Source: a virus (lineage: Duplodnaviria > Caudoviricetes). Taken from it: DNA of 62,977 bases. The translations under genes and the position numbers were made by a program. Shown piece after piece: positions 1-62,977 of this stretch (positions are counted from its first letter, which is position 1; the number at the start of each line of letters is the position of its first letter). The notes beneath the pieces were generated by a model. The model was not told the DNA's origin. It did no database searches and worked only from the letters and a program-made list of their open reading frames with translations. Where the stretch lies: positions 1 through 62,977 of IMG/VR virus record IMGVR_UViG_3300022821_000003; one strand, 5' to 3'.

Positions 1-127
1 CAGGCGATGTAACTAAAGTAGGAACACCACTAGACAATCAAATAGGAATATGGACTGGAGACGGAACGATTGAGGGAATACCTGGACTTTCTTACACACC
101 AGGAGCAAATCCCCTGCTAGAGGTATC
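1..127. repeat. Terminal direct repeat / assembly overlap (copy 1)
   Basis: Identical to 62851-62977. A length of 127 matches a common assembler k-mer, and an ORF reads through the junction. Confidence 0.95.
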
Positions 128-2438
128 AGGTTATTTAAGATTCAGTGACCATGCTAATCTAGGGATAATTTTTAAGAATACTGAGAGTTCTCAACAAAGT
201 AATTTAACTTGGCAAGATTCGATAGGCTCTTCTGTTGCTAGAATAACAACGGATTACACAAACGAGTATATTGATTTGAGAGGCTACTCGCCTTCATTAA
301 ATATAGTATTGAGAGCTGACTTCGGAGAAAACAGAGTTGCTATAGGAGGTGGTAATACTTATCCAGGAGCATTACTTGATTTAGGAGAAGAGGGAGTTAG
401 GCAAGGTGAAATCAGATTTGCAGGTTCTACTTCTGGCTATACGGATATTACACCTAGTGTAACAGCAGGTAATAATACTTTAACTTTACCGACAACGACA
501 GGAACAGTAGCCTTAACTTCTGATATTACAGGAACTAACTCGGGTACTAACACAGGAGATAATGCAACTAATACTCAATACTCTAGTTTAGTAACAAATG
601 CTACTCATACTGGAGACGCTACTGGAGATACAGCTTTAACAGTAGTTAAAATAAATGGAACTCTAATGTCAGGTTTAGCTACAGGTATTTTAAAAAATAC
701 AACCACAACAGGAGTACCGAGCATTGCAGTTGCAGGAGATTTTCCAACACTTAATCAAAATACAACAGGAAATGCAGGCACAGTATCAACTATCACAGGA
801 CTTGCACCAGATACAGCCACTACACAAGCTACACAGCCGAATATAACCTCTCTAGGAACTTTAACCACTCTAACAGTAGATAATATAAACTTAAATGGCT
901 CAACAATATCAGCCACAGGAGATGCAGGACTAGCTCTTTACGATAATGCTAGTAACGGAATATTTATTGAAGATGGTGGCAACGTCGGCATCGGGACGAC
1001 AGCCCCAGCCTACGAATTAGATGTAGACGGATTCACAAACACAAAATCAATTCACGAAGTTTCCGATGAAGGCTTAGTCCTAGGAATGAATTTCAACACA
1101 GAAAATAACGTAGGAACAGCAGGAAGTGAAACAGTATTAGATAGTTCAACATACAACAATCACGGAACAAACAACGGAGCAACACACGACCCAGACGGAG
1201 GTTTTAATGGCGGTGGAGCTTTTAGTTTTGATGGTACGAATGATTATATAGATTTAGGAACAAATTTAATAGACTGGTCAAATAATTGGACTATTTCTTT
1301 ATGGATAAATCCAACAGGGACAGGAGATGCTGGGCAAGACGTATTTGAAAGTTTAGATGGTAATAATGGTGTTAGAATACAATATGATGATATTACGAAT
1401 GGAAGGATTGAGTGTTTTGTTGGAAATGGAGCAACAACAATAAGACCATCTTCTACAGATATAACCCCAAATGAATGGACTGAAGTTGTTTTAAATTATG
1501 ACGGAACTAACTCTAAGCTTTATATGAACGGAGAGTTAAAAGATACTGATGCAGTTGTAGCAACAAATCAAACAGGTGTAACACAGCTTGGGAGATTTTT
1601 TACAGGAACAGCGGAACATTATAGTGGCTTAATAGACAACGTAAAAATCTACAACAGAGCATTATCAGCAGACGAAATAAAAGCTCAATATCTTCAAAGA
1701 GCAGAAGTAGGAGATAGTTTTGTTAGTCAAAGTGATGTATTTGTTGATAGTAGTGGGAATGTAGGGATAGGGACAGTTGCTCCAACCTCAAAACTCCACA
1801 CAATCCAAACAGAAACAACAGGAAACGCTTTATTAGTTTCGAGAGATTTAGCAGCTGCTTCTACTAATAGTCCTTTGGTTAGTTTGGTTCAGGACAATGC
1901 AGGAGACGACCAGAATGCTTTGAGTATTCAAAATGACGGAACAGGTTATGGAATATATGTAGACCAAAATGGTAATAATAGAAGTATTTATGTAGACAGT
2001 GGAGCAACTACAGCTCCAGTTTTCACTTTAAATGCAGCCAATACAGACGGTAATGTAGTCGCTTGGACTTTTGCAGGAAATCATGCAGATAGTGGAAATA
2101 TAAACTTTTTATTTGATAATACAAATATAAATTCAGTAGTTAGGAATATTTTAATTAGACAGCAAGGAGTAGGAATAAATACTACATTTCAAAATACGCT
2201 CGCTCTCGCAGGAGAAGTAGTGCAAGTAATTCAAGACAATGCTAGTTCAACTGCTGATGCTCAAAGTATTCAAAATAATGGAACAGGAACTTGCTTATTA
2301 TTATCTCAAACTCAAGACGTAGAAGTGATAGACTTTGACGCTTGTACTGATGGGGGAACTTCAAAAACAACTATCGCAGGAAGCCTAAAAATACAAATGC
2401 CTAATGGCTCAACTGGATATATTAATTTTTACACATAA
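1..2438 (+). CDS. Tail fibre / receptor-binding protein with LamG (ConA-like) domain; 3' part of a gene starting at 62601 (about 895 aa after circularisation)
   Basis: The frame is open from ATG 62601 across the junction into the 276..2438 frame. GNVGIGT repeats and LamG motifs (FDGTNDYI, WTISLWINP, LYMNGEL, IDNVKIYNRALSADEI) are present. Confidence 0.8.
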   Translation, partial: GDVTKVGTPLDNQIGIWTGDGTIEGIPGLSYTPGANPLLEVSGYLRFSDHANLGIIFKNTESSQQSNLTWQDSIGSSVARITTDYTNEYIDLRGYSPSLNIVLRADFGENRVAIGGGNTYPGALLDLGEEGVRQGEIRFAGSTSGYTDITPSVTAGNNTLTLPTTTGTVALTSDITGTNSGTNTGDNATNTQYSSLVTNATHTGDATGDTALTVVKINGTLMSGLATGILKNTTTTGVPSIAVAGDFPTLNQNTTGNAGTVSTITGLAPDTATTQATQPNITSLGTLTTLTVDNINLNGSTISATGDAGLALYDNASNGIFIEDGGNVGIGTTAPAYELDVDGFTNTKSIHEVSDEGLVLGMNFNTENNVGTAGSETVLDSSTYNNHGTNNGATHDPDGGFNGGGAFSFDGTNDYIDLGTNLIDWSNNWTISLWINPTGTGDAGQDVFESLDGNNGVRIQYDDITNGRIECFVGNGATTIRPSSTDITPNEWTEVVLNYDGTNSKLYMNGELKDTDAVVATNQTGVTQLGRFFTGTAEHYSGLIDNVKIYNRALSADEIKAQYLQRAEVGDSFVSQSDVFVDSSGNVGIGTVAPTSKLHTIQTETTGNALLVSRDLAAASTNSPLVSLVQDNAGDDQNALSIQNDGTGYGIYVDQNGNNRSIYVDSGATTAPVFTLNAANTDGNVVAWTFAGNHADSGNINFLFDNTNINSVVRNILIRQQGVGINTTFQNTLALAGEVVQVIQDNASSTADAQSIQNNGTGTCLLLSQTQDVEVIDFDACTDGGTSKTTIAGSLKIQMPNGSTGYINFYT

Positions 2439-2457
2439 TAAACTAAACTTAAAAAGT

Positions 2458-2631
2458 ATGAAATACGAACTATCAAACGAAGAAAAAAATGCTTTATTCA
2501 CATTATTAAACAGAGCAAATCTAACAGGGCAAGAAGTTCCTGCATTTAATAAGCTGGTTAATATCTTCTCTAATCCTATTATTGAAAAACCTGCAGTTAA
2601 AAATGAAGAAGAAAAAATAGATAAAAAATAA
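2458..2631 (+). CDS. Small protein, possible tail-fibre chaperone
   Basis: Short ORF directly after the fibre gene, with ATG 2458 after an A-rich leader. Confidence 0.45.
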   Translation: MKYELSNEEKNALFTLLNRANLTGQEVPAFNKLVNIFSNPIIEKPAVKNEEEKIDKK

Positions 2632-2641
2632 TTAAAATAAA

Positions 2642-2779
2642 ATGGCAGATTATTTACTACAAGAAGACGGAGATAAAATACTACAAGAAGACGGATTTGG
2701 TATTTTATTACAACAACAAGCTTATATCCTTATAGCGACTGTAGCTAGCTTTTTGCTGACAGACATAATCTTAAACTAA
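2642..2779 (+). CDS. Small virion-associated protein with LQEDG repeats (45 aa)
   Basis: Manual translation MADYLLQEDGDKILQEDGFGILL... fills the gap between adjacent ORFs. Confidence 0.55.
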   Translation: MADYLLQEDGDKILQEDGFGILLQQQAYILIATVASFLLTDIILN

Positions 2780-2780
2780 A

Positions 2781-3398
2781 ATGGCAAAAACATACAACGA
2801 CATTTCAACAACATATAATGATGTAGATACAAACTATAATGGTTTTTTAGTTACATTTATTAATATCTCAGACTCCCTAGGATTAACAGACTTAATAGCA
2901 ACTGTAAGAGCCAGAGTAATTTCTATATCAGATTCGTTAGGGTTGACAGATGCTCTAGCAATAATGATTGCGAGATTCATTAATGTATCTGATTCATTAG
3001 GATTAACAGACTCTATTTCTGTATTAAGAGGGAGAACAATAAGTATTTCAGACAGTATAAACCTTACAGAAACATTAACAGTAATAAGGGCAAGACTTAT
3101 AAGTATTTCAGACAGGATAGGATTAACAGAGTTTTTATCAGTAGTTCTTGGAAGATTCTTAAATGTTTCAGACTCACTAGGGTTATCAGACACCATTTCA
3201 GTAATCAGAGCAAGATGTACAAATATTTCAGAGACACTAAACTTAACGGATAACCTAAGCATTAGTTCGTGGATAAACAAACTCAAACCAAAAATAATTA
3301 ACTTTAAAAATAACATAACACCAAAGATGTTAAAGAAAGACTCTACAAAACCTAAACTATTCGATAGGGATTCTGCAACACCAAGGTTACTAAAATAA
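2781..3398 (+). CDS. Structural protein with about seven 20-aa ISDSLGLTD repeats
   Basis: Regular tandem repeat; located in the tail module. Confidence 0.6.
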   Translation: MAKTYNDISTTYNDVDTNYNGFLVTFINISDSLGLTDLIATVRARVISISDSLGLTDALAIMIARFINVSDSLGLTDSISVLRGRTISISDSINLTETLTVIRARLISISDRIGLTEFLSVVLGRFLNVSDSLGLSDTISVIRARCTNISETLNLTDNLSISSWINKLKPKIINFKNNITPKMLKKDSTKPKLFDRDSATPRLLK

Positions 3399-3399
3399 A

Positions 3400-4563
3400 A
3401 TGGCAGATACACAAAATACAAGCAACCCTATAAGGGTAGCGAATCCATCACTAGATGGACAACCAAGAACATATCTTACACAAGATGTTGATGCTACTGG
3501 AGTAGCACTCTCAGTTGCTTCTGTCTCTGGATTTCCAGGAACAAGTGACTCTGACTTCTATGTTTTAATTGGTGACTATGGAGACGAAAAAGCAGAAATC
3601 AAATTAATAGATTCATCAGCAACAACTGGTAAAGTCTTAACTGTCGCAGCTTTGACAAGCTCTCATGGAGCTTCTGACCCAGTTACACTAATAGAGTTCA
3701 ACCAAATTAAGTTCTTTGGACTAGATTCTGCAGATGCAACGACTTATAACGAACTTGAAGCGAAGGACATAGACCCAACAGCTCAGTACACAGAATATAC
3801 ATATACAACAACACCAGCAGTTTATACATTCTTTTCAACGGCTTATTATCATTCAGTTAGCCTTAATCTTTCAGCATATTCTGAAATAATTGGTAGCTCT
3901 AGTTTTACTAGAAGGTCTACAGAAAGAGTTATAAAATCTGCTGCAATAAAAGCCCTAACACAAGTAGATGAAAACCCAACATCTAAATTGACTTGGGACA
4001 TAGCTGTAACAGTATTACAAGACGGATTAGACGAAATCTCTGCAAGAAAAAAGAGATGGGAGTTTTGGGATACTATTTCAACTGGAACATCTACAGTATC
4101 TGGAACAGCAACAATAGCAAAACCTACAGACTTAACACAGTTAGTTAGAATCAAAATAAATGGTTATCAATTAGATTGGATTACTAAGAATGATTATAAT
4201 AGCTATACAGAGGGAACTACAGCGACTGGAGAACCAAGATACTTCGTAGAAAGGAATGAAACATATTATTTATATCCTACACCGAATGCTGCTTATGATA
4301 TAGAATATGAATACTATAAAACACCAGATGTACTAAGCAATATGTCAACAGAAATAGACATACCATTAGTACCAGTATTAATATATTACTGTGGTGCTCA
4401 ATTCGCATATATTAGAGGAAACGATAAAAGAGGAGATAAACTGTATCAAATGTATGTAAGATTACTTGAAGAACAAGTTGAAGAATATGGCGGACCTGCG
4501 CAGGATTCTACGGCAGAATACATAGAACAAACTAGCGTTTATAATAATGATATGTTTATATAA
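3400..4563 (+). CDS. Head-tail adaptor / tail tubular protein A-like
   Basis: C-terminal GEPRYF...YLYPTPNAAYDIEYEYY pattern typical of podovirus adaptors, plus synteny. Confidence 0.6.
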   Translation: MADTQNTSNPIRVANPSLDGQPRTYLTQDVDATGVALSVASVSGFPGTSDSDFYVLIGDYGDEKAEIKLIDSSATTGKVLTVAALTSSHGASDPVTLIEFNQIKFFGLDSADATTYNELEAKDIDPTAQYTEYTYTTTPAVYTFFSTAYYHSVSLNLSAYSEIIGSSSFTRRSTERVIKSAAIKALTQVDENPTSKLTWDIAVTVLQDGLDEISARKKRWEFWDTISTGTSTVSGTATIAKPTDLTQLVRIKINGYQLDWITKNDYNSYTEGTTATGEPRYFVERNETYYLYPTPNAAYDIEYEYYKTPDVLSNMSTEIDIPLVPVLIYYCGAQFAYIRGNDKRGDKLYQMYVRLLEEQVEEYGGPAQDSTAEYIEQTSVYNNDMFI

Positions 4564-4568
4564 AAAAT

Positions 4569-6059
4569 ATGGCAACAACAAGACAAACAATTCGATATAC
4601 AGACTTTGACGGATTACTCAACTCGAATACATCAGACTTCTTGATGAATAAGAATGAACTTATTGCATTGAAGAATGTCTGGACATACAAACTTGGTAAA
4701 CTTGAAAAGGTTCCAGGATATGACTTAGCATCATCATCACAAGTTATCGACAACGAAAGTCCTAATTTCTTACATTGGTATTTTGATGTAGCTACAAGTA
4801 GAGACTATTTACTTGCAACAAGCAATGAAGGCTCAGACTTAACATTGAAATATATAACACCAGATTCAGCAACACCAGTCACATCGTGGACTACAATAGG
4901 AAGTATATCTACATCTTGGGATACTTATGAAGATAGCAAACCAGATATGGAAAACTATTTAGGCAAGGCATTTATAGTAGGACATAGACAAGGAACTACA
5001 TTTTTACCTAATGCTACTGTCGAAGGAGCTGTATTCAGTACAGCAGATACAGATATAACAGATATGCCACAAGGTAAATATATTGTTAGATATAGAGACT
5101 TATTATATGTATTATATGCCAAGGTTAGTAGTACAGTATATCCAACAAGAGCTTACTATTCAGACGAACCAACAGCAGGAGCGATAGGTTGGACAGGGAT
5201 ACTAACAAACTTTATTAACTTTGGTTATGATGACGGAGAAGTAATTACTGGAGCAACAGAAGCTTTAGATAGATTGATAGTTTTCAAAGAAAGATCAATG
5301 TGGAAATATGATGAATCAGAAAGAAAGAAAATAGCAGATGTAGGTTGTGATAGTTATAGATCTATAGTCAAAGTAAACAACATCCCATATTGGTTTAATA
5401 GATATGGATTTTGGAGATGGAAAGGTTACGAACCAGAATTAATATCTGCTAAGGCTCAGAGTTATATCGATGCAATAGACCAGACTAAGCTAGGAGAAGT
5501 TGTTGCTACACAGTATGATGGTTTTGAATATAGAGCATTTATAGGAGATGTCACTGTTGAGGGAATATTATATAATAACGCTTGGTTCTGCTGGGATACA
5601 AGAAAAGAAACTTGTTATATTAGATGTACTTTTAATGAAGTAAAAGCAGCAACAAACTTTATAATAGCATCTAAACGTAGGGCATACTTCTCAGATGATG
5701 ACGGGTATGTGTACAAGTTCGGTCATAAAATAGATGGTATCTATGCAGATAATGGTAATGAAATAGATTCATTCTTTATAACACAAGCTTATGACCATGG
5801 AGTACCAGAAGACGTTAAGTACACAAACCAAATAACAACATTTACAAAATACGCAGAAGGACTTAAATGTTCAATAGATATAAATAAAAATAACTCATTC
5901 GATGATGAGAATATACCACAGTTAGACCAACATATAGGGAAAGCAGATATAGCATCGAGTGGTAATAGATATAGATTTAAGTTTAGGGAGAAGAGTGATA
6001 ATAAATCATGGGAATTCGAAGGATTCTCAATCTCAACAGAGATAAAAGAATCAGATTAA
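4569..6059 (+). CDS. Tail nozzle / stabilisation protein (tubular B or P22 gp10-like)
   Basis: FDGLLNS N-terminus and beta-propeller-like motifs (YYSD, LIVFKERSMW, VGCDSYRSIV); follows the adaptor. Confidence 0.6.
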   Translation: MATTRQTIRYTDFDGLLNSNTSDFLMNKNELIALKNVWTYKLGKLEKVPGYDLASSSQVIDNESPNFLHWYFDVATSRDYLLATSNEGSDLTLKYITPDSATPVTSWTTIGSISTSWDTYEDSKPDMENYLGKAFIVGHRQGTTFLPNATVEGAVFSTADTDITDMPQGKYIVRYRDLLYVLYAKVSSTVYPTRAYYSDEPTAGAIGWTGILTNFINFGYDDGEVITGATEALDRLIVFKERSMWKYDESERKKIADVGCDSYRSIVKVNNIPYWFNRYGFWRWKGYEPELISAKAQSYIDAIDQTKLGEVVATQYDGFEYRAFIGDVTVEGILYNNAWFCWDTRKETCYIRCTFNEVKAATNFIIASKRRAYFSDDDGYVYKFGHKIDGIYADNGNEIDSFFITQAYDHGVPEDVKYTNQITTFTKYAEGLKCSIDINKNNSFDDENIPQLDQHIGKADIASSGNRYRFKFREKSDNKSWEFEGFSISTEIKESD

Positions 6060-6061
6060 AT

Positions 6062-9000
6062 ATGGGATATTCAGAACTTGGATACAATACATTATTGACA
6101 AAAGCAGAAATAACAGATGCTATAACTAATGCTAATGTTGACTCTGTGATTACTTCTGGCGCTATTGGATTTCAGCAAACAACAATGAATAAACTTTTGA
6201 CAAATCAAGATATGCAGTCTGAAGATTTTGTCACTGGTGTTTCTGGTTGGCAAATACAAGGTAATGGAAATGTTGAGTTCGGAGATGGCAACTTTAGAGG
6301 AGATATAACAGGAGCAAGTGGAACATTTACAGGAACATTATCAGCAGCGACTGGCTTTATTGGCGGGTGGACAATTAATGCGACATCTATAACTGATACG
6401 GCAGGTACAGTTGGATTATCTTCAGAAGTAACAGGAGGAGATGATATTAGATTCTGGGCAGGAAATGTTACACCTGCATCTGCTCCTTTTAGAGTGACTG
6501 AGGCTGGTTCACTAGTTGCAACTTCAGCTATAATCGCTGGATGGACAATAGATTCGACTACAATTTCTTCTGCTTCGAATGAAGTAGTTTTAGATAGTGC
6601 TAATAAAAAAATAACGGTAGGTACTTCTGCTGAACTTGTGATAGATGGAGATAACAAAAATATAAGTAGTTCAAACTATATCAGTGGTTATGCAGGTTCA
6701 GGTTTTTATTTAGATAGTGATTTATTAGAAGTAGGTAATATAGCTTCTAGAGGGATTATTAGAACAGCTGTATTCCAAAAAGATGTTATAAGTGCGGTAG
6801 GTGGTAATGTAGCGATATTAGATGCTGATGTTTTGGATACTGATATGACTGCATTAGACGCTAGTACTTTATCAATAGAAGAAAATACTACTTTTTTAGA
6901 AGGAGATATTCTAAGAATTAAAGATGGCATAGATGATGAATGGTTAGAGGTTTTAACATCTGGAGAAGCTATTTGTGATAGTTATAGTGAAGCTTATTGG
7001 AACGCATGGACTGCTTTATTCACTGGCGGAGGTTTCCAAATGAGTGGACAATCTTTTACAGGAGACGGTAACGTTTTAAGTAGTTGTAAGTTTTATTTAC
7101 AAAAAGTGACAGGAAGTCCTACTGGAAATGCCACAGCTACAATTTATGCTCATACTGGAACTTTTGGAACCGATGGAATACCAACTGGTGCTGCCTTAGC
7201 AACATCTGGAACCTTTGATGTTTCAACGCTTACATCAACAGCAGAATTAGTAACTTTTACTTTTACAGGAGCGGAAAAAATAACTTTAGTAGACGGAACT
7301 AATTATTTCGTGATACTTGAATATCCAGGAGGTGATACTAGCAATAGAGTTAATCAGGGAGCTTCTCTCCCTAATGTATTAGCACCTGGTAATGCAGCTT
7401 ATTTTAAAACTGCTGACGTATGGACTTCTAGTGAGTGGGATAGAATTTTCTATGTTTACACAGACCAATCTTCAAATCCTTATACAGTTACTAGAGATAA
7501 GGCTGGAGATTATACTGCAGATAATAATCCTGCATGGACTAAAGGTGCAGCAGTAGTAAACTATGGACAGTCAGGAGATGGTGGTGTATATATGACAGCT
7601 TCGGAAAGTAATGCTCCATATCTTTCAATATTTGACCACGCAGGAGAGCCTTGGGATACTATAAACACTCGTTTAAGACTAGGAAATCTAAACGGTTACT
7701 TAGGGTATTCTACGGATAAATATGGGATAGCGATTGGAGAAACTGATAAGTATTTAAAATATGATACAACTAATGGGTTAAGAGTTAAGGGAGACGTTAC
7801 GTTGACTGGCGGAGAAGTTAGTGCAGATTATTTGACAGCTGGGACAATTACTTCTAAAGCGATTGCTTTGGCGGCGGATGCTACAGATTGCTATATAGGT
7901 TCTGGAAAAACTGATTTTACAAATACTGATACTGGCTTTATATTAGGTAGAGATTATGGTGATAGTAATACTGCTAAATTTTATATAGGAAATTCTTCTG
8001 ATTATTTAAATTGGACAGGTAGTACTATGTCTATGCTATGTTCAGGAGAGAACGCTATCACTATTGATTATGGTTCTGATATTCTATTAAAAGAAGGCGG
8101 AGATTTAAAATTTACTTCTGTGGTAGCTCCAACAGCTTGCACCGCAACTCTTGTAGCTACTGCTGTCGGGAATATAGACGCAGGAACACATAGTTATAAA
8201 ATAGTGTATGTAAATGAAACAGGCGAAACATCATTAGGGGCAGTAAGTAATGTAGTAACCACAGACGCAACTCATAAACAAGTTGACTTAACCGATATTC
8301 CAGTAAGCATATCAGGCTCAGTAATTTCAAGGGAAATTTATAGGACAAAAGCAGCATCGCCTGGTGATGTTTATTATTTGCTTGATGAAATAGCTAATAA
8401 TACAGCTACTACTTATACAGACAATGTCGCAGATGCTGACTTGACAGGAGAAAGTGCAAATAACAAAGAAAATAATACTTATGGAAAAATTATTATTAAT
8501 AATATTGTAGTCGCATCTTTAGCAACTACAAACATCCTTATAGGACAACATAGCGGAACTAACCTTACAACTGGGTTTGGTAATACCTTTTTAGGAAAAC
8601 AAACTGGTCGTTTTACTGATTCTGGGTCTCGTAATACATTTATAGGTGCGTTCTCTGGTGAATACAACACTACAGGAGAGAGGAATACTTTTATAGGATA
8701 TGGTGTCGGAGCTAATACTACTGGAGACGAGAATACTTTTATTGGGCAGGTAGCTGGTTGGTATAACTCTTCTGGATATGGCAATACTTTTATAGGAAAC
8801 TATGCTGGATTTTATGAAACAGGTTCTAACAAACTTTTCATAGACAATGCAGCAAGAGCCAGCGAAGCCGATGGAAGAATAAAATCTCTTATTTATGGAG
8901 GGTTCCACGCCACTGCCTTGTCTCAACAAATCACTTTTAATGTAGGAACTTTGAATATTTTAGATGGTGGGAATATCGCTACTGGAACGACAACAGGTTT

Positions 9001-9157
9001 AAAAATAGGGACAGCAACATCCCAAAAGTTAGGATTTTATAATGCTACACCAGTAGACCAACCAGCAACAGTTGCTGACGCTACTGATGCTGCTAGCGTA
9101 ATTTTAAGATGTAATGATATAATAGATAGACTGCAAGAACTTGGATTAATAGCTTAA
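6062..9157 (+). CDS. Tail spike/fibre protein (about 1030 aa)
   Basis: GWQIQGNGNVEF and IGGWTI motifs and C-terminal NTFIG repeats. ATG 6062 is preferred to 6008. Confidence 0.7.
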   Translation: MGYSELGYNTLLTKAEITDAITNANVDSVITSGAIGFQQTTMNKLLTNQDMQSEDFVTGVSGWQIQGNGNVEFGDGNFRGDITGASGTFTGTLSAATGFIGGWTINATSITDTAGTVGLSSEVTGGDDIRFWAGNVTPASAPFRVTEAGSLVATSAIIAGWTIDSTTISSASNEVVLDSANKKITVGTSAELVIDGDNKNISSSNYISGYAGSGFYLDSDLLEVGNIASRGIIRTAVFQKDVISAVGGNVAILDADVLDTDMTALDASTLSIEENTTFLEGDILRIKDGIDDEWLEVLTSGEAICDSYSEAYWNAWTALFTGGGFQMSGQSFTGDGNVLSSCKFYLQKVTGSPTGNATATIYAHTGTFGTDGIPTGAALATSGTFDVSTLTSTAELVTFTFTGAEKITLVDGTNYFVILEYPGGDTSNRVNQGASLPNVLAPGNAAYFKTADVWTSSEWDRIFYVYTDQSSNPYTVTRDKAGDYTADNNPAWTKGAAVVNYGQSGDGGVYMTASESNAPYLSIFDHAGEPWDTINTRLRLGNLNGYLGYSTDKYGIAIGETDKYLKYDTTNGLRVKGDVTLTGGEVSADYLTAGTITSKAIALAADATDCYIGSGKTDFTNTDTGFILGRDYGDSNTAKFYIGNSSDYLNWTGSTMSMLCSGENAITIDYGSDILLKEGGDLKFTSVVAPTACTATLVATAVGNIDAGTHSYKIVYVNETGETSLGAVSNVVTTDATHKQVDLTDIPVSISGSVISREIYRTKAASPGDVYYLLDEIANNTATTYTDNVADADLTGESANNKENNTYGKIIINNIVVASLATTNILIGQHSGTNLTTGFGNTFLGKQTGRFTDSGSRNTFIGAFSGEYNTTGERNTFIGYGVGANTTGDENTFIGQVAGWYNSSGYGNTFIGNYAGFYETGSNKLFIDNAARASEADGRIKSLIYGGFHATALSQQITFNVGTLNILDGGNIATGTTTGLKIGTATSQKLGFYNATPVDQPATVADATDAASVILRCNDIIDRLQELGLIA

Positions 9158-9161
9158 AAAT

Positions 9162-9602
9162 ATGATTTTAGAAATAATAATGACATTAGGAATATCAGTA
9201 ATATTCACAGAGACACCAGCTGTTGACTGTGGTAACGAACTTGTTAACGGTTGTTATAACACTAGAACAAATACTATCTACCTAAAGTATGAGAAGGATA
9301 ATATTAATAGAATATTCTACCACGAGTTAGGACACGCGATATTTTATGAAGATGATTACTCGAGGACAATAATAAAAGATTATCCTCCGCTAGCAAATTA
9401 CTGCACAGAAAAAAAACTAGAGAATTACCCAAGTTTAACGAAAGATGGAAACTGTGAACCGCACTATGATACAGAAGAAAATAGATTAAACGAAAGAGTA
9501 GCTAATTACTTTGTAGAATATATATATAACCCTAACAATTTTAGCGTTTATAACCCTGTTCTATATATATATTTTAGAGATAAACTAAATAACATAAAAT
9601 AA
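9162..9602 (+). CDS. Putative zinc metallopeptidase
   Basis: HExxH motif (YHELGH) with a downstream E (NERVA) and a hydrophobic N-terminus. Confidence 0.55.
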   Translation: MILEIIMTLGISVIFTETPAVDCGNELVNGCYNTRTNTIYLKYEKDNINRIFYHELGHAIFYEDDYSRTIIKDYPPLANYCTEKKLENYPSLTKDGNCEPHYDTEENRLNERVANYFVEYIYNPNNFSVYNPVLYIYFRDKLNNIK

Positions 9603-9603
9603 T

Positions 9604-11418
9604 ATGGCAATAAATTTAGGACAACAGTTTACACAAGGGCATAATCAAGCAGCCTCTGACTTTCTAATAAAAACAGTAGGAACAGATGATTTAACCTCTT
9701 TATCTACAAGCGAACTTGCTCGTGCTATTGATGCCGCAAATCAAGCCAATATAACGGGACTTTCTAATTGGGCTTATTCAGGCACTCAAATAAGTGGTGG
9801 CATTGAGTCTGCTTTGAGTGACTATGAAAACCAAATAAAAAGTAAAGGAGTTATAGCAGACGCAGGAAGGGATACTTTTAGAATGACTTTTACTCCAGTT
9901 TTATTACAAGAGGCAAACAGGAGAATAAATGAAGGAAAAACAGAAGCTAGAGCTGGAATGACCGCTATGACTAAGGATGGGAAAATTATTTATTATGATT
10001 TGACTAGACCTAATTTAAAGACTGAATTTGATAGAATGATTAGTGGAGAAGGATGGACTAATCAAGGAATAACAACTCCTAAGAGAGAGTACAAAAACCC
10101 AGCGTTAGCACCTGAAGGATCTGAACAAGCTAGAGTAGATGCACAAGGAGGATCTACTGGAACTGGTTGGTATGACCAAGTTACAGGAAAAGATACACCA
10201 GTTGGAGTAGGAACTCCTAGACCAACTTCAACGACAACAGATTCTCAAACTACTTCTACAGCAAATCAACCAGCAGATAAAGATATAAAAACAGCAAGGA
10301 AAGATGTTGTTGCAACATTCCATAAATACTTAGGAAGGAATCCAACATCAACAGAGGATTGGAACAATGTTTATAATCTTATGACAAAAGCTCCTACAGA
10401 AGTAGAATCTAGATTATCAGCAATATCAGATAAAATAAAAACAGATGCAACCACAGCTAGAACAGATTCTACTGGCGGGACAACTGATGCAACATCTAAT
10501 ATAGATCCTCTAAAGGTTGCACAAAACTTAGGATATACAGCAGCAGACTTTGCTAACGACCCAGGATTTACTTCATATTGGGGAAACAAAAGTAAAGCAG
10601 AATTAGAAGAAGCATTAAAGAATAGAAACGATTACGACTCAACTTCTGGTCGTAAAAGAACACCATCTGAACAAGGTTCATATGATGAGAGCTCAGGTTG
10701 GCTACAAGACCTATTAGATACTGGAGAGATAGACCAAGCACAATTCAATGCATTAGATGGCATTATGAATACAGACGATTATACTTCTGGTAAACGTGTT
10801 TATACAGAGGCAGAGATGACTAAGATAGCAATAGATGCAGAATCAAAAGCTAGAACAGACCTAGAACCATATTATACAGATTTAAAGTCTAGAGATATGG
10901 AGGACTTGAAGACTGGATATGAAGATATAAATAATTCAGCAGCTAGATATACACAGAATGAACAGAAGAGTTATAAAGAAACACTAGCAGCGACTAAACA
11001 GGGACTAAGAGCTAAGGGACTAACATTTTCTGGACAATCTAGAGGGACATTAGGAAAAGAAGGAGCTTTAGCAGACAAAGGAGTTGAAGGCTCAGTACCA
11101 CAAAACAGGAGATATTCTATAGAAGATAATCTAGCAGGATTCCAACAACAAGCAAGAGATTTAGGAACAACTGCAGAAAGAAGATATGGAAGTGCAGCTT
11201 TAACTGGACAAGCAGGATATCTAGAACCAGGTACATTGCCAGACCCATATAGCAGTGGTTTAGACTATAATACTTCTAGTACAAGGTCTTTATATGACCC
11301 AAAGAAAGATGCTTCACAGAGAGGTTATGTCAGCCCTGAACAATCAGACATAGCTAGGGAAAGAGAACTAGAAGTTCAAAAAAGAAAACAAGATAGACTT
11401 AATACTTATAAATACTAA
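9604..11418 (+). CDS. Putative ejection / internal virion protein
   Basis: Large T/Q/G-rich protein between the tail genes and the giant ORF, as in podovirus gene order. Confidence 0.5.
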   Translation: MAINLGQQFTQGHNQAASDFLIKTVGTDDLTSLSTSELARAIDAANQANITGLSNWAYSGTQISGGIESALSDYENQIKSKGVIADAGRDTFRMTFTPVLLQEANRRINEGKTEARAGMTAMTKDGKIIYYDLTRPNLKTEFDRMISGEGWTNQGITTPKREYKNPALAPEGSEQARVDAQGGSTGTGWYDQVTGKDTPVGVGTPRPTSTTTDSQTTSTANQPADKDIKTARKDVVATFHKYLGRNPTSTEDWNNVYNLMTKAPTEVESRLSAISDKIKTDATTARTDSTGGTTDATSNIDPLKVAQNLGYTAADFANDPGFTSYWGNKSKAELEEALKNRNDYDSTSGRKRTPSEQGSYDESSGWLQDLLDTGEIDQAQFNALDGIMNTDDYTSGKRVYTEAEMTKIAIDAESKARTDLEPYYTDLKSRDMEDLKTGYEDINNSAARYTQNEQKSYKETLAATKQGLRAKGLTFSGQSRGTLGKEGALADKGVEGSVPQNRRYSIEDNLAGFQQQARDLGTTAERRYGSAALTGQAGYLEPGTLPDPYSSGLDYNTSSTRSLYDPKKDASQRGYVSPEQSDIARERELEVQKRKQDRLNTYKY

Positions 11419-11419
11419 T

Positions 11420-12793
11420 ATGGCAACAAATTTTTATAGAACAAAAGACCCACGAACTGGGCAAGATGTCATGAAGGAAGTAGGAACAGATAGATATATT
11501 GGTCCTACAGAGTTTGGTCAAGGGGCTGGCTTCTCAGAAGCTAGACCAACAAACGCAAGACCAACAACACCTACTACAAACACAACATCTAAACTGGGAG
11601 CTTATAAGTCTAATCAGAAGTTTTTAGATTTAGTAAAACAAGCTATCCAGAAGAAACAAGGAATGAATAAAGACATTCAAAGCTCAAGAGATTATTGGAG
11701 AACTCAACAAAGAGACCCAATGACATTCACAAATGAAAGTCTTCAACTAGCAACACCAGCACAGCAACAATCTTTAAGAGAGAAGAGATATGCAACAGCT
11801 GGAGCACATTTGCAAGGATTAACAGAAGAGGAAAAATATCGTGGAGGAAGACTTGACGATGTCTTAGCAGAGCTAGAAACGACAAGAAAAGGTGAAGCAG
11901 ATGCTGTCAATAATGACGAAATAAGTGAAGGCAGAAGATTAGACCAATTACTCAAAAAGAAAAGTCTTGGAAGTAATCCAACAATTTCAGATATAGAGGG
12001 TTCATATATAAGTGATGACGGTAATAGGGTTGGTAACAAAACTGGAGGAACATTATCATGGAGAAACAACAACTCTGGAAATCTAAAATACTCAGATTGG
12101 CAAAAGGAGTATGGGGCTATTAAAGATCCAAATTCAGCATTCGCAGTATTTCCTGATGAAAAATCTGCTAGAAGTGCATACAAAGCATTATTAACATCTC
12201 CAACTGGTATTTACTCTGGATTAACTTCAGATGAGGCAATGTTGAAATGGTCTAGCGATTATAGCGGAGACCCTAGGGCATATGACTATCAAAAGCTTGT
12301 AACATTAGGTGCTCCAGCAGTATCTAAAGATTTAAGCAAGTTTACAGATGATGAATGGAACAAACTATTTGAAGCACAGAGAAAAGCTGAAGGATGGACA
12401 GTAGGAACAACACTAGATTCAACCACACTTCAACACGATACATGGACAGAAGCCGCAACAAGAGCTCTAGCATTAAAGACTGGAATAAGCTCAACTGAAC
12501 TATGGGGCAAGTATACTGATGAAGAACTAGATGCTAAAGCACTAGAAGCTGGAACAGACTTAATTGCTGAAATGATTGGTGGACTGAAGGCTAATGAAAT
12601 ATTAAGCACAAGTATCAAAGATAAAACTGCATTAGAATACATTCTTAGACTTAAGTATGAACTAGATGCTACAGATGCAGAAATAGAGGAGTTCATGAAA
12701 GAAATGGGAATGCCAACTACTAAAGGTAAGGACTCGAATGGTGACCCTATCAAGGTCTTAGACTTACTAGAAGATATAATTAACCCAATATAA
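11420..12793 (+). CDS. Putative ejection protein with lysozyme-like domain
   Basis: WRNNNSGNLK...FAVFP...AEG resembles the RNNNPGNI virion lysozyme-like family. Confidence 0.55.
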   Translation: MATNFYRTKDPRTGQDVMKEVGTDRYIGPTEFGQGAGFSEARPTNARPTTPTTNTTSKLGAYKSNQKFLDLVKQAIQKKQGMNKDIQSSRDYWRTQQRDPMTFTNESLQLATPAQQQSLREKRYATAGAHLQGLTEEEKYRGGRLDDVLAELETTRKGEADAVNNDEISEGRRLDQLLKKKSLGSNPTISDIEGSYISDDGNRVGNKTGGTLSWRNNNSGNLKYSDWQKEYGAIKDPNSAFAVFPDEKSARSAYKALLTSPTGIYSGLTSDEAMLKWSSDYSGDPRAYDYQKLVTLGAPAVSKDLSKFTDDEWNKLFEAQRKAEGWTVGTTLDSTTLQHDTWTEAATRALALKTGISSTELWGKYTDEELDAKALEAGTDLIAEMIGGLKANEILSTSIKDKTALEYILRLKYELDATDAEIEEFMKEMGMPTTKGKDSNGDPIKVLDLLEDIINPI

Positions 12794-12797
12794 AAAA

Positions 12798-15700
12798 ATG
12801 GCTACTTTTGATAAAGGAAAAGCAGACAAGTTACTAGAACTATACAGACAAAAGAAAGCTGCTGGTCCACAAAAAATACAAGTTAAGAATCCTTATTCTA
12901 GGACAAGTGTTGACTATGAATCATTAGCTAGAGATACAAGTCAGGCTAATGGACAGCAACAAGATATAACTGTTCCACAGAAACAACCTCTATTAGATAG
13001 AGTAGGTTCTTATGTCGCACCACAAGAGAAGGCTAGAACTGTTGATTTCTTACGTGAACTGCCAGGAGCAGCAAAACAGATTGGATTAGATAAACCAGTA
13101 ACAGGATTAGGCTGGAACGTACTTAAAAATACTGTTAGTAAACTAGGAGAATTTATCGATAAAGGTGGAGCACAGGCTATTTCTGCATTATCATCTCCTA
13201 TAGAAGCATATACAGAATTAAATACAGCAGGAGATTTAGAGAAGAATAGATTGAATCCATCATCAGAACTTAGAGATTTTAAAAAGGTATGGAAGACTGC
13301 AGCTGATATTTGGGCAGGACGTGCTAATGAAATAGGACATCCATTAGAAGACTTATTCACTCCAGATGAACCAGGTAAAGGAATGAGAGCATTAGTAGAA
13401 CAACCTGCGCAAGAAGCTGCACAGAGCTTTTATGATGACACAAGTTTAGGGAATAGAGTTAAACAGATTGCTAAATTAACTGGACTAGGAGTAGAATCTA
13501 TATTTGGTAACCCTTTTTACTTATTTAATATAAGCGGATTGTCAAAGGGAAGTTTTAAGATACCTAAAGAACAAAGAGCATTAACACTCCAAGGTTTGTT
13601 AAACCCAGAGAAAGACTCTGCGTTAAGAGTATTAGGTTTAGAAAAAGGAGCAACTAATGTTGAGATTAAACTAGCCTACAGGAAACTAGCTCACAAATAT
13701 CATCCAGATAAAGTTGGCGGAGATGAAGCTTTATTTAAAACAATCAATGATGCTTATGCATCTTTAACGAAGAATAAACAATTTGCAATACCACACAAGG
13801 AACCCGTCAAACCAACAGGAACGCCAGTAAGAACAACTCCAGGAGGATTACAAGGAGGAGCAAGTAGACAGATATTACAAGAAGGAGTCAGTCAGAAACC
13901 AGTTATCCCATCACAAAACACTCCACTCGCTGCATTCCAAATGGTAAATTCAGCACAGCAGGAAGCAATGAATACGATCGTACAAAAGCTAGAGAAAGCA
14001 AAGGCTAAAAAAACAAAGCTAATTGCTGAAGGCAGAGATGTAGTTGCTACAAAGAAATCACTAGCAACAATAAACAAAACAATAGAAAAGATTAAAGCTA
14101 AGCTAAACACAGCACAGGACAATCAAGATATTACAACAGGTCCAGTATCTGCACCAAAGATAGTATCTCCAACGATAGAACTTCCAGCACCAGAAACAGT
14201 TATACCTCTTAGACAACCTAATACAGATATTGTTGTTTGGAATGATAGAGCTAAAACAGAGATAGCAAAACCAACAACAAGAATATTAACAGTAAAGCCT
14301 GGAACAATAATAAAGACACCAGTTAGAAATACAGCACAAATAGACAATAAAACAACAAAAATACCAGTTAGAAAGACAGCTCCGATAGTAATTAGAGAGC
14401 CTAAATCATATAGTCAGATAGCCAAAGAATCTTCAGCAAGAGATGTTAGTAAAAAGAGCTCAGCAATACAAAGATTGATTGCAGGAAGGAAGGGAACTAA
14501 AACAGTTGCTAGAACAGAGCCAAAAACAGCTACAATATCAATACCTAAAGAGAGTAAACGGTTTGTGACTGATGTGGATTTGTTTAAGAAACTGACAAAG
14601 ATGAAGAAAGATGGCAAGACTGAAAACGACTTCATGATGCTTGAAGCAAAAGCAGCAGAGGACTTTGCAGCTGGAAAAACAACCACAGATAAGTCAATAG
14701 CTATAAACGACTTCATAGAAGACAACTTCAGAAAATCTGGAGGAAGACTATACTCAAAGACATCTAAAACAATAGACACAGCCGCTAAAAGAGGTGTAAA
14801 AAAAGTAGAGCCTAAGAAACTGACTTGGTTAGAAAAACTTAGAAATCGAAGTGGAGCTAAAACAGAAGTAGAGTTTAAGTTAGTTACAGAAGGACAAAGA
14901 CTTATAAGAAAATACGGTAAACTTGTATCTGAATCTGGAACACCTAGAAGAGCAGCAGGAGTCCATTATAAAAATACTGGTAATATACTTGTTAGATCAC
15001 TAACAGATATACCAACAGTTTCGCATGAACTTACACATAGACTTGACAGCCACCTAGGAATAACAGATAAAATGAGAAGGTTAGGAGATGACTCTATATT
15101 AAATGATTTAGAAGAAATATATTTAGCATATTATCCAGGAGCCAATAAAAAAGCATCTAATTCTCTAAAGACAAGAGAAGGACTCGCAACTCTGATAGAG
15201 AACTATGCTTTAAATCCTGAAATAGTTACAGAAGAATTTCCACTATTAGTAGGAGCTATATTAAAATCTACTGGTAAATATTATGATAAGAAAGTAGCAG
15301 AACTTGTTGCAGATGTAGATAGCATTATAGGAAGATACCAAGCACTAGCTGATATTGACAAAGTAGGAGCAATGTCTGCAGCAGATAAACAAATAATACC
15401 TGCAAATAAAACTTTCACAAAAGCGGATGATGCAACAACATTCTTCGCTGATTATATTCACCCATTTGAGAAACTAGCAAGAGTCTTTGGTAAGGATATG
15501 ACAAATGAAGATCCATCAGTATGGTTTAGGCATAGAAGAAATGCAAGTAATGTTGCTATGTATAACATATCACAGAATAAGGACTGGTATTTGCTTAACA
15601 AAGATGGAGAGATGGTTAAGAAGTTCGATTATAATATGAAAAGCATTGGCAAGGACTTGATTGACAAAGGTTTGTATACTATATATGGAAACTACTTAAA

Positions 15701-18026
15701 AGCTAGAAGAAAATTCTATGAAAATAAAGAGCTAGAAGAACTACAAGCTAGTCTGACTCCAACTGAAGAAGATATTGATAGAATAGAAACATTAAAGAAG
15801 ATACAAGAAACAGAAGAATGGGATATGAATGTTGTTAATAATGTTGTTAATCAGTTCAAAGATGAGTTTAAGGAATACGATCAAAAAGTTGATAGTATAA
15901 ATGAAGAACTATTAAAACTTCTAATAGATGTAAAGATAGTTGATGCAGAAGCAGGAGCAAGGATGCTTAAAACAAAAGGATACATACCCTTCTTCAGAAC
16001 AATGCTAGATGAGATTGAAAAAACACCAGTTATGAAAAGTGGTAAAAGTATGCCATCAACAGTAATACAGAACATAATCAAAAGGAAAGGTTCAAAAAAA
16101 GCTATCGAAGACCCATTCATAAGTTCTATAAAAGCTAGTATGCATGTCTTTGAAAAAGCAATGCTACAGAAAACATTTGAAAATATATATAAAATGAGAA
16201 GTCGTGGTGATGTGATTAAGGAAGTAGAAACACAACCAGTTCCTATGGGAAACAAGATTGTTTATCCAAAGAACAAAGGGAATGTTATATCCTTTAAGCA
16301 TAATGATAAGGTTGTAACTTTAGGATTGTCGCCAGAATTAGCTCAAGTATTTCAAACAGATTTAGAATTAAGAAGCCAAGGGAATATGGCGAGAATGGTT
16401 AAATGGTTTTCTAGACTATTCGTTAAGAGTACTACTGGTGTTTTATATCCAGCATTCATGCTTACGAACATATTGATAGATAGTCCATCTGCATACGCTC
16501 AGTCACAGAATACAGTTAAACCAATTATTGATGGTGTTAGATATATAGCGAAAGCTAAAACAAATAAGAATTCATTTGAAGCACAGACTTGGAAAGAATG
16601 GAGGGTATTCGGTGGATTAGAGTCAGCGCAAATAGCAATGTACGATAAATCTTCTACAGAGCTAATGAGAAAGATAGGAATAAAACAACTAGCTAGAGGA
16701 AAGGTTAAGGAAGCGTTTGTTTCATTAAAAGATATCTTTTCGGTACCTTCTGAGTATAGTGAAGCATTAAATAGATACCCAGAATATCACAGAGCTAGAT
16801 TAGCTGGAAAAAGTCAACCAGTTGCGATGGAAGAATCTGCAAGAATAACAGCATCATTCTCACATACTGGAAGTCTAGGTAATCCATTTATGAGAAGCTT
16901 ATTACAATCTGTCCCTTATGGGAACTCTCCTTTACAGGTTACAGCATCTGCAATTAGAGGAATAAGAGATCCAAAAACTAGAGTTAGAGCAGTAAGGACA
17001 TACATGGTGTTAGCATCTTTGAGTGTAGGTGGATTAATGAAGTTAATATACTCATTTAAAAAAGCTAAAGACTCTGGAGATGAAGATGAGATAGAGAGAA
17101 TACAAACCCTGATAAATAATTACAAGAACTTTAATACATATGAATTAGGCAACAACATAATAACGATAGACTCATTTACGAAGGAAGGGATTCTTAAAAT
17201 GAGGACACCAGCAAACTATAACATCATAGGAACTCTTATTAATATGTCGTTAGCAGAACAATATCTAGGAAAAGAATTCGACTATAAAGATTATATAGAT
17301 GCAATAAAAGACCCATTTATTTCTGCTCAATTTGATATAACTGAACCACTTAAACTAGCAACAAGTTGGCTTGCACCTCCGATGAAGGCAATCATCGAGT
17401 CTGGGCTAGGGAAGAAAACATTCCCAGAAGTCAAAGACTTAGAACCATTCTATATGGCTACATGGAATAGCGAAGATAGATACTTCCCATATACAAATGA
17501 TATTGCAATAATGTTGGGTCAGACTGAAGTTATGAAGGCTAAAGGAATATCACCATTACAGATAGAACACTTCTTGAAGACTGTACATGGACGTGGTATT
17601 GAGAATTTATATAAGAATATCAATGATGGTTTACCAGATGTATTAAAGAATCAGTTTGATGAGATACGACGAGTATTCAAAAGTAAAGCATATGATTTTC
17701 ATGGAGTTGGTTATGAACAGTTTTACGAAGATAGAAACAGAATGAATAATGATTATTCTAAAGCTCGTAAAGCTAAGGATAGGAATAAGGTAAGAGAACT
17801 AGCAGATACTAATAAGATATATAATAAGGTTAGTGAAATGATGACAAGTTTAAGGAAGATAAATGCAGAGAGTGATAATACAATTCCGAATGAATACTCT
17901 AACGATATATATGGGATAATAGAAGCACTGAATAAGAAGGATTATGTAGAGGCAGAAAAGCTATACAGATCAAATGCTAGAGGTATAAATTATTATATCG
18001 AACAAGAAAAAAGAAGACTTAGATAA
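12798..18026 (+). CDS. Large polyvalent / DNA ejection protein (1742 aa) with J-domain, HExxH zincin-like region and LPD38-like C-terminus
   Basis: J-domain VLGLEKGA...AYRKLAHKYHPDK...FKTINDAYASL; HELTH motif; last gene of the structural arm. Confidence 0.65.
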   Translation: MATFDKGKADKLLELYRQKKAAGPQKIQVKNPYSRTSVDYESLARDTSQANGQQQDITVPQKQPLLDRVGSYVAPQEKARTVDFLRELPGAAKQIGLDKPVTGLGWNVLKNTVSKLGEFIDKGGAQAISALSSPIEAYTELNTAGDLEKNRLNPSSELRDFKKVWKTAADIWAGRANEIGHPLEDLFTPDEPGKGMRALVEQPAQEAAQSFYDDTSLGNRVKQIAKLTGLGVESIFGNPFYLFNISGLSKGSFKIPKEQRALTLQGLLNPEKDSALRVLGLEKGATNVEIKLAYRKLAHKYHPDKVGGDEALFKTINDAYASLTKNKQFAIPHKEPVKPTGTPVRTTPGGLQGGASRQILQEGVSQKPVIPSQNTPLAAFQMVNSAQQEAMNTIVQKLEKAKAKKTKLIAEGRDVVATKKSLATINKTIEKIKAKLNTAQDNQDITTGPVSAPKIVSPTIELPAPETVIPLRQPNTDIVVWNDRAKTEIAKPTTRILTVKPGTIIKTPVRNTAQIDNKTTKIPVRKTAPIVIREPKSYSQIAKESSARDVSKKSSAIQRLIAGRKGTKTVARTEPKTATISIPKESKRFVTDVDLFKKLTKMKKDGKTENDFMMLEAKAAEDFAAGKTTTDKSIAINDFIEDNFRKSGGRLYSKTSKTIDTAAKRGVKKVEPKKLTWLEKLRNRSGAKTEVEFKLVTEGQRLIRKYGKLVSESGTPRRAAGVHYKNTGNILVRSLTDIPTVSHELTHRLDSHLGITDKMRRLGDDSILNDLEEIYLAYYPGANKKASNSLKTREGLATLIENYALNPEIVTEEFPLLVGAILKSTGKYYDKKVAELVADVDSIIGRYQALADIDKVGAMSAADKQIIPANKTFTKADDATTFFADYIHPFEKLARVFGKDMTNEDPSVWFRHRRNASNVAMYNISQNKDWYLLNKDGEMVKKFDYNMKSIGKDLIDKGLYTIYGNYLKARRKFYENKELEELQASLTPTEEDIDRIETLKKIQETEEWDMNVVNNVVNQFKDEFKEYDQKVDSINEELLKLLIDVKIVDAEAGARMLKTKGYIPFFRTMLDEIEKTPVMKSGKSMPSTVIQNIIKRKGSKKAIEDPFISSIKASMHVFEKAMLQKTFENIYKMRSRGDVIKEVETQPVPMGNKIVYPKNKGNVISFKHNDKVVTLGLSPELAQVFQTDLELRSQGNMARMVKWFSRLFVKSTTGVLYPAFMLTNILIDSPSAYAQSQNTVKPIIDGVRYIAKAKTNKNSFEAQTWKEWRVFGGLESAQIAMYDKSSTELMRKIGIKQLARGKVKEAFVSLKDIFSVPSEYSEALNRYPEYHRARLAGKSQPVAMEESARITASFSHTGSLGNPFMRSLLQSVPYGNSPLQVTASAIRGIRDPKTRVRAVRTYMVLASLSVGGLMKLIYSFKKAKDSGDEDEIERIQTLINNYKNFNTYELGNNIITIDSFTKEGILKMRTPANYNIIGTLINMSLAEQYLGKEFDYKDYIDAIKDPFISAQFDITEPLKLATSWLAPPMKAIIESGLGKKTFPEVKDLEPFYMATWNSEDRYFPYTNDIAIMLGQTEVMKAKGISPLQIEHFLKTVHGRGIENLYKNINDGLPDVLKNQFDEIRRVFKSKAYDFHGVGYEQFYEDRNRMNNDYSKARKAKDRNKVRELADTNKIYNKVSEMMTSLRKINAESDNTIPNEYSNDIYGIIEALNKKDYVEAEKLYRSNARGINYYIEQEKRRLR

Positions 18027-18064
18027 AAAAAAGGGAACTACAATTTAATGTAGTTCCCTTTTTT
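18025..18064. terminator. Bidirectional rho-independent terminator
   Basis: AAAAAAAAGGGAACTACA-loop-TGTAGTTCCCTTTTTT at the convergence of the two arms. Confidence 0.85.
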
Positions 18065-18257
18065 AGTCCTTATAGAGTTCATCTACTAAATAGATGAACC
18101 TTTTTTCTTTTGCCTCTCTAAATTTAACACTCTTTAGTTCAAGCTCTCGCATCAATTTAATTGCTGTTATCCATTTCTTATCAAACATCTTTGGCTTAAG
18201 CTTAGAAAGCATTATCTTAGATATTTTAATTTTCTCCATATATCTAGACTCCTATAT

Positions 18258-18776
18258 TCATAACATTATTTCGTCCATTATTATTTGCTTAGGTAAAAAA
18301 TTATAGCAGTAATAACTGCTACTGAATGTTATCTTCTTCTGTCCATCGAAATCTATCCTTTTATCAAACATAAGTAACTGTAAGTCCTTATCCTTAAAAA
18401 GCTTTTTAGGTGCTGAATCATTTAACCATGTATTAGTCATCAGGAGAGCAAAAGGTTTGTTAAAAGATAAAGCTCTTTCAAATATTTGTCTTTTTCTGGT
18501 AAAAGGAGGATTACTAATTATTATATCCCATGATTCTGGTTCATATATATAATAATCCTTTCCACTATCTATGTGAGAAAAAACGACCTTATGTCCAGCA
18601 TCTACAAGAACTTTAACAAACTCACTATCCTCTTTATCAAACGGACACCAAATAACACTATCAGAATTTATGTATTTTAATAACGGTCTAACAGCATATG
18701 CTGGTGTATAGTTCTCATCGTTATTCCCTTTAGAATATAATATTTCTTTACTATTCATATTTTTAATTTTCTCCAT
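18258..18776 (-). CDS. Putative N6-adenine DNA methyltransferase
   Basis: DENYTP, IWCPFD and IISNPPF motifs. Confidence 0.7.
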   Translation of the reverse strand: MEKIKNMNSKEILYSKGNNDENYTPAYAVRPLLKYINSDSVIWCPFDKEDSEFVKVLVDAGHKVVFSHIDSGKDYYIYEPESWDIIISNPPFTRKRQIFERALSFNKPFALLMTNTWLNDSAPKKLFKDKDLQLLMFDKRIDFDGQKKITFSSSYYCYNFLPKQIIMDEIML

Positions 18777-19062
18777 CTAACATACCCCTCCTTCTTATCC
18801 ATGCCCTAAAGCTTTCTCCCCACTCTTCAGATTTGGTCTTCCCTCTATTCTTTTCAAACTCGAAGCATTGTTCATTGTAGCTTTTAACAGATTGCTTCTC
18901 ATTAGGGCATGCATATCCCATATCTTCATAATTGACATTATTACACCATCCAGCCATTAATCCATCGTTGAAAACAACAGATGGCTCTGTGAATGTATAA
19001 ATTTGGTCTATCAATCTAGTAGATCCTGAAGTTGTCGTCCTATAGCCCATTGTATATGCCAT
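18763..19062 (-). CDS. Hypothetical protein with YNxxC tag (YNEQCFEFEK)
   Basis: ORF with the shared motif. Confidence 0.65.
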   Translation of the reverse strand: MAYTMGYRTTTSGSTRLIDQIYTFTEPSVVFNDGLMAGWCNNVNYEDMGYACPNEKQSVKSYNEQCFEFEKNRGKTKSEEWGESFRAWIRRRGMLDGEN

Positions 19063-19227
19063 ACTATTTTATTGAATACTTAGAGGTTATTATGAATCTA
19101 TCCTTAAGTAATTTATTAAATTCCTTCTTAGTTATCTTCCCTTTTTCTTCTGTTAGGATAGAAACATTCTCATAATCTTCTAACCAGTCCAATATAGTCT
19201 TTTTAATATCCATGCTTTTTTTATTTG

Positions 19228-19274
19228 GCTAATATTAGCGAAAGTGTTTATAAAGATATTTAGCTAATGTTAGC
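19228..19274. promoter_or_regulatory. Two copies of the palindromic GCTAAT(A/G)TTAGC candidate operator
   Basis: Copies at 19228-19239 and 19263-19274; others at 28073, 42937 and 42996. Confidence 0.45.
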
Positions 19275-19392
19275 CATTTCTTACTTAATTTGTCTGTTTT
19301 GAGACCTCTCAAGGGTACTTATGTACCACTTTTACGATTTTGTTCGCTACGGGGCTTATATCGCCTTATTATGAGCTCTGAATTGTTGTTAG

Positions 19393-19464
19393 CACGAAGT
19401 TATGGAATCGAACCACAATGTTCGGTTTTGGAGACCGACATAATAACCGTTATATGAACTTCGC
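19393..19464 (-). tRNA. tRNA-Trp (CCA)
   Basis: Cloverleaf: acceptor GCGAAGT/ACTTCGT, anticodon arm TCGGT-CTCCAAA-ACCGA, T arm TGTGG-TTCGATT-CCATA. Confidence 0.85.
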
Positions 19465-19472
19465 TCACTTGC

Positions 19473-19619
19473 TTAAGTGACATTAAACAATTTTCTATTC
19501 TTCCATTCTTCTTGTTTAGCGTCATTCCAGTTAGATACTGGTCGCATGAATCCTGTCACACGACTATACACTTCGCATTTTTGTCTACCCTCATTTGTTT
19601 CTGTTGTCTTTGCAGCCAT
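19473..19619 (-). CDS. Stand-alone NrdD C-terminal glycyl-radical-motif peptide (48 aa)
   Basis: Manual translation ...CEVYSRVTGFMRPVSNWNDAKQEEWKNRK matches the class III RNR C-terminal motif. Confidence 0.75.
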   Translation of the reverse strand: MAAKTTETNEGRQKCEVYSRVTGFMRPVSNWNDAKQEEWKNRKLFNVT

Positions 19620-19661
19620 ATGTTTTTTTTGTTTTAGTTTTTAAAGATACATCTTTGTGTC

Positions 19662-20066
19662 TTAAGTGGAAATTGTAATCTCCACTCTTGGATCCGTCTT
19701 ATCAATTTCTCCACTACAATAGTATGTAGAAAGAATGTGTGTGTCGTCATCATCTTTAATGCAGCCACACTCTGTGAGTGCATCGCAAAAAAACTTCTCA
19801 TGTATAGATAGAACGTTAGCTCTATCTGATAGCCTCTTAGAACCTTTGAATAGTTTAAACTCTAGCCTAAGAGGCATATCAAACTTAAGACCTCTGAGTT
19901 GGTCTTTAATATCCTCCTTGTACTTCTTCTTGACTTCGTTACTTATAAAATAATTCCAATTTCTATAGTTATTCAAATTCAAAATCACTTTACGATCAGC
20001 CTTTGTCTTACGTGGTAGCATTACATAAAGTGGTGCTATTATCATTTTTCTAAACATTGTACGCAA
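19662..20066 (-). CDS. RusA-like Holliday junction resolvase
   Basis: DRANV...FFCDALTECGCIKDDD...PRVEITI pattern. Confidence 0.7.
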   Translation of the reverse strand: MRTMFRKMIIAPLYVMLPRKTKADRKVILNLNNYRNWNYFISNEVKKKYKEDIKDQLRGLKFDMPLRLEFKLFKGSKRLSDRANVLSIHEKFFCDALTECGCIKDDDDTHILSTYYCSGEIDKTDPRVEITIST

Positions 20067-20069
20067 TCT

Positions 20070-20297
20070 TTACTTATTCAAACATGCACTCTTTAAGAAG
20101 CTATGATTTCTAATTCTAGTAAACATAGCTAATCTTTCTGGGTCTTGCTCTGTTACACTACACCAGAGGAAGAAAGCAGGATTATTCTTAATATAGTCTA
20201 ATCTTTCGTCTATAACTTCCCTGTCTGTAGTTTTAACTAAACAGTCTTTGAATGCCTTTCCCAAAATGTTTATGCATCCCTTTGTTTTATATTTCAT
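20070..20297 (-). CDS. Hypothetical protein
   Basis: ORF tightly packed in the operon. Confidence 0.5.
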   Translation of the reverse strand: MKYKTKGCINILGKAFKDCLVKTTDREVIDERLDYIKNNPAFFLWCSVTEQDPERLAMFTRIRNHSFLKSACLNK

Positions 20298-20575
20298 TAT
20301 TTCTTAGTGCTTCCTTTTGCCTTACTTAGTTTTCCCCCGTTTCGCCTGTCGTGCTCTTTATTGTGTTTCCCAATTGCACTAATCCCTTTGCCAGGTTTTA
20401 GTTTGACAAAGTTACTCTTTTTGTTATCGCCCTTTTTTCCGTTCTTGTGATGTATAAGCTCCCCAGGTTTTGCTTTAGTTATCTTCCTTCTATAGTCAGA
20501 TGATTTCCCACCCTTCCAACGTCCGTTCTTTTTCCCTGGTCTAGCCATATTAGGATTCTTTCCTACTGGTGGCAT
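20297..20575 (-). CDS. Basic HNH-like protein (possibly degenerate)
   Basis: NGRWKGG and IHHKNGKKGDNKKSN...H motifs. Confidence 0.5.
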   Translation of the reverse strand: MPPVGKNPNMARPGKKNGRWKGGKSSDYRRKITKAKPGELIHHKNGKKGDNKKSNFVKLKPGKGISAIGKHNKEHDRRNGGKLSKAKGSTKK

Positions 20576-20592
20576 ATTTTTTTAGTCGAGTA

Positions 20593-21291
20593 TCAATCTC
20601 TTTTAGATTCGACCTCTGCACTGTTATTTTTTAAATCAACTTCTTCGACTTTTTCTAATCTTTTAATCCCAGCCTTAAAATATTCTTCATCTAATTCCAT
20701 CCCTATATATTTTCTTCCTAATCTTTTGGCTGCGACCAGAGTGCTTGAACTACCACAGAATGGGTCTAGCACTATATCACCTTCCTCAGTTGTCTCTCTT
20801 ATTAATAATTCTAAAAGCTCTAATGGCTTTTCAGCGATATGAGACATCTTTGTATGGTGCATTCTCTTAACACTAATTAAATTAGCTACGTTATGATTCT
20901 TAGTTTTGAAAGCTCCTTTTGTTAGAACTAATATCAACTCGTATTGTGGTCTGAAGTTCCATCCCATTCCAAAATGCATCTTATTCCAAACAATAGTGTT
21001 TTTATGAATGAAACCAGCGTTTCTAGCCTCTCTCATAAAAACATCTATTGTAGACCATCCACAAAAAACAAGTGAAACATTTTTAGATATCCTATATATT
21101 TGTTTATAAAATGACGGAACCCAATCTAATTCTTTGTCGTTTTTTATCTCAACTCCAGAAAACTTAGACCCTTTTCTACTAGCTTTCATACTAATTCCGT
21201 ATGGAGGGTCACAAAATATTAAATCGATTGATTCGTCTTCGATATCTTTCATTAGTTCTAAACAATCTCCTTTTAAAAGTTGACTAATCAT
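20593..21291 (-). CDS. DNA methyltransferase (N4-C/N6-A, beta class)
   Basis: GDCLELMK, DPPY, EKPLELL and VLDPFCGS motifs. Confidence 0.9.
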   Translation of the reverse strand: MISQLLKGDCLELMKDIEDESIDLIFCDPPYGISMKASRKGSKFSGVEIKNDKELDWVPSFYKQIYRISKNVSLVFCGWSTIDVFMREARNAGFIHKNTIVWNKMHFGMGWNFRPQYELILVLTKGAFKTKNHNVANLISVKRMHHTKMSHIAEKPLELLELLIRETTEEGDIVLDPFCGSSSTLVAAKRLGRKYIGMELDEEYFKAGIKRLEKVEEVDLKNNSAEVESKRD

Positions 21292-21505
21292 TTGATAGTT
21301 TTACCTGTTTTTTAATTTCTTCTTTAATTCTTTTAATCCTTTTCTTGCTTGCGTTGATGCAATAAACTTTATCTTCAGCTAAACTTATCTTAAGTTTCTC
21401 TGCAAGATACTCTGCAACTACTAAAGCTAATTTTGGGTCTGATGTTTCAACAACTGTGTCGAAATCATAGTGCTCAAAATTGAAAGGCTTGTCTGCTCTT
21501 ATCAT
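21284..21505 (-). CDS. Hypothetical protein
   Basis: ORF overlapping its neighbours in operon fashion. Confidence 0.5.
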   Translation of the reverse strand: MIRADKPFNFEHYDFDTVVETSDPKLALVVAEYLAEKLKISLAEDKVYCINASKKRIKRIKEEIKKQVKLSND

Positions 21506-21860
21506 AATACTTTTTATTAGTTTGTAAAAATTCTACGTCTTCTTTAGTTTTAATGTACCATATTGATTCTAGATATTTCTTTGTCTTTAATAAATACTTT
21601 CTTCTCACATCAAATGAATGTATTGACGGTAAATTACGACGTCCTTCTGGCATGTGATTTCTAAAGTTATTTAATGGTGCTACGTTGAATGGGCTGTTTG
21701 ATATTCTCTTCAGAATATGATGAAGAGCATCTGCATCATTTCGTCCGTCTTCCCAATCTAAACAGTAGCCACCAAAGTCAAATAATTCTCTAGTCTTTGT
21801 ACTGAAATTGTTTTTCATATTATCTACTAATGGTGTGGAGTTAAAAACCATTGCCAGCAT
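21474..21860 (-). CDS. Hypothetical HNH-like protein (true start probably at MKNNFS)
   Basis: LHHI...N...N...H pattern. Confidence 0.4.
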   Translation of the reverse strand: MLAMVFNSTPLVDNMKNNFSTKTRELFDFGGYCLDWEDGRNDADALHHILKRISNSPFNVAPLNNFRNHMPEGRRNLPSIHSFDVRRKYLLKTKKYLESIWYIKTKEDVEFLQTNKKYYDKSRQAFQF

Positions 21861-21991
21861 TTCTATTTTTTATGGTAGTGGTTCCTCAATACTAATCTTC
21901 GTGTTGCAACACGAAGATGTTCTATTCTCACCACCTTTTACATTTTAGGCTGTACCTCTCCACCATCAGTAGACAATTGTTTACAAGCAAA

Positions 21992-22250
21992 ATCTTGGAG
22001 GTAAGAATTTGCCGAGACGTAGCCTTAGGTCGGTCCAACTTAATGGATTACCCTGTCGCCTGCCTAAGGGCATTGACACAGGTCTTGGTCGTACTCGTAT
22101 AGTCATCTTACATGATATTAATTATTCCAATGGATTTATACCCCTTCCAAAATATCTATTTATCAATTGGAAGGTCGTGATTGTCGGATATGTAATAGCA
22201 TTCATAATATCTTACCTATCTTAGCGTCTACCTATTCCGCCACTCCAAGA
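21992..22250 (-). ncRNA. tRNA-like structured RNA with large internal insertions
   Basis: Acceptor-like TCTTGGA(G)/(C)TCCAAGA, Leu-type D arm GTGGCGGAATAGGTAGACGC and T-stem-like GTAAGA/TCTTAC, inside an extended flanking stem (about 21955-22296). Confidence 0.55.
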
Positions 22251-22356
22251 CTTTACTTGTAAATTGTTTTCCATAATTACTCACTGATGGAGAGGGGCTG
22301 GTAGGGTTGCCGCCCTAGACATTCCAACACACCTCAAACAATGAGCAATCGTTATT

Positions 22357-22773
22357 CTATTGTGACTTCTGTGGATTAAGATATCGATCGTGCATATGAC
22401 GAATCACATCTTCCCCAACAGGAGCTTCCCTCTTTTTATCTCTCCTTATGCATTCATTAAGAGGTGTATTTATAAACTTAACATTAACTTCTGCATCATT
22501 GATTTCTGCTATTAAAGACATTTGTTTAAAATGCTTTACTTCAAAATTAGTGTCATCTACAACTACATTATGACCATGAATTAATGCTAAGTCTATAATC
22601 ATATCTCTAATCTCAATAACAAGTTTTTCATTGTTTCTACTGTAATGACTACTATCAACCATTGCTCTTATGTCATCTTTATTGACTCTTTTCCATCCTT
22701 TCTCAACAAGTTCTTTAGCATATGTAGACTTTCCTGATGCTGGGAGTCCTTTTAAAATTAGTATCTTACTCAT
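22357..22773 (-). CDS. Polynucleotide 5'-kinase domain (N-terminal half of T4 PNKP-like)
   Basis: GLPASGKST P-loop, RVNKDDIR, VVDDTN and ECIRRD motifs. Confidence 0.85.
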   Translation of the reverse strand: MSKILILKGLPASGKSTYAKELVEKGWKRVNKDDIRAMVDSSHYSRNNEKLVIEIRDMIIDLALIHGHNVVVDDTNFEVKHFKQMSLIAEINDAEVNVKFINTPLNECIRRDKKREAPVGEDVIRHMHDRYLNPQKSQ

Positions 22774-23323
22774 CTTTTTTATCCTTTACGTGCATTGTTT
22801 TATGACAATCAACACATAATGTTATTCCATTATTTATATCCCATAGTTCCATACAGTTTATTGCATCTTCTATAGACTTAATCTTATTCTCTTTAATAAT
22901 TTTAGAGAAGAACTTTATGTGGTGTGCATGTAGTCTTCCTCCGACTTTCTTACATTCCTGACAAGTGTAATCATCTCTTTTATAGACACTGGTTCGCCAA
23001 TCCTTATATTCCATTATCTTTCTTATTTTCTCATTATCCTCAGATATTCCACCCTTCCAAAATGCACACTTATCTCCAGAGTGAGCTTTCCCAATATTCT
23101 TCCTCCATTCTTTTGTTCTTTTTATCCCTTTAAAAAATATGCTTTTTATCTTACGTTCCTTGTCTGTATAAATTCTACCCTTCTTTCCCTTGTTCGGAGA
23201 TGGTTTTCCTTTCTTAGCCTTGCTTAATTTAGCTTTATGGTCATCAGAAAACTTCCTACCAGTTGTAGCTTTGGATATTTTCTGTTTAGTCTCTTCCGAC
23301 ATTTTCTCGCCCTTCTTCGCCAT
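22766..23323 (-). CDS. Free-standing HNH homing endonuclease with NUMOD3 repeats
   Basis: SEETKQKISKA, WRTSVYKRDDYTCQEC, AHHIK and NGITLCVDCH motifs. Confidence 0.85.
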   Translation of the reverse strand: MAKKGEKMSEETKQKISKATTGRKFSDDHKAKLSKAKKGKPSPNKGKKGRIYTDKERKIKSIFFKGIKRTKEWRKNIGKAHSGDKCAFWKGGISEDNEKIRKIMEYKDWRTSVYKRDDYTCQECKKVGGRLHAHHIKFFSKIIKENKIKSIEDAINCMELWDINNGITLCVDCHKTMHVKDKKDE

Positions 23324-23828
23324 TTATTATCTTTTTAATTTCACTATATAAATACTCCTTATCAGAACTATTTATTATTTCATAATCTGGTTCTATCTTA
23401 TCCATCTCTGTTTCAGAGATATGTTTATCGTTGCTTATGTTACCAGGTCTAGTTATTCTAATAACAATACCACCAGAGTCTTTTACTGCCTTAGCCTCAT
23501 TCAAAAAACGAACATCATCAGCAACAACATTGCTATCGATATCAATACTGTTGAGCCACTTATCGACCCAGTAATTTTCATTGTCCTTTCTCCTAACATT
23601 CGTACCATAGTTTTGTAATAACAGTCTCACTAATGGTGGTTTAACATCAAACAAAGTCCTGATATCTGCAGTCCTATATGCTAAAGATAACTCTTTCAAT
23701 AAATCTGGAAAGTTTTCTGTAACCTCTTCTATTAATGAATCCTTAAAATTAATATCTTTAAAGTCTTTTAGACATTTGCTTGCCTCTGATTTGCCAGAGT
23801 GCTTTTTTCCAGTAAATGCAATTATCAT
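23286..23828 (-). CDS. Deoxynucleoside monophosphate kinase
   Basis: GKKHSGKS, RLLLQNYGT, DDVRFLNE and HISE motifs (T4 gp1-like). Confidence 0.85.
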   Translation of the reverse strand: MIIAFTGKKHSGKSEASKCLKDFKDINFKDSLIEEVTENFPDLLKELSLAYRTADIRTLFDVKPPLVRLLLQNYGTNVRRKDNENYWVDKWLNSIDIDSNVVADDVRFLNEAKAVKDSGGIVIRITRPGNISNDKHISETEMDKIEPDYEIINSSDKEYLYSEIKKIINGEEGRENVGRD

Positions 23829-24301
23829 AGTTTTTCTAATTCTTTCTTCAAAGAGGATATACGTTGAGTGATTGTGGTAAGTACGCTATCTATTGAAGAT
23901 ATTTTTAGCTTATATTTAAAGTACAATGTTTCGTAAAGCATCCTTCGATACCTTTTTTCTTCTGTGTCTTTTATTAAGACGTTCTCTATCTGCTCCTTAT
24001 TCTTAACTCTACCTTTCTCAGCAGTAATCTTTTCTGTAATTACATCCCATTGATGAGCTCTATACGAACGTATTTCTAGTCTTAATGACTCGAATATTTG
24101 GTTTAGTTCTCCAACATAGTCTGTTATGAAGAACTTATATCCAGCTAATTTTGATTGTGCTTCCGATAGTTCTCCTCCGTTCATTGAAAGGAAATTGCCT
24201 CCAACCTCTGATATTATCTCTGAGACTTTTTCCATTATTTTACTACCAGAATCATTTTTTGTTTCTTTTTCAAACTCCTCTTTTACATCTTTAAATGTCA
24301 T
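23825..24301 (-). CDS. Hypothetical helical protein
   Basis: ORF in operon. Confidence 0.55.
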   Translation of the reverse strand: MTFKDVKEEFEKETKNDSGSKIMEKVSEIISEVGGNFLSMNGGELSEAQSKLAGYKFFITDYVGELNQIFESLRLEIRSYRAHQWDVITEKITAEKGRVKNKEQIENVLIKDTEEKRYRRMLYETLYFKYKLKISSIDSVLTTITQRISSLKKELEKL

Positions 24302-24618
24302 ATAATACTTTTAATAATCATCATCATTTTCATCTCTATATGCATCGAATCCTATCGCACTTATCGTTTTAGTTTGTTCTTCCTTTTTCCAGACTTCAGT
24401 TATCTGTGCATTAGATTCTTTTCTTATGGCATCTGCTGCATCCTTTGCAACAACTTCCTTTTTGATATAAAATGTTATCATGCTATTTTAATATTTTTGC
24501 AACACGCTCACTCCTTGTTATAAATCTTTTCTTAACAATAAGATGTTCTACATTCTTATATTCTAGTGAATCTATACAACGTGCTATAAAGATTAATGCT
24601 TCTTTTATTTTTTTATAA

Positions 24619-25287
24619 TTATCCATAAGGGCATGTTCTGTCTCCAGTTTTACTCCAAGGACATAATCCGAAACAATGGGGACCAGGAGTAGCTTCAAAT
24701 CTAGATGTATGAACATCTGAGATGTATCGTTTGATCTTACCCTCTAGCCCCATTATTTCATCCTCACTCCTTTCAACAGGAATGATTTGCGGGAGAACAT
24801 TAGTTTTCTTATTGTTGATTGAGTAAACGAGTGGAATTGGTCTACCAAATTTCTTTAACAATACATACATATAAATATCTGTTTGTATTGTATCCACATC
24901 TTTTTCATTCCACTTTTTTGATGATGTTTTATATTCCACTCCCTGGCTTTCATCGATCCTATCTATAAACCCATACAGTGGAATATCTACTCCAGGAATA
25001 TCAACATGAAACTCATATTCAGTTTCCAACACAGAACCGAGTACTGGATTACCCAAGTACTTAGTAAATAAATGTGTCAGCATTGTTGAGTGCTCTGGAT
25101 TATCTTTAATAATTTGTCTTGATTTAGACTCGTTATTATTGTGATAAGCCTCAAGCATCTCATGATACAGTGAACCTATTATCAAAGCATCACTCTTTTG
25201 AGACAGTAATTTGTATTCATAACGAAACCTATACTGTAGAGGACACCTTTCAAAGGTGCTATATCGAGTTGCACTTATACTGCTCAT
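24619..25287 (-). CDS. PD-(D/E)XK RecB/Cas4-like exonuclease
   Basis: SATR...CPLQY, GSLYH, GFIDRID, EYKTS and C-terminal Cys residues. Confidence 0.85.
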   Translation of the reverse strand: MSSISATRYSTFERCPLQYRFRYEYKLLSQKSDALIIGSLYHEMLEAYHNNNESKSRQIIKDNPEHSTMLTHLFTKYLGNPVLGSVLETEYEFHVDIPGVDIPLYGFIDRIDESQGVEYKTSSKKWNEKDVDTIQTDIYMYVLLKKFGRPIPLVYSINNKKTNVLPQIIPVERSEDEIMGLEGKIKRYISDVHTSRFEATPGPHCFGLCPWSKTGDRTCPYG

Positions 25288-25676
25288 TTCTTCAATGCGA
25301 TTAATTTTAAGTTGAATTTCTTCTGCATAACTAATTGCATATCTTTATCTTTTATTTCCTCTATTTTTCCTATTAGCGACCTTAGCTGACCCTCGTTATC
25401 TATATCATTGATTTTCTTTTCTAATTCAAGGAGGGTTTTATCAACAGCCTTGCTTAACGCAACGGGTTTAGATAAATTTGATTTGATTTCATCATAATAA
25501 GCACTCGTATTTTTTTCGCACAACTCCCGACCAAAGTTGATTGCATTTTGGACACTTTCCATGGATTCTGAATCGAACCCAATTATATCAACGCCTAATC
25601 GATAATCTTTAGACTCAAAATTGCCTAAATTAATCTTTTGTGTTATCTCTACTTTTATTTTTTCTACTTTTTCCAT
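25284..25676 (-). CDS. Hypothetical protein
   Basis: KINLGNFES motif seen in phage recombination modules. Confidence 0.55.
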   Translation of the reverse strand: MEKVEKIKVEITQKINLGNFESKDYRLGVDIIGFDSESMESVQNAINFGRELCEKNTSAYYDEIKSNLSKPVALSKAVDKTLLELEKKINDIDNEGQLRSLIGKIEEIKDKDMQLVMQKKFNLKLIALKK

Positions 25677-25695
25677 AGTGACTTTAGTGGATTAA

Positions 25696-26484
25696 TTAAA
25701 AAGGAAGATTTTCTACATCGATGTCATCTTCAGAAACCTCTGTTCCAGTTATGCCAGACTTCTCAATCTCTTTTTTAACAACTTCTCCAGAACTCTTGTA
25801 AGAATCAGCAATAGCATCTAACTTATCTTCTAAGCCATTAGCAATCTCATCAACCTTATCTTCTTTTGTCTTCCCTATGTTCTGTAAGTTACAAGCCCAG
25901 AACTCATTAATCCCAAACTTCTTTTTCTCTAGTGCAAACTTAGTCGTGAAGTTTCTGAATCCATTATCATCCCTTTCTTCTTGACATCCATCTTTGTAAG
26001 TAAACCAATTATTGTTCTGATTCAGCTTCCATCTAAACTTAAATATATCTCCAGATATTAGCACATATAGAATAGAGAATACATCAAATGTTTTCTCTGG
26101 AATTCCTTTAGGACTTACTTGTCCTGTTGCGAATTCTGTCTTTGTCCCTGCGTAAGGACCTTCATATAAAACTCTCTTTTCATCTGGACAGTAGACTCTA
26201 ACATCATTTCTACTACCTGTAAATTCAAACTCATTTGACATATATGCAGGTTTGTGAACATACTTTGATTGAATTTGATATCTGTCAAATAAGATGACAG
26301 CCTCTAAATCTTTTACGAAGAAATCTTTGCTATATTTTCCTTCTAAATCTCTTGTTTTGATGTTGAATCCTTCTTGAGCAGGAACTTCAACTTCTTGCAT
26401 TTTTCCATCAATCTCAATTTCCTTTGATACTTTCGTATTATTTACTGAGATTTCAGGTATAAACTCTTGTTTTTCTTTCTCCAT
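25696..26484 (-). CDS. Putative single-stranded DNA-binding protein
   Basis: Acidic SSB-like tail (EDDIDVENLPF); adjacent to the exonuclease. Confidence 0.5.
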   Translation of the reverse strand: MEKEKQEFIPEISVNNTKVSKEIEIDGKMQEVEVPAQEGFNIKTRDLEGKYSKDFFVKDLEAVILFDRYQIQSKYVHKPAYMSNEFEFTGSRNDVRVYCPDEKRVLYEGPYAGTKTEFATGQVSPKGIPEKTFDVFSILYVLISGDIFKFRWKLNQNNNWFTYKDGCQEERDDNGFRNFTTKFALEKKKFGINEFWACNLQNIGKTKEDKVDEIANGLEDKLDAIADSYKSSGEVVKKEIEKSGITGTEVSEDDIDVENLPF

Positions 26485-26489
26485 TTTTT

Positions 26490-26966
26490 TTAAAAGGGAA
26501 CCTCCGAAACAATGATGTCATCGTCAGTCTCACTAACTCTTTCATCAACTGCTACGGCTTTTGCCTCTTCTTTATTTATAAAACTTAATTGATTTATTGT
26601 TTCTTCTGTCCTTTCTTTGGACTCTTCTCTCCTTCTTGCAATACTCCAGTTAGTGAACTGAGTGGATAATCCAAAATACTTTTCTCCTGGTTGTAATGTT
26701 GCATTACCATCAGATATTAACTCCTCTATAGGTATCAACCATTCTCCATCATTACTATACCTGAATCCAGCCTTCTTGATTTCTGTCATTGGTAGTATCC
26801 CCATAGGGGTTTCTTCCCATCCTTCCTTAAGCTTTTTAGCATACCATTCCTGTCCTTCCTTAATGAACTCTGGCAGGGTTTTCTTTCCACCGTTTCCCGA
26901 TGTAAGCAATTCTGCCCTCTTGCTCAAGTTCTTTGATGCGTCCGACATTGAATATTTTTTCTCCAT
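26490..26966 (-). CDS. Hypothetical protein with acidic PF tail
   Basis: ORF ending DDDIIVSEVPF. Confidence 0.5.
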   Translation of the reverse strand: MEKKYSMSDASKNLSKRAELLTSGNGGKKTLPEFIKEGQEWYAKKLKEGWEETPMGILPMTEIKKAGFRYSNDGEWLIPIEELISDGNATLQPGEKYFGLSTQFTNWSIARRREESKERTEETINQLSFINKEEAKAVAVDERVSETDDDIIVSEVPF

Positions 26967-27276
26967 CTGATAATGTTATGATAGGTTCTTTGCCCTCAAG
27001 CTTGTCAAAGTCCTCATCAATATATTTATTAAGTGTTGATAATGTCCACTTGAAGTCTGCTGTATCCACAAGGTGCTTCATTGTCCTTATGATTTTCTCA
27101 CTACTATAGCAATCATATTCTTGTGCATCTAAATAATTCTTCTTAACAATCCTATCCAACTGAATTTGATTCTCAACTGTCATCCCCTTAGCTTTCATAA
27201 ATAGTCCAATTATCTTCTCAACCTTATCCTCACTCTCCATACACTTTGATATTGCTTCGGCTGAATTGAATGTCAT
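26860..27276 (-). CDS. Hypothetical protein (possible replication-related)
   Basis: ORF overlapping the downstream gene by 107 nt. Confidence 0.45.
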   Translation of the reverse strand: MTFNSAEAISKCMESEDKVEKIIGLFMKAKGMTVENQIQLDRIVKKNYLDAQEYDCYSSEKIIRTMKHLVDTADFKWTLSTLNKYIDEDFDKLEGKEPIITLSDGEKIFNVGRIKELEQEGRIAYIGKRWKENPARVH

Positions 27277-27277
27277 T

Positions 27278-27844
27278 TTAATAACTTAATAATAATAGAC
27301 CGTCCTTTTTTATATCATATCCTGGCAATAGAGCAGGATTGAATGGTGGTGTTACAACATGCCATCCATTCTTTGTTTCAAATTTGTTGAAATTTCTTCC
27401 AACGATCGGAAATAGTTTTTCCTTAAGTTCTTTCAGCCCGTCCTTATCATCTAGGTCTATCATGAATGCTATTTCTGTTTTTGTTTTAGGATTGCATATA
27501 GCACTTATCCATCTATTCTTTATGTCTAAATAAAACATATCCCTATTATACTCATCTTCATAGTCTGCATCTAACTGTCTGCCTTTAAATATTCTAATAG
27601 CCTTGTTCATATCTCTCTTGTTGACACTGCTATATATTCTATATGGTATATCAGATTCATTTTTGATGCTAACGAGCTTATCTAGTTCTTCTTCAAACTC
27701 CTCTTGTGAATATGCTATTCGCTTGATAGCCGACCTGTCTCTTTGTGCTCCTCCTTCTTTCTTCCTGTGGATAAGCATTAGCATCCTTACACCATCTGTA
27801 AATCCATCAAACTCTGCTATTATTTTTTCAGTTTCTTTATTCAT
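27278..27844 (-). CDS. AEP (primase-polymerase)-like protein
   Basis: hhDhD (MIDLD) and TKNGWH motifs resemble AEP motifs I and II. Confidence 0.45.
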   Translation of the reverse strand: MNKETEKIIAEFDGFTDGVRMLMLIHRKKEGGAQRDRSAIKRIAYSQEEFEEELDKLVSIKNESDIPYRIYSSVNKRDMNKAIRIFKGRQLDADYEDEYNRDMFYLDIKNRWISAICNPKTKTEIAFMIDLDDKDGLKELKEKLFPIVGRNFNKFETKNGWHVVTPPFNPALLPGYDIKKDGLLLLSY

Positions 27845-27845
27845 A

Positions 27846-28007
27846 TTAATTCATATTTATTTTAACCCACTCATCCATATTAACATCTCCACCTGCACAC
27901 TTGCAAACATCTCTTTCCTTATAGTAGTTGCAAGGACATGTAAACTTATTTGAGCATAGACAGTGTCCTATCTCTCTTGCTTTCTGTTGTATCTTTTTTA
28001 AATTCAT
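27846..28007 (-). CDS. Cys-rich 53-aa peptide (CLC...CPC...CKC), ferredoxin-thioredoxin reductase-like motif
   Basis: Manual translation; preceded by the repeated CCACnnAAGTCAC motif and a promoter. Confidence 0.55.
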   Translation of the reverse strand: MNLKKIQQKAREIGHCLCSNKFTCPCNYYKERDVCKCAGGDVNMDEWVKINMN

Positions 28008-28039
28008 AGTGACTTATGTGGTTCTTACCCTATAACTTA

Positions 28040-28068
28040 AGTATAGCACACTTTATGTCAGATTGCAA
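28040..28068 (-). promoter_or_regulatory. Sigma70-type promoter TTGCAA-17-TATACT with extended -10
   Basis: Near-consensus match; the palindrome at 28073-28084 lies just upstream. Confidence 0.6.
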
Positions 28069-28335
28069 CTCTGCTAATGTTAGCCATAGAATCGCTGTTT
28101 TTAAAACATTTTTTTATTTATATTTATTTTTTATAATTGAATCTTTAACTCTATGTAATAACTTATGAGAAACATTATTATTAAAAATATTGTTAAGCAT
28201 ACATTAAATTTCCATCCACTCTTTATTATCATAAATGTTTTATTCTTCATTATGTCTATCCTTATTATAGATATGAGATAATAGTATTATTAGTAATATC
28301 AATTCCATTTTGTTTATACTTATTTAATAAATTTG

Positions 28336-28407
28336 AGCCATGAGTAGGAGTCGAACCTACGATCCAGGATTTGCAGTCGAGAGCCTTTCCGTCTTGGCTA
28401 TCATGGC
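28336..28407 (-). tRNA. tRNA-Cys (GCA), anticodon stem with two mismatches (possibly degenerate)
   Basis: GCCATGA/TCATGGC acceptor, U73, GTAGG-TTCGACT-CCTAC T arm; anticodon stem CTCGA/TCCTG. Confidence 0.7.
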
Positions 28408-28410
28408 ATA

Positions 28411-28557
28411 CTAGACTTTCCAGTAATATTCGCATTGACCATCCTTGCTAGGATTCTTCATGAAATAAGATTGCATCATACCAGCCTTAGCTGTATATCG
28501 ATAGCAAGTCTTTTTTCTTTTACAATTTTTTCCTCCACATTTTGTTATATCTGTCAT
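28411..28557 (-). CDS. Cys-rich small protein MTDITKC... (paralog 1, 48 aa)
   Basis: Manual translation; near-identical to 29246..29425. Confidence 0.7.
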   Translation of the reverse strand: MTDITKCGGKNCKRKKTCYRYTAKAGMMQSYFMKNPSKDGQCEYYWKV

Positions 28558-28811
28558 ATATTTAATCTTGTTATTAATAAAATTAAGGGGGAGTTTATTA
28601 TCCCCCTTATGTCTCTAGTGATACACATATCCTCCATAAGGAGCTTTTTTAAGTCTCTCTATGTAAGCGAGTGCATCAGTTGTTTCTTTCGTTGAAGAAA
28701 GATTTTCAAGTTCTTCTTTTTTCTTCTCCAAGTAGTCGTCAATTTCTTTAATCCATTCATTCATGATATCCTCCTTTAAAGTTCATTGACAATAATTGCG
28801 TTAACAAATGT

Positions 28812-28997
28812 CTATAAAGTGCTTCTTCTGATATCATCTTTACTTCTTTCTAAAGAATCAATCAATCTTTCAATAGAGCGTCTTTCTTCATACTCTTTTA
28901 CCTGAGAGAGCATAATATCTGCCTCTGCTCTAAAGATATTAAGTTCAACACTAACTTCGATAGCCAAATCCTTAACTTCTTTTTTACCATCAAACAT
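28812..28997 (-). CDS. Hypothetical protein
   Basis: ORF in operon. Confidence 0.45.
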   Translation of the reverse strand: MFDGKKEVKDLAIEVSVELNIFRAEADIMLSQVKEYEERRSIERLIDSLERSKDDIRRSTL

Positions 28998-29277
28998 AAT
29001 TCCCCCTTTTAGAAAGAGCGTCTATAACATGGATAGTTTGTCCTCGCCAGAAGTAGTCTATTAAATAGTTTATTATCTCCTCTGGAGTTTTGTTGTCAAA
29101 AAGAGTGTGATAGTCTTCATGTCTGTATTTGTCCAAATAAACTATATTCTTATTTGTTGTCTTGCCTCCTCTGGAGCCAGGAATGATATGGTGTCTAGTG
29201 AACTCTCTGCCTTCAGACTTCTTTTTGTCTATACGTCTTTTCTCCTTACGAAGTTTCCTTTTTTCTTTGGACGCCAT
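28990..29277 (-). CDS. HNH-like protein
   Basis: TRHHIIPGSRGGKTTNKNI...H...H pattern. Confidence 0.65.
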   Translation of the reverse strand: MASKEKRKLRKEKRRIDKKKSEGREFTRHHIIPGSRGGKTTNKNIVYLDKYRHEDYHTLFDNKTPEEIINYLIDYFWRGQTIHVIDALSKRGNYV

Positions 29278-29425
29278 TTGTTACCTCCCAATAGTATTCA
29301 CATTCATTATGTTGATTTGGATTAGCTAGGAAATAAGATTGCAGCATACCAGCTTTAGCTGTATATCGATAGCAAGTCTTTTTACGCTTGCACCCTTTTC
29401 CTCCACACTTTGTTATATCTGTCAT
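29246..29425 (-). CDS. Cys-rich small protein MTDITKC... (paralog 2)
   Basis: Paralog of 28411..28557; start assigned to ATG 29425 by homology. Confidence 0.7.
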   Translation of the reverse strand: MTDITKCGGKGCKRKKTCYRYTAKAGMLQSYFLANPNQHNECEYYWEVTNGVQRKKETS

Positions 29426-29510
29426 ATTTTTTATCTTACTGACACCCAAGAACAATTCTTGGATGTTAATTAAATATTCCCAACATTACTGCTAAGTGTC
29501 AGTAAGCTAT

Positions 29511-29708
29511 TTAATCTCCTAAGTTATTTATAAATCTATTAAGTCTCTTCATTGTCTTTATGATACCTGTTTCATTAAACTCTTCTTGATGCACTTCTTT
29601 TTTATCTAAGTTAAATAATGTGATTAAAGTCTCATACTTTCCATCTTCAGAGCTGACAGGGTTGATGCTTATCCATGTTATATCTTTTTTCTTAAATTTT
29701 AGTTTCAT
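29511..29708 (-). CDS. Hypothetical protein
   Basis: ORF in operon. Confidence 0.45.
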   Translation of the reverse strand: MKLKFKKKDITWISINPVSSEDGKYETLITLFNLDKKEVHQEEFNETGIIKTMKRLNRFINNLGD

Positions 29709-29709
29709 A

Positions 29710-30054
29710 TTATTTTAACTTAATCAAATGTAGATGCAAATGTGCAGGAACTGTCATAAGCTTTGGTGTGTTCCTAGCTATATACGAATAGCCTTGACAA
29801 ATACTATCAACTATTTTATAATACTCCTTAAGTTCTTCTTTATTTAGATCTCTCATCTTAGCTATGTGTCTCTTAGTAGCTAATAGATGATGTTTTGATG
29901 ATATTAAGTCATATGGGAACTTATTGTCCACAACAACCCAATAACGATATTCTTTTAATAAGAGGTCCTTTAAACAAAAAGGACATCCTTGTTTACTTCC
30001 TTTTAAAAACTTTTGATACATCTTTTCTGTTTCCTCCGTTCTTAATGAAGCCAT
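29710..30054 (-). CDS. HIT-family nucleotide hydrolase
   Basis: CPFC, NKFPY, HLL and HLHLH motifs. Confidence 0.8.
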   Translation of the reverse strand: MASLRTEETEKMYQKFLKGSKQGCPFCLKDLLLKEYRYWVVVDNKFPYDLISSKHHLLATKRHIAKMRDLNKEELKEYYKIVDSICQGYSYIARNTPKLMTVPAHLHLHLIKLK

Positions 30055-30094
30055 ATTAAATTTTAATAATTAATCCTCTTCTCCACAATCCTCA

Positions 30095-30157
30095 TGTGTA
30101 TCGAGGTCCGTATCTATATACTTTTGACACTTCTCACAATAGATTATACTCATACTT
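30095..30157. repeat. 63-bp exact direct repeat, copy 1
   Basis: Identical to 30660-30722. Confidence 0.9.
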
Positions 30158-30169
30158 TTTTATAAATTA

Positions 30170-30659
30170 TTTACTAACAGTGGGGTACATCTCATATCTA
30201 TCAGGGATTTAATCTCCTTAATATAGGGCAGATATGTAATAAATATGCCTTATGCGATGCTACTGACTACTATTTACACGTGCTTATTTGTAGTCAACCC
30301 ACCCTGTCAATAAACAATTGTTTGCTATATATCTTATAGAGGTGGGGGTTTCTCCCACTGATACTAACGAGGTGACTCAGTTGAGCCTTGGTAATTAACC
30401 TGTATAGTTAATCGACTGTACAGTCTTTCACTACAAGCCCAAAAGCTACATATAGATTTTTGACGCCTATTCCTCACTCTATAAGATATGTAATAAACAA
30501 TTATTTGCTAACAATGGAGACCAGCCAATAGATAACTACCCCAATATAAAAGGGTTGACATAGTCCGTTCAATGAATACTAATGCCTTGCGAGCCATAGT
30601 CTTTAAGCATTGACGTTAGTTTCCAGTTATCTACTCTATATTTCCGACTGGTAGTCTCC
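30170..30659 (-). ncRNA. Candidate array of three stem-closed structured RNAs
   Basis: Terminal stems at 30170/30314, 30329-30341/30477-30489 (13 bp perfect) and about 30516/30659. Repeated linker AATAAACAATT(G/A)TTTGCTA. No long ORF. Confidence 0.4.
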
Positions 30660-30722
30660 TGTGTATCGAGGTCCGTATCTATATACTTTTGACACTTCTC
30701 ACAATAGATTATACTCATACTT
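30660..30722. repeat. 63-bp exact direct repeat, copy 2
   Basis: Identical to 30095-30157. Confidence 0.9.
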
Positions 30723-30880
30723 CAAATATTAAATTATCATCATCATCATAATCTATCCCATAATCAGTATCATATACATTCTTACCATCTTCTGTATCAT
30801 AATAACTAAATAAAACATTATAGTCTTTTTTGTTTTCAATTTTTTGTAACTGATTTATTAATTCTGATAACTTCATATTT

Positions 30881-31147
30881 TTAATAGTTATGTAACTCTT
30901 CTTTTAATCGACAAATCTTTTTTTCTAACCGTGCAATTATGAATCCCCTCAACGCCTCTGCGTCATCTCCGTTGAAGTCAACCGAATGGCTGGACATTTT
31001 ACCATAAATATTAGTCCCGTAAACATATTCAGTTATAAAGGAGACTATACCGTTATGGCTGTTGCTATAGATAAAGTCGGAAGTCCTTTCTAACTCTTCT
31101 AGTTCTATCAATTTATTTTTTACTTCTTTCGCATGTTTAATCTTCAT
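30881..31147 (-). CDS. Hypothetical protein
   Basis: ORF on the coding strand of the arm. Confidence 0.55.
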   Translation of the reverse strand: MKIKHAKEVKNKLIELEELERTSDFIYSNSHNGIVSFITEYVYGTNIYGKMSSHSVDFNGDDAEALRGFIIARLEKKICRLKEELHNY

Positions 31148-31301
31148 ACTTTTTTGTCTTAATGATTATATACTAGTGGAGGCGGTCTTTGTGTTTGGCT
31201 ATAACCTACATCCTGCATAAATACAACATGGTGGGACACCGTCTATATAAATACATACCCCCACTCTACCTCCTCCATTAATATATAATAGCGATTATTT
31301 G

Positions 31302-31502
31302 CTATATAAATAAATCTTTTAATAATTTAATAAAGTTTCTTTTATAATAAGGACAATTACCATCATGATTACTATCCCAGATATCGACAAACTCTTCTGT
31401 TATCTCTCCAGGACCACTATGATATTCTATTTTCTTGTTACAAGTATCAGCGAATACTAAATTCTCTGGGGAGTACTTGCAATCATTACAACATTTTTTC
31501 AT
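31302..31502 (-). CDS. Cys-rich hypothetical protein
   Basis: CCNDCKY...C...N...GNCPYY; preceded by the repeated motif. Confidence 0.6.
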   Translation of the reverse strand: MKKCCNDCKYSPENLVFADTCNKKIEYHSGPGEITEEFVDIWDSNHDGNCPYYKRNFIKLLKDLFI

Positions 31503-31521
31503 AGTGACTTCAGTGGATTAA

Positions 31522-31920
31522 TTAAAATGCTCCAGTTAATATCTCATCTAAACTTTCATCTAAGTCTATTAATGCTTTTCTTTTATTAGATTTCCCTCTA
31601 TTCTTTTCAAACTCAAAGCATCTATCATTATAGTCTTTTGGTGTCTTAGGAATTACAGCTTTCTTTAGTCTTAAATCAAATCTACTATCGAATTCAGCCA
31701 CATAAAACTGTTCTGAATATCTGTATCCATGACTACCAGGTCCTAATGCATCTCCATCTAACTCATCATAATCAGACAGAAGAAATATCTCTCTACCATT
31801 TTCAGCCTCAAGTAAGAAAGCCTCTGTCCAATCATCTTCATAGCTGCATTTCATTTCTACTATATCTCCTGTATTATATTGTATGCTATTTATTACTATC
31901 ATATCTATGACATCTTTCAT
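31522..31920 (-). CDS. YNxxC-tag family protein (YNDRCFEFEK)
   Basis: Shared tag; internal GYRYS motif. Confidence 0.7.
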   Translation of the reverse strand: MKDVIDMIVINSIQYNTGDIVEMKCSYEDDWTEAFLLEAENGREIFLLSDYDELDGDALGPGSHGYRYSEQFYVAEFDSRFDLRLKKAVIPKTPKDYNDRCFEFEKNRGKSNKRKALIDLDESLDEILTGAF

Positions 31921-32209
31921 TATAATATTCTACCGACATATCTAACTTCTTTAATATTAAACCACCACTATCAAACTCAAAAGCTACAAAACACCAAGAA
32001 TATTTATAGTTATTGTCTCTTATATATCTAGGATAACTACCTTCAAAATGGTTATTGTTACCAAGGATATAGAATAAGTCATCATTATCTGAATTGTAAA
32101 TAATCTTACCTTCAGTAAAATCTTTATCCATTGAGTATTTAAACAATACTAAATCTTTATTTTTTATGTTCTTTATCATATATGTGACATTCTTTATTAT
32201 AGTCCTCAA
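31886..32209 (-). CDS. YNxxC-tag family protein (YNERCHRYDS)
   Basis: Shared tag; internal YKYSW motif. Confidence 0.7.
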   Translation of the reverse strand: MRTIIKNVTYMIKNIKNKDLVLFKYSMDKDFTEGKIIYNSDNDDLFYILGNNNHFEGSYPRYIRDNNYKYSWCFVAFEFDSGGLILKKLDMSVEYYNERCHRYDSNK

Positions 32210-32483
32210 CTGTTAAATATATCTTAATGAAGTCTTCCATATTTGGATGTATATCGTATTCACTTAAACTTCCAGATTCATGACATATCCGATATGAACA
32301 ACTGAATCCATGTTTATTACGTGCAGACCATCCATCTAAGCTTAATTTATCAGTAAGAACAAAATAGTAACCATCTTCTATTACAACCATAGCATCAATC
32401 TCTTTTTCTTTTCTACCATCAAATACATCAATCCATAAAAGCTTTATCCTTTCTTTGTTTTTAAATATTTTTATATCTAACAT
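32157..32483 (-). CDS. YNxxC-tag family protein (YNKECHIYDK)
   Basis: Shared tag; internal GFSCSY motif. Confidence 0.7.
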   Translation of the reverse strand: MLDIKIFKNKERIKLLWIDVFDGRKEKEIDAMVVIEDGYYFVLTDKLSLDGWSARNKHGFSCSYRICHESGSLSEYDIHPNMEDFIKIYLTVEDYNKECHIYDKEHKK

Positions 32484-32797
32484 TTGTTTTTATCATAATC
32501 AAAACATATCTCATTATATTCCTTTGATGATAGATTAGTTTTAGTTATTGTATCATAACTATCAGGGAGTCCACAGTTAGTCAATCTCCAGGAGTATCTA
32601 TATCCAAACATCTCCTTTGCTCTTGCTCCTCCACCTAATGCATTACTGTCAGAGCAGATATAATATTGTAGACCATAATCTGAATTATGGATTGATATCT
32701 TTCCTTTAAAACTCCTATATTTAGATGAAGTGATAACAGAGTCTCCATGTTTAAAAATCCCAAGACCCTCATTACTCTCTATATGACTATAGTTCAT
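32477..32797 (-). CDS. YNxxC-tag family protein (YNEICFDYDK)
   Basis: Shared tag; internal GYRYSW motif. Confidence 0.7.
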   Translation of the reverse strand: MNYSHIESNEGLGIFKHGDSVITSSKYRSFKGKISIHNSDYGLQYYICSDSNALGGGARAKEMFGYRYSWRLTNCGLPDSYDTITKTNLSSKEYNEICFDYDKNKC

Positions 32798-33244
32798 AAA
32801 AAAACGATTACTCTGGTAAAGTCGGTTGTGACTTGTTAAGCAGAGTTCTCTTTATAGATAGACTTATATTAAAATTAGGGGGAGAAATACTATGATATCG
32901 ATTCAGTTATCGCTAACATTCGCATAGTATCCGACAATCTTTTAGGGTTTGTGTTTCCCCTAGTTATAGCACATTTTACATCGTTTTGTCTATAGTCTTT
33001 CCGATGGTAGATCCAACTACTGCTATATTATTTACTGTGATTTACTCTGTATAAAGTTCGGCGTGCCGTCTCACAGTGAGAATCCCATTTATTTAGAGTC
33101 CACGGATTCAAACTTATGTTCTCTATGGACTTATATAATGCCTTATATAAAGCTAGACACCAATAGGCTTCTCTATTAGTATGTAGCTTTATATCTGCCA
33201 TTGTGACTTGAGTGGATAAAAGATTCTTCTTACCCTACATATTA

Positions 33245-33274
33245 AGTATAGCATACTCGAGTCAATTTTGTCAA
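33245..33274 (-). promoter_or_regulatory. Sigma70-type promoter TTGACA-18-TATACT with extended -10
   Basis: Consensus match. Confidence 0.6.
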
Positions 33275-33345
33275 GTCTTTTCGACCCCTTAATCTTAGCT
33301 AATCTTAGCCTTAGAATATGAGGGCTAAAATAAATATTTCTGAAA

Positions 33346-33621
33346 CTATTTTTTGTCAAATAAAAAACACGTTTCATTGTACTCAACTGTGGATAACTTT
33401 ATGTGTTTCAGAGATGATACTCCAGAATTATTTTCAGAATCATCCAACCTATTTTCAGAGAACCACCAACCAAAAATATATGTGTCTTTATCTAATGATA
33501 ATTTATCATCGCAATTAAACATAATACAGATATCACCACCAGCGACATCATTATAGATAATCCCGTTGACTTTAGATCCATATCTTGTGATTTCAATTCT
33601 ATCTCCCTTCTTATACTCCAT
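33346..33621 (-). CDS. YNxxC-tag family protein (YNETCFLFDK)
   Basis: Shared tag; KKGDRI SH3/KOW-like start. Confidence 0.7.
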   Translation of the reverse strand: MEYKKGDRIEITRYGSKVNGIIYNDVAGGDICIMFNCDDKLSLDKDTYIFGWWFSENRLDDSENNSGVSSLKHIKLSTVEYNETCFLFDKK

Positions 33622-33931
33622 ATAAATCTTTGTTGTCTTTCCAAGTTTTTCTAGCCTTTAAGAATTCATCAAAGGTTGAGAAATCATCTACAGCGACATA
33701 TCCAAGGAACAATAACTCAGTCTTGATTGGTTTATTATATTTCTCATCTAACTCTATAAAAGGTAGACTCGATAGTATTTCGAATCTACCTATAAGACCA
33801 GACTTCATCCTAAGTTTGATTGTTGTTCCTTTACATTCATAATGCTCTAGCATTAGAGTAGCATCACAGAATCTACGATTAATTCTAGCTAGATATTCTT
33901 TATGTTTCTTTCTAAATATATATTTTTTCAT
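33611..33931 (-). CDS. Hypothetical protein
   Basis: ORF preceded by the repeated motif. Confidence 0.55.
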   Translation of the reverse strand: MKKYIFRKKHKEYLARINRRFCDATLMLEHYECKGTTIKLRMKSGLIGRFEILSSLPFIELDEKYNKPIKTELLFLGYVAVDDFSTFDEFLKARKTWKDNKDLYGV

Positions 33932-33950
33932 AGTGACTTAGGTGGATTAA

Positions 33951-34670
33951 TTAAAATGGCATTGGCTCAACAGGGATGCCAGCCGACATAGTAGCACCAG
34001 AGGGCACAGGAGGGGCATCAGGCGTTTTATTTGCATGGTCTGCCTTAATGTGTATGAGACTGTTAAGGTCTACGTATATGGAAGGTGCTATCTGGTTAAT
34101 CTTTAGAGCATGTTTCCTTACCATGTTTCCGATAAGACCTCCTATAACTAAACAGTTAAAAGAGATAGACCTACCAGTGCATTGTTCATGGTCGACAGCT
34201 CCTGGTTCTACTGTAGATAATAAGTAGGTTCTTGATTTATAATAATGTAGTTCAAATGATAAGCCTCCCATTCTTCCATCTATTATTGTTAAATCCTTAT
34301 CTTTATATATCTCTCCTAATCTTATTCTCTCTGCCATCGAATCTATTGTTATTATGATAAGACCATCTACAATATACTCCTCTTCTTTTATATTCTTCAT
34401 GATAGATATTGTAGTTCCTGTCTGTTCAAAGACATTTTTAGCTAGTGCCTTGACCTTGAACTCTCCGAGTTGGTCTTCTTTGTAGAACTGAGATGCTATG
34501 TTATGATTCTCTACCTTATCATTGTCATAGACAGTAATGTTACTGCATCCGACTTTAGCAAGTGTTAATGCAACCCAACTTCCTATCCCACCTGCTCCAA
34601 GGATATGTATTGGAAACCTTAAGTCTCCAGCTTTTATGATGTCGAGTTGTCTACTATATCTTTTAGACAT
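33951..34670 (-). CDS. E1-like ThiF/MoeB-family adenylyltransferase
   Basis: RYSRQ, ILGAGGIGS, YDNDKVENHNIASQ, KVKAL and IDGRMG motifs; candidate catalytic Cys in HEQCT. Confidence 0.9.
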   Translation of the reverse strand: MSKRYSRQLDIIKAGDLRFPIHILGAGGIGSWVALTLAKVGCSNITVYDNDKVENHNIASQFYKEDQLGEFKVKALAKNVFEQTGTTISIMKNIKEEEYIVDGLIIITIDSMAERIRLGEIYKDKDLTIIDGRMGGLSFELHYYKSRTYLLSTVEPGAVDHEQCTGRSISFNCLVIGGLIGNMVRKHALKINQIAPSIYVDLNSLIHIKADHANKTPDAPPVPSGATMSAGIPVEPMPF

Positions 34671-34671
34671 T

Positions 34672-35700
34672 CTATTGTTTTAGTTCATGACCATTACCTA
34701 ATCCTTTAATATCAGAATCGATAATATCATCTTCTTCAGATGAATCATTAACATTTTTATATGAATTAGCTATGTATCCATTGACAGCATCGTATTCATC
34801 TCCGTATAAATTACCATACTTTTCATAATAATCATCACAGATACAAAAGGTTACTGGATTATAACAATCAGGACAAAAGATTATTTCTTCATCGCTTTCT
34901 TCTAATCTTTCACACTCTTCACATCTCCTATCATCAACTCCATAGATTATATCATCAAGTTTATTTTCGAAAGTAGCCTTGTCCGTTCTGCCAAAGAATG
35001 AGTCTTGCGTTTTTTTTTTAGATTTTTCATAAGTCCTCTCAACTTTATAGACTTTTTCCCTAACCTTAGCTTTAACTTCAGCCTCACATTCAGAATATAT
35101 CTCTGGGCAATAGAATAAGAGTTTCTTTGTCTCAGCAATCTCATCATCTTTTTTAGATATTTCATCTTCTAAAGCTGATTGTTCTTCCTCTAATTTAGAG
35201 ACAGTTTCTTCTATAACTTTATCCAGATCTTCATCAATGAGAATCTCTACATCAACCTTTGTTTCATGTGGAGCAAAGACTAAACCAAAGTCAGATGGGT
35301 CTAACGGAAGCACATCGATACGTCCTAAAAACTTTCCCTCCTTATTCGTAACGATTGATATAAGTTTCTTATTGTCTTTTACATGCTCCTTTATTGTATC
35401 ATCATCTGTAGTTGACCACGAAACACCTAAATCTCCATGTGTATGCCACCAAACATTCCAGTCCTTTAATGACTCTTTAGCTTTAGACATATCATACATA
35501 AACTTAGCCATTGCTCCAGTATCTAGGTTAGTCGATGCAGAACCACATTCTTGGTCAAAAAGTGCTATATCTATTAACATAATCTCACCATCCTCTGTAA
35601 TAACACTCTTTCCCATCCCAGAGACTTCTCCAGGTGCATGATGAGTGTAGGCAGCGAGTTTGATTGCTGTTTTATTTTCTATTAATATTTTTTCTACCAT
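34672..35700 (-). CDS. JAB/MPN metalloprotease (deubiquitinase-like) with coiled coil and Cys-rich tail
   Basis: GEVSG and WWHTHGDLGVSWSTTD (HxH-x7-S-x2-D). Confidence 0.85.
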   Translation of the reverse strand: MVEKILIENKTAIKLAAYTHHAPGEVSGMGKSVITEDGEIMLIDIALFDQECGSASTNLDTGAMAKFMYDMSKAKESLKDWNVWWHTHGDLGVSWSTTDDDTIKEHVKDNKKLISIVTNKEGKFLGRIDVLPLDPSDFGLVFAPHETKVDVEILIDEDLDKVIEETVSKLEEEQSALEDEISKKDDEIAETKKLLFYCPEIYSECEAEVKAKVREKVYKVERTYEKSKKKTQDSFFGRTDKATFENKLDDIIYGVDDRRCEECERLEESDEEIIFCPDCYNPVTFCICDDYYEKYGNLYGDEYDAVNGYIANSYKNVNDSSEEDDIIDSDIKGLGNGHELKQ

Positions 35701-35706
35701 AGCGAC

Positions 35707-36819
35707 TTAAGTGGATGAAAGCTCTTCTCCACAATCTGGACAATCACCATCTTCATTAATAGTTACAGAACGCTCGCAGTTCTCACAATATGCACTCGTA
35801 GTATTTAAGTTCTTGAAGTCTTCAGCAAACTTACGACCATCCCATTTCTCATTTTCATCCCAGTAAATATTAGAAAACCAATCGATTTCATTCTCTGGCT
35901 TAATAGTTACAGTCTGAGCACAAAAGAATTCTTCCTCTTGAATATATGGATTACCATAGTCTGGTTTTTCTAAGAATATAATTAAAAGATAAGCTAAACC
36001 GATTATATTCCCTTCATTCCTTAACTTCATGACCTCATCACCCACACTCTCTCCTAAACATAAAGTTGAATTGTTTATACAAGGATGGTGGTATTTGAAC
36101 CTGTCTTTATGTCTCTTGTAGTTTATTGCTCTGACTCTTTGACCAGAATCTAATGGGATTAAAATTTTATATGCACCTAAAGTAAAGTCTCCTAATGATG
36201 ATCCTTCTCTATGATATACTAAATCATTAGTTGTGATTAGAACACTTTTATATCCATCAGATTCTATTGGGTCTACTGATGCTATCTTCTTATTAGACAT
36301 AAACTTATCATACTTGGAAACAAGTTCATCCACATTAACTGTTAGTCCTCTTTTACTTTTAATTAAGTCTGCAAGCTTATGATTGTCACCTTCTATCTGT
36401 AGTTCTTTTCTAGATAAATCTGCAGCAAGACTTCTTGCAGTAGATACTAAAGAACGTAATGAATCTTCTTTAGACCTAATCTTTATTGGTAACTCAGATA
36501 TTTTCTTGAAAGCAAGTTCTCTAATCAATCCAACAAATGCACGTTTCTTTTCATCTGATAAATCAACAGAACTATCTAAATCAGACTCTTTGAATAGCAA
36601 ACTATATCCATTCATTCTATCTGTCCTATTCTCTAATGTATGACAGAACGGATGTTCGTCATCAAAAGCAATGTTTAACATACTATCTCTAATCTCGATA
36701 ATTGTTCCTTTATATTTATTATCTTCTACATCAAACAAATCTTTATTTGACATAAAAGGTTTAAAGTTTTTGTTAGTAACGATTCTATCACCAACATAGA
36801 CTTTTGTATTTTTTCTCAT
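35707..36819 (-). CDS. E2-like (Prok-E2) protein with N-terminal SH3-like domain, coiled coil and C-terminal Zn ribbon
   Basis: HHPCINNSTLCLG resembles the E2 HP...CL active site; lies between the Ubl and JAB genes. Confidence 0.7.
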   Translation of the reverse strand: MRKNTKVYVGDRIVTNKNFKPFMSNKDLFDVEDNKYKGTIIEIRDSMLNIAFDDEHPFCHTLENRTDRMNGYSLLFKESDLDSSVDLSDEKKRAFVGLIRELAFKKISELPIKIRSKEDSLRSLVSTARSLAADLSRKELQIEGDNHKLADLIKSKRGLTVNVDELVSKYDKFMSNKKIASVDPIESDGYKSVLITTNDLVYHREGSSLGDFTLGAYKILIPLDSGQRVRAINYKRHKDRFKYHHPCINNSTLCLGESVGDEVMKLRNEGNIIGLAYLLIIFLEKPDYGNPYIQEEEFFCAQTVTIKPENEIDWFSNIYWDENEKWDGRKFAEDFKNLNTTSAYCENCERSVTINEDGDCPDCGEELSST

Positions 36820-36822
36820 ATT

Positions 36823-37086
36823 TTATACACCATCTTCTAGCTCAAACTCTTCTCTTTCGAGCATACAGCCAGTCGAATTACTTAATAATCCATTCAAATG
36901 ATTTGTAAAGCTTAAACCTCGACCGAATCTAATGCCATAAAAGCTACTCTTTCGAGTCACGATTATACCACGAAACCGTTCTTGCTTTAAATCAATCTCT
37001 TTTCCCTTGTTGTCTTTAGGACTAAATCTTGGAGTTGTTTTTATAAAATCTCCAACATAAGCTCTTTTGACGGTTTTTCTTTTCAT
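36823..37086 (-). CDS. SH3-like small protein, paralog of the E2 N-terminal domain
   Basis: YVGD...F.P...GII...I.F...H.L..G pattern shared with the first ~85 residues of 35707..36819. Confidence 0.6.
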   Translation of the reverse strand: MKRKTVKRAYVGDFIKTTPRFSPKDNKGKEIDLKQERFRGIIVTRKSSFYGIRFGRGLSFTNHLNGLLSNSTGCMLEREEFELEDGV

Positions 37087-37129
37087 AGTGACTTAAGTGG
37101 ACAAATGTCCTTAATTAAATTATAAATAA

Positions 37130-37154
37130 AAGAGGCTATAACTGATAGCCTCTT
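37130..37154 (-). terminator. Hairpin terminator/attenuator downstream of the Ubl gene
   Basis: AAGAGGCTAT/ATAGCCTCTT stem followed by a T-rich tract on the - strand. Confidence 0.55.
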
Positions 37155-37164
37155 GTTCTATAAT

Positions 37165-37401
37165 CTATAAAAGACCACCTTCTTTACGACCAACGATTTG
37201 AAGTGTATCACCATCTTCAAGTTTGTCGTCCAATTTGATTGGATCAGTTTCACCATTCATGTGAACAGCCTCTGATGAACCAACTGTCATGTTAGCCTCT
37301 TCTAAAACAAATCTTAGAGTAGATTCGTCAGGAACTCTAACAGTTACTGATTCTTCTCCAAACTTGGTAATCTCTACTGAGATTAATTCACTTCTTTGCA
37401 T
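37165..37401 (-). CDS. Ubiquitin-like beta-grasp protein, C-terminus ...EGG-LL
   Basis: 78 aa with ThiS/MoaD/Ubl-like VHMNG...LEDGDTLQIV followed by a diglycine. Confidence 0.85.
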   Translation of the reverse strand: MQRSELISVEITKFGEESVTVRVPDESTLRFVLEEANMTVGSSEAVHMNGETDPIKLDDKLEDGDTLQIVGRKEGGLL

Positions 37402-37479
37402 TTAATTGTGGGAAATTATATATACACTCAGGAACATATAATTATCCAATTATTAATAATATATAACACCCCGAAGGGT

Positions 37480-37833
37480 CTATATTGTATCTGCGATAAA
37501 ACACTTTTCATTATAAGCCTTAGCTATATCTTCAGGTGTCAACTCTGGGTCTTCCTCACAGTAGTCATAACCATCTCTATCTGGATATGGTAAAGGACAA
37601 TCACTTTCTATTGCATCTAGATTTTCTAAGTCTTCACAGTCTAGTTTATAGTTACATTTTGGACAGATATAAGAAATATCATCGTTCTCATAACTACTTT
37701 CATGTTGGTCGTGCATATCCATATCTCCACAAAAGGATATTGTTCCATTTTCACTTCCCCAAGTCGTATATTGAGCTGTATAATCTAGGTGGTCTATTTC
37801 TTCTTTGCACTTAGGACATCTTGTTATCGCCAT
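37480..37833 (-). CDS. Zn-ribbon acidic protein with YNxxC tag (YNEKCFIAD)
   Basis: CPKC...CPKC plus the shared tag; immediately upstream of the Ubl gene. Confidence 0.65.
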   Translation of the reverse strand: MAITRCPKCKEEIDHLDYTAQYTTWGSENGTISFCGDMDMHDQHESSYENDDISYICPKCNYKLDCEDLENLDAIESDCPLPYPDRDGYDYCEEDPELTPEDIAKAYNEKCFIADTI

Positions 37834-37838
37834 ATATT

Positions 37839-38231
37839 TTATCTAAATTTATTTAATTGTTTTACACTAACATTAGCCAATCCTAGCTTACTATCTGATA
37901 TTGTACTAAAAGCCGTACTTGATAAGTCTATTATTCTATCTGGGTATGTTGATTCATCTGGTCCATAATCTGTTATAAGGACTTCTACTGACTTACCATT
38001 ATCTAGGTTGGTTACCTCAACAAAAGAATATCTTATGAAGTCTCTCGTTGCACAAACATAATGTCCTATACTTGACCAATCTCCTATTGTATAGTCATAA
38101 TAGCTTGCTACTCCAGTTAATACTTTATCATCATTCTCAGGGAGGAAGTATCGATTTGATTCTTGCTCCTTATTACTGGAACATGAAGACAAAAAAAGTA
38201 TTAAGATAATTATTATTGGTATCTTTTCCAT
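37839..38231 (-). CDS. RlpA-like double-psi beta-barrel lipoprotein
   Basis: Lipobox LSSC; GVASYY, VTNLDNGKSV, TDYGP and RIIDLSSTAF motifs. Confidence 0.85.
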   Translation of the reverse strand: MEKIPIIIILILFLSSCSSNKEQESNRYFLPENDDKVLTGVASYYDYTIGDWSSIGHYVCATRDFIRYSFVEVTNLDNGKSVEVLITDYGPDESTYPDRIIDLSSTAFSTISDSKLGLANVSVKQLNKFR

Positions 38232-38455
38232 AGTTTTTTATCAAATTTATGACATGCTTCATTATATTTCTCTGGTGTTTCATTATATAAAGATATGTTT
38301 TCAAAAAATACTCCACCATTATTTTTTGGACGCCATGCTATACCTTCACCAATCGATTCTATCTTAAAAACGAGACCGAGTTTCCATCCAGCATCAGGAA
38401 TCATTCCTCCCATTCTATTATGACATATAACAACATCTCCAACTTTAAATTTCAT
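38213..38455 (-). CDS. YNxxC-tag protein (YNEACHKFDK)
   Basis: MKFKVGDVV SH3-like start plus the shared tag. Confidence 0.7.
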   Translation of the reverse strand: MKFKVGDVVICHNRMGGMIPDAGWKLGLVFKIESIGEGIAWRPKNNGGVFFENISLYNETPEKYNEACHKFDKKLWKRYQ

Positions 38456-38608
38456 AGTGACTTAAGTGGATTAATTAATAACTTCTGCACATTTGCTATA
38501 TGTCTGCTATATCACAGAGTTTACATGCAGAATGATAATACTTACCATGTTTATAAAATTCTTTTAATTCTTTGGTCTCTTTACATCTAATACATTCTTT
38601 CATATTCA

Positions 38609-39058
38609 CTAGAACGAACCCTCTGCCACTTGAAGACATTTAAGACCAAGCTCCCTCCACATTTGGACGACTTGATTCCTGTCATCAAGGACAAATAGTA
38701 TATTATATTTATCTTTTACATTTGCATCAAACAACTCTCTCTTGACGATACTATCCCTTCTATTATCTTTATTGGTTCTCATAAACAAATCATCATAAGG
38801 GATATCATTAGTCATTAACCATTCAAGAGTTACATCTTTACAGTCTTCATCTCTCCCAGACAACAATATTATTCTGTAATCATCTGCTTTATACTTCTTT
38901 ACAATGTCTAAGATGTGATAATGAACTCCATCGCCTATTGCTTTATGATATTCGAATGGTGTTCTGTCAATCATGTAGGCTAAAGTGCCGTCAATATCGA
39001 CGATTAATGCTTTAGGTAGATATGCTCTATCTATTGCTATATTTTTTATCTTTGTCAT
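38609..39058 (-). CDS. Polynucleotide 3'-phosphatase (HAD; C-terminal half of T4 PNKP-like)
   Basis: DIDGTLA, LSGR, LFMR, RRDSIVK and DDRNQVV motifs. Confidence 0.9.
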   Translation of the reverse strand: MTKIKNIAIDRAYLPKALIVDIDGTLAYMIDRTPFEYHKAIGDGVHYHILDIVKKYKADDYRIILLSGRDEDCKDVTLEWLMTNDIPYDDLFMRTNKDNRRDSIVKRELFDANVKDKYNILFVLDDRNQVVQMWRELGLKCLQVAEGSF

Positions 39059-39368
39059 AGTTAAAACATTTTAAATTATAATCTTTTGTTGATTGTTTAA
39101 ATGGTTTTATTACACTGAATTTATTTTCATATTGCCAATGATTATCATAACAGTTTATAGTCCATCCATATTTATAATCAGAACAAGAATTAATTATTGG
39201 GTTGCCTCCCCTGTAATCAGGATTGTTGGATACAAACATAAAATAGTCATATTCTTCTGATGTTTTGTATATCTTCCCAACTGTTGAATGTCCAGAGTTA
39301 CTCACTACAACTACATCTATCGGTTCATCTTTTTTTAATTTTAATAGTTTTTGTCTAAATGCTTTCAT
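39027..39368 (-). CDS. YNxxC-tag family protein (YNLKCFNYDK)
   Basis: Shared tag; internal YKYGW motif. Confidence 0.7.
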   Translation of the reverse strand: MKAFRQKLLKLKKDEPIDVVVVSNSGHSTVGKIYKTSEEYDYFMFVSNNPDYRGGNPIINSCSDYKYGWTINCYDNHWQYENKFSVIKPFKQSTKDYNLKCFNYDKDKKYSNR

Positions 39369-39382
39369 ATATTTTATCTATG

Positions 39383-39885
39383 TTGCGAGAGTGGGATTTG
39401 AACCCACGACCTCATGGTTATATTAAAGCACTATCAATAACAAAATCTTTAGCCCAAAGGATTGTACTAATACAAAGATTATTTTTAGGTTTTTGATATC
39501 TTAAAGTTATTGTTGTTTTCTTTAACATATCTCCAGAGATTATATATACTTTATCTAATTTTTCGCACCAGATAGCTATATAATCTACCTTCTCGTAGCA
39601 TGATTCATATTTGATTCTTTTAGAACCAATTCTTTTACGAATATCTGCAACAACACATCCATTAGATGTTTTACCATGTTTTATTTGTATTTTTTTTAAA
39701 GTTCCATCAAAATCAGCTATCATATCATATGGTTCGTTATCTCCGAACGGCAATGAAACTGGATAGCCTCTTTTAATAAACTCAGCAATAATAACACCTT
39801 CTGCCTTATTTCCCTTTGATTTTGTATTCATAATTTAATAATGCACTAATGAGCCATGCGAGCTACCTGACTGCTCTACCTCGCT
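39383..39885 (-). tRNA. tRNA-Met(CAT), initiator-like, split by a 429-nt insert (exons 39851-39885 and 39383-39421)
   Basis: The joined halves give AGCGAGG TA GAGC AGTCAGGTA GCTC G CATGG CTCATAA CCATG AGGTC GTGGG TTCAAAT CCCAC TCTCGCA A, with a 1:72 mismatch and A11-U24. Confidence 0.85.
39418..39831 (-). CDS. PD-(D/E)XK homing endonuclease, I-Ssp6803I-like, inside tRNA-fMet
   Basis: TKSKGNKAE...PFGDNEPYDMI...IQIK resembles the group I intron-associated PD-(D/E)XK family. Confidence 0.8.
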   Translation of the reverse strand: MNTKSKGNKAEGVIIAEFIKRGYPVSLPFGDNEPYDMIADFDGTLKKIQIKHGKTSNGCVVADIRKRIGSKRIKYESCYEKVDYIAIWCEKLDKVYIISGDMLKKTTITLRYQKPKNNLCISTILWAKDFVIDSALI

Positions 39886-39924
39886 ACAAACCCACGATAT
39901 GTGGGTTTGTGACTTAAGTGGATT

Positions 39925-40299
39925 CTATAGATAGTTACTTCCTTTTAATTCTTTCAAGATTTTAGCTATTGCTCTTGGTCCTTGTGCATTTAAAATCTTG
40001 TCTAGTTTGTCTGCAACGAAATCCTCTTCTGTTTCATACTTTTGATAGAAATCTAACTCTTCTTGAATCTCTTTAATTTCAGACTGTAATCTCTTGATTA
40101 GCTTTTTTCTATTCTCAAAGACGAATTCATCATTTGGATAAATACTGACGCTTCCACCCCTTTGGTCGTCGTTTGCTGAGAAACAACCACCACCATTGAT
40201 AGCTGAAACTCTTAACAGCCTCCCGACATAAGATGTTCCTCCGTGTAGAGATTTTTTTAAGATGATCTCATCACCTATAATAACTCTAGGATTTTTCAT
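39925..40299 (-). CDS. Hypothetical protein (SH3-like plus coiled coil)
   Basis: ORF with IGDEII start. Confidence 0.6.
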   Translation of the reverse strand: MKNPRVIIGDEIILKKSLHGGTSYVGRLLRVSAINGGGCFSANDDQRGGSVSIYPNDEFVFENRKKLIKRLQSEIKEIQEELDFYQKYETEEDFVADKLDKILNAQGPRAIAKILKELKGSNYL

Positions 40300-40765
40300 A
40301 GTTTATTTTAAATTAATAATAGTGACTTATTGTTTTATCTACAATATTATTTTATAATAGTTAATGATAATATTGTTACAAATGTAGCACAAAACAACGA
40401 CCTAGCAACACTCTTAGCGACACGAGTGGAATGAGGCTTGGTGACGTTTTGCACTGTAAAGTTTTTTTGATCGCCATCACATAGAGCAGTGGCGATATAG
40501 TTGTGTCTTTTCATCTCCTTTTGTTTCCTTAACAGCATGACTCACTACTGCAATAGGATTATTATATATATATGTTGCCTCAGATATACTACAATCTTGT
40601 TCATAGGCAATCTTTTTTATAGCATTTTTAATCATATTGATTAATCTTATTAAATAATTGTCAAGTTAAGCTAGATAGAAACTCATAGATACGAAGTTCA
40701 TAACAAGTGTCGTTTGTACGGACTTGAGATGGATTGCCTACCGATAGGTCATTTATATCTATTCT

Positions 40766-40794
40766 ATTATAACATAGTAAGAAAGTATTGTCAA
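40766..40794 (-). promoter_or_regulatory. Consensus sigma70 promoter TTGACA-17-TATAAT with extended -10
   Basis: Perfect consensus, enclosed by inverted repeat 40665-40678/40803-40816. Confidence 0.8.
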
Positions 40795-41131
40795 GCAATA
40801 TACTATCTAGCTTAACCCAACAATCATTATATTCGATGTTGGGCGAAAAACAAATATTTTAATACTAATATTCGGCAAAAAGAAGCTTGTCAATTAATAT
40901 TAAAATCCTTATTTTTTAGACATTGTGAACCATGCTTATCGGCTTGTTTTATTCATCCCAGCTTGCACGAGGATTCTGATGAAAAATTTAATGCGTTCAT
41001 CTTCTTTACGCAACCGATATATTAAATTGTGTCTAAACGAGCTGATGCTATAATCATTATAACGACATCTAATGTAACTCGATACATTTTCGCTATATCT
41101 AACATCTTTACTTTATTACGATATGCTGTTA

Positions 41132-41395
41132 TTATTTTATAATACATAATTTTGAGTCATATTCATGACATTGTTTATTATAATCTATTGATGAAAAAGG
41201 ATATGGTTCAATATGGTGCTCGTAACATCCAATCAACATTTTATTAGACCAGTAAATACCAGTAGGGCTACCCTTACTATAACTATCTATAGTAAAGATA
41301 TCTCCCACTTTAAAGCCATTATCTCTATTATAACTATTAGAACCTAATTCTGTTGTTGCGATAACTCTAACTGTTTGACCTATTTTATACTTCAT
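41132..41395 (-). CDS. YNxxC-tag protein (YNKQCHEYDS)
   Basis: MKYKIGQTVRV SH3-like start plus the shared tag. Confidence 0.7.
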   Translation of the reverse strand: MKYKIGQTVRVIATTELGSNSYNRDNGFKVGDIFTIDSYSKGSPTGIYWSNKMLIGCYEHHIEPYPFSSIDYNKQCHEYDSKLCIIK

Positions 41396-41434
41396 ATTGA
41401 TTTGATGTTAGCGACTTAAGTGGATTCTGTTAGT

Positions 41435-41644
41435 TTATATGGTTATATCAGCGATATACTTTATCCTGGGCTTTATAGCACCATCGTCAATCAATTCATT
41501 AATATGCCACTCTCCATTGATATTAAAGCAATCTGGTAGTGATTCAAGCTTTTTAATAGCATTCGCTTTAATGTTTTTAAGTCCTGATTCTGACTTAAAC
41601 TTCCAACATCTGAAATCACTTTTCTTAACTTCAAAATATTTCAT
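41435..41644 (-). CDS. Hypothetical protein
   Basis: ORF between two copies of the repeated motif. Confidence 0.55.
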   Translation of the reverse strand: MKYFEVKKSDFRCWKFKSESGLKNIKANAIKKLESLPDCFNINGEWHINELIDDGAIKPRIKYIADITI

Positions 41645-41727
41645 ATTGATTAATCTTTAATAATAAGGTTCGATATGATGTTTGCGACTTAAGTGGAATT
41701 TTCTTTCCAAAATAAAAAATACCCTGT

Positions 41728-42012
41728 TTAATGGGTATTTCTCATGATTTTAAATGGTGAATGAGTTCTGAAAGTTCCTCCTCTATCATAACATAGCTTG
41801 GGTATTTCTGCAAGTTCTTTTTTTAGTTCCTTGTCGCTCTTTTTGATTAATTCTTTTACTTGTTTTCTATTCTTTAAAATTAATAATATTGACTCCTTCT
41901 TTTTTTGGTCTTGTTTAGCTTTGCGGACTTTTAATTCTATTTCAACCTCGCTCCAGTTTTCAATCGTTCCGACTTTTATTTTAAAAAATAGTTTAGAAAA
42001 CTTGACAAACAT
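41728..42012 (-). CDS. Hypothetical basic protein
   Basis: ORF on the coding strand of the arm. Confidence 0.45.
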   Translation of the reverse strand: MFVKFSKLFFKIKVGTIENWSEVEIELKVRKAKQDQKKKESILLILKNRKQVKELIKKSDKELKKELAEIPKLCYDRGGTFRTHSPFKIMRNTH

Positions 42013-42073
42013 ATAGTTTTTTCTAACTTATTTTTTAATAAAAGAGGGGAGCATTTCACTCCCCTCAGTCCGT

Positions 42074-42442
42074 TTAACTAGCTTGACCCTTGTTAGCTAA
42101 AACTTGTGTAATAGCTATTTTGATGTCTTCCTCAGTCGGCTCCTCCGACTTCTCTACTGATGGGAGTTTTTCTTTTAATTCTGCTATTTTTTCTTTATTC
42201 GGCGTCATTACAAGGTCGAATCCCTCCTCTTTTTCAATCAGTCCCTCGCTGATAGCTTGCATTATGGTCGTTTTAATGCCTCCCTTGTCGGACTCCCTCT
42301 TATTTTTGACTACAGTTGCACTCCTCCATATTCTAGCTAATAGCGTACTTTTGATGAAGTCTTTACTAAACTCCTCCCCTTGAATTTTTAATGGTTCCAC
42401 TCCCTCAAATGTTACCATCTCTCTCAATTGAGTCTTATTCAT
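42074..42442 (-). CDS. Hypothetical immediate-early protein
   Basis: First ORF after the leftward promoter; followed by a hairpin at 42045-42066. Confidence 0.6.
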   Translation of the reverse strand: MNKTQLREMVTFEGVEPLKIQGEEFSKDFIKSTLLARIWRSATVVKNKRESDKGGIKTTIMQAISEGLIEKEEGFDLVMTPNKEKIAELKEKLPSVEKSEEPTEEDIKIAITQVLANKGQAS

Positions 42443-42542
42443 ACTTTTTGTTACTACTTACTAAAACTTTTAAAAACTTCTAGCAAGTAATTATGTTATA
42501 ATATTTATTAATATTTTTTAGGTTTTTCTTTAACCTGTAACT

Positions 42543-42571
42543 AGTATAGCATAAATTTTAAATAATAGCAA
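42543..42571 (-). promoter_or_regulatory. Leftward sigma70 promoter TTGCTA-17-TATACT with extended -10
   Basis: Near-consensus match at the head of the early arm. Confidence 0.65.
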
Positions 42572-42649
42572 GCACCCTATAAAACGGCTATAACTTAAAA
42601 CCTTTCACCCCGTTTATATTCAACCATTACATTATACTAGCTATTTTAT

Positions 42650-42738
42650 AGGGTAGTTTTTAAGGGAAGTATTACAGGGGAGTATTATAGGGAAGTATTA
42701 CAGGGGAGTCCTGCTATTTTGGGGGAGTCCTGCTATTC
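42650..42738. repeat. 13-bp tandem repeats (AGGGRAGTATTAY) and GGGGAGTCCTGCTATT duplicates; candidate origin or packaging region
   Basis: Units at 42650 (degenerate), 42663, 42676, 42689 and 42702 (partial) in the non-coding gap between divergent arms. Confidence 0.6.
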
Positions 42739-43184
42739 TGTATACAGACACCCCTCCCCCCTCCCCCCTATTAATAGGGATTAAAAGGCTTGCACTAGAC
42801 TGTACCCGTACTTTACGCAAGCGACTGGGGGGTCGTGAATCCCAATCACATGGATGAGGGGGTGGTGGTTTATATATAATATGTAAACATAGACACACCC
42901 CCAAGATAAAAACACATAAAGGTAAAAGATAGAATCGCTAATGTTAGCCAAAGAGGATCTAGCTCTAGGATTCCCCGTGATAAAAGAGTTGCTATGCTAA
43001 TATTAGCCAAGGACGGGGGGTGTTTCTGAGAAAAAGTCTAAAAAGAGCAAAAAAACATCTAATTTCCATAAAAAAATAGCTGTCAAATTTTAAAAACAGA
43101 AAACTTTTTGAAGTTTCAGAAATATTTATTTTAGGGGGTCTTTTATTTACCTAATACTAGCTAAGAATCAGGGGTCAAAAAGAC

Positions 43185-43214
43185 TTGACAGAATCGATCA
43201 AAAGATGCTATACT
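43185..43214 (+). promoter_or_regulatory. Rightward sigma70 promoter TTGACA-18-TATACT with extended -10
   Basis: Consensus match upstream of the terminase. Confidence 0.7.
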
Positions 43215-43347
43215 TAGAGTATAGGGTAAGATAATTGTTTTATAGGATATCACAGGTAAAAGCCTAAGAATATCAATGCGTGGAATATAGATTATCTTAA
43301 TAGCTTGAGTGAGACTCATATGTTAAAAGCCACGCTTACAAACTAAT

Positions 43348-43812
43348 ATGAAAAAGATAACAAAGAACATGGCAGACTTCTCAGAGGAGTATGTCAAGAA
43401 CGGATACAATGGGACAAAGGCATATGGAACTGCATATGGACAAACTAATAAACAAATATGTGCATCAGAAGCATATAAACTATTACGAGACCAAAGAATC
43501 ATAGATGAAATAGAAGTAGTCGAAGGAAGCTTCAGAATACTAGGGCAAATGGCAGGAATAGATAAAGGTGCAATTGTAAGAGCATTAAAGGAAATGCTGC
43601 TAGCAATGAAACCAGACAAGAATGGTGATGATATACCAGATTATACTGCTCGTAAGGACGCTATTACCTTATTTGGTAAGCTTACTGGCGATTTCAAGGA
43701 AAGAAAGGAAATAGAGATTTCAAATAAAGAAGATTTATCAGATATTGACCCAACCAAACTATCGAAAGAGGAGATAGATATGTTGGAGAAAGATCTAATA
43801 GATGAGTTATAA
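43348..43812 (+). CDS. terS: Terminase small subunit
   Basis: FSEEYVKNGYNGTKAYGTAY...ASEAYKLLR HTH pattern; directly upstream of TerL. Confidence 0.8.
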   Translation: MKKITKNMADFSEEYVKNGYNGTKAYGTAYGQTNKQICASEAYKLLRDQRIIDEIEVVEGSFRILGQMAGIDKGAIVRALKEMLLAMKPDKNGDDIPDYTARKDAITLFGKLTGDFKERKEIEISNKEDLSDIDPTKLSKEEIDMLEKDLIDEL

Positions 43813-44510
43813 TGAAAAGTGTAGAATATTTACAAAAATTAGCTAAGAGTCCTGAACTTAGGAACTTAGAATGGGCGAAGTGTCATGAAGACCCGTATTA
43901 TTGGCTAACAAACTGGGCATTCACATTAGATGTCCACGACCCCAAGAATCCACAAAAGCCCTTTCCTGACAAAGAATATCTAAGAATTATTGTAGATAAA
44001 TGGTTAGAACATAAAATCCTATTATTTCCTAAATCTCGTCAAATGATGATGAGTTGGGTCTTTACAGGATTATACTTATGGGATACACAGTTCCATTATG
44101 GTAAGCTAACATTCTTTCAATCAAAGAAAGCAGATGATGCTAATGATTTGGTTAAAAGAGCAAAGCTTATTTGGGACAATGAACCATCGTTCCTTAAAAG
44201 ATATTATAAACGTGGAGAATTCCACAAATTGAACTGTAACCCACAGAATCAAGGAAATCACGTATATTCATTACTAACCTTTCCTGACATCAAGTCAGAA
44301 ATAAGGGGAGTTCCTGAAGGTGGAGATGTTGTTAGGATGCATACATTATCTGGAATGCTTTCAGATGAGTCTGCTTTTCAACCAGAAATGGCAAGTGCTT
44401 TTACAGCACTAAAGCCAACACTCAGTTCTGGTGGAAGACTGACATGCGTCAGCACAGCAAACGACAACACTTGGTTTGAGGAAGCAGTCTTCGATTTATT
44501 AAAAATGTAA
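43812..44510 (+). CDS. terL: Terminase large subunit, ATPase half
   Basis: KSRQMMMSW (Walker A variant), MLSDESAF (Walker B) and VSTAN coupling motif. Confidence 0.8.
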   Translation: MKSVEYLQKLAKSPELRNLEWAKCHEDPYYWLTNWAFTLDVHDPKNPQKPFPDKEYLRIIVDKWLEHKILLFPKSRQMMMSWVFTGLYLWDTQFHYGKLTFFQSKKADDANDLVKRAKLIWDNEPSFLKRYYKRGEFHKLNCNPQNQGNHVYSLLTFPDIKSEIRGVPEGGDVVRMHTLSGMLSDESAFQPEMASAFTALKPTLSSGGRLTCVSTANDNTWFEEAVFDLLKM

Positions 44511-44514
44511 AGAT

Positions 44515-44700
44515 ATGGAAAAGAATAGATTATATTTCTTTAAATATTATCAGACAAGTAATTTAAAGATGATATTACTATTTATAAGGATAATATTTAA
44601 ACTAGCGACAGGGAGGAAAATAGTATATGTAACAAATCATGGAGAAAACAAGGAGGCACAATTAAACATTTATATAGGAAACAGTAATAAGCAAGAATAG
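44515..44700 (+). CDS. Small hypothetical protein between the TerL halves
   Basis: 61-aa ORF filling the gap. Confidence 0.5.
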   Translation: MEKNRLYFFKYYQTSNLKMILLFIRIIFKLATGRKIVYVTNHGENKEAQLNIYIGNSNKQE

Positions 44701-44701
44701 T

Positions 44702-46219
44702 ATGTACGACGACACAGACAAACCAGAAATATCAGAAGGAATTAAATTCTGGAAGAATCCAAAGAATGGTTTTCACGTATTGATGCTCCACTACACGGCT
44801 GACGAATCTAAAAATCCAAAGACTACTGAAGGAGCAAAATGGTATGAAGCAGAGAGAGAAGGTTCACCTAAAGCAGTTTGGAATAAAGAATACGAAATTG
44901 ACTTCACAACTAAAGCTGGTCAATTAGTATATGGTCCAGAGTTTTGTGACTTTAAACCAAGCATACACCTAGTCGATTCATTCGAACTAGGAGATGTAGA
45001 ATTATTTATAGGGATGGACTTTGGACAGAGGAACCCTAACTGTGCTCTAGTAGGAGCAATAACAAGAGATAAGAAAGTTTATATAATAGATGAGTATTAT
45101 AACCCAGCGATACCAAGTGTAGCAAGTAAGGAAATGTTCGACAAATTTGGTTATTTAATTTCTGGGTATAGAGACAACTTATCAATAGGACAAAAGAAAA
45201 TTCTAGCAGACAACACATTTCAAGTGAAAGTCATCGATCCATCGACAGCAAGCAAGAATAGAACAAAAATAATAGAAGGAGAAGAAGTACCATATTCAGT
45301 CATAGAGGATTTCGATGACAATGGATGGGAATTCGAACCAGCAACGAACGACTTTGTAGCTGGAGTAACAAGAGTAAGGGAATATATGAGGATAGACGGT
45401 TTACTAAACTCACACTTATATATATTTAAAGATAAGTGTCCTAAACTCTGTTGGGAATTACAACACTATCGTTATAAAGAGAATACAGAAGCGACAGATA
45501 GACAGAATAATGAACCAGAGAAACCAGTAAAGAAGGATGATCATTGCCTAGCTGGAGATTCAATTATAAATACAGTTAACGGAGATTTTAAAATAAAAGA
45601 CCTTGTTGGCAAAAGTGGATATGTTTATTCATATAGCAATGAACTAAAAAGAGTCCAAGTCAATAGATATGACAACGTTAGGCAGACAAAAGTAGCTGAG
45701 ACATTAAAAATAACCCTAGATGACGATTCAGAAATAGTTTGTACATATGACCATCCTATAATGATTAGGAGCGGAGAATATAGATTAGCTGGAGAATTAA
45801 AAGCAGGAGATAGCTTAATGCCAGTTTATCAAACGATTGACTCACACGGGCATACAAGAATAAACCTAAATAATGGAGATAGTATGTTCGCACACAGAGT
45901 TAATAAATATAGAAAGAAGAAATATTGTGAAGAGGGATGCAGAGCAATCGGTTTCTCAAGAAACAAAAAAGAGTGGAATCATAAAATCAAGAAGATAGAG
46001 AAAGGTGAGGTTATACCAGTATATAATATGCACGTAGATAGGGTTAATAACTTTTCTTGTAATGGAATTATAGTTCACAATTCTATGGACGCACTTAGAT
46101 ATTTGATAATGACCAGACCAAATAAACCAGAAGAAGCGCCTACAGCAAGAACAAAAGTTCAAAGAGATTTAGATCAATTAATACGACCTAAAATCCTATC
46201 AGGGTTTGATGTCGACTAA
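44702..46219 (+). CDS. terL: Terminase large subunit, nuclease half, intein-containing
   Basis: EYEIDF, GMDFGQRNP, IDEYY, IDPS and DDH|SMDALRY motifs. Confidence 0.85.
   Translation: MYDDTDKPEISEGIKFWKNPKNGFHVLMLHYTADESKNPKTTEGAKWYEAEREGSPKAVWNKEYEIDFTTKAGQLVYGPEFCDFKPSIHLVDSFELGDVELFIGMDFGQRNPNCALVGAITRDKKVYIIDEYYNPAIPSVASKEMFDKFGYLISGYRDNLSIGQKKILADNTFQVKVIDPSTASKNRTKIIEGEEVPYSVIEDFDDNGWEFEPATNDFVAGVTRVREYMRIDGLLNSHLYIFKDKCPKLCWELQHYRYKENTEATDRQNNEPEKPVKKDDHCLAGDSIINTVNGDFKIKDLVGKSGYVYSYSNELKRVQVNRYDNVRQTKVAETLKITLDDDSEIVCTYDHPIMIRSGEYRLAGELKAGDSLMPVYQTIDSHGHTRINLNNGDSMFAHRVNKYRKKKYCEEGCRAIGFSRNKKEWNHKIKKIEKGEVIPVYNMHVDRVNNFSCNGIIVHNSMDALRYLIMTRPNKPEEAPTARTKVQRDLDQLIRPKILSGFDVD
45545..46081 (+). 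mobile_element. Mini-intein (179 aa) in the TerL nuclease motif
   Basis: Starts CLAGDS, has block B CTYDH, ends IIVHN followed by Ser. Confidence 0.9.
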
Positions 46220-46225
46220 AAAAGT

Positions 46226-46537
46226 ATGAATGAGAAAACAACAAGTAGCACAATGTGTAAGGAACAAATAGAAAGAACACCTAGTGTTGAGAGAGGATCA
46301 TCGATAGTAGATGGACTAGAGTATAATAACAAAAATCTTGGTAGATTATGCGATGCAATAAATGTCTTAGAAAGTAGATTATCAGATATATTGCTAGATC
46401 CATGTCCGCAAGATTTATTAGGAGAGGGTAAAGACAGAGAGATGTCTCAGGTTGGAAGAACATTAAGTTCAGTCAACATAGAAATAGAAAACCAAGTAGA
46501 AAGATTAATAGCAATATCGCAAAGAATAGATTTATAA
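46226..46537 (+). CDS. Hypothetical coiled-coil protein
   Basis: ORF in operon. Confidence 0.55.
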   Translation: MNEKTTSSTMCKEQIERTPSVERGSSIVDGLEYNNKNLGRLCDAINVLESRLSDILLDPCPQDLLGEGKDREMSQVGRTLSSVNIEIENQVERLIAISQRIDL

Positions 46538-46552
46538 ATTAAATAAAAGCGT

Positions 46553-46753
46553 ATGACATTTGAAGAAAGAAAAGAAAAGTTACAAAAGGATTTAGAAGAA
46601 ACTTGTAATGAGTTAGAACTAAACATTTACGCAGCTAACGCTGTATTACCAAATGGTGAAGTTATTCCTATAATGAAAGTTAAGGATATGAAACCAGAGG
46701 AAGAAGTTAAAGAATTAAAAGAAGAAAAAGATGGAGATAAAACTAAAAAGTAA
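46553..46753 (+). CDS. Hypothetical protein
   Basis: ORF in operon. Confidence 0.55.
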   Translation: MTFEERKEKLQKDLEETCNELELNIYAANAVLPNGEVIPIMKVKDMKPEEEVKELKEEKDGDKTKK

Positions 46754-46982
46754 TTTACTTTTAATTAAAAAACATAAGAATTCTCAACTGTCTGTAGATA
46801 TGGCAGTAGAGGATAACGATGGAGACAAGGGTTTAATAACAGGGGAAGTATTAGAAGGAGAAGGCAAAGGAGACACAGTCATCTTCGGTCGATATTCGCT
46901 CCTAACGTTCACCTTACAAGGTGAAGATTATAATGTATTAGATAAGGATGATGTTCTAGGAATATGCTCCTATCGAGAATAA
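46731..46982 (+). CDS. groES: Co-chaperonin GroES-like
   Basis: GEVL...GDTVIFGRYS...GEDYNVLDKDDVLG; near groEL. Confidence 0.75.
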   Translation: MEIKLKSNLLLIKKHKNSQLSVDMAVEDNDGDKGLITGEVLEGEGKGDTVIFGRYSLLTFTLQGEDYNVLDKDDVLGICSYRE

Positions 46983-47357
46983 AACTATGAAGAATAAAAA
47001 GGTATATCCACCAATGAAAACAATCTTTTCAAAAACTAAAGTAGGAATACAAGCATGGCATCTTATAGATGGTGAATGGGTAAACATAGGACAGTTATTT
47101 GAAAATGGAACAGTTAAGTATTATACTAATGGTGAATTAGAAGGAGAAAGAGAATTAATAAAATAAATATGAATGTTAAGAAAATGTATTTCTTTAATCC
47201 AGATATCGAATCATATCAAATAATATTTTTAATGATTAGAATGATTGGGTGTTTATTAATAGGACAAAGAATATTAGCAATTAGTACAAATGAATTAACA
47301 AATGGTAAGAAGGAAGATGAGAATCAAGTCAGATTCTATTTTCACAGAGAATAAAAT

Positions 47358-48941
47358 ATGTATAAAGAAATAAAATTTAACAACGACGCAAGAGTAAAGA
47401 TTTTAGAAGGAGTTAATATCGTCGCAGATGCTGTCGCAACAACTTTAGGTCCAAGAGGAAATACTGTGATATTCGAGGAGAGTCTTTATCCGACAATAAC
47501 AAAGGACGGCGTAACGGTTAGTCAGCAAATCTTATTAGAAGATAAATTCCAAAGTATGGGGGCTATGATGGCAAGAGAGGCAGCAGAAAACACAAATAGA
47601 GAAGCAGGAGATGGAACAACTTCAACAGTAGTTCTACTAAGAGGAATTGCAAACGAAGGACACAAATATATTACAGCTGGAATGAATCCTATACTTATTA
47701 AAAGGGGTATGGATGAAGCATTAATACAGGCTATCGATATTATAGATGGAAATAAAAAAGAAGTAACCTCTATAGATGAGAGAGTGCAGATTGCAACAAT
47801 CTCTGCAAACAATGATCCAGAAATTGGTCAAATGATTGCAGATGTTATAGAGGAAACAGGAACTAATGGTATTGTTACTGTAACAAATTCTAACTCAATG
47901 GAAACAGAAGTTGAATATGTTAAAGGAACAAAATTGGATAGAGGATATTCATCACATATGTTCATAACAAATAGAAAAAGACTTTCAGCAGAAATGGCTA
48001 ACCCAATAATTATTCTTACTACAGATAAGATTAATATGGAGAGTCAATTAATTAAAATTCTACAAAGCCTACTTGAAGCAGGTAAAAGAGAATTTATTCT
48101 AGTAGGTGGGACAGTAGAAGGACCAGCATTAGCATTTCTTACACAGAATCATTTACTTGGTAAGTTCACATGTATACCAGTGAGTATGCCTTCATTTGGA
48201 GATTACCAAAGAGACTTATTTTATGACTTGGCTGCATTAACAGGAGCAACTGTTCTTGGAGAAGAGGAGTCTACAAAGTTGAAAGATGGTAAACTATCTG
48301 ATTGTGGAATAGCAGAGAATGTAATTGTAACAAGAGATTCTACTATATTTACTGGAGCTAATGGAGATATAAAAACAAGAGTAGATGAAGTGAAAGCATT
48401 AATATCCAAATATAAAGATTTATTCATAATAGAACAATTAAAAAAACGTTTAGGCAGATTAAATGGATCTATTGCTAATATTAAAGTAGGTGGTTCATCA
48501 GAGACAGAACAGACTGAAAAGAAGTATAGAATAGAAGACGCATTAAATTCTACCAAATCTGCTGTAGAAGATGGCATTATTGAAGGTGGAGGAACAGCAT
48601 TGCTGAAAGCATCTTCATCAATGTTAATGGATAATGATATAAGCGAAGAACAAAAAGCTGGATGGAAAATTGTAGTAGCATCGATGGAGCTTCCATGTAA
48701 ACAGATCATGGAGAATTCAGGTTTACCAGCAGATGCAATTATCGCAAAGATTAAAGAAGATGGAATAGGTTATAATGCACTAACTAATAAATATGAAGAT
48801 TTATATGAGAGTGGAGTTATAGACCCAGTAAGATGTGTTAAAAAAGAATTATCTAACGCAGTTGCAACAGCAGGAACACTTTTGACATCCTCAGTCGCAA
48901 TCGCACTAAAGCCAAATGATAGAAGCAGTATTAGCAATTAG
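47358..48941 (+). CDS. groEL: Chaperonin GroEL
   Basis: TTLGPRG, ITKDGVTV, AGDGTTS, ATISAN and GVIDP motifs; no GGM tail. Confidence 0.95.
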   Translation: MYKEIKFNNDARVKILEGVNIVADAVATTLGPRGNTVIFEESLYPTITKDGVTVSQQILLEDKFQSMGAMMAREAAENTNREAGDGTTSTVVLLRGIANEGHKYITAGMNPILIKRGMDEALIQAIDIIDGNKKEVTSIDERVQIATISANNDPEIGQMIADVIEETGTNGIVTVTNSNSMETEVEYVKGTKLDRGYSSHMFITNRKRLSAEMANPIIILTTDKINMESQLIKILQSLLEAGKREFILVGGTVEGPALAFLTQNHLLGKFTCIPVSMPSFGDYQRDLFYDLAALTGATVLGEEESTKLKDGKLSDCGIAENVIVTRDSTIFTGANGDIKTRVDEVKALISKYKDLFIIEQLKKRLGRLNGSIANIKVGGSSETEQTEKKYRIEDALNSTKSAVEDGIIEGGGTALLKASSSMLMDNDISEEQKAGWKIVVASMELPCKQIMENSGLPADAIIAKIKEDGIGYNALTNKYEDLYESGVIDPVRCVKKELSNAVATAGTLLTSSVAIALKPNDRSSISN

Positions 48942-49185
48942 TATATTAAGTTCTCTAGGATTAGTATTTTATACAATAAAGAAGAGTTCAGAAGATAGAA
49001 AAGAAACTATACAAGAAATGGCTAAAATATTTCTCTCAAAGAATATGGAGGAATATGTAGAAACAATTCAAGAAGACAACGAAGAAGAAGAAATAGTACA
49101 AGATGAAATTGAAGAAGTAGACGCTGTCGATGAGAGATTATTAATAGAGCACTTAAAGAAAACGCATGAAAATATCGAAAGTTAA
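48916..49185 (+). CDS. Membrane-anchored acidic hypothetical protein
   Basis: N-terminal hydrophobic helix. Confidence 0.55.
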   Translation: MIEAVLAISILSSLGLVFYTIKKSSEDRKETIQEMAKIFLSKNMEEYVETIQEDNEEEEIVQDEIEEVDAVDERLLIEHLKKTHENIES

Positions 49186-49426
49186 AATTAAAAAAGTAGT
49201 ACCAAACAAAGGGCTCGTTGGATTTGCATCTTGCATTATTGAGGACTCTTTATTCTTGGGGAATATAGCAATATTCACAAGACTAGGAGAGGAAACTAGG
49301 ATGAGATTAGTATTTCCAATAAAAGAAACTGAACAAAATAAAATATCAGTGTTTCACCCGTTGACTGCAGAGTTGTACTACTTGCTAGAACAGGCGATTA
49401 CTGAAAAATATAAAGAGAATGATTAA
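49166..49426 (+). CDS. SpoVG-like nucleic-acid-binding protein
   Basis: MKISKVKI...GFASCII...I.IF...LVFP...HPL pattern. Confidence 0.6.
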   Translation: MKISKVKIKKVVPNKGLVGFASCIIEDSLFLGNIAIFTRLGEETRMRLVFPIKETEQNKISVFHPLTAELYYLLEQAITEKYKEND

Positions 49427-51275
49427 TCTAGAATATTTAAGAAAACAAAAAATAGAAACTGGACGTAATCCAGAAGTTATTAAATTTATAGATAGTCTTT
49501 ATACATCTACTTCAGCTATGTATCTGAAGCAGCATAAAGACTGGTATATAAGTGATAGGTTTGTTCGTGGCGACCATTGGATTGTTTATAACAAGACTCT
49601 AAATAGAGTACAAACAGTTCCTCTTGTAGAAGGAGAAGTCAGACGGACAATAAACAAAATTAGGTCACAACTTCGTGGTATTAAAAACTTCGTTAAAAGA
49701 AGTCAACCAAGATGGGAAGTCCATCCTAATGATAGCACTGACGAAGCATATGCAGAAGCATCTAAGAAGAATAAACTTCTACAGAATATATATAGGACAA
49801 GAAAAATTAAACAAAGCTTGACGGATTTGATTGTTAATGCTTTTAAATATTCTGCTGGGTTCTTAGAAGGCGGATATGTTAAAAGAGATGGTAAAGACGT
49901 TATAGATTTTTGGATAGACAGTTCATATGATATATTACCAGATCCATATGCATCAACAATCCCAAGTTGTAGATACATTTTTAAGACATTTGTAAAGCCA
50001 GTTGAATCAATTAAAGGAAATAAGGAATATACTATTAAAGATGAGAAGATTTCAGATAACAGGGAGGCTGCTGCAGATTATAAGAATATATTAGAACTTG
50101 AAAAATATAACAGAGAATCTAATAAAACTAACAAGGACTTAGAAACAGCAGTTGTTAAAGAACTATGGTTAAAATGGATTGAAAAAGATGAAGTGAAAGT
50201 TAGAGTTATCACTGTTGTAGGAAATAATGTTGCAAGAGTATATAACCCTAAATATAGAAGATACCCAATATTCAATTATAACCCAGAACGTAATGAGGAG
50301 TCGATCTTTAACACACCATGGATAAAAGATCTTATTTCTATTAATAAGTCATTAGACAAAACAGCTTCACAAGTAGAGGCATACATTCAGAGAATGCTTG
50401 CTGGCAAATACTTGATTAAGAAAGGTGTTGATGTTTCAATGATAACAGATAAAGGAGCAGAAAAGATTTACTATAAAGGACAGGTTCCACCTAAGCAGAT
50501 GGACTTACAACCACTACCAACAACACCATTTGTGTTTATGCAGAATCTTGAAGGTTGGATTGAGGAACTAGGCGGAGTCAGAGAAGCATCACTTGGTAAA
50601 GCAACAGGTTCTCTACAATCTGGTAAAGGGATTGAGGCGCTACAATCAGCAGATGCTGGAACTGTAGCAGAACCGATAGAGAATCTTGAGTTATTATTAC
50701 AAGACGTTGGTAATTTTGTACTAGAATTAATAGCTGATTATCAAATAGCATCAGATGAAATAATTGAAGATGGTCAGAAGATAAAATATGTTGGTAAAGT
50801 AGCTAATAATGAACCAGAAGGAGCAATGGTAATTGATGGCAACGATGAAATTAAAGTTACTATAGTTCCAGAGATTGCATATAGTGAAGATGCTAAAAAG
50901 GAATGGGCTATGAGATTAGCAGAAGCCAAACTGATAGATGGACAAACATTATTAGAACAGTTTAAATTCTCTAACATATCTGACATAGTAGATAGAATGG
51001 AAGTAAAGAAAGCAGAAGAGTTCAAACAAGATATGATGAAGCAGAGAGAAAGTCATAGATCAGACGGACAAGGTCCAGAAGATACAGCCGATCTCGCTGA
51101 TAGTGAAAACATGCAAATGTCAACTGGACAACAGGTACCAGAAACTCCTAAAGTTTTATGGACACCTGAACATACAGATTTACACATTTCATTTATTAAA
51201 GAGAATGGTGATGTTTACAAACAGAACCAGGAACTATTCGATGCTCATATATCAGCAGAAGAAAATTATCAATAA
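49419..51275 (+). CDS. Portal protein
   Basis: FVRGDHW, TINKIRS and SGKGIEALQ motifs; 618 aa; lies between terminase and scaffold. Confidence 0.8.
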   Translation: MINLEYLRKQKIETGRNPEVIKFIDSLYTSTSAMYLKQHKDWYISDRFVRGDHWIVYNKTLNRVQTVPLVEGEVRRTINKIRSQLRGIKNFVKRSQPRWEVHPNDSTDEAYAEASKKNKLLQNIYRTRKIKQSLTDLIVNAFKYSAGFLEGGYVKRDGKDVIDFWIDSSYDILPDPYASTIPSCRYIFKTFVKPVESIKGNKEYTIKDEKISDNREAAADYKNILELEKYNRESNKTNKDLETAVVKELWLKWIEKDEVKVRVITVVGNNVARVYNPKYRRYPIFNYNPERNEESIFNTPWIKDLISINKSLDKTASQVEAYIQRMLAGKYLIKKGVDVSMITDKGAEKIYYKGQVPPKQMDLQPLPTTPFVFMQNLEGWIEELGGVREASLGKATGSLQSGKGIEALQSADAGTVAEPIENLELLLQDVGNFVLELIADYQIASDEIIEDGQKIKYVGKVANNEPEGAMVIDGNDEIKVTIVPEIAYSEDAKKEWAMRLAEAKLIDGQTLLEQFKFSNISDIVDRMEVKKAEEFKQDMMKQRESHRSDGQGPEDTADLADSENMQMSTGQQVPETPKVLWTPEHTDLHISFIKENGDVYKQNQELFDAHISAEENYQ

Positions 51276-51290
51276 TTAATAATAACTAAT

Positions 51291-51605
51291 ATGTCAATAA
51301 ATTTCAAAGATTTCATTGGCGATGTCAAAAAAGGTGCTGGCATTGTTAAAAGAAGTTATGCGGATGTTGGTAAAAACATCAAAGGGATTGTAAAGGATAA
51401 AAAAGCTAAAAAAGTTTCTAAAAAGAAAGCAAAAGCTAAATATGGAGAACTAATAGATACATCGTCTAAAAAGGAATTCATAAAAAACAATGGTGAAGTG
51501 AACTATAATAAAGCGATGGATTCAGGTTCAATTTTCAATCCTAACCAAAGAAAACTTAATAAAATTAGAAAAGCAAAGGAAGCAAAATATAGTAGATTAA
51601 AATAA
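51291..51605 (+). CDS. Basic hypothetical protein
   Basis: Lys-rich ORF. Confidence 0.55.
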   Translation: MSINFKDFIGDVKKGAGIVKRSYADVGKNIKGIVKDKKAKKVSKKKAKAKYGELIDTSSKKEFIKNNGEVNYNKAMDSGSIFNPNQRKLNKIRKAKEAKYSRLK

Positions 51606-51671
51606 TTAATATACGCAGAGCGTTTTAGACTGCGTTACAAACTAACGTAAAATAATTTTACAAGAAGTATT

Positions 51672-52415
51672 ATGGAAAATGAAACAAAGGTAGTACCAGA
51701 GGCTCCAGCAGCAGTAGAACCTACCACTACACCAGCTGAAGAAATCGTAACTTCGCAGGAAGTAAAAACTGAAGTACCAGTAGCAGAAGTTGCTCCAGTA
51801 CAAGATAATGTCGTAGATATGGCTAAGATGCAAGAACAAATAAGTAATTTGAACACAGCATTAAAGCAAGAGCGTGACACTGGCAAAGTCGAGAGCAAGG
51901 AGCTCAAAGAAGAACTTGCTAGGTCGAAGGAAACTATTGACAAACTTAAAAATGTCTTTAGTCCAGAGGTAGCAGTAGAAGAGGTTAATGAAACCTTATC
52001 AATTGATAAAATCACTGCTTTATTAGATGAGAGAGATAACAAAAAGAAAGAGGACGAGAGTAGGGAAACGCAAGCTCAAAAAATTAAAGCAGAAGTTTCA
52101 GATCTAGAAAAAGAATGGAATGGAGCAGAAGGTAAGCCAAAATACGAAGATGAAAAAGTCTTAGATTGGCAAGAAAATAACCAAAAGTTATACCTATCTC
52201 CAAGAGAAGCTTTTAATGAAATGAACAGAGACACAATCATTGATTGGGAAATTAAAAATAGACTTAACAAAAAACCAGAGGTCCAAAGTGTTGAAACTCC
52301 AGGAGGTTCACCTACAAGTAGGGAACCAATAGAGATGAAACCTAAGACGACCGAGGAACTTCGTAGTGCTATCTCAGAAGCAATGGACGCAGCTTCTGAT
52401 GAGAATATAAACTAA
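51672..52415 (+). CDS. Capsid scaffolding protein
   Basis: Acidic coiled-coil protein directly upstream of the capsid gene. Confidence 0.7.
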   Translation: MENETKVVPEAPAAVEPTTTPAEEIVTSQEVKTEVPVAEVAPVQDNVVDMAKMQEQISNLNTALKQERDTGKVESKELKEELARSKETIDKLKNVFSPEVAVEEVNETLSIDKITALLDERDNKKKEDESRETQAQKIKAEVSDLEKEWNGAEGKPKYEDEKVLDWQENNQKLYLSPREAFNEMNRDTIIDWEIKNRLNKKPEVQSVETPGGSPTSREPIEMKPKTTEELRSAISEAMDAASDENIN

Positions 52416-52460
52416 TATCTACGAAGTTACGATATACGGATTTCGTAGTAACATAAACAC

Positions 52461-55400
52461 ATGGCACAGTCCGTAACAAACATGGCTGGAGCTGCGATAA
52501 ATCTTGTCGCCTCGTAGAGTAATCTACGTGTAAAATCAATTAAATTGCGGGAACATCCTTAGAGCTTTAACTACACTGACTCGTGTAAAAACGTTAAAGA
52601 TTGGACAATCTGCATCAAAATCTTATGACAATTAAAAGGTGTGTTCATTGTAATAGAGATTACAAGACACAAGACACTAAAAGAAAATTTTGTTCACAAA
52701 AATGTTTTAGAGAATGGAGAAAAGAAAATTGGCATCCATCTCAAGACCATAAAGATTCAATAAGTAAAAAATTAAAAGGTCAAAAATCAACTGGGAAGCC
52801 CTTCGAGAAGGGGCATACGATAAACAATGGTAGAGAACCATGGAATAAAAATAAAACTGGAGTTCAGAAAGCATGGAATAAAGGATTAGTAATGAAGAAT
52901 TACTACGATGAAGAACAGTACCAAAAATTTATAAAAGGTTGTATAAAAGGTGGAATTGCTTGTTGCTTAAAAGTAGCAGACAATACAAATAGAACAAAAA
53001 TAGAAATAATATTAGAAGATATAGTAGAAGAACTTGGAATAAAATATATGACACAGTATCCATTACTTGGGATAACTGTAGCAGATATATATTTGCCAGA
53101 CCACCATATAGCAATATATGCAGATGGAGATTACTGGCATAACTATCCTCATGGAACGAATAAAGACCATGAAGTTAACAAGGAACTAAAGAATGCTAAT
53201 ATACAAGTAATGCGTTTCTGGGAATGTGACATATATAAAGACATTGACAGAGTAAAAAAAATCATAAGAGATGTTCAGAGACTATAATATTGCCCCTCGG
53301 CAGAGGGTGAAGGGATAGTCCGACTTATACCGAAAGGTATTGGATATACATGGAGAGTATATGACGGCGTTGTTCACGAGCAAGTATTCACAAAGAATGT
53401 TTTGTTCATGAATGTATTAAAAAACGTTGCTCATGATACTGGAGCAGTTTCAGTCGCAGGCGCTTCAGCTACAGGTGGTGGTGGTAAAATGATTACAGTA
53501 CATTATGGTCGTAAATGTGTTGCGACCCTTAGAAAGTAATTTCTTTGACAATTTAACTAACTATATGCTGGAAACTCCTTAGAGCCTTTCGTACCAAAGT
53601 GTAAAAATCGAAAGGATTGGACAATCAGCAGAAAAGATTTCTATGAAAGAAAACAAATATCTTGCATATTTAACAGGAGTTTACCTTTCAGATGGATCAT
53701 GTTTTAAACATGAGAGAGGATATGTTTTTAAACTATCTTCAATTGATATGGATTATATAAATTATACAAATAAATGTATAGATAATCTGATAAACAAAAC
53801 TGGATCTATTTACGAAAGTAAACCAACTGGATGGGGCAAGAAAAATATATTCACAATTCGCATATACGAAAAGCAATTATTTGAATATTTAACAATACAA
53901 ACAGAAAAGAAAACAAAAATACCAACTTGGATTTTAGAAGGGAAAGAAAGCATTAAAAAAGAATTTATTGCTGGAATGGTGGATGGTGATGGTTGGGTTG
54001 TTTTCAACGTATCTGGTACTGGGAGAGGTTTAAACTGGCAAATCGGATTAAGTGGTTCTGAAATAATGATGAACAATATTTCAAGAATGTGTAATAAAAT
54101 GCAACTTAAATCGTGGGGTCCAACAAAAATCAAAACTAGTAAAAATACGTATAGACTATTTTTCGACACACTTGATTTTATAAAATTTAAAATAAAATTA
54201 AGGATAGACAGGAAAATGGCTAGAATAAATTTCATTAGAAAAATTCTCAACGACTACATGTTAGTCTCCAAGACAAATCCAAAAAGGATTAAAGAAGTTC
54301 TTGGATGAAGATATAGTCTCATCTTTATGTAGACATAAAGCTAAGATATTAAACGAACACTGGTAGTGCAGCTGGATCTGAATCATTAACTTTACCTACA
54401 GCTGGACAGCAAGCTTATATACAAGCTAACATCCCGATGAAATATAACTTTCATCAAATTTCTCTTACAGACGTTGTTTTACAAGGTTCAAAGAGATCAA
54501 AAGAGTTCTTAGTAAACGTTTTAGAATCAGAATATGATGGAGCTAAGAATGATATGCAGAGACAGTTATCACGTCAAGGGTATGGTATTAAACGACTTCT
54601 TACCAGGTTACTGATTCCATCGTGTGCCCTATAAAACACACAAATAAAATTATCACTAATAAGGGGAATCCTGAAATTGGCAACCCCTAGCAAGCACATT
54701 ACAATTTATTTCGGTTTTATATAATAAAATATGAAACAAACAAAAGCAATTAAACTGGCTTATCTAGCTGGCTTTATAGATGGAGAAGGATGTATAATGA
54801 TAGCAAAAAGAAATCCTAGATTAGAAGGAAGAATAAATGTTAGTTATTCAATTCTATTAACAATATCTCAAAAAGATGGAGCAATAATGGATTGGTTAAC
54901 TGGTAACTTCGGAGGTAGTGTTCAATATAAGAACAAAGAAAGAGATATTTATGTCTGGAATATAACACATAAGAAAGCAGCAAAAGTACTTAAAGAAGTC
55001 CTTCCATTTATCAAATATAAAAGACCACAAATAGAAATTGCTATTAGATTACAAAATAGATTAACCAAAACGTTAAAAGGAAAAGATGGCAGAGCATTAC
55101 CATTAACTGATAGCGAAATAATCAAACGAGAAGAAATGTATTTAGAATGCAAAAAACTAAAACATATTTATAAAGAATCAAAATACCGAAATAAATTAAA
55201 TAATGGTGCAGCTGTAGAGACTAAGTGTGATAACCTAGAGATAGGAAGCGATAGTCCGACCTTGCAGAAATAACAACTGTAAGATGTTAGCAGAAATGAC
55301 TAACACTCCTCAATAGAGGAAGTAACAACTTGGGAACTGGAGAAATTGCTAAAGTAAATGCAGACCCTTCAACTGGTACTACTGTAGAATTAGACAACCC

Positions 55401-56127
55401 TATGGTTGGAAAAAATCCTACAGATTATATCGAGATTGGAAACGTTTTAAGATTTGGAGCAACAGCTTCAACTATTGGAACAGTAGATTCAATCACAGAT
55501 GGTGATACTTTCGAATTAGCAGCTGGAGTTGCAGCAATCGCTGACAATGACCCAGTGTACATTGCACAAACGGCTACACAGTCAAACAAAGACGCTGAAA
55601 TAATGGGACTTAAAGGTCTTATTGATGATGGTGCTAATCTTACCACTTTAGAAGGTCTTTCTAGATCTACTTACATTTGGTGGCAGTCATATGTTAATGA
55701 TAATACTTCACAACGTTCATTAACAGACGCTTTACTTCATACTACTTGGATTGAAGCACAGAAGAAAGGTGATACTAAATATATCCTTACTTCATGGGAC
55801 GTACAATCAGCTTATGGACAACTTTTAACTCCAGATAGACGTTATACTAACGGAGACATGCAGTTAAATGGTGGGTTCAAAGGGGTAGACTTTAACGGGA
55901 TACCAATGGTAGCTGACTATGACGCTCCATATGATGAAGCTTACTTCATCGACCCTTCAACTTTATCAATTGAAGATTTAGCTCCTATCTCATTTTTGAA
56001 AGAAGATGGTGCTATTCTAGACAGAAGTGCAACGACACCTGCTTGGAATGCCACGCTTCGTTACTATGCTAATTTATGCAACAAGGCACCGAACAAATCG
56101 GCTGCCCTTAGAGATATTGTCAAATAG
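52461..56127 (+). CDS. Major capsid protein, 4 exons: 52461-52498, 53353-53512, 54356-54589, 55333-56127 (408 aa spliced)
   Basis: Exons join in frame (MAQSVTNMAGAAM|RVYDG...HYGR|NTGSAAGSESLTLPTAG...RQGYGI|GTGEIAK...). Capsid-like motifs (GLKGLI, FNGIPMVADYD) and position after the scaffold. Confidence 0.85.
52499..53352 (+). mobile_element. Group I intron 1 in MCP
   Basis: P1 GCGAU/GUCGC with U-G, core AATTGCGGGAA and CAATCTGCA, P7 GACTA/TAGTC, terminal G. Confidence 0.9.
52625..53287 (+). CDS. Intron-encoded Vsr/DUF559-like (EDxHD-type) homing endonuclease
   Basis: N-terminal Zn ribbon (CVHC...FCSQKC), PWNK repeats and ADIYLP...ADGDYWH...VMRFWE. Confidence 0.8.
   Translation: MTIKRCVHCNRDYKTQDTKRKFCSQKCFREWRKENWHPSQDHKDSISKKLKGQKSTGKPFEKGHTINNGREPWNKNKTGVQKAWNKGLVMKNYYDEEQYQKFIKGCIKGGIACCLKVADNTNRTKIEIILEDIVEELGIKYMTQYPLLGITVADIYLPDHHIAIYADGDYWHNYPHGTNKDHEVNKELKNANIQVMRFWECDIYKDIDRVKKIIRDVQRL
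53513..54355 (+). mobile_element. Group I intron 2 in MCP
   Basis: P1 GGUCGU/GCGACC, P10 GUGUU pairing with exon AACAC, core ATGCTGGAAA/CAATCAGCAG, P7 GACTA/TAGTC, terminal G. Confidence 0.9.
53643..54308 (+). CDS. Intron-encoded double-motif LAGLIDADG endonuclease
   Basis: LAYLTGVYLSDGS and FIAGMVDGDGW motifs. Confidence 0.85.
   Translation: MKENKYLAYLTGVYLSDGSCFKHERGYVFKLSSIDMDYINYTNKCIDNLINKTGSIYESKPTGWGKKNIFTIRIYEKQLFEYLTIQTEKKTKIPTWILEGKESIKKEFIAGMVDGDGWVVFNVSGTGRGLNWQIGLSGSEIMMNNISRMCNKMQLKSWGPTKIKTSKNTYRLFFDTLDFIKFKIKLRIDRKMARINFIRKILNDYMLVSKTNPKRIKEVLG
54590..55332 (+). mobile_element. Group I intron 3 in MCP
   Basis: P1 AUGGUAUU/GAUUCCAU, P10-like CCAGGUU against exon GGAACUGG, P7 GACTA/TAGTC, terminal G. 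The 5' site is slightly less certain. Confidence 0.8.
54731..55273 (+). CDS. Intron-encoded single-motif LAGLIDADG endonuclease
   Basis: LAYLAGFIDGEGCI, FGGSV and LPFIKYKRPQ motifs. Confidence 0.9.
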   Translation: MKQTKAIKLAYLAGFIDGEGCIMIAKRNPRLEGRINVSYSILLTISQKDGAIMDWLTGNFGGSVQYKNKERDIYVWNITHKKAAKVLKEVLPFIKYKRPQIEIAIRLQNRLTKTLKGKDGRALPLTDSEIIKREEMYLECKKLKHIYKESKYRNKLNNGAAVETKCDNLEIGSDSPTLQK

Positions 56128-56178
56128 ATTTTATCTAGCATAAGATAAAGAATAGGTTCGATAGACGAAAGTGGGGGA

Positions 56179-56715
56179 TTGGTTAGATCAGTCCCCCAGC
56201 CTATATTAGCTATAATTAATCTAACTAATTGTATGAACAAAACTTGTATTTTATGTGGAGAAATCTACGAAAGACAAAACAACTGTACTATCGGAATTTG
56301 GAACAAAAGAAAATTTTGTTCGCCAGAATGCTCACAGATAGCTAGGGTAGGAATGAAACATTCTGAAGAAACAAAACAAAAGATTAGGAAAACAAAAACA
56401 GGATCGATACCATGGAATAAGGGTACTGGATATAAAACTAAACTTCAAAAGAAGATTAGGTCTTGTACTAAATATATAGAATGGAGGACATCCATATACG
56501 AAAGAGATAACTGGGTATGCAAAACATGCAATACTAAAGGATTGAAACTCACAGCACATCACATGAAATCTTTTGCACTTATACTAAAGGAATATAAGAT
56601 TAAAACATTATATGAAGCAGAAGATTGTGATAAGTTGTGGGATTTGGACAATGGAGTTACGCTCTGTCATGAGTGTCATAAACTAACGGATAGTTATGGC
56701 AAAAACATTAACTAG
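56179..56715 (+). CDS. Free-standing HNH endonuclease (NUMOD3), paralog of 22766..23323; likely start 56233
   Basis: HSEETKQKI, WRTSIYERDNWVCKTC, AHH and NGVTLCHECH motifs. Confidence 0.85.
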   Translation: MVRSVPQPILAIINLTNCMNKTCILCGEIYERQNNCTIGIWNKRKFCSPECSQIARVGMKHSEETKQKIRKTKTGSIPWNKGTGYKTKLQKKIRSCTKYIEWRTSIYERDNWVCKTCNTKGLKLTAHHMKSFALILKEYKIKTLYEAEDCDKLWDLDNGVTLCHECHKLTDSYGKNIN

Positions 56716-56767
56716 TATCTCACTTACTGGGTGAGGGTAAACTATTAAACATAAACAGCTTAAACAA

Positions 56768-57748
56768 ATGATAAAAAATAGAAATATTGCTCCAGATGCA
56801 GCTATCTCCATTTCGAAAGTTATGGGTGCTGGAATGCTAGGAGCAGGAAGAATCTTGTATGTAGCACCAGCTTCATCAGCTTCTTACTCACGTTGGAATG
56901 GAACTGTTCCATCTTCAGATTTATACACTACCATTGCAGCAGCTTATGCTCAGGTAGTTACAAATAGGAATGATGTTATTGTTCTTTCTCCAGATGGTCA
57001 CGCTCAAACAGAAATGTTATCTCTTTCAAAGAATAGGTTTCATATCATAGGAGCTGACGCTGGCGGACGATACCAAGGAGCTAGATGTAGAATCACAATG
57101 GGCACAACTGGTGTCGCTACAGACTTAGCAGTAATGCAAAACACTGGAGTAGGTGTTAGCTTTACTAATATTAAATTTGATAGTTCGAGTGAAACAACAG
57201 AAAGTTTGTACTCAGTTATCGAAGCAGGTGAATACGCAAAGTATGAAGGTTGTGAGTTCTATAAGTCAACTGACTTAGACGGGGACCAAGCAGCAGAATT
57301 AGTACTTAACGGAGACACTGCACTATTTAGAAATTGTGCATTTGGTTCAACATCAAACATTGTTGCAGATGCAAAAATTAGACCTAATGTACTTCTTACT
57401 GGAGGTATTGTTAGTGGAAAGAAATGTAGAGATTCAATCTTTGACGATTGTATTTTCTTATCTAAAGCAGGTGGTAATGAGCATAATGCTGTATACGGTG
57501 CCAACGCAACAGATGTAGAAAGAATGTTACAATTTAAAGGATGTACTTTCTTCAATAACCCACTTTCAGCCGCAACTCCTGATGCAGCTATTGCTTTCGG
57601 AGCAGCACAAACAGAAGGAGCAGTTTTCTGCGACACAAACTGTGCAGTAGTAAACATAGTCGTTATGGGAACAACTGGACAGAACATTTTTGTTGTGTCA
57701 CAGGATGGTTCAACTTATTCAACTGCTGGATTATCAGTAGCTTCTTAA
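56768..57748 (+). CDS. Virion structural protein (beta-helix-like, possible capsid decoration)
   Basis: Follows the MCP; LYV...YTTIAAAY...NDVIVLSP pectate-lyase-like start. Confidence 0.55.
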   Translation: MIKNRNIAPDAAISISKVMGAGMLGAGRILYVAPASSASYSRWNGTVPSSDLYTTIAAAYAQVVTNRNDVIVLSPDGHAQTEMLSLSKNRFHIIGADAGGRYQGARCRITMGTTGVATDLAVMQNTGVGVSFTNIKFDSSSETTESLYSVIEAGEYAKYEGCEFYKSTDLDGDQAAELVLNGDTALFRNCAFGSTSNIVADAKIRPNVLLTGGIVSGKKCRDSIFDDCIFLSKAGGNEHNAVYGANATDVERMLQFKGCTFFNNPLSAATPDAAIAFGAAQTEGAVFCDTNCAVVNIVVMGTTGQNIFVVSQDGSTYSTAGLSVAS

Positions 57749-57773
57749 AAACTTATATTTTTAAGTTCTTTAT

Positions 57774-57798
57774 TCGCTCCTTAATTATAGGGAGCGAG
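57774..57798 (+). terminator. Hairpin TCGCTCCT/AGGGAGCGA after the capsid module
   Basis: GC-rich stem in the intergenic gap; no clear U tract. Confidence 0.4.
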
Positions 57799-57833
57799 AC
57801 TAAGGGCTTAAGAAATAATTAATAATAAACATT

Positions 57834-58121
57834 ATGAAAATTAGAAACAATGGTTCTGACTTTAAAATCACATATGATTCTAAAGAATATGAAATTAAAA
57901 AAGGAGAAATGGAAGTTACTGACGAAGGGTTAGCAACATTCATCATCAAGAAAGCAAGAGCTTGGGGATTCAATGTTGAAAAGACAGGTCTTTCAAGCAA
58001 AGAATTAGTACAACCTATAGAGGCAATTAAAGAAGTTAAAGCAGAGAAAGAAGACGTCAAAGAAGACGTTAAAGAGGAAGTTAAAGCAGAGAAAGAAGAT
58101 AAAAAGAAAACTAAAAAATAA
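57834..58121 (+). CDS. Hypothetical protein
   Basis: ORF with K/E-rich tail. Confidence 0.6.
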   Translation: MKIRNNGSDFKITYDSKEYEIKKGEMEVTDEGLATFIIKKARAWGFNVEKTGLSSKELVQPIEAIKEVKAEKEDVKEDVKEEVKAEKEDKKKTKK

Positions 58122-58126
58122 AAACT

Positions 58127-58438
58127 ATGAAAGATGTATTAAGAAACTATGATAAGTTACTTACATATAAAAAGAACCTAGACGGTTCGGTAGATATAAT
58201 AAGAAAGAGTCCATTTGATACCCAGAAAGAGCACAACCTTTTCAAGATATCTAATCAATATATTGGGAGTGCTAACTGGGTATTGAGAAAGTTGATTAGC
58301 ATGGACACGACTAAATATGATTTAGTTGGGAATGCTATGAGACATAATTGGGCTATAAGAGAAAGAAGAGACTCACGTAACATGCATGAAGACTTAGCAG
58401 AATTCATGGTAAGTGGTGGCTCTACTTTCATAAATTAA
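58127..58438 (+). CDS. Hypothetical protein
   Basis: ORF in operon. Confidence 0.6.
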   Translation: MKDVLRNYDKLLTYKKNLDGSVDIIRKSPFDTQKEHNLFKISNQYIGSANWVLRKLISMDTTKYDLVGNAMRHNWAIRERRDSRNMHEDLAEFMVSGGSTFIN

Positions 58439-58442
58439 AAAT

Positions 58443-58844
58443 ATGATTGCAATAACAAAAACACTCGATGGAGTTACCCTAGAGTCTGATGCAGCAGCTA
58501 CGCAAGCAGCAGCATCTAGAGTACAAGTTGATACACAGGATAAAAGTCAATTAAACTTTACATGTTACTATACAACTGGTTCAGCTGAAACAAGTAATTC
58601 ATGTAGTGTTATGGTTGAAGGATATGATGGAACAGACTGGGTTCAAGTAGGAGAACATTCAATAACTACTGGAGATGCAACTTATGTTCCAACAATCTTC
58701 GTGATTGCAGGAGCAGCAGCAGCTACAGAATATCCAGCACATTTTTCTGTAGATATAGCCTTTACAAAAGTAAGGTTTAGTGCATTAGAGGCTGGAGTAT
58801 CAGCAAATAAAGGAACAGTTACAATAATAGCATTAGCACAATAA
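58443..58844 (+). CDS. Putative structural beta-sandwich protein
   Basis: A/T/S-rich with VEGYDGTDWVQ. Confidence 0.5.
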   Translation: MIAITKTLDGVTLESDAAATQAAASRVQVDTQDKSQLNFTCYYTTGSAETSNSCSVMVEGYDGTDWVQVGEHSITTGDATYVPTIFVIAGAAAATEYPAHFSVDIAFTKVRFSALEAGVSANKGTVTIIALAQ

Positions 58845-58845
58845 T

Positions 58846-59091
58846 ATGAATATATATAAAAAGCTAATTAAGATTGGCAATGAAAAACAAAAATCCCTAT
58901 CATTTGATAAGGCAACATTAGTAAAAATATTCAAAGGTGCTATGATTTCGGCAACTGGAGCATTCGCTCTATATGTACTTAATTTTGTCGGTAGCATGGA
59001 ATTTACAAATATACACTTAGCTTCGTTGGTTGCTTTTGGTATACCATTCTTAGTAAACTTAGTTAAAGAGTTTATGAAGGGAACCAAGTAA
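58846..59091 (+). CDS. Putative holin
   Basis: Small, with two predicted transmembrane helices and charged termini. Confidence 0.55.
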   Translation: MNIYKKLIKIGNEKQKSLSFDKATLVKIFKGAMISATGAFALYVLNFVGSMEFTNIHLASLVAFGIPFLVNLVKEFMKGTK

Positions 59092-59092
59092 T

Positions 59093-59404
59093 ATGACAGA
59101 CTTTTTAACAAAAGAAGAAGCAAAAGCAGCGCAAGATGCTTGTTATAAAACAAACATAAGACCAATTATGAATGAGCTAAAGGAACTAAAAACTGATCTC
59201 AAAGGTTTTGGGAAGGAGTTTAATGACTTCAAAGCAGAGCTTAAAGAAATAGTAGCAGTGATACCATATCAAATACATGCAAGTATAATTGAAGAGGCTG
59301 ATAGAAAATATGCATCTAAGTTGACGCAAAGAATGATGTACGGATTAGCAACAATAATTTTGATAGCATTTATAGGAGGACTTGTTACACTAGTGATAAA
59401 ATAA
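59093..59404 (+). CDS. Coiled-coil protein with C-terminal transmembrane helix (lysis-associated?)
   Basis: Hydrophobic C-terminus. Confidence 0.5.
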   Translation: MTDFLTKEEAKAAQDACYKTNIRPIMNELKELKTDLKGFGKEFNDFKAELKEIVAVIPYQIHASIIEEADRKYASKLTQRMMYGLATIILIAFIGGLVTLVIK

Positions 59405-59426
59405 TAAACTAAATAAACGAAAAAGT

Positions 59427-61118
59427 ATGAAGATAAGAAAAGCGATATTATTGCCTGATATACATTATCCAGAGCATTCTAAATCAAGTATGAATTTAGT
59501 TAAGAAGTTTATAAAAGACTTCAAACCAGACGAGATAATATATCAAGGAGATAATCTAGATATGGATGTTATATCTCACTGGAATAAAGATAAGAAAAGA
59601 AAAGTAGAACTAAAGAGATTAAAGAATGATTACGATGGTTTTGACAGAGACATTCTAAAACCGATAGAGAGCTTAGTAGGGAAGAAAACAAAGTTTGTAT
59701 GGTTAAATGGAAATCATGAGGACTGGGCTAACCAATACTTAGACAAGAATCCAGAATTAGAAGGGATTGTAGAACCAGAAATATGTCTCAACTTAGAGAA
59801 AAGAGGATACGAGTTTATCCCATTCAACAAAATATATAAGCTTGGTAAACTTAATATCATACATGGATATTATACAAGTAAGTATCATGCAGCTAAGACT
59901 TTAGATGTATTTGGAGAAAGTGTGGCGTATGGACACTGTTTTGATGATAAAACAGAGCTACTGACAAAAGATGGCTGGAAGTACATCAAAGACGTTTCAT
60001 TGGACGAAGAGATAATAACATCGAATTTAAACAAAGATGTTTTAGAATATAACAAAATAGAAAAGATATATAAATACAATAACTATAAAAAATTAGTCAA
60101 GATAAAAAGTCGTTCATTCGACTTATTAGTCACACCAGACCATGGAGTTGTTAATTTCAATAGTAATAATGAACCTGTTCTTTTAAAGGCATCAGAGGTT
60201 ACAGACAAAAATTACGCTAAATTTAAAATTTGTGGGGAATTAAAAAGAGATGGAGTGGATTTAACAGATGATGAATTATCATTGATTGTATGGATAACAG
60301 CAGATGGATCGTTCGATGGAAGAACAGGAATAAGATTTCACTTAAAAAAGGATAGGAAAATAAAGTATTTAAGTCATTTATTGACTAAAATGGGAATAGG
60401 GTTTAGCAGCAAAAAGACAAAAATAGGAACTACAAGAATCTACTTTAATTTAGAAAGGTATAAAGACAATAAGAAAATAATACCATTATTTGATTTCAGT
60501 TCATGCAAAAAGAAAGTTCTGCCGTCAATAATCAGGGGTTGTAATTTGGAACAAGCGAAATTATTATTATATGAATATTCAATAACAGACGGATGCAGAG
60601 TAGCTTTTGGGTCATACCAACTTTCTACATCGAAAGAAGTAGAAGCAGATATATTACAAGAAGTTTTTGTCACGAATGGAATGAGATGTAATAAATTAGA
60701 GAGGATACGTGATGGAGTGCAAAATAATAGTTTTATTTTGTCGGTTAACACAAACACAAACCCAGTTGAATTTAAGACAAATAATATAGAAACTGTTGGA
60801 TATTCTGGTGATGTCATGTGTGTCACCGTTAAAAACCACACATTGTTAGTCAGACGAAACGGGAGAACATGTATAACACAGAACACACACAGTCCACAAA
60901 TGCAAGCCAAAGTCAAACCTATAGACACACAAGAATTTCATGCAGCATATGGGTTACCATGCTTAGCAGACCTAGCACCAGACTATATGCATAACAGACC
61001 CAGTGCATGGATAAATGGATTTGGAGTTGTATATATAATGCCAGACGGAACATTTAACTTATATACAATAATAATAGTTAATAATAGATTTGTTTTTAAT
61101 AACAAGCTATATAAATAA
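59427..61118 (+). CDS. Calcineurin-like metallophosphoesterase with intein
   Basis: PDIHYP, GDNLD, GNHE, HG and GH|TH motifs. Confidence 0.85.
   Translation: MKIRKAILLPDIHYPEHSKSSMNLVKKFIKDFKPDEIIYQGDNLDMDVISHWNKDKKRKVELKRLKNDYDGFDRDILKPIESLVGKKTKFVWLNGNHEDWANQYLDKNPELEGIVEPEICLNLEKRGYEFIPFNKIYKLGKLNIIHGYYTSKYHAAKTLDVFGESVAYGHCFDDKTELLTKDGWKYIKDVSLDEEIITSNLNKDVLEYNKIEKIYKYNNYKKLVKIKSRSFDLLVTPDHGVVNFNSNNEPVLLKASEVTDKNYAKFKICGELKRDGVDLTDDELSLIVWITADGSFDGRTGIRFHLKKDRKIKYLSHLLTKMGIGFSSKKTKIGTTRIYFNLERYKDNKKIIPLFDFSSCKKKVLPSIIRGCNLEQAKLLLYEYSITDGCRVAFGSYQLSTSKEVEADILQEVFVTNGMRCNKLERIRDGVQNNSFILSVNTNTNPVEFKTNNIETVGYSGDVMCVTVKNHTLLVRRNGRTCITQNTHSPQMQAKVKPIDTQEFHAAYGLPCLADLAPDYMHNRPSAWINGFGVVYIMPDGTFNLYTIIIVNNRFVFNNKLYK
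59937..60884 (+). mobile_element. Intein (316 aa) with LAGLIDADG-like endonuclease
   Basis: Starts CFDDKTELLT, has VTPDH, WITADGS and YSITDG, and ends CITQN followed by Thr. Confidence 0.9.
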
Positions 61119-62091
61119 AATGAGAAATACAGGTTTAATATTAGAGAAAGGAATTAAGGATTATATATTCCTTGGATCCAATAGCAAGATCGACAATAAA
61201 ATTATATTAGAAGATGGAGATTGGACTAATTATAAACCAATGAATGAGAAACAGTTTAACAATCTATTTGATACATGGAATTGTGTTGCATTTAGTGCAT
61301 GTAATACGATAGAAACATTCTTTAAATATCTGATAGACAACAACAAGATTAGTAATAATAACTTGGTATGGCTTAAAGATAATGGATACTTAATTAATGG
61401 AGAGGTTAATTTCAGCGATAGATTCGTTGGAGTACAATCAGGAACAAAAGTTGGTGTAGGTAATACTGGAAGTAATGTTGCAAACGCAATCCATGAATAT
61501 GGACTTGTTCCAGAGACACTATTCCCATTCCATGATGGATTATCAGAGGACGATTATTATAAAGAGTCTCCTAAAGAGATGTTAGTTTTAGGACTTGAAT
61601 TCAACAAGAGATTCACTATATTATTTGAATCGTTTTGGATAAAAGATATTGTAGATGCACTAAAGTATTCAGTTGTACAAGTATATGTATATGGATGGAA
61701 AAAGAATGAGGAAGGACTGTACGACAATAAAGATAAAAAAAGCAACCACGCAGTAGCGAGAATAAGGAGTATCACCAAACAAATATTCGATCACTATGAA
61801 CCATATATTAAATCATTAACCACTGATTATTATTATTATCCTTCTGGATATAAATACTCAGTAATAGAAAATATCAACCTTATGAATGTTGAAGATTTTA
61901 CAAAAGAAAACGACCTATTGTTTGTAAGAAACAAAGAAACAGGACAATTTGGTCGGATTATGCAAGGAGAACTTAAAGTAGTAACAACTCAAGATAGAGG
62001 TACTTTAATGCTTTTAGATGAAGCTGTTCGTAAGAATGGTAGGTCTTTAACAGAAGAAGAATGGGATTTTCTTCCTAAAAATGAATTTTAA
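61090..62091 (+). CDS. Papain-like (C1) cysteine peptidase, candidate endolysin (likely start 61120)
   Basis: Q...WNCVAFSA catalytic Cys, FSDRF, SNHAV His and FDHY. Confidence 0.6.
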   Translation: MFLITSYINKMRNTGLILEKGIKDYIFLGSNSKIDNKIILEDGDWTNYKPMNEKQFNNLFDTWNCVAFSACNTIETFFKYLIDNNKISNNNLVWLKDNGYLINGEVNFSDRFVGVQSGTKVGVGNTGSNVANAIHEYGLVPETLFPFHDGLSEDDYYKESPKEMLVLGLEFNKRFTILFESFWIKDIVDALKYSVVQVYVYGWKKNEEGLYDNKDKKSNHAVARIRSITKQIFDHYEPYIKSLTTDYYYYPSGYKYSVIENINLMNVEDFTKENDLLFVRNKETGQFGRIMQGELKVVTTQDRGTLMLLDEAVRKNGRSLTEEEWDFLPKNEF

Positions 62092-62108
62092 TAAATAATA
62101 AAAAAACT

Positions 62109-62579
62109 ATGTTTAAAAATAAATTAGGATTAACAGGACGTGTTAAACTAGAAGCACATTATGCTGATGGAAGCTTGAAATGGGCGACTGGTTGGATGAA
62201 GAATACAATTACTAATACTGGTTTAGCAGCAGTTGCTGGACTTATAGGAGATGCAGATACTCAGACAGCTTTTACTTATTTAGAGGTAGGAACAGGTTCT
62301 GCAGCAGCAGCAGCTACACAGACAGCTTTAGAGGCAGCTATCACAGACAGTGGTTTAGCAAGAGCAGCAGCAACAGTAACAAGAGAAACAACAACAGCAA
62401 CTAATGACACACTACAACTATATAAACAATGGTCTGTTAGTGGTACAAAAGTAATAGAAGAAATAGGAATCTTCAATGCAGCTTCAGCAGGGATTATGCT
62501 TGGAAGAAAGGTCACTGGGACTAAATCAGTTGATAGTGGAGAGACTCTCGCAGCAACATATCAGGTAATATTATCATAA
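62109..62579 (+). CDS. Virion structural protein
   Basis: NTITNTG, VGTG and EIGIFNAASAGIMLGR pattern common in phage tail-associated proteins. Confidence 0.6.
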   Translation: MFKNKLGLTGRVKLEAHYADGSLKWATGWMKNTITNTGLAAVAGLIGDADTQTAFTYLEVGTGSAAAAATQTALEAAITDSGLARAAATVTRETTTATNDTLQLYKQWSVSGTKVIEEIGIFNAASAGIMLGRKVTGTKSVDSGETLAATYQVILS

Positions 62580-62600
62580 CAAACTAACTAATAAAAATAT

Positions 62601-62977
62601 ATGGCAACACAATTACCCATATCCTCAAGCCAGTTAAATAGCCCCGATCACTCAAAACTTCATAGAGTGATTGCTTCTGATTCAGCAGCAACGGATGAAC
62701 AGTTTGTTATAGATGGAGATGATGCAATACAAGTCAAGCAGATAGATACTCCAGGAACAGTCCCTGCTTCTGGAAGTAATCAATTATATTTCAAATCAGA
62801 CGATAAGATATATAAGAGAAATAATAGTGGGACTGAAGAAGAGGTAGGAGCAGGCGATGTAACTAAAGTAGGAACACCACTAGACAATCAAATAGGAATA
62901 TGGACTGGAGACGGAACGATTGAGGGAATACCTGGACTTTCTTACACACCAGGAGCAAATCCCCTGCTAGAGGTATC
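62601..62977 (+). CDS. 5' part of the tail fibre gene continuing at the window start
   Basis: Open frame MATQLPISSS... with no stop to the window end; in frame with 276..2438 after circularisation. Confidence 0.8.
   Translation, partial: MATQLPISSSQLNSPDHSKLHRVIASDSAATDEQFVIDGDDAIQVKQIDTPGTVPASGSNQLYFKSDDKIYKRNNSGTEEEVGAGDVTKVGTPLDNQIGIWTGDGTIEGIPGLSYTPGANPLLEV
62851..62977. repeat. Terminal direct repeat / assembly overlap (copy 2)
   Basis: Identical to 1-127. Confidence 0.95.

Follow-up and report, generated by a model that had tools for sequence, protein, structure and literature searches.

Ten small proteins encoded on the minus strand of an uncultured phage share a short near-C-terminal peptide, which is probably a docking handle. 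In the window, the whole 62,977-bp record analyzed here, the in-frame motif YNxxC[FH]x[YFA][DE] occurs close to the C-terminus of ten ORFs on the minus strand, each at the position claimed in an earlier note on this DNA. Our leading but tentative explanation, which we hold to be somewhat short of an even chance, is that this tail is a portable docking helix for one common partner, the E2-like protein of a phage-encoded ubiquitin-like (Ubl) cassette being the leading candidate. The tail-bearing ORFs are as follows.

18763..19062, minus strand: 99 aa; body unrelated to the GYKYSW core; motif core YNEQCFEFE at 18853-18879, then 29 residues
31522..31920, minus strand: 132 aa listed, 126 aa called in P0008; GYKYSW-type body; YNDRCFEFE at 31606-31632, then 27 residues
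31886..32209, minus strand: 107 aa listed, 97 aa in P0001; GYKYSW-type body; YNERCHRYD at 31898-31924
32157..32483, minus strand: 108 aa; GYKYSW-type body; YNKECHIYD at 32175-32201
32477..32797, minus strand: 106 aa; GYKYSW-type body; YNEICFDYD at 32492-32518
33346..33621, minus strand: 91 aa; GYKYSW-type body; YNETCFLFD at 33355-33381
37480..37833, minus strand: 117 aa; zinc-ribbon-like body with two CxxC pairs; YNEKCFIAD at 37489-37515
38213..38455, minus strand: 80 aa; small SH3-like-looking body; YNEACHKFD at 38240-38266
39027..39368, minus strand: 113 aa; GYKYSW-type body; YNLKCFNYD at 39054-39080
41132..41395, minus strand: 87 aa; small SH3-like-looking body; YNKQCHEYD at 41156-41182

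The shared tail and its conservation

The stop codon lies 11–38 codons after the motif start, and the nine-residue motif is followed by 2–8 residues in eight of the ten ORFs and by 27 or 29 in the other two; the tail as a whole is ~14–18 residues long. A six-frame search of the window with the strict pattern YN..C[FH].[YF][DE] returns nine matches, against none in any of 30 mononucleotide shuffles, the tenth ORF (37480) falling outside the pattern with A at the eighth motif position. The looser YN..C...[DE] matches exactly the ten ORFs (shuffle mean 0.57, maximum 4), and a degenerate DNA pattern recovers nine of the ten tails and nothing further in the record (control pattern 0). A tail-only HMM of the kind proposed in the earlier note separates the ten ORFs (28.7–32.6 bits) from the runner-up stop-to-stop frame, which scores just 4.5 bits, so degenerate extra copies are absent; neither out-of-frame nor intergenic copies were found in the window by the six-frame, DNA-pattern or HMM searches. 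Tyr, Asn and Cys are invariant in all ten tails, as had been claimed, and the Cys is also invariant in P0010 and in both tails of L009, a syntenic metagenome contig. A Lys directly follows the acidic residue in seven of the ten window tails.

Both tail-bearing orthologs in L009 retain the tail, as YNLICFEYE (P0022, the ortholog of ORF 39027) and YNKICFKYD, on bodies 32% and 39% identical to those of the window, the adjoining phosphatase being 74% identical; the ortholog of ORF 38213 has the C-terminus YNKICFKYDNKL. The distant sister phage G001 (63,939 bp) is collinear with the window, and its proteins are 26–67% identical (36% for the E2-like protein). Seven G001 ORFs clearly, and an eighth probably, end in a cognate, shorter tail, [DE][YF]Nxx[YCF][LI], and lie in the same neighborhoods around the same cassette (6 matches to a post hoc regex versus a shuffle mean of 0.4); the ortholog of ORF 37480, for instance, has the C-terminus FNLRYLKL. 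The G001 tail, acidic and aromatic, forms the very end of the protein; the position of the window Cys is held by Tyr in four, Phe in two and Cys in two of the eight tails, and the Lys position is unconserved. The window-tail HMM does not detect these tails (best 6.3 bits), and the case for their equivalence is built on position, synteny and the short shared core. Across L009 and G001 the tail is kept while bodies drift to 32–39% identity or past BLAST recognition.

Codon usage bears on the level at which the element is conserved. Wobble choice in the tail codons accords with that of the genome (TAT:TAC 8:2 and TGT:TGC 8:2, versus 77:23 genome-wide), and a conserved Ser/Thr at position −4 is encoded by TCT, TCG, TCA, TCC and ACA. 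This variation at wobble positions and in Ser/Thr codons, along with retention of the tail in fast-diverging orthologs, points to selection on the protein. We consider it very improbable that the conserved element is instead a DNA or RNA signal translated by chance, be it a TATAAT −10 box, a translational-coupling signal or a recombination linker. Such a signal would fit the use of TATAAT for Tyr-Asn in eight of ten tails, the AAT codon for Asn in all 10 window, 8 G001 and 2 L009 tails (AAT accounts for ~72% of the Asn codons of these genes) and the start ATG of the next gene inside the Tyr-Asp codons of two of ten tails. However, the ten tails share one reading frame with none intergenic or out of frame, the remaining wobble positions and Ser/Thr codons vary freely, TTTAAT predominates in G001 with other codons differing, and the tail lies at varying distances from the stop and from the next start. 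Moreover, the number of sigma-70-like sites (70) is close to the shuffle expectation (66.5), and the tail TATAATs are absent among the 60 of these 70 that were listed. The nucleic-acid signal is already largely refuted.

Variable bodies and a predicted helix

Six of the ten members have in common an ‘lGYKYSW’ body. We drew a body-only HMM from these six, P0010, P0022 and repeat units found in other phage proteins. Against it, the bodies of 18763, 37480, 38213 and 41132, with their tails removed, score ≤1.7 bits, which is noise, and the earlier description of six related and four unrelated bodies therefore holds. By the tail HMM, the body-only HMM and the codon data, the tail occurs on no fewer than three to four bodies without detectable kinship and is a portable module, as that description had it.

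The AlphaFold2 model of ORF 39027 (mean pLDDT 83.2) has an N-terminal helix and bent β-sheet forming a small Sm/SH3-like barrel, then a C-terminal helix (residues 94–111; pLDDT 86–87 in the monomer) that covers the tail. With 100° per residue, conserved positions 0, 1, 4, 5, 8 and 9 span 0–180° and variable positions 2, 3, 6 and 7 span 200–340°; one aromatic and hydrophobic helix face holds all conserved positions. Because the same tail occurs on bodies that the body-only HMM cannot relate, this face is unlikely to be tuned to one body, and we infer that it binds an external partner. The barrel itself recalls the small Sm/Hfq-like and SH3-like β-barrels of phages in its helix and bent sheet, and its best Foldseek matches are Hfq chains in the PDB (E ~0.09) and, among viral proteins, a cyanophage ‘Sm-like domain-containing protein’ (E = 0.019). 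These matches are weak, however (E 0.019 or worse, TM 0.33–0.5, nothing at E 0.001 or better), Sm, Hfq and SH3 family models do not match the tail proteins, and the tail helix is without counterpart in those barrels.

The ubiquitin-like cassette and its possible link to the tails

The tails surround a cassette that had been described as encoding E1, E2, JAB and Ubl proteins.

37165..37401, minus strand: candidate ubiquitin-like protein, 78 aa, ending ...GG-LL; weak TGS match, E = 0.097
36823..37086, minus strand: 87-aa paralog of the SH3-like N-terminal domain of the E2-like protein; cross BLAST E = 7e-9 and 2e-7; conserved in G001
35707..36819, minus strand: E2-like candidate, 370 aa; SH3-like N-terminal domain, long helix, alpha/beta core, C-terminal zinc ribbon
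34672..35700, minus strand: JAB/JAMM metallopeptidase, 342 aa; Rpn11-like PDB matches, E = 7e-4; coiled coil, Cys-rich C-terminal part
33951..34670, minus strand: E1-like ThiF-family adenylyltransferase, 239 aa; Pfam ThiF 64 bits, cut-off 28.1
33611..33931, minus strand: 106-aa protein downstream of E1; G001 homolog 37% identical, E = 4e-11

Two of these four identities are supported: that of the E1, which also matches PADLOC E1-E2 models (to 6e-12), and that of the JAB protein, whose sequence reads HxH-x7-S-xx-D (Prok-JAB match E = 0.064). The E2 and Ubl assignments are putative and confirmed by no tool. For the E2-like protein, searches of Pfam, NCBIfam, PADLOC, PHROGs, PDB sequences and profiles and Foldseek gave no confirmation, the single lead being a weak Atlas one to UQ_con; its core has the invariant columns HHPC...C.G. 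The Ubl candidate has no match in a PDB sequence search, and a Ubl-like ORF precedes the E2-like homologs in G001 and L027 too. ORF 37480 is the immediate upstream neighbor of the Ubl gene, and the G001 homolog of the 106-aa protein sits ~1 kb downstream of E1. The cassette stretch is rich in small ORFs anyway.

Bacterial BilABCD operons run Ubl, E2, JAB deubiquitinase, E1. The phage order of Ubl, 87-aa protein, E2-like protein, JAB and E1 matches BilA-B-C-D, the phage E1 (ThiF) and JAB are supported, and the two residues after the GG of the Ubl candidate are consistent with JAB processing. In contrast to Bil, which lies in a bacterial defense island, this cassette is on a phage, its E2-like protein is without an E2-model match and has additional SH3-like, coiled-coil and zinc-ribbon parts. 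In the available portion of its description, the ubiquitin-like system comprises Ubl, E1, E2 and deubiquitinase, and that portion describes no multigene tail family for Bil systems (10.1101/2023.09.04.556158).

Nine of the ten tail ORFs lie within about 4 kb of the cassette, as the earlier note had it (gaps 31920 to 33951 and 37401 to 41132), and within the same strand block tails are found on 9 of 29 ORFs up to 4.5 kb from it versus 1 of 29 farther away (Fisher p = 0.012), a count that treats as independent the five tandem paralogs among the nine near tails; the clustering is modest. Each genome also has one distant member, 18763 in the window and the one at about 22349 in G001, some 15 kb away from the cassette. 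Tails and cassette co-occur in both complete genomes of the clade, two in all, and our searches turned up no clade member without the cassette.

Complex prediction with E1, the E2-like protein, Ubl and ORF 39027 as partner gave a score of 0.38 (best of three controls 0.00), which must be read against a mark reached by 58 of 80 solved complexes and 2 of 110 mismatched pairs, with 7 of the 80 and both passing mismatches at ≤0.60, and against the tool’s own wording for such a score, ‘more often wrong than right unless the guess was likely beforehand’. The score drops to 0.00 once the E2-like chain is replaced; at least 37% of contacts agree between runs, partner pLDDT is at least 49 and the output names no interface. 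The modeling suggested in the earlier note thus yields an E2-dependent but weak prediction, which hints, weakly, at the E2-like protein as partner.

What the tail may bind

The earlier note proposed an adaptor or a transthiolating E3, and of these docking is the part that stands, weakly, on the complex score and the co-occurrence in both genomes. That the invariant Cys acts catalytically as a thioester acceptor, making these proteins minimal transthiolating E3 ligases, we regard as extremely improbable: its invariance in the window, L009 and P0010 and an Asn three residues ahead on the same helix face would suit such a role, yet it is predicted to lie mid-helix on a hydrophobic face, family-model searches show no similarity to E3 families, and its replacement in six of the eight G001 tails argues against a catalytic Cys. 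A second reading that also involves conjugation has the tail mark substrates, as an acceptor or recognition site for Ubl or as a timed-degradation tag. It would accommodate the weak E2-dependent score and the Lys after the acidic residue, and since bacterial Bil-type systems are not known to have an E3, direct recognition of substrates by E2 is plausible; we nevertheless find this reading quite improbable, Lys being common in an AT-rich genome and unconserved at this position in G001.

Somewhat less improbable, but still unlikely, is a structural or self-associating helix that packs on its own barrel or joins the proteins as homo- or hetero-oligomers, such as Sm-like rings or, for the window lineage, dimers formed through the Cys. 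The likeness of the body model to ring-forming Sm/Hfq-type barrels, the high helix pLDDT in the monomer and the aromatic, hydrophobic face are in keeping with it, and the tail helix may pack on its own barrel; against it stand the lack of a confident Foldseek match and the recurrence of the same face on bodies not detectably related, with which intramolecular packing is hard to reconcile. The target of the tail might instead be a hub protein of the host, for example a polymerase, clamp, chaperone or protease. The family would then be a host-takeover or anti-defense set without a functional tie to the Ubl cassette. Short C-terminal peptides of the clamp-binding or SSB-tail type are common to many unrelated bacterial proteins, and they resemble the phage tail in being conserved, (near-)C-terminal and carried by unrelated proteins, the acidic-aromatic G001 tail at the very end of the chain especially so; their motif sequences differ, however, and the window tail is a longer capped helix followed by 2–29 residues. 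Portability across bodies, fast-evolving bodies with a constant tail (typical of host-interaction genes), location in a non-structural leftward block amid many small accessory ORFs and the one distant member per genome all speak for a host hub, but the enrichment of tails beside the cassette in two genomes and the dependence of the complex score on the E2-like chain speak against it, and we consider it doubtful, though the least unlikely of the rival readings.

Docking on the cassette would have parallels in F-box, SOCS/BC-box and poxvirus ankyrin/PRANC adaptors, in which a box docks on a ligase core and which, in poxviruses, form a virus-encoded expanded family. The phage proteins, too, are a multigene family in which the bodies vary and a short helical box at the C-terminus stays constant, but sequence kinship is absent, the F-box is far longer than the phage tail and cassette docking of the tail is weakly suggested by modeling. 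Under the docking-helix explanation, the ten ORFs would encode small, rapidly evolving proteins of a single uncultured phage clade, each ending in an autonomous amphipathic α-helix with a Ser/Thr-x-x-Asp/Glu capping box, then Y-N-x-x-C-[F/H]-x-[Y/F]-[D/E]-K, whose conserved face would bind a single common partner. The bodies, be they Sm/SH3-like ‘GYKYSW’ barrels, small barrels of other kinds, a zinc ribbon or the one form left unclassified, would serve different roles in each member, and the Cys would be a structural or contact residue rather than a thioester-forming nucleophile. The leading candidate for the partner would be the phage’s own Bil-like conjugation machinery, specifically its E2-like protein; if so, the family would serve a phage-encoded Ubl system as its substrate adaptors or as its substrates.

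A conserved C-terminal helix on ten small ORFs

Ten small ORFs on the minus strand of the window (18763, 31522, 31886, 32157, 32477, 33346, 37480, 38213, 39027 and 41132, each named by its lower coordinate) end in a common peptide, which we call the tail. The in-frame motif described in the earlier note was confirmed in all ten translations. In a six-frame translation of the window the strict pattern YN..C[FH].[YF][DE] matches nine times, the tenth ORF (37480) carrying an Ala at the eighth position, and 30 shuffled sequences gave 0 matches; the looser pattern YN..C...[DE] returns exactly the ten, with a shuffle mean of 0.57. A degenerate DNA pattern recovers 9/10 tails and nothing else on either window strand, and an HMM of the tail alone scores the ten at 28.7-32.6 bits and all other stop-to-stop frames at 4.5 bits or less, with no decayed or out-of-frame copies of the tail among those frames of the window. 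Tyr, Asn and Cys are invariant in the alignment (10/10), as had been claimed, and the conserved stretch is longer than was first given, reading [S/T]-x-x-[D/E]-Y-N-x-x-C-[F/H]-x-[Y/F]-[D/E]-[K/S/T]. The tail is real, and the observation is stronger than was first reported.

The bodies that carry the tail are diverse. Six share the GYKYSW body, and the bodies of 18763, 37480, 38213 and 41132 score 1.7 bits or less when queried without their tails against a body-only HMM built from the six GYKYSW members, the database proteins P0010 and P0022 and repeat units from other phages. The tail therefore stands on at least three to four bodies without detectable relationship to one another, which supports its description as a portable module. 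In the AlphaFold2 model of ORF 39027 (20-row alignment, mean pLDDT 83.2) a helix at the N-terminus is followed by a barrel of six strands, and the tail itself forms a C-terminal helix (residues 94-111). We took an Sm/Hfq-like fold to require an N-terminal helix, a strongly bent five-stranded sheet and a significant structural match; Foldseek gave none for this model at E <=0.001, the best matches, both weak, being Hfq in the PDB (E = 0.085) and an Sm-like protein in BFVD (E = 0.019). An Atlas look-up of ORF 39027 returned nothing above chance level. Placed on a helix at 100 degrees per residue, with the Tyr of YN as position 0, the conserved positions 0, 4, 8, 1, 5 and 9 fall at 0, 40, 80, 100, 140 and 180 degrees and the variable positions 2, 3, 6 and 7 at 200-340 degrees, so that one face of the helix is conserved. 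By established helix geometry, the S/T-x-x-D/E that precedes YN fits an N-capping box.

Tyr-Asn is spelled TATAAT in eight of the ten tails, and for this reason a promoter or other nucleic-acid signal was considered. A reading of the tails as -10 boxes is rejected: none of their TATAAT sequences has a -35 partner at 16-18 nt among the best 60 of 70 sigma-70-like sites, and those 70 sites are no excess over the 66.5 found in shuffles. All ten tails share the same frame, and none of them lies between genes; the wobble positions of the Tyr, Cys, Phe/His and Asp codons vary in the proportions of genome codon usage, and the conserved Ser/Thr is encoded in five different ways. Orthologs retain the tail peptide while all else diverges. 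These four results (frame, codon variation, the promoter null and ortholog retention) argue for selection on the peptide. The tail Asn codon is AAT in 20/20 cases (10/10 in the window, 8/8 in the sister phage G001 and 2/2 in the metagenome contig L009), although AAT accounts for only about 72% of the Asn codons of those window genes, and this uniformity may reflect a secondary nucleic-acid constraint. At window positions 31898-31903 and 32175-32180 the ATG at which the following paralog begins (as annotated in the database proteins P0008 and P0001) lies within the Tyr-Asp codons (TATGAT), so the gene junction overlaps the tail in two tandem paralogs and, the genes being tightly packed, some dual constraint is possible. 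That the tail is primarily a nucleic-acid signal is nonetheless very improbable. We conclude that the tail is a capped amphipathic helix under protein-level selection, portable across bodies and kept in modified form in a sister phage.

Distribution of the tail among related phages

The window is a complete uncultured virus genome (62,977 bp, about 33% G+C) flanked by direct terminal repeats. A block transcribed leftward, bounded by a clear strand switch, extends from about 18.0 to 42.5 kb and is non-structural in content; besides numerous small ORFs it includes methyltransferases, a polynucleotide-kinase-type phosphatase and a PD-(D/E)XK nuclease. No cultured phage similar to the window at the DNA or protein level emerged when 50,697 phage records were searched by megablast and tblastn. 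The genome also carries tRNA-Cys (28335-28407) and tRNA-Trp (19392-19464) genes, a paralogous pair of small Cys-rich ORFs at 28411-28557 and 29246-29455 (MTDITKCGGK.CKRKKTCYRYTAKAG...) with one homolog in G001, and, read by eye from the translation, a J-domain-like stretch (...AYRKLAHKYHPDK...) in a 1,742-aa plus-strand protein at 12798-18026.

Proteins of the tail family are rare. When 5.8 billion proteins were searched by word index with the alignment of the ten ORFs, only near-identical copies were recovered. An exhaustive profile search over 1.84 billion representatives yielded 25 matches at E <=0.001, and the only non-identical proteins with a tail among these are P0010 (YNERCHSYD) and P0022 (YNLICFEYE). 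The remaining new matches are larger phage-type proteins with two to six matched units of an approximately 80-aa '...CQN...G...lGYKYSW' domain and no tail, except for P0014 (754 aa), which has eight matched stretches and no lGYKYSW motif. This domain is the body of six tail ORFs, and it recurs as tandem units in metagenomic phage-type proteins of 190-631 aa (P0011-P0013, P0016-P0026), for which there is no Pfam or PHROG family. On L009, a 1,433-bp contig syntenic with the window, P0022 is followed by a phosphatase with 74% identity to its window counterpart and then by an ortholog of 38213 (85 aa) that ends YNKICFKYDNKL; both tail-bearing orthologs retain the tail, at only 32% and 39% identity to their counterparts in the window. 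Viral contigs queried with E1, ORF 39027, P0022 and P0010 as single proteins gave no matches, nor did a tandem two-tail DNA pattern. Scans with phosphatase and PD-(D/E)XK alignments returned G001 again, together with eight viral contigs whose phosphatases are 34-37% identical; these eight have no convincing tails, each giving 0-2 relaxed-regex matches, as on the window non-coding strand. Together with the tail-less GYKYSW repeat proteins, they show only that the tail is clade-specific.

The sister phage G001 (a 63,939-bp viral record, 99% complete) was reached via a profile of E2-like homologs and, at 26-67% protein identity, is collinear with the window throughout the leftward block. Read across the contig ends (the record is classed as linear, and continuity there is assumed), its genes are zinc-ribbon protein, phosphatase, 162-aa ORF, small SH3-like ORF, DPBB lipoprotein, Ubl, 87-aa protein, E2-like, JAB, E1 and GY.Y.W-body protein, followed by a series of small ORFs. 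The window-tail HMM found nothing in G001 (best 6.3 bits); small ORFs in corresponding places end in a shorter peptide.

C-terminal tails of small ORFs in the sister phage G001 (asterisk, stop)
DDFNKYYIK*
DDFNKYCLKKSNV*
DSYNRFYL*
DEYNRLYLN*
DYFNKYFND*
EEFNKFFLIN*
DNFNLRYLKL*, on the zinc-ribbon ortholog of ORF 37480 (BLAST E = 2.6e-4)
DYFNSLCL..., probable tail at about 22.3 kb, on the positional counterpart of the outlying window member 18763

A regular expression written after five of these tails had been seen matches G001 six times against a shuffle mean of 0.4, all on the coding strand and starting at most 11 codons from the stop. The core common to the tails of both phages is [D/E]-[Y/F]-N-x-x-[C/Y/F]-[F/H/L/I], and the existence of cognate tails in G001 makes the tail an old feature of the clade, kept in the same genomic company. 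The only GY.Y.W-body protein of G001 (3298-3633 on its stretch L013) lacks an FN/YN tail and ends in ...FDDWDAILF*, which may be a further-decayed version of the acidic-aromatic tail. At the Cys position the eight G001 tails carry Y, C, Y, Y, F, C, Y and F (Tyr 4, Phe 2, Cys 2), and the 'invariant' Cys is therefore lineage-specific.

The ubiquitin-like cassette

The cassette (33611-37401) comprises a Ubl candidate (37165), an 87-aa ORF (36823), an E2-like protein (35707), a JAB protein (34672), an E1 (33951) and a 106-aa ORF (33611). Judged from its sequence, E1 is a clear ThiF-family protein of the kind found in Bil-type systems, residues 20-191 scoring 64 bits against the Pfam ThiF cut-off of 28.1 and PADLOC E1-E2 models matching to 5.8e-12. 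The 342-aa JAB protein shows in translation an HTH-x7-S-TT-D metal site, the HxH...S..D signature of a Bil-type JAB/JAMM; its residues 21-130 match Rpn11-like chains in the PDB (E = 6.8e-4 to 1.7e-2), and its match to Pfam Prok-JAB is below cut-off (E = 0.064). A Bil-type Ubl is a beta-grasp protein with a C-terminal Gly or Gly-Gly; the candidate here, 78 aa long and ending GG-LL, has a faint beta-grasp-type match to Pfam TGS (E = 0.097) and no PDB sequence match.

A Bil-type E2 would have a UBC fold and a catalytic Cys after an HPN-like loop. In the 370-aa E2-like protein H244, H245, P246, C247, C254 and G256 are invariant across 7 homologs (HHPC...C.G), and the AlphaFold2 model (pLDDT 73.8, below 50 over the N-terminal 33 residues) runs helix, four strands, loop, helices, an order that together with HHPC...C.G we take to resemble a UBC core. 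Pfam, NCBIfam, PADLOC, PHROGs and PDB sequence or profile searches gave no E2 family match, and no UBC chain is among the 50 Foldseek matches listed for the model; the only E2 lead is an Atlas cluster (score 0.76) with UQ_con on 13% of its members. Between the Ubl gene and the E2-like gene lies the 87-aa ORF (36823-37086). It is paralogous to the SH3-like domain at the N-terminus of the E2-like protein (35707-36819), as seen in cross BLAST to the G001 counterparts (E = 7e-9 and 2e-7), and both this ORF and the E2-like gene are kept in G001. Homology of the tail-bearing bodies to that N-terminal domain, the 87-aa ORF or ORF 39925, which had been suspected by eye, was supported by neither the profile of the ten tail ORFs nor the body-only HMM.

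A scan of genome contigs returned one 1.8-kb fragment (L027, from an Acholeplasmataceae MAG), with no visible tail, in which a Ubl-like 94-aa ORF (364-648) lies directly upstream of a 317-aa E2-like homolog (711-1664) with the motifs HCC...CCLG and FLEKPDY. The pairing of Ubl and E2-like genes is thus not confined to this phage clade, and its recurrence in an unrelated contig, the third to show it, supports a putative functional link between the two. In the window, near-perfect sigma-70-type sites lie on the minus strand at 40794-40766 (TTGACA-17-TATAAT with TG, 12/12) and 33274-33245 (TTGACA-18-TATACT, 11/12). A terminator-like hairpin (37154-37130) separates the Ubl gene, which it directly follows, from the enzyme genes, and Ubl could thereby be produced at a high ratio to the enzymes.

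Candidate partners of the tail

Tails and cassette are both present in the two complete genomes of the clade (2/2, the window and G001). In the leftward block, tails occur on 9/29 ORFs within 4.5 kb of the cassette and on 1/29 farther away (Fisher p = 0.012, or 0.031 when restricted to small ORFs), with the caveats that five of the nine nearby tails form one tandem array and that the neighbourhood is rich in small ORFs. A complex prediction of the kind proposed in the earlier note, with E1, the E2-like protein, Ubl residues 1-76 and ORF 39027 as partner, scored 0.38 (runs 0.38, 0.38 and 0.33), rated 'weak support', against 0.00 for the best of three controls and 0.00 with the E2-like chain replaced. 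The mark used was reached by 58/80 solved complexes and 2/110 mismatched pairs; at 0.60 or less only 7 of the 80 solved complexes reached the mark, together with both passing mismatches. Contacts agreed between runs to at least 37% and partner pLDDT was at least 49, and no interface was reported. A link between the tail and the Ubl cassette is plausible but weak.

Among the roles that may be considered for the tail, we tentatively favour that of a shared helix for docking onto the E2-like protein or the cassette, a reading to which we give somewhat less than an even chance. In the model of a helix with one face conserved across unrelated bodies, a common external partner would explain the conservation more easily than packing against the tail's own domain, and self-association or a structural role is rated as rather improbable. 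An external partner might also be a hub protein of the host; one tail member lies about 15 kb from the cassette in each genome, the other nine window members lie near it, and we regard this reading as doubtful, if the strongest of the alternatives. Use of the portable peptide as a substrate or degron tag appears quite improbable. The earlier note had linked the tail to the cassette as an adaptor or as a transthiolating E3 with a catalytic Cys, and these two proposals fared differently. The Cys is present in every window tail, but a catalytic residue would be expected to be conserved across the family, and the Tyr or Phe at this position in 6/8 G001 tails argues strongly against a thioester-forming Cys as the family mechanism; we consider such an E3 ligase barely credible.

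The adaptor proposal stands as far as architecture is concerned. Variable, unrelated bodies (with putative binding targets) on a constant box are the architecture of box-type adaptors, in which the box binds a core component of the conjugation machinery (here putatively the E2-like protein). The ten tail ORFs have such bodies on a constant tail, but they are not members of the F-box, SOCS-box or PRANC families by sequence: none of the ten has a family in Pfam or PHROGs at the thresholds used, nor in NCBIfam. Nothing comparable was found in the literature, in agreement with the view that no family with this tail has been described. Returning to the docking helix, its fullest form is a Ubl conjugation system of the phage's own, aimed by about ten rapidly evolving, interchangeable adaptors that all plug into the E2-like enzyme via the constant C-terminal helix, and tagging host (e.g., defence) proteins; this prokaryotic-virus counterpart of the F-box and poxvirus PRANC families is an unlikely, speculative scenario when taken as a whole.

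To our knowledge, no E3 is known for Bil-type bacterial Ubl-conjugation systems, and how they choose their targets is an open question. A phage-borne cassette like this one is not covered in the literature that we found, and in the excerpted text of one source the mentions of phage Ubl and JAB proteins are limited to tail-assembly pairs (PMC1779556). If the tail is a handle by which variable small proteins are held on the cassette, this would reveal a route to target specificity for a minimal E1/E2 system, and show that ubiquitin-like tagging can be turned by a phage against its host. The tail itself offers a simple pull-down handle for finding the partner and, even if that partner belongs to the host, the family would be a clear case from nature of fast-evolving accessory proteins of a phage that carry a portable docking helix.

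What the first reader, a model, noticed from the sequence alone, without database searches (positions are those of the whole stretch)
39383..39885. tRNA-fMet interrupted by a ribozyme-less, stem-closed homing-endonuclease insert
Seen: the tRNA halves are intact, and the 429-nt insert (39422-39850 for a 34/35 junction; shiftable by up to 2 nt) is almost entirely an I-Ssp6803I-like PD-(D/E)XK ORF. There is no room for a group I core and no P7 GACTA/TAGTC. The insert ends pair as a 16-bp helix (AUUAGUGCAUUAUUAA with UUGAUAGUGCUUUAAU; G-U pairs and one U-U) whose base leaves CUC + AUAA, exactly the 7-nt anticodon loop. The ORF stop codon lies in the 3' exon; a circularised intron would instead stop in frame a few codons past the junction, reminiscent of archaeal I-DmoI introns. 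Established: I-Ssp6803I sits in a self-splicing group I intron of cyanobacterial tRNA-fMet. Inference: this may be a protein-spliced intron type in a bacterial virus. It is not a canonical bulge-helix-bulge.
Basis: partly seen in the sequence, partly recalled or inferred. Interest (0 to 1): 0.85.

Follow-up and report, generated by a model that had tools for sequence, protein, structure and literature searches.

The report
Endonuclease gene splits phage initiator tRNA
A phage's initiator tRNA gene is split at the anticodon by a selfish nuclease gene with no self-splicing RNA around it, so the tRNA is either dead or rescued by a splicing route not yet known in bacteria.

Summary
On the minus strand, an initiator-type tRNA-Met (39885-39382) is split in its anticodon loop by a 429-nt insert. 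The insert is 19 nt of leader plus a 137-aa PF11645 (I-Ssp6803I-like) endonuclease ORF, whose stop codon is U36-A37-A38 of the tRNA.

The insert's two ends form a 16-position helix (15 pairs). No group I core, no omega-G and no bulge-helix-bulge are present. A relative's tRNA intron (L089) scored as group I in the same kind of search.

The nuclease family lives at tRNA genes. Of 76 clusters, 41 lie beside a tRNA and 6 inside one. Members occur in group I introns, in a BHB-like intron, free-standing, antisense inside a broken tRNA-fMet (L278), and beside tRNA-fMet genes that carry 23-26-nt hairpin inserts at the same site.

Whether the insert is spliced is open. The end helices, the wobble pairs and the intact exons favour an RNA-level role. 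Against splicing: exons have decayed in three sister lineages (L005, L014/L015, L278), and the phage shows no match to the EndA, RtcB or ligase families searched.

My odds: unspliced selfish insertion 0.5; protein-dependent intron 0.33. No RNA data exist. It is a new variant of a known kind.

The parts
39851..39885 (-). tRNA-Met (initiator type) 5' exon, positions 1-34 for a 34/35 junction
   Evidence: ARAGORN with introns; cloverleaf in the fold. A1.A72 mismatch, A11:U24 and G30-C40/G31-C39 were read from the sequence.
39422..39850 (-). 429-nt insert in the anticodon loop (junction 34/35, 35/36 or 36/37)
   Evidence: One metagenome contig (X12) joins 39419 to 39849, skipping 429 nt with a 2-nt ambiguity.
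39835..39850 (-). 5' strand of the terminal helix (insert nt 1-16); it ends 3 nt before the ATG
   Evidence: duplex -10.9 kcal/mol.
39422..39437 (-). 3' strand of the terminal helix, inside the last codons of the ORF
39418..39831 (-). Homing-endonuclease ORF, 137 aa, PF11645 PD-(D/E)XK; the stop codon is U36-A37-A38 of the tRNA
   Evidence: All 15 invariant columns of the 24-sequence alignment are kept.
39382..39421 (-). tRNA-Met 3' exon (A35 to C74; CCA not encoded)
39886..39924 (-). Upstream leader: one copy of a 16-nt motif repeated 12 times in the genome (39909-39924), then a hairpin (39888-39908) abutting the tRNA 5' end
   Evidence: 12 matches against 0.12 expected, all on the minus strand.

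Best explanation
A selfish homing-endonuclease cassette of the I-Ssp6803I family has homed into the anticodon loop of the phage's initiator tRNA gene.

Shown: the cassette is minimal, namely a 19-nt leader and an ORF that borrows its stop codon from the tRNA. It has no ribozyme, so it cannot self-splice.

Inferred: the nuclease cuts uninterrupted tRNA-fMet genes of co-infecting phages, or of the host, at the anticodon loop. Repair then copies the cassette in, and the insertion destroys the site in its carrier. The nuclease is translated from the read-through pre-tRNA transcript. Once the 3' end is transcribed, the 16-position helix forms, folds the insert out of the tRNA body and hides the region just upstream of the AUG.

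On present evidence the tRNA is most likely not restored. The intact exons would then reflect a recent invasion, and sister lineages show the later decay.
For: The ORF fills the insert. There is no group I or II match in window 39250-40000, while the same search mode finds RF00028 at 51.9 bits (E 3e-12) in L089, a relative's tRNA-Asn intron. There is no omega-G.

The family is tRNA-associated and mostly free-standing: of 76 clusters (116 windows), 41 lie within 150 nt of a same-strand tRNA and 6 lie inside one.

The same 3' junction, with the ORF stop TAA directly before the CC of the anticodon stem, is seen in the window, L005 and L014/L015 (nuclease 51-57% identical). In two of these three lineages the exons are degenerate or partly deleted.

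L278 has a full-length PF11645-like ORF antisense in a tRNA-fMet-like gene. It has no end helix, and 3 of 7 acceptor positions form Watson-Crick pairs, plus one G-U.

The phage shows no match to EndA, RtcB, Rnl1, Rnl2 or DNA ligase families. It is riddled with other selfish elements: two intein matches (one of them below Pfam's cut-off), plus HNH, LAGLIDADG and Vsr-like genes.
Against: The end helix is far beyond chance. It recurs with other sequences in L005 (10 Watson-Crick pairs at the very ends) and in L029.

Among 49 full-length family members searched for a pairing between the 5' leader and the 3' end, the window ranks first. So the helix is not a general feature of the nuclease gene.

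By my own reading, non-Watson-Crick positions in these helices and hairpins are about 10 G-U, 0 A-C and 2 other. That fits an RNA of the tRNA-sense strand. The count is biased, because helices were sought on that strand with G-U allowed.

Hairpin inserts of 23-26 nt without any ORF sit at the same site in well-formed initiator tRNA genes (L196, L271/L273). Control of nuclease expression cannot explain these.

The window's exons keep every conserved tRNA feature.
Confidence: 0.5

Rival explanations
1. It is a real intron of a kind not described in bacteria or phages: ribozyme-free, not BHB, closed by a helix at the anticodon of initiator tRNA. A protein endonuclease would cut at the base of the helix, and a ligase (for example host RtcB, or a kinase-phosphatase plus ligase route) would rejoin CUC(AU) to (AU)AA. 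The 23-26-nt hairpin inserts would be the ORF-less form. The window would be the form in which the nuclease gene has moved into the hairpin loop, as in Shub's recalled 'collaborative homing' route to mobile introns.
For: End helices at the exact insert ends in the window (15 of 16; about 1e-4) and in L005 (10 of 10). Cutting at the helix base leaves 3+4 nt (window) or 5+2 nt (L005), a 7-nt loop in both.

Mini-inserts occur at the same site in 5 loci of 2 lineages, found among 9 pattern hits. All 3 differences between the L266 and L272 inserts preserve the hairpin (two are wobble-to-Watson-Crick changes, one lies in the loop).

The mini-insert persists where the neighbouring nuclease gene is broken by a TGA (L196) or reduced to a short remnant of its 5' end (L266). 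L271/L273 is a stand-alone, well-formed initiator gene followed by a terminator-like hairpin.

Lak megaphages of Prevotella were reported to have 'enigmatic' tRNA introns (PMC6784885, passages read). This phage also looks like a phage of Bacteroidota, with a Shine-Dalgarno-like motif before only 7 of 62 genes. RtcB is found in the Bacteroides control genome. The phage encodes both halves of a polynucleotide kinase-phosphatase as separate genes.
Against: No endonuclease for such a site is known in bacteria. The phage has no recognisable ligase or EndA, and the two large records that carry mini-inserts have no RtcB.

In the loci read, the inserts occur only at the nuclease's presumed target site, as expected for immunity scars rather than for a general splicing system.

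Exons are decayed in L005, L014/L015 and L278, and the T-stem is bulged in L266 and L272. No RNA evidence of any kind exists.
Confidence: 0.33
2. It is an archaeal-type bulge-helix-bulge intron in a virus of archaea, spliced by host EndA and RtcB.
For: The relative L029 has a near-canonical BHB at 37/38 of a tRNA-Val(UAC): a 5-bp stem, a 3-nt bulge AUU, a 4-bp helix CUUA/UAAG, a 2-3-nt bulge, then a helix of 9 or more bp. It holds a PF11645 ORF. The BHB definition was read in PMC4090602. Family members also lie in haloarchaeal genomes, and the runs holding the window are labelled salt lake metagenome.
Against: The window's fold has a 3x4 internal loop followed by a continuous helix. No register gives two 3-nt bulges around 4 bp (worked through by hand).

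The tRNA has a 1.72 mismatch and A11:U24, which are bacterial initiator traits (recalled). The phage encodes a lipoprotein with an RlpA-like DPBB lytic transglycosylase domain, which points to a peptidoglycan host.
Confidence: 0.04
3. It is a group I or group II intron whose ribozyme is cryptic, overlaps the ORF, or acts in trans.
For: The family's founding member is encoded in a group I intron of tRNA-fMet. I saw only the title of Bonocora and Shub 2001, in the reference list of PMC3984707. L089 has a group I core above the gathering score, and L066 has a partial match.
Against: No Rfam match even at E up to 10. Only 19 nt are non-coding. There is no omega-G at any of the three junctions and no P7-like motif.
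Confidence: 0.02

Closest known systems
I-Ssp6803I in the group I intron of cyanobacterial tRNA-fMet
   Same: Same nuclease family (PF11645; PDB 2OST, E 1.4e-8). Same kind of gene and the same region, the anticodon loop of initiator tRNA.
   Different: No ribozyme, no omega-G and 19 nt of non-coding RNA. The carrier is a phage, not a cyanobacterium. The exact insertion position of the cyanobacterial intron could not be read here, because the papers are not held.
Archaeal BHB introns that carry homing-endonuclease ORFs (rRNA introns such as the I-DmoI intron; recalled)
   Same: A protein-coding insert with its ends brought together by a helix and no ribozyme. The relative L029 looks like this type.
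   Different: The window has no bulge-helix-bulge, and both its host and its tRNA look bacterial.
Free-standing homing endonucleases in phage tRNA clusters (T4 SegB type; PMC13096335 seen only in a search listing)
   Same: Most relatives are of this kind: 41 of 76 clusters lie within 150 nt of a same-strand tRNA.
   Different: Here the gene sits inside the tRNA, not between tRNAs.
Bacterial rRNA intervening sequences cut out by RNase III without rejoining (recalled)
   Same: An insert in a stable RNA gene, closed by a long end helix and sometimes carrying an ORF.
   Different: Fragmented rRNA still works, whereas a tRNA opened at the anticodon does not. RNase III cutting was not tested.
'Enigmatic' tRNA introns of Lak megaphages (PMC6784885, passages read)
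   Same: Phage tRNA genes with inserts that no Rfam family explains; the likely hosts are Bacteroidota.
   Different: The Lak text read here names tRNA-Thr and tRNA-Tyr and no nuclease ORF.

Membership tests
Group I intron | Catalytic core (P3-P9) detectable by the covariance model RF00028 | tested here: not met
   no match at E up to 10 in window 39250-40000. Positive control in the same mode: L089 scores 51.9 bits, E 3e-12.
Group I intron | G as the last intron base (omega-G) | tested here: not met
   the last base is T, A or T for the three possible junctions.
Group I intron | Room for about 200 nt of structured non-coding RNA | tested here: not met
   only 19 of 429 nt lie outside the ORF.
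Archaeal BHB intron | A 4-bp helix flanked by two 3-nt bulges that hold the splice sites (PMC4090602) | tested here: not met
   a 3x4 internal loop followed by a continuous helix of 16 positions.
Archaeal BHB intron | A host or virus with the splicing endonuclease EndA | tested here: inconclusive
   PF01974 is absent from the phage. The host genome is unknown.
PF11645 / I-Ssp6803I homing endonucleases | Match to the family profile above the curated cut-off | tested here: met
   99.5 bits against a cut-off of 26.1, covering profile positions 1-135 of 138.
PF11645 / I-Ssp6803I homing endonucleases | Conserved core residues of the PD-(D/E)XK site | tested here: met
   E11 (nearly invariant), D36, Q49 and K51 (invariant) are conserved columns in 24 sequences and are present here. 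Their catalytic role is inferred from the alignment to 2OST.
PF11645 / I-Ssp6803I homing endonucleases | Cleaves the uninterrupted tRNA-fMet gene | not testable with these tools
   Needs an enzyme assay.
RNase III-excised intervening sequence | A long end helix closing the insert | tested here: met
RNase III-excised intervening sequence | Excision by RNase III without rejoining | not testable with these tools
   No RNA data.

The most novel reading that the evidence does not exclude
Phage initiator tRNA genes carry a previously undescribed class of ribozyme-free, non-BHB, helix-closed introns at the anticodon. A short form (23-26 nt hairpin) and a mobile form with the nuclease gene in the hairpin loop (429-493 nt) would both be removed by a protein cut-and-rejoin pathway in bacteria, perhaps in Bacteroidota.
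Probability: 0.3. Interest if true: 0.9.

Novelty: new variant of a known kind. Interest (0 to 1): 0.6.

Why it matters
The reviews I read treat bacterial tRNA introns as group I only and protein-spliced tRNA introns as archaeal and eukaryotic (PMC4090602, PMC3984707 and the Williams preprint).

This locus, the sister inserts and the short hairpin inserts at the same site give a concrete, cheap test of whether a third route exists in bacteria or their phages: one Northern blot or RT-PCR.

Even if the answer is no, the series is instructive. One nuclease family is seen in group I introns, in a BHB-like intron, free-standing beside tRNAs, beside mini-inserts, and as naked sense or antisense inserts. 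That shows how a homing endonuclease treats dispensable phage tRNA genes as landing pads.

Tried and rejected
No RNA holder is listed for the locus, so expression and splicing could not be looked at.

In one search I laid 4 of the 24 listed runs. The one joint that skips the 429 nt has only 29 letters on its shorter side, so it may be another organism's tRNA-Met. It does not prove an intron-less allele of this phage.

Close relatives of the phage were sought with two neighbouring proteins. One search found none, and one search found only matches at 34% identity. A search with 8 kb of DNA matched only a 39-nt stretch in 2 records. The portal protein matched at 21-23% identity. No within-lineage comparison was therefore possible. 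L012 (94% over 95 aa) is cut before the 3' junction.

Duplex energies between leader and ORF end were dominated by neighbouring tRNAs and were useless. ARAGORN at 80% thresholds gave mostly false split tRNAs.

Of 116 new loci, 1 held the nuclease (L196).

In batch mode, Rfam missed the group I cores of L066 and L089. Only short-stretch searches are comparable.

The 370-aa and 342-aa neighbours are not ligases. They sit with a ThiF-like E1, and the 342-aa protein has a JAB motif. The 113-aa neighbour has no informative look-alike.

A weak EndA hit in the Bacteroides control at E up to 1 vanished at 0.001.

L271 has no match in the isolated-phage collection. The nuclease of LR756508.1 is not inside a tRNA.

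Papers on print status: searches listed no report of a ribozyme-less nuclease-bearing insert in a phage tRNA. The supplements of the Lak paper, which may list such introns, were closed.

Full report
WHAT IS THERE. The window is a complete viral record of 62,977 bp with direct terminal repeats. The feature lies on the minus strand. Standard tRNA finders see only tRNA-Trp and tRNA-Cys. With introns allowed, ARAGORN calls tRNA-Met(CAU) at 39885-39382 with a 429-nt intron.

The exons give a full cloverleaf. It has an A1.A72 mismatch, A11:U24, G30-C40 and G31-C39, and a T-loop UUCAAAU. I recall these as bacterial initiator traits.

The insert is 19 nt of leader followed by a 137-aa ORF (39831-39418). 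The ORF matches PF11645 at E 2e-28 and the I-Ssp6803I structure 2OST at E 1.4e-8. It keeps all 15 invariant columns of a 24-sequence alignment. Its stop codon is U36-A37-A38 of the tRNA.

THE HELIX. Insert nt 1-16 pair with nt 414-429: 12 Watson-Crick pairs, 3 G-U and one U-U. The minimum-free-energy fold of the 504-nt precursor keeps all four tRNA stems and this helix, leaving CUC and AUAA as a 3x4 internal loop (z -4.98). About 20 of 200,000 random 429-nt segments of the genome reach 15 end-anchored pairs. The duplex alone is worth -10.9 kcal/mol.

NOT A RIBOZYME, NOT BHB. A permissive Rfam search of 39250-40000 gives six weak, unrelated matches and no intron family. The same mode finds a group I core above the gathering score in L089. 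L089 is a phage tRNA-Asn split after U33 by a 641-nt intron that holds a PF11645 ORF and ends in G. A partial core is found in L066.

The window's insert ends in T, A or T, depending on the junction, and has no GACTA or TAGTC. No register gives two 3-nt bulges around a 4-bp helix, which is the BHB definition I read in PMC4090602.

IT IS REAL DNA. Nine runs labelled salt lake metagenome hold 0.88 or more of the sampled words. I laid 4 of the 24 listed runs, none of them flagged as the source. Contigs bridge the 3' junction in 4 of 4 and the 5' junction in 2 of 4.

THE HOST. A Shine-Dalgarno-like motif precedes only 7 of 62 genes, and the upstream regions are A-rich. G+C is 34%. The phage encodes a lipoprotein with an RlpA-like DPBB domain. 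I infer a bacterial host, probably Bacteroidota, but this is not proven.

THE FAMILY. I collected nuclease loci in four ways: with a protein alignment in three collections (8, 22 and 6 loci), and with a motif pattern in viral contigs (101 stretches).

This gave 116 distinct windows in 76 clusters at 90% identity:
- 41 clusters lie within 150 nt of a same-strand tRNA.
- 10 have a tRNA within 900 nt.
- 19 have none.
- 6 lie inside a tRNA by ARAGORN's default score.

Of those 6 inside clusters:
- L089 is a group I intron by Rfam's gathering score, and L066 has a partial, sub-threshold group I match (22.2 bits, E 0.0026).
- L143 is doubtful.
- The window, L005 and L029 have neither a ribozyme nor room for one.

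L029 is a tRNA-Val(UAC) with a near-canonical BHB at 37/38, probably of archaeal origin.

THE SISTER LINEAGES. L005 (493-nt insert) and L014/L015 share the window's 3' junction: the ORF stop TAA lies directly before the CC of the anticodon stem. Their nucleases are 51-57% identical to the window's. This looks like one old element at one site.

L005 keeps a perfect 10-bp helix at the insert ends. Its anticodon, however, would be AAA or AAU, its T-loop is UGCAUAU, and its D-loop lacks GG. L014/L015 keep a canonical 3' half, but of the 5' half only the acceptor strand remains. L012 is a 94% relative with an identical 5' exon and helix strand, but the contig is cut short.

L016 and, judging by its read-through tail, P0015 have the nuclease gene next to an uninterrupted initiator tRNA.

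LATE FINDINGS THAT CUT BOTH WAYS. A pattern for canonical initiator exons separated by a short gap found 9 stretches. Five are initiator-type tRNA genes with inserts of 23-26 nt at the same site:
- L196, L266 and L272 are related.
- L271 and L273 are identical to each other.

Each insert holds a hairpin. L266 and L272 differ at three insert positions, all neutral for the structure. In L272 an intact PF11645 gene starts about 10 nt after the tRNA. In L196 that gene has an in-frame TGA. In L266 only a short remnant of its 5' end remains. L271/L273 is a stand-alone, well-formed gene followed by a terminator-like hairpin.

The same pattern with a gap of 415-445 nt found 8 stretches. Seven are chance matches beside uninterrupted tRNAs. 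One, L278, is a tRNA-fMet-like gene with a 428-nt insert. That insert carries a full-length nuclease ORF on the opposite strand, whose stop codon is the complement of the exon's TCA. It has no end helix, and only 3 of 7 acceptor positions form Watson-Crick pairs, plus one G-U.

WEIGHING. Four points favour an RNA-level role such as splicing:
- End helices occur in three sense-oriented inserts, each with a different sequence.
- By my own reading, wobble pairs occur without any A-C. This count is biased, because I looked on the sense strand and allowed G-U.
- ORF-less hairpin inserts persist after the nuclease gene has decayed.
- The window, L196 and L271 have intact exons.

Four points count against it:
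- No enzyme is known for such a site in bacteria, and the phage shows no match to the EndA, RtcB, Rnl1/Rnl2 or DNA-ligase families searched.
- The two large mini-insert records that could be searched have no RtcB.
- In the loci read, inserts occur only at the nuclease's presumed target, as immunity scars would.
- Exons are decayed in L005, L014/L015 and L278, and the T-stems of L266 and L272 are bulged.

Intact exons can also be explained by recent homing into a working gene.

I put unspliced selfish insertion at 0.5, a protein-dependent intron at 0.33, and the remainder on BHB, a cryptic ribozyme and explanations not considered here.

PRINT STATUS. The reviews read say that bacterial tRNA introns are group I, and that phage introns known by 2014 were all in protein genes (PMC3984707; PMC4090602). 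A 2020 census kept only split tRNA calls that contained a group I hit (first of two parts of the text). Lak phages have unexplained tRNA introns. My searches listed no description of this arrangement.

Noticed in passing
L196:220-322; L266:452-554; L272:803-903; L271:8125-8221; L273:9100-9196 (minus strand): Initiator-type tRNA-Met genes of large phage contigs carry 23-26-nt hairpin inserts in the anticodon loop, at the same site as the window's insert. A PF11645 gene lies just downstream: intact in L272, with an in-frame TGA in L196, and reduced to a remnant in L266. L271 and L273 have none nearby.
   Followed up: partly
L278 (reverse strand), about 9909-10367: A tRNA-fMet-like gene is split by a 428-nt insert with a full-length PF11645-like ORF on the antisense strand. 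Its stop codon is the complement of the exon's TCA. There is no end helix, and the acceptor stem is broken. The insert ends in G after an exon-final U, so a group I check is still needed (Rfam cap reached).
   Followed up: partly
L089:960-1674: A phage tRNA-Asn(GUU) is split after U33 by a 641-nt group I intron (RF00028, 51.9 bits). A PF11645 ORF lies upstream of the core. This is a group I intron in a phage tRNA gene.
   Followed up: partly
L029:448-941 and 943-1077: A tRNA-Val(UAC) has a 419-nt BHB-like intron at 37/38 that holds a PF11645 ORF, far longer than the 11-129 nt quoted for archaeal tRNA introns. The next tRNA(CAU)-like gene has an insert of about 60 nt ahead of the anticodon arm.
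   Followed up: partly
window 22357-22773 (-) and 38609-39058 (-): The polynucleotide kinase-phosphatase is encoded as two separate genes 16 kb apart: a kinase half (AAA_33; phrog_505 positions 1-143) and a phosphatase half (HAD_PNKP; phrog_505 positions 158-295). The phosphatase gene lies two genes downstream of the split tRNA. An HNH/NUMOD3 endonuclease gene abuts the kinase gene. No ligase was found.
   Followed up: partly
window, 12 sites on the minus strand between 14565 and 41699, including 39909-39924: A 16-nt motif (consensus AATCCACTTAAGTCAC) occurs 12 times against 0.12 expected. In several cases it ends 1 nt before a start codon. It may be a phage promoter or a translational operator. 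One copy precedes the split tRNA.
   Followed up: partly
window 44702-46219 (+), 59427-61118 (+), 53643-54308 (+), 52601-53287 (+): Further selfish elements. The terminase has an intein match above Pfam's cut-off. A metallophosphoesterase has an intein match below the cut-off (22.7 against 35.8 bits). There is also a LAGLIDADG protein, and a DUF559 match with sub-threshold Vsr-like matches.
   Followed up: no
window 33951-36819 (-): A three-gene cluster: a ThiF-like E1, a 342-aa protein with a JAB motif (HxHx7SxxD), and a 370-aa protein without matches. It may be a ubiquitin-like conjugation module.
   Followed up: no
window 47358-48941 (+): A phage-encoded Cpn60/GroEL-family chaperonin (PF00118, E 2e-57).
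   Followed up: no
L006:2534-3009: A GOLLD RNA (RF02032, 189.9 bits) lies in a phage tRNA cluster, about 600 nt downstream of a free-standing PF11645 gene.
   Followed up: no

Follow-up and report, generated by a model that had tools for sequence, protein, structure and literature searches.

[quoted passage not shown] The capsid genes of the lactococcal phage Tuc2009 and the mycobacteriophage LittleE each carry one group I intron, and splicing in LittleE was proven by RT-PCR and by N-terminal sequencing across the joint (PMC3706429). In one crAss-like phage of the Zeta group, the major capsid protein (MCP) gene lies in five fragments, and three of the four inserts carry intron-type domains (PMC7886860). 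The DNA polymerase and terL genes of the Bastillevirinae contain two or three introns, and their matches to RF00028 are partial if the core is interrupted by a nuclease ORF (PMC11878797). Intron nucleases have also been put forward as competition factors (PMC11620839). The words "capsid" and "phage" are absent from the group I intron database paper (PMC11835236). A first-pass annotation of the locus examined here had presented the capsid location of its introns as unusual, which these capsid-gene and multi-intron cases show to be overstated (PMC3706429, PMC7886860, PMC11878797).

The locus is a capsid gene in four pieces, separated by three mobile group I introns that each carry their own homing nuclease gene, and this arrangement is well supported. 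It resembles the MCP genes of the Delta and Zeta crAss-like phages in that a capsid gene is divided into several fragments by group I-type inserts with homing nuclease domains (PMC7886860). Unlike in the crAss-like phages, the capsid here is an SU10/Mic1-like HK97 capsid, encoded with a P22-like portal in a 63-kb genome from salt-lake metagenomes. Further, the crAss-like introns were recognized through protein domains (PMC7886860), whereas here the ribozyme helices were mapped and are backed by covariation. As in LittleE and Tuc2009, a capsid intron holds a homing nuclease gene, the exon ends in U, and the intron ends in G, but those genes have one intron each as against three here; the LittleE nuclease is an HNH enzyme on the opposite strand, and splicing is proven there and predicted here (PMC3706429). 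Matches to RF00028 are partial here too, as for the Bastillevirinae introns (PMC11878797). Twort orf142 likewise holds three group I introns; in the published descriptions, the multi-intron genes of Twort and the Bastillevirinae have replication, packaging, or unknown functions, in contrast to the capsid gene here.

We analyzed a window of 62,977 bp, which is a complete phage genome with direct terminal repeats at its ends; all features given below are on the + strand. The phage, of about 63 kb, comes from salt-lake metagenomes. A full-length capsid ORF was absent from the ORF list of the window, in which the capsid was represented only by a C-terminal ORF of 265 amino acids (positions 55330 to 56127). 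When the window was searched by tblastn with P0003, an uninterrupted relative of 407 amino acids, four collinear pieces were recovered: exon 1 (52461 to 52498; 38 nt, beginning with Met1 and breaking off after the second base of the Met12 codon), exon 2 (53353 to 53512; 160 nt), exon 3 (54356 to 54589; 234 nt), and exon 4 (55333 to 56127; 795 nt including the stop codon, also covered by a PHROG match). The splice junctions were read off the sequence letters, and each is unique in frame. Joined, the exons form 1,227 nt encoding 408 amino acids plus a stop codon, and the product is 84.7% identical to P0003 over 406 aligned residues with 0 gaps. The first-pass annotation had likewise reported four exons joining to 408 amino acids in place of a full-length ORF, and both these exons and its splice junctions were recovered, the latter in the four collinear pieces and the gap-free alignment to the intron-less P0003. 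Each exon ends in T, and each of the three inserts (854, 843, and 743 nt for introns 1, 2, and 3) starts with AAA and ends with G. The insertion sites fall in invariant protein motifs (A11/M12, between R65 and N66, and between I143 and G144). Capsid homologues were matched three times in the genome, always within this locus, so the split gene is the sole capsid gene.

All six exon-intron borders were covered with 0 differences by contigs of two further sequencing runs (X12, records 17, 19, and 21; X9, records 29, 30, and 31), neither of them flagged as the source of the phage record, and the arrangement is thus not an assembly accident. The contigs of four DNA runs contained 0 joints at the intron borders, which is uninformative on intron-less alleles in those samples; the joints listed lay only inside the intron 3 ORF, in a single contig that has low identity and belongs to another element. 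At least nine sequencing runs contain half or more of the locus words, and no RNA runs were among those listed as holding locus sequence.

The 265-amino-acid ORF matched positions 135 to 388 of the 396 in the profile of PHROG 14242, annotated "major head protein" (E value, 3.4e-34). A profile of 144 relatives matched the capsid proteins 6j3q_A and 7f38_A in the PDB (E value, about 4e-11), and a PDB profile search with a shallower alignment returned nothing significant. An AlphaFold model of P0003 based on the deeper alignment reached a pLDDT of 88.6; a first run with 32 close relatives only had given 50.8 and was discarded. In a Foldseek search with the P0003 model, the capsids of Mic1, A-1(L), Pa223, HK97, and SU10 ranked at the top (probability, 1.00; TM, 0.38 to 0.69). 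It should be noted that this test of the HK97 fold was run on P0003, as a stand-in for the spliced product at 84.7% identity. Pfam SU10_MCP matched two relatives only. Among 50,697 phage records, megablast of the region found no match, and tblastn with exon 4 found 11 records, every one below 60% identity. Profile, PHROG, and Foldseek evidence agree with the earlier proposal that the spliced product has an HK97 fold, and judged by the model of its relative, the 408-amino-acid product is an HK97-fold major capsid protein.

Intron 1 (52499 to 53352; 854 nt, terminal G at 53352) begins with P1 (52494-52500/52504-52510), which has a U.G pair at 52498/52506, and P2 (52513-18/52523-28), which has a GUAA loop. 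The remaining helices are P3 (52537-40/53289-92), P4 (52546-51/52609-14), P5 (52556-58/52603-05), P5a (52565-71/52593-99), P5b (52572-76/52583-87), P6 (52622-28/53262-68), P7 (53280-85/53315-20), P8 (53294-98/53303-07), and P9 (53327-31/53336-40). Truncated matches to RF00028 scored 28.2 bits for the 5′ half and 28.6 bits for the 3′ half. Across 6 homologues, 22 of 61 pairs were compensatory and 361 of 366 cells canonical, and P3 of this family pairs across the nuclease ORF in four different combinations. The nuclease gene (52626 to 53287; PHROG 3339, "homing endonuclease") encodes a Cys-rich/NUMOD-like DNA-binding part at the N terminus and a DUF559/Vsr-like nuclease at the C terminus. It passed the Pfam cutoff for DUF559 (25.7 bits; cutoff, 20.6) and fell below those for Vsr (23.7 versus 27) and MTES_1575 (25.9 versus 38.2). 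The motif of the EDxHD family is a literal E-D-x-H-D, which is absent from the translation; a DGDYWH-type stretch is present. The ATG at 52626 falls in P6 and is found in 6/6 homologues, and the stop codon falls in the GACUAUAA (R/P7) element. An alternative TTG start at 52601, given in the ORF list, sits inside P5′/P4′.

Intron 2 (53513 to 54355; 843 nt, terminal G at 54355) has a P1 (53507-14/53520-27) with a U.G pair at 53512/53522 and a P10 (53517-21/54356-60). Its other helices are P2 (53531-35/53540-44), P3 (53556-61/54260-65), P4 (53566-71/53625-30), P5 (53576-78/53619-21), P5a (53585-91/53609-15), P6 (53638-48/54230-41), P7 (54252-56/54314-18), P8 (54267-73/54299-54305), and P9 (54323-29/54334-40). 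The 3′ half matched RF00028 at 36.6 bits (34.8 bits in a separate search), and the 5′ half had no RF00028 match at an E value of ≤10. Covariation across 4 homologues gave 11 of 73 compensatory pairs (12 of 78 when P10 is counted) and 282 of 292 canonical cells, with exon and guide covarying in P1 of L020. The nuclease gene (53643 to 54308; 221 amino acids, PHROG 4645) matches LAGLIDADG_3 (27 bits; cutoff, 22.5) and has two LAGLIDADG-type motifs, the second read from the translation without a Pfam score. Its ATG lies in P6, the ORF spans P6′, P7, P3′, and P8, and the stop codon lies in J8/7. By blastn, introns 1 and 2 have core sequence in common, at 72% identity over 69 nt (E value, 1.4e-4), and the three words quoted for this shared core in the first-pass annotation occur in both introns. 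One of them, GATTGGACAATC, is indeed common to the two, and the RF00028 alignment reassigns it to the P5′/P4′ (Q) region.

Intron 3 (54590 to 55332; 743 nt, terminal G at 55332) has a P1 (54583-90/54612-19) with a U.G pair at 54589/54613 and also a U.U mismatch at 54586/54616; the earlier statement that P1 carries a U-G splice pair therefore applies to all three introns, with that mismatch as an addition for intron 3. P2 (54622-26/54637-41), P3 (54650-56/55227-33), P4 (54663-66/54684-87), a P5 of 2 bp (54670-71/54679-80), P6 (54689-97/55206-13), P7 (55219-23/55252-56), P8 (55234-37/55242-45), P9 (55261-67/55277-83), P9.1 (55286-90/55300-04), and P9.2 (55306-11/55316-22) follow, and P10 is weak in the window. 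Neither half had an RF00028 match at an E value of ≤10. Across 5 to 6 homologues, 19 of 59 pairs were compensatory and 294 of 314 cells canonical, and exon and guide covary in P1 of L082 and L093. The nuclease gene (54731 to 55273; 180 amino acids, one motif, PHROG 5046) matches LAGLIDADG_1 (40.6 bits; cutoff, 23.1); its ORF spans P6′, P7, P3′, P8, and P7′, and the stop codon falls in the loop of P9. Pfam matches and translations agree with the three nuclease types named earlier, read here as DUF559/Vsr-like, two-motif LAGLIDADG, and one-motif LAGLIDADG.

The RF00028 search that had been proposed as a check went the other way, with no intron reaching the gathering score of 50 bits (best, 36.6). 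Intact introns score below the RF00028 threshold since their cores are divided by the nuclease ORFs (540 to 690 nt). Rfam at gathering thresholds returned two tRNAs only from the whole window, Rfam at an E value of ≤10 returned nothing from positions 52300 to 56900, and nine related loci at an E value of ≤0.1 gave only two weak RF00028 matches (25.5 and 23.8 bits). When introns 1 and 2 were aligned to RF00028 (Intron_gpI) in halves, the P, Q, R, and S elements and P1 to P9 aligned, all at subthreshold scores; intron 3 was undetected. A covariance model built from the 3′ domain in the intron 1 family matched intron 2 weakly and out of register (24.9 bits), missed intron 3, and located no other credible site in the genome. 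The S-like element, sought by a motif scan, occurred on the + strand only at the three introns. No P7.1 or P7.2 was seen in any of the three, and introns 1 and 2 carry a P5a/P5b extension.

Compensatory pairs numbered 0 to 5 in slid controls, compared with 22/61, 11/73, and 19/59 in the real alignments of introns 1, 2, and 3 with homologues from related metagenomic capsid genes. Among the helices with such changes are P1, including its U.G pair, and P3, a long-range helix formed across the nuclease ORF. Canonical cells made up 94 to 99% of the real alignments and 31 to 47% of the slid controls, a comparison that favors the drawn helices because they were drawn by eye from the same sequences. 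The families are small (4 to 6 sequences each), and P7, which reads GACUA(U)/(A)UAGUC close to the 3′ end of each intron, is invariant in all of them and thus uninformative for covariation. In L020, L003, L082, and L093, synonymous changes in the exon are accompanied by covariation in P1 and P10. The terminal G is kept in the relatives whose 3′ borders were read, in some of them from flanking letters because the 3′ coordinates had been set slightly wrong, by a few bases; the 3′ border of L013 was misaligned. This comparative evidence for ribozymes is stronger than the RF00028 scores. The earlier call of three group I introns is upheld by the U.G pair in P1, the terminal G, and the covarying core of each. 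The nuclease ORFs overlap core helices in the introns, which could lower self-splicing efficiency.

Among 62 distinct related loci, 17 have introns, at five sites overall, and none were observed in the other 45. Introns homologous to those described here occupy identical sites in 8 (site 1a), 3 (site 2), and 5 (site 3) of the 62 loci, with site 2 undercounted because the peptide pattern of the locus search spans it. These homologues are 67 to 88% identical in nucleotide sequence. At most two introns were observed per related locus, and the subsets differ: L018 has introns 2 and 3, and L087 has introns 1 and 3. By eye, the introns at site 95 resemble introns 1 and 2 in their core, and introns with this kind of core carry either Vsr-like or LAGLIDADG genes.

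We consider it very likely that three mobile group I introns interrupt the sole capsid gene of this complete phage genome and that the transcript is spliced to an mRNA for a 408-amino-acid capsid protein. Each intron in the pre-mRNA would fold into a P1 to P9 ribozyme in which the internal guide base-pairs with the last nucleotides of the upstream exon, so that the 5′ splice site is marked by a U.G wobble. This site would be attacked by free guanosine, the released exon would then attack after the terminal G, and the product would be a 1,227-nt mRNA for the HK97-fold protein. The homing nuclease genes, seated in the P6 loop region of each intron, presumably encode enzymes that cut intron-less capsid alleles of co-infecting relatives, with repair copying the intron in. 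The data establish the exon structure, the identity of the capsid, the ribozyme pairings through covariation, the nuclease families, and the patchy distribution of these introns at shared sites among relatives. We infer that splicing occurs, is efficient, and is independent of protein and that the nucleases are active. It is unlikely, in our estimation, that the inserts derive from group I introns and splice with the help of a protein, either their own LAGLIDADG maturase or a host factor. Organellar LAGLIDADG proteins can double as maturases, and the compact cores, the ORFs running through P6′ to P8/P9, and the 2-bp P5 of intron 3 would fit such help; against this, every canonical helix is present and kept by covariation, and the intron 1 nuclease is Vsr-like, a family that is not known to have a maturase role.

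The unmet Rfam thresholds and the lack of a listed RNA run with the sequence would also suit a dead capsid gene, its pieces left unjoined by nuclease-gene insertions in a defective or decaying phage genome. We regard this as highly improbable, since the genome is complete with repeats at its termini, a second capsid gene is absent from it, and the exons are 73 to 87% identical to intact relatives without a frameshift or stop. The same introns persist in many relatives at 67 to 88% identity with compensatory changes that keep the helices, and at least nine runs hold half or more of the locus words. LAGLIDADG domains are found in inteins as well, and the inserts might accordingly be inteins, or free-standing nuclease genes dividing the capsid into separately translated pieces, but we give these readings almost no credence. 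The inserts are out of frame with the exons: past the junctions, the exon frame runs into a stop after 6, 8, and 14 sense codons, and the Pfam search of the ORFs found no Hint domain; the intein reading was rejected as already contradicted by the reading frames. As for free-standing genes, exon 1 would give 12 residues, and exons 2 to 4 are without 5′ start codons.

The three-intron capsid gene is a further example of a phenomenon described in other phages, and because a multi-intron capsid gene has been published before in crAss-like phages (PMC7886860), it does not change current understanding. Standard gene callers yield only a 265-amino-acid capsid fragment here, and many database "capsid proteins" of 241 to 330 amino acids in the SU10/Mic1-like family are probably last exons. 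One can speculate, with considerable doubt, that the capsid gene of this family is a lasting battleground for intron-borne nucleases in which one related ribozyme scaffold colonized several sites and swapped nuclease passengers. If so, the three introns would confer immunity at three target sites and act as three weapons against the only capsid gene of intron-less competitors, and translation of the nucleases, their start codons being locked in P6, would be coupled to how the ribozyme is folded. To produce capsid, this phage has to complete three predicted splicing events. Together with its relatives, the locus forms a natural allele series, running from no observed intron through one and two to the three-intron gene, over five sites and at least two nuclease families, that could serve studies of homing, of nuclease swapping, and of the competition that introns mediate between phages.

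No full-length capsid gene was present in the window's ORF list, where the sole capsid piece was a 265-aa ORF ending at 56127. This ORF aligned to PHROG 14242 ("major head protein") with E = 3.4e-34, the match starting at position 135 of the profile. A database search with this ORF returned many uninterrupted relatives of 395 to 418 aa. One of these relatives, P0003 (407 aa), aligned to the window by tblastn in four collinear pieces (69 to 87% identity), and we read the exon junctions off the sequence. The four exons (52461-52498, 53353-53512, 54356-54589, and 55333-56127, all on the + strand) join into a 1227-nt coding sequence whose 408-aa product is 84.7% identical to P0003 over 406 residues, with zero gaps. 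The split into four exons described in the first-pass annotation was borne out, and its junctions were readable against an intron-less relative. No second capsid homologue was found elsewhere in the window genome. Many database "proteins" of this family are only 241 to 330 aa long and restricted to the C-terminal part; each of these is probably the final exon of an intron-interrupted gene that was annotated as if complete.

The inserts, also on the + strand, measure 854 nt (52499-53352), 843 nt (53513-54355), and 743 nt (54590-55332). Every exon closes with T, and all inserts begin with AAA and finish with G. Contigs from two further runs covered all six exon-insert borders with zero differences, so the arrangement is real DNA. 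Inteins were excluded for all three inserts because the frame continued from the exon is closed by a stop codon after 6, 8, and 14 sense codons of inserts 1, 2, and 3, respectively.

Fold and profile tests were performed on P0003 in place of the joined product. An initial model based on 32 close relatives scored low (pLDDT, 50.8). A full-library profile search gave 3063 family representatives, and a model from 144 diverse sequences reached a pLDDT of 88.6 and a pTM of 0.86. Foldseek matched this model in the PDB to the capsids of the cyanophages Mic1 and A-1(L), Pseudomonas phage Pa223, HK97, and SU10, all with a probability of 1.00, and the 144-sequence profile matched 6j3q_A and 7f38_A by sequence (E of about 4e-11). 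Pfam SU10_MCP matched two relatives and not P0003. As modeled through this relative, the gene product is an HK97-fold capsid protein.

Rfam alone does not identify the inserts as group I introns. No intron was matched at gathering thresholds, nothing was returned for the capsid region at E ≤ 10, and RF00028 (Intron_gpI) gave a single sub-threshold match over the genome (54214-54340; 34.8 bits versus the gathering score of 50). Because the nuclease ORFs split the ribozyme cores, we cut out the six half-introns as separate loci, which let Infernal score truncated matches. The 3' half of intron 2 (36.6 bits; E = 1.6e-7) and the 3' and 5' halves of intron 1 (28.6 and 28.2 bits) then matched RF00028, all below 50 bits, and neither the 5' half of intron 2 nor either half of intron 3 did. 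In these alignments we identified the classical elements P (AAUUGCGGGAA), Q (AAUCUGCA), R (GUUCAGAGACUA), and S (UGAAGGGAUAGUC), and the P1 U.G pair coincided exactly with the junction derived from protein homology.

Comparison among relatives carried the assignment of all three inserts to group I. Capsid-protein searches of viral and metagenomic contigs gave 83 related capsid loci (L handles), 62 of them distinct, and blastn found homologues of each intron, including its ORF, at the identical codon: for intron 1 in L087, L013, L049/L051, L069, and L075 (67 to 81% identity), plus part of L045; for intron 2 in L018/L072, L020, and L003 (85 to 88%); and for intron 3 in L087 (partial), L018/L072, L021, L082/L083, and L093 (67 to 84%). 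After aligning the 5' and 3' intron parts, we assigned helices and used a custom script to count pairs. Both sides had changed in 22/61 pairs for intron 1 (6 sequences; 361/366 canonical cells), 11/73 for intron 2 (4 sequences; 282/292 canonical cells; 12/78 pairs with P10), and 19/59 for intron 3 (5 to 6 sequences; 294/314 canonical cells), versus 0 to 5 compensatory pairs and 31 to 47% canonical cells when the 3' partner was slid by 1 to 3 columns; these counts come from small families, with helices derived from the same sequences and an invariant P7. P3 of intron 1, which closes across a 660-nt ORF, occurs in the family as CAAU/AUUG, CUAU/AUAG, CCGU/ACGG, and CUGU/ACAG, and P3 of intron 3 is altered at two positions in L093. 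In intron 2, an A-to-G change in the P1 guide of L020 matches a synonymous GGU-to-GGC change in the exon, and P10 goes from AACA/UGUU to AAUA/UAUU in L003 and L020. The conserved P1 guide of intron 3, GAUUCCA, is replaced by GGUUCCA in L082 and by GUCCCCA in L093, tracking their exons. An S-like motif occurred on the + strand at the three introns only (motif scan). A narrow covariance model of the intron 1 3' domain found intron 2 weakly, missed intron 3, and found nothing further in the window genome.

The passengers are of three types, as first proposed: a nuclease whose N-terminal part is Cys-rich/NUMOD-like and whose C-terminal domain is DUF559/Vsr-like (intron 1), a two-motif LAGLIDADG protein of 221 aa (intron 2), and a one-motif LAGLIDADG protein of 180 aa (intron 3). 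Each of these ORFs begins in the P6 loop region and extends into the 3' core, with stops in the R element, J8/7, and the P9 loop of introns 1, 2, and 3, respectively. The ATGs at 52626 (intron 1) and 53643 (intron 2) form part of the P6 stem and are kept in all homologues; this places the true start of the intron 1 nuclease at 52626 and not at the listed TTG (52601). Introns 1 and 2 do share core sequence, a common P3-P6 core (72% over 69 nt by blastn), and carry unrelated nucleases, as would be expected if related ribozymes had captured their nucleases independently. The upstream-exon frame stops at 52515-52517, 53537-53539, and 54632-54634 lie within P1/P2, ahead of P3, in each intron, and the catalytic core would therefore be left folded by ribosomes that follow the exon.

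At 62,977 bp, the window is a complete virus record and carries direct terminal repeats; the named genes of the capsid locus are all on the + strand. Upstream of the capsid gene lie a P22-like portal gene (49419-51275; Pfam), a 104-aa ORF, and, in the scaffold-gene position, an acidic 247-aa ORF (51672-52415) with weak coiled-coil-type Pfam matches only. A free-standing HNH nuclease gene (56179-56715, +; Pfam NUMOD3 and HNH_2, the latter slightly below cutoff) begins 51 nt past the capsid stop, ahead of the structural gene that follows at 56768. In its Cys-rich/NUMOD-like N-terminal part the encoded protein resembles the intron 1 nuclease, and both match PHROG 1271; it is a fourth homing-type nuclease at the locus. 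Elsewhere, two tRNA genes (19393-19464 and 28336-28407, both on the - strand; Rfam, 52.6 and 53.5 bits) and a very long, 1742-aa ORF (12798-18026, +), in a + strand block at the genome's left, were present.

Across the 62 distinct related loci, many of them fragmentary contigs and one (L082) corrected by hand, 45 had no intron in the part covered, 13 had one, and 4 had two (L018, L020, L087, and L045); none had three. Insertions occupied five sites in the family: the Met12 codon (site 1a; 8 loci, plus L093 probable), the Tyr15 codon (site 1b; 3 loci), R65/N66 (site 2; 3 loci, an undercount because the locus search relied on two peptide patterns, one of which spans this site), residues 95/96 (site 95; 2 loci), and I143/G144 (site 3; 5 loci). 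The window's three sites fall in protein motifs that vary little or not at all, as homing sites would be expected to. Sites 1b (occupied in L008/L084, L016/L065, and L020) and 95 (L045 and L086) are empty in the window; their introns are group I-like, with R and S elements, GNRA-capped hairpins, and Vsr-like or LAGLIDADG genes. Two nuclease ORFs, of 63 aa in L016 and 134 aa in L020, seem truncated compared with the 212-aa ORF of L008. In other salt-lake runs, contigs with the intron 3 P3-P6 core (54655-54696), or with exon 1 and the first 60 nt of intron 1 (52400-52558), continue into unrelated sequence, which suggests that the same habitat has variant introns with other passengers.

Phage Twort reportedly has a gene with three introns. 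Our literature search turned up no account of this capsid family. Capsid-gene group I introns are described in Tuc2009 and mycobacteriophage LittleE, with splicing proven in LittleE (PMC3706429); one MCP gene from the Zeta group of crAss-like phages is broken into five fragments, and three of the inserts are of intron type (PMC7886860); and Jug phage genomes contain 18.5 group I introns on average (PMC12880540). A further paper describes Bastillevirinae genes with two or three introns, in which RF00028 matches are partial where a nuclease ORF splits the core (PMC11878797), and the window's introns are like them in this respect. The first-pass annotation was right in both observation and interpretation. 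The three-intron capsid gene adds one more example to a known kind and does not found a new one; it is a well-supported, clean case with informative relatives, for which splicing, ribozyme self-sufficiency, and nuclease activity are predicted.
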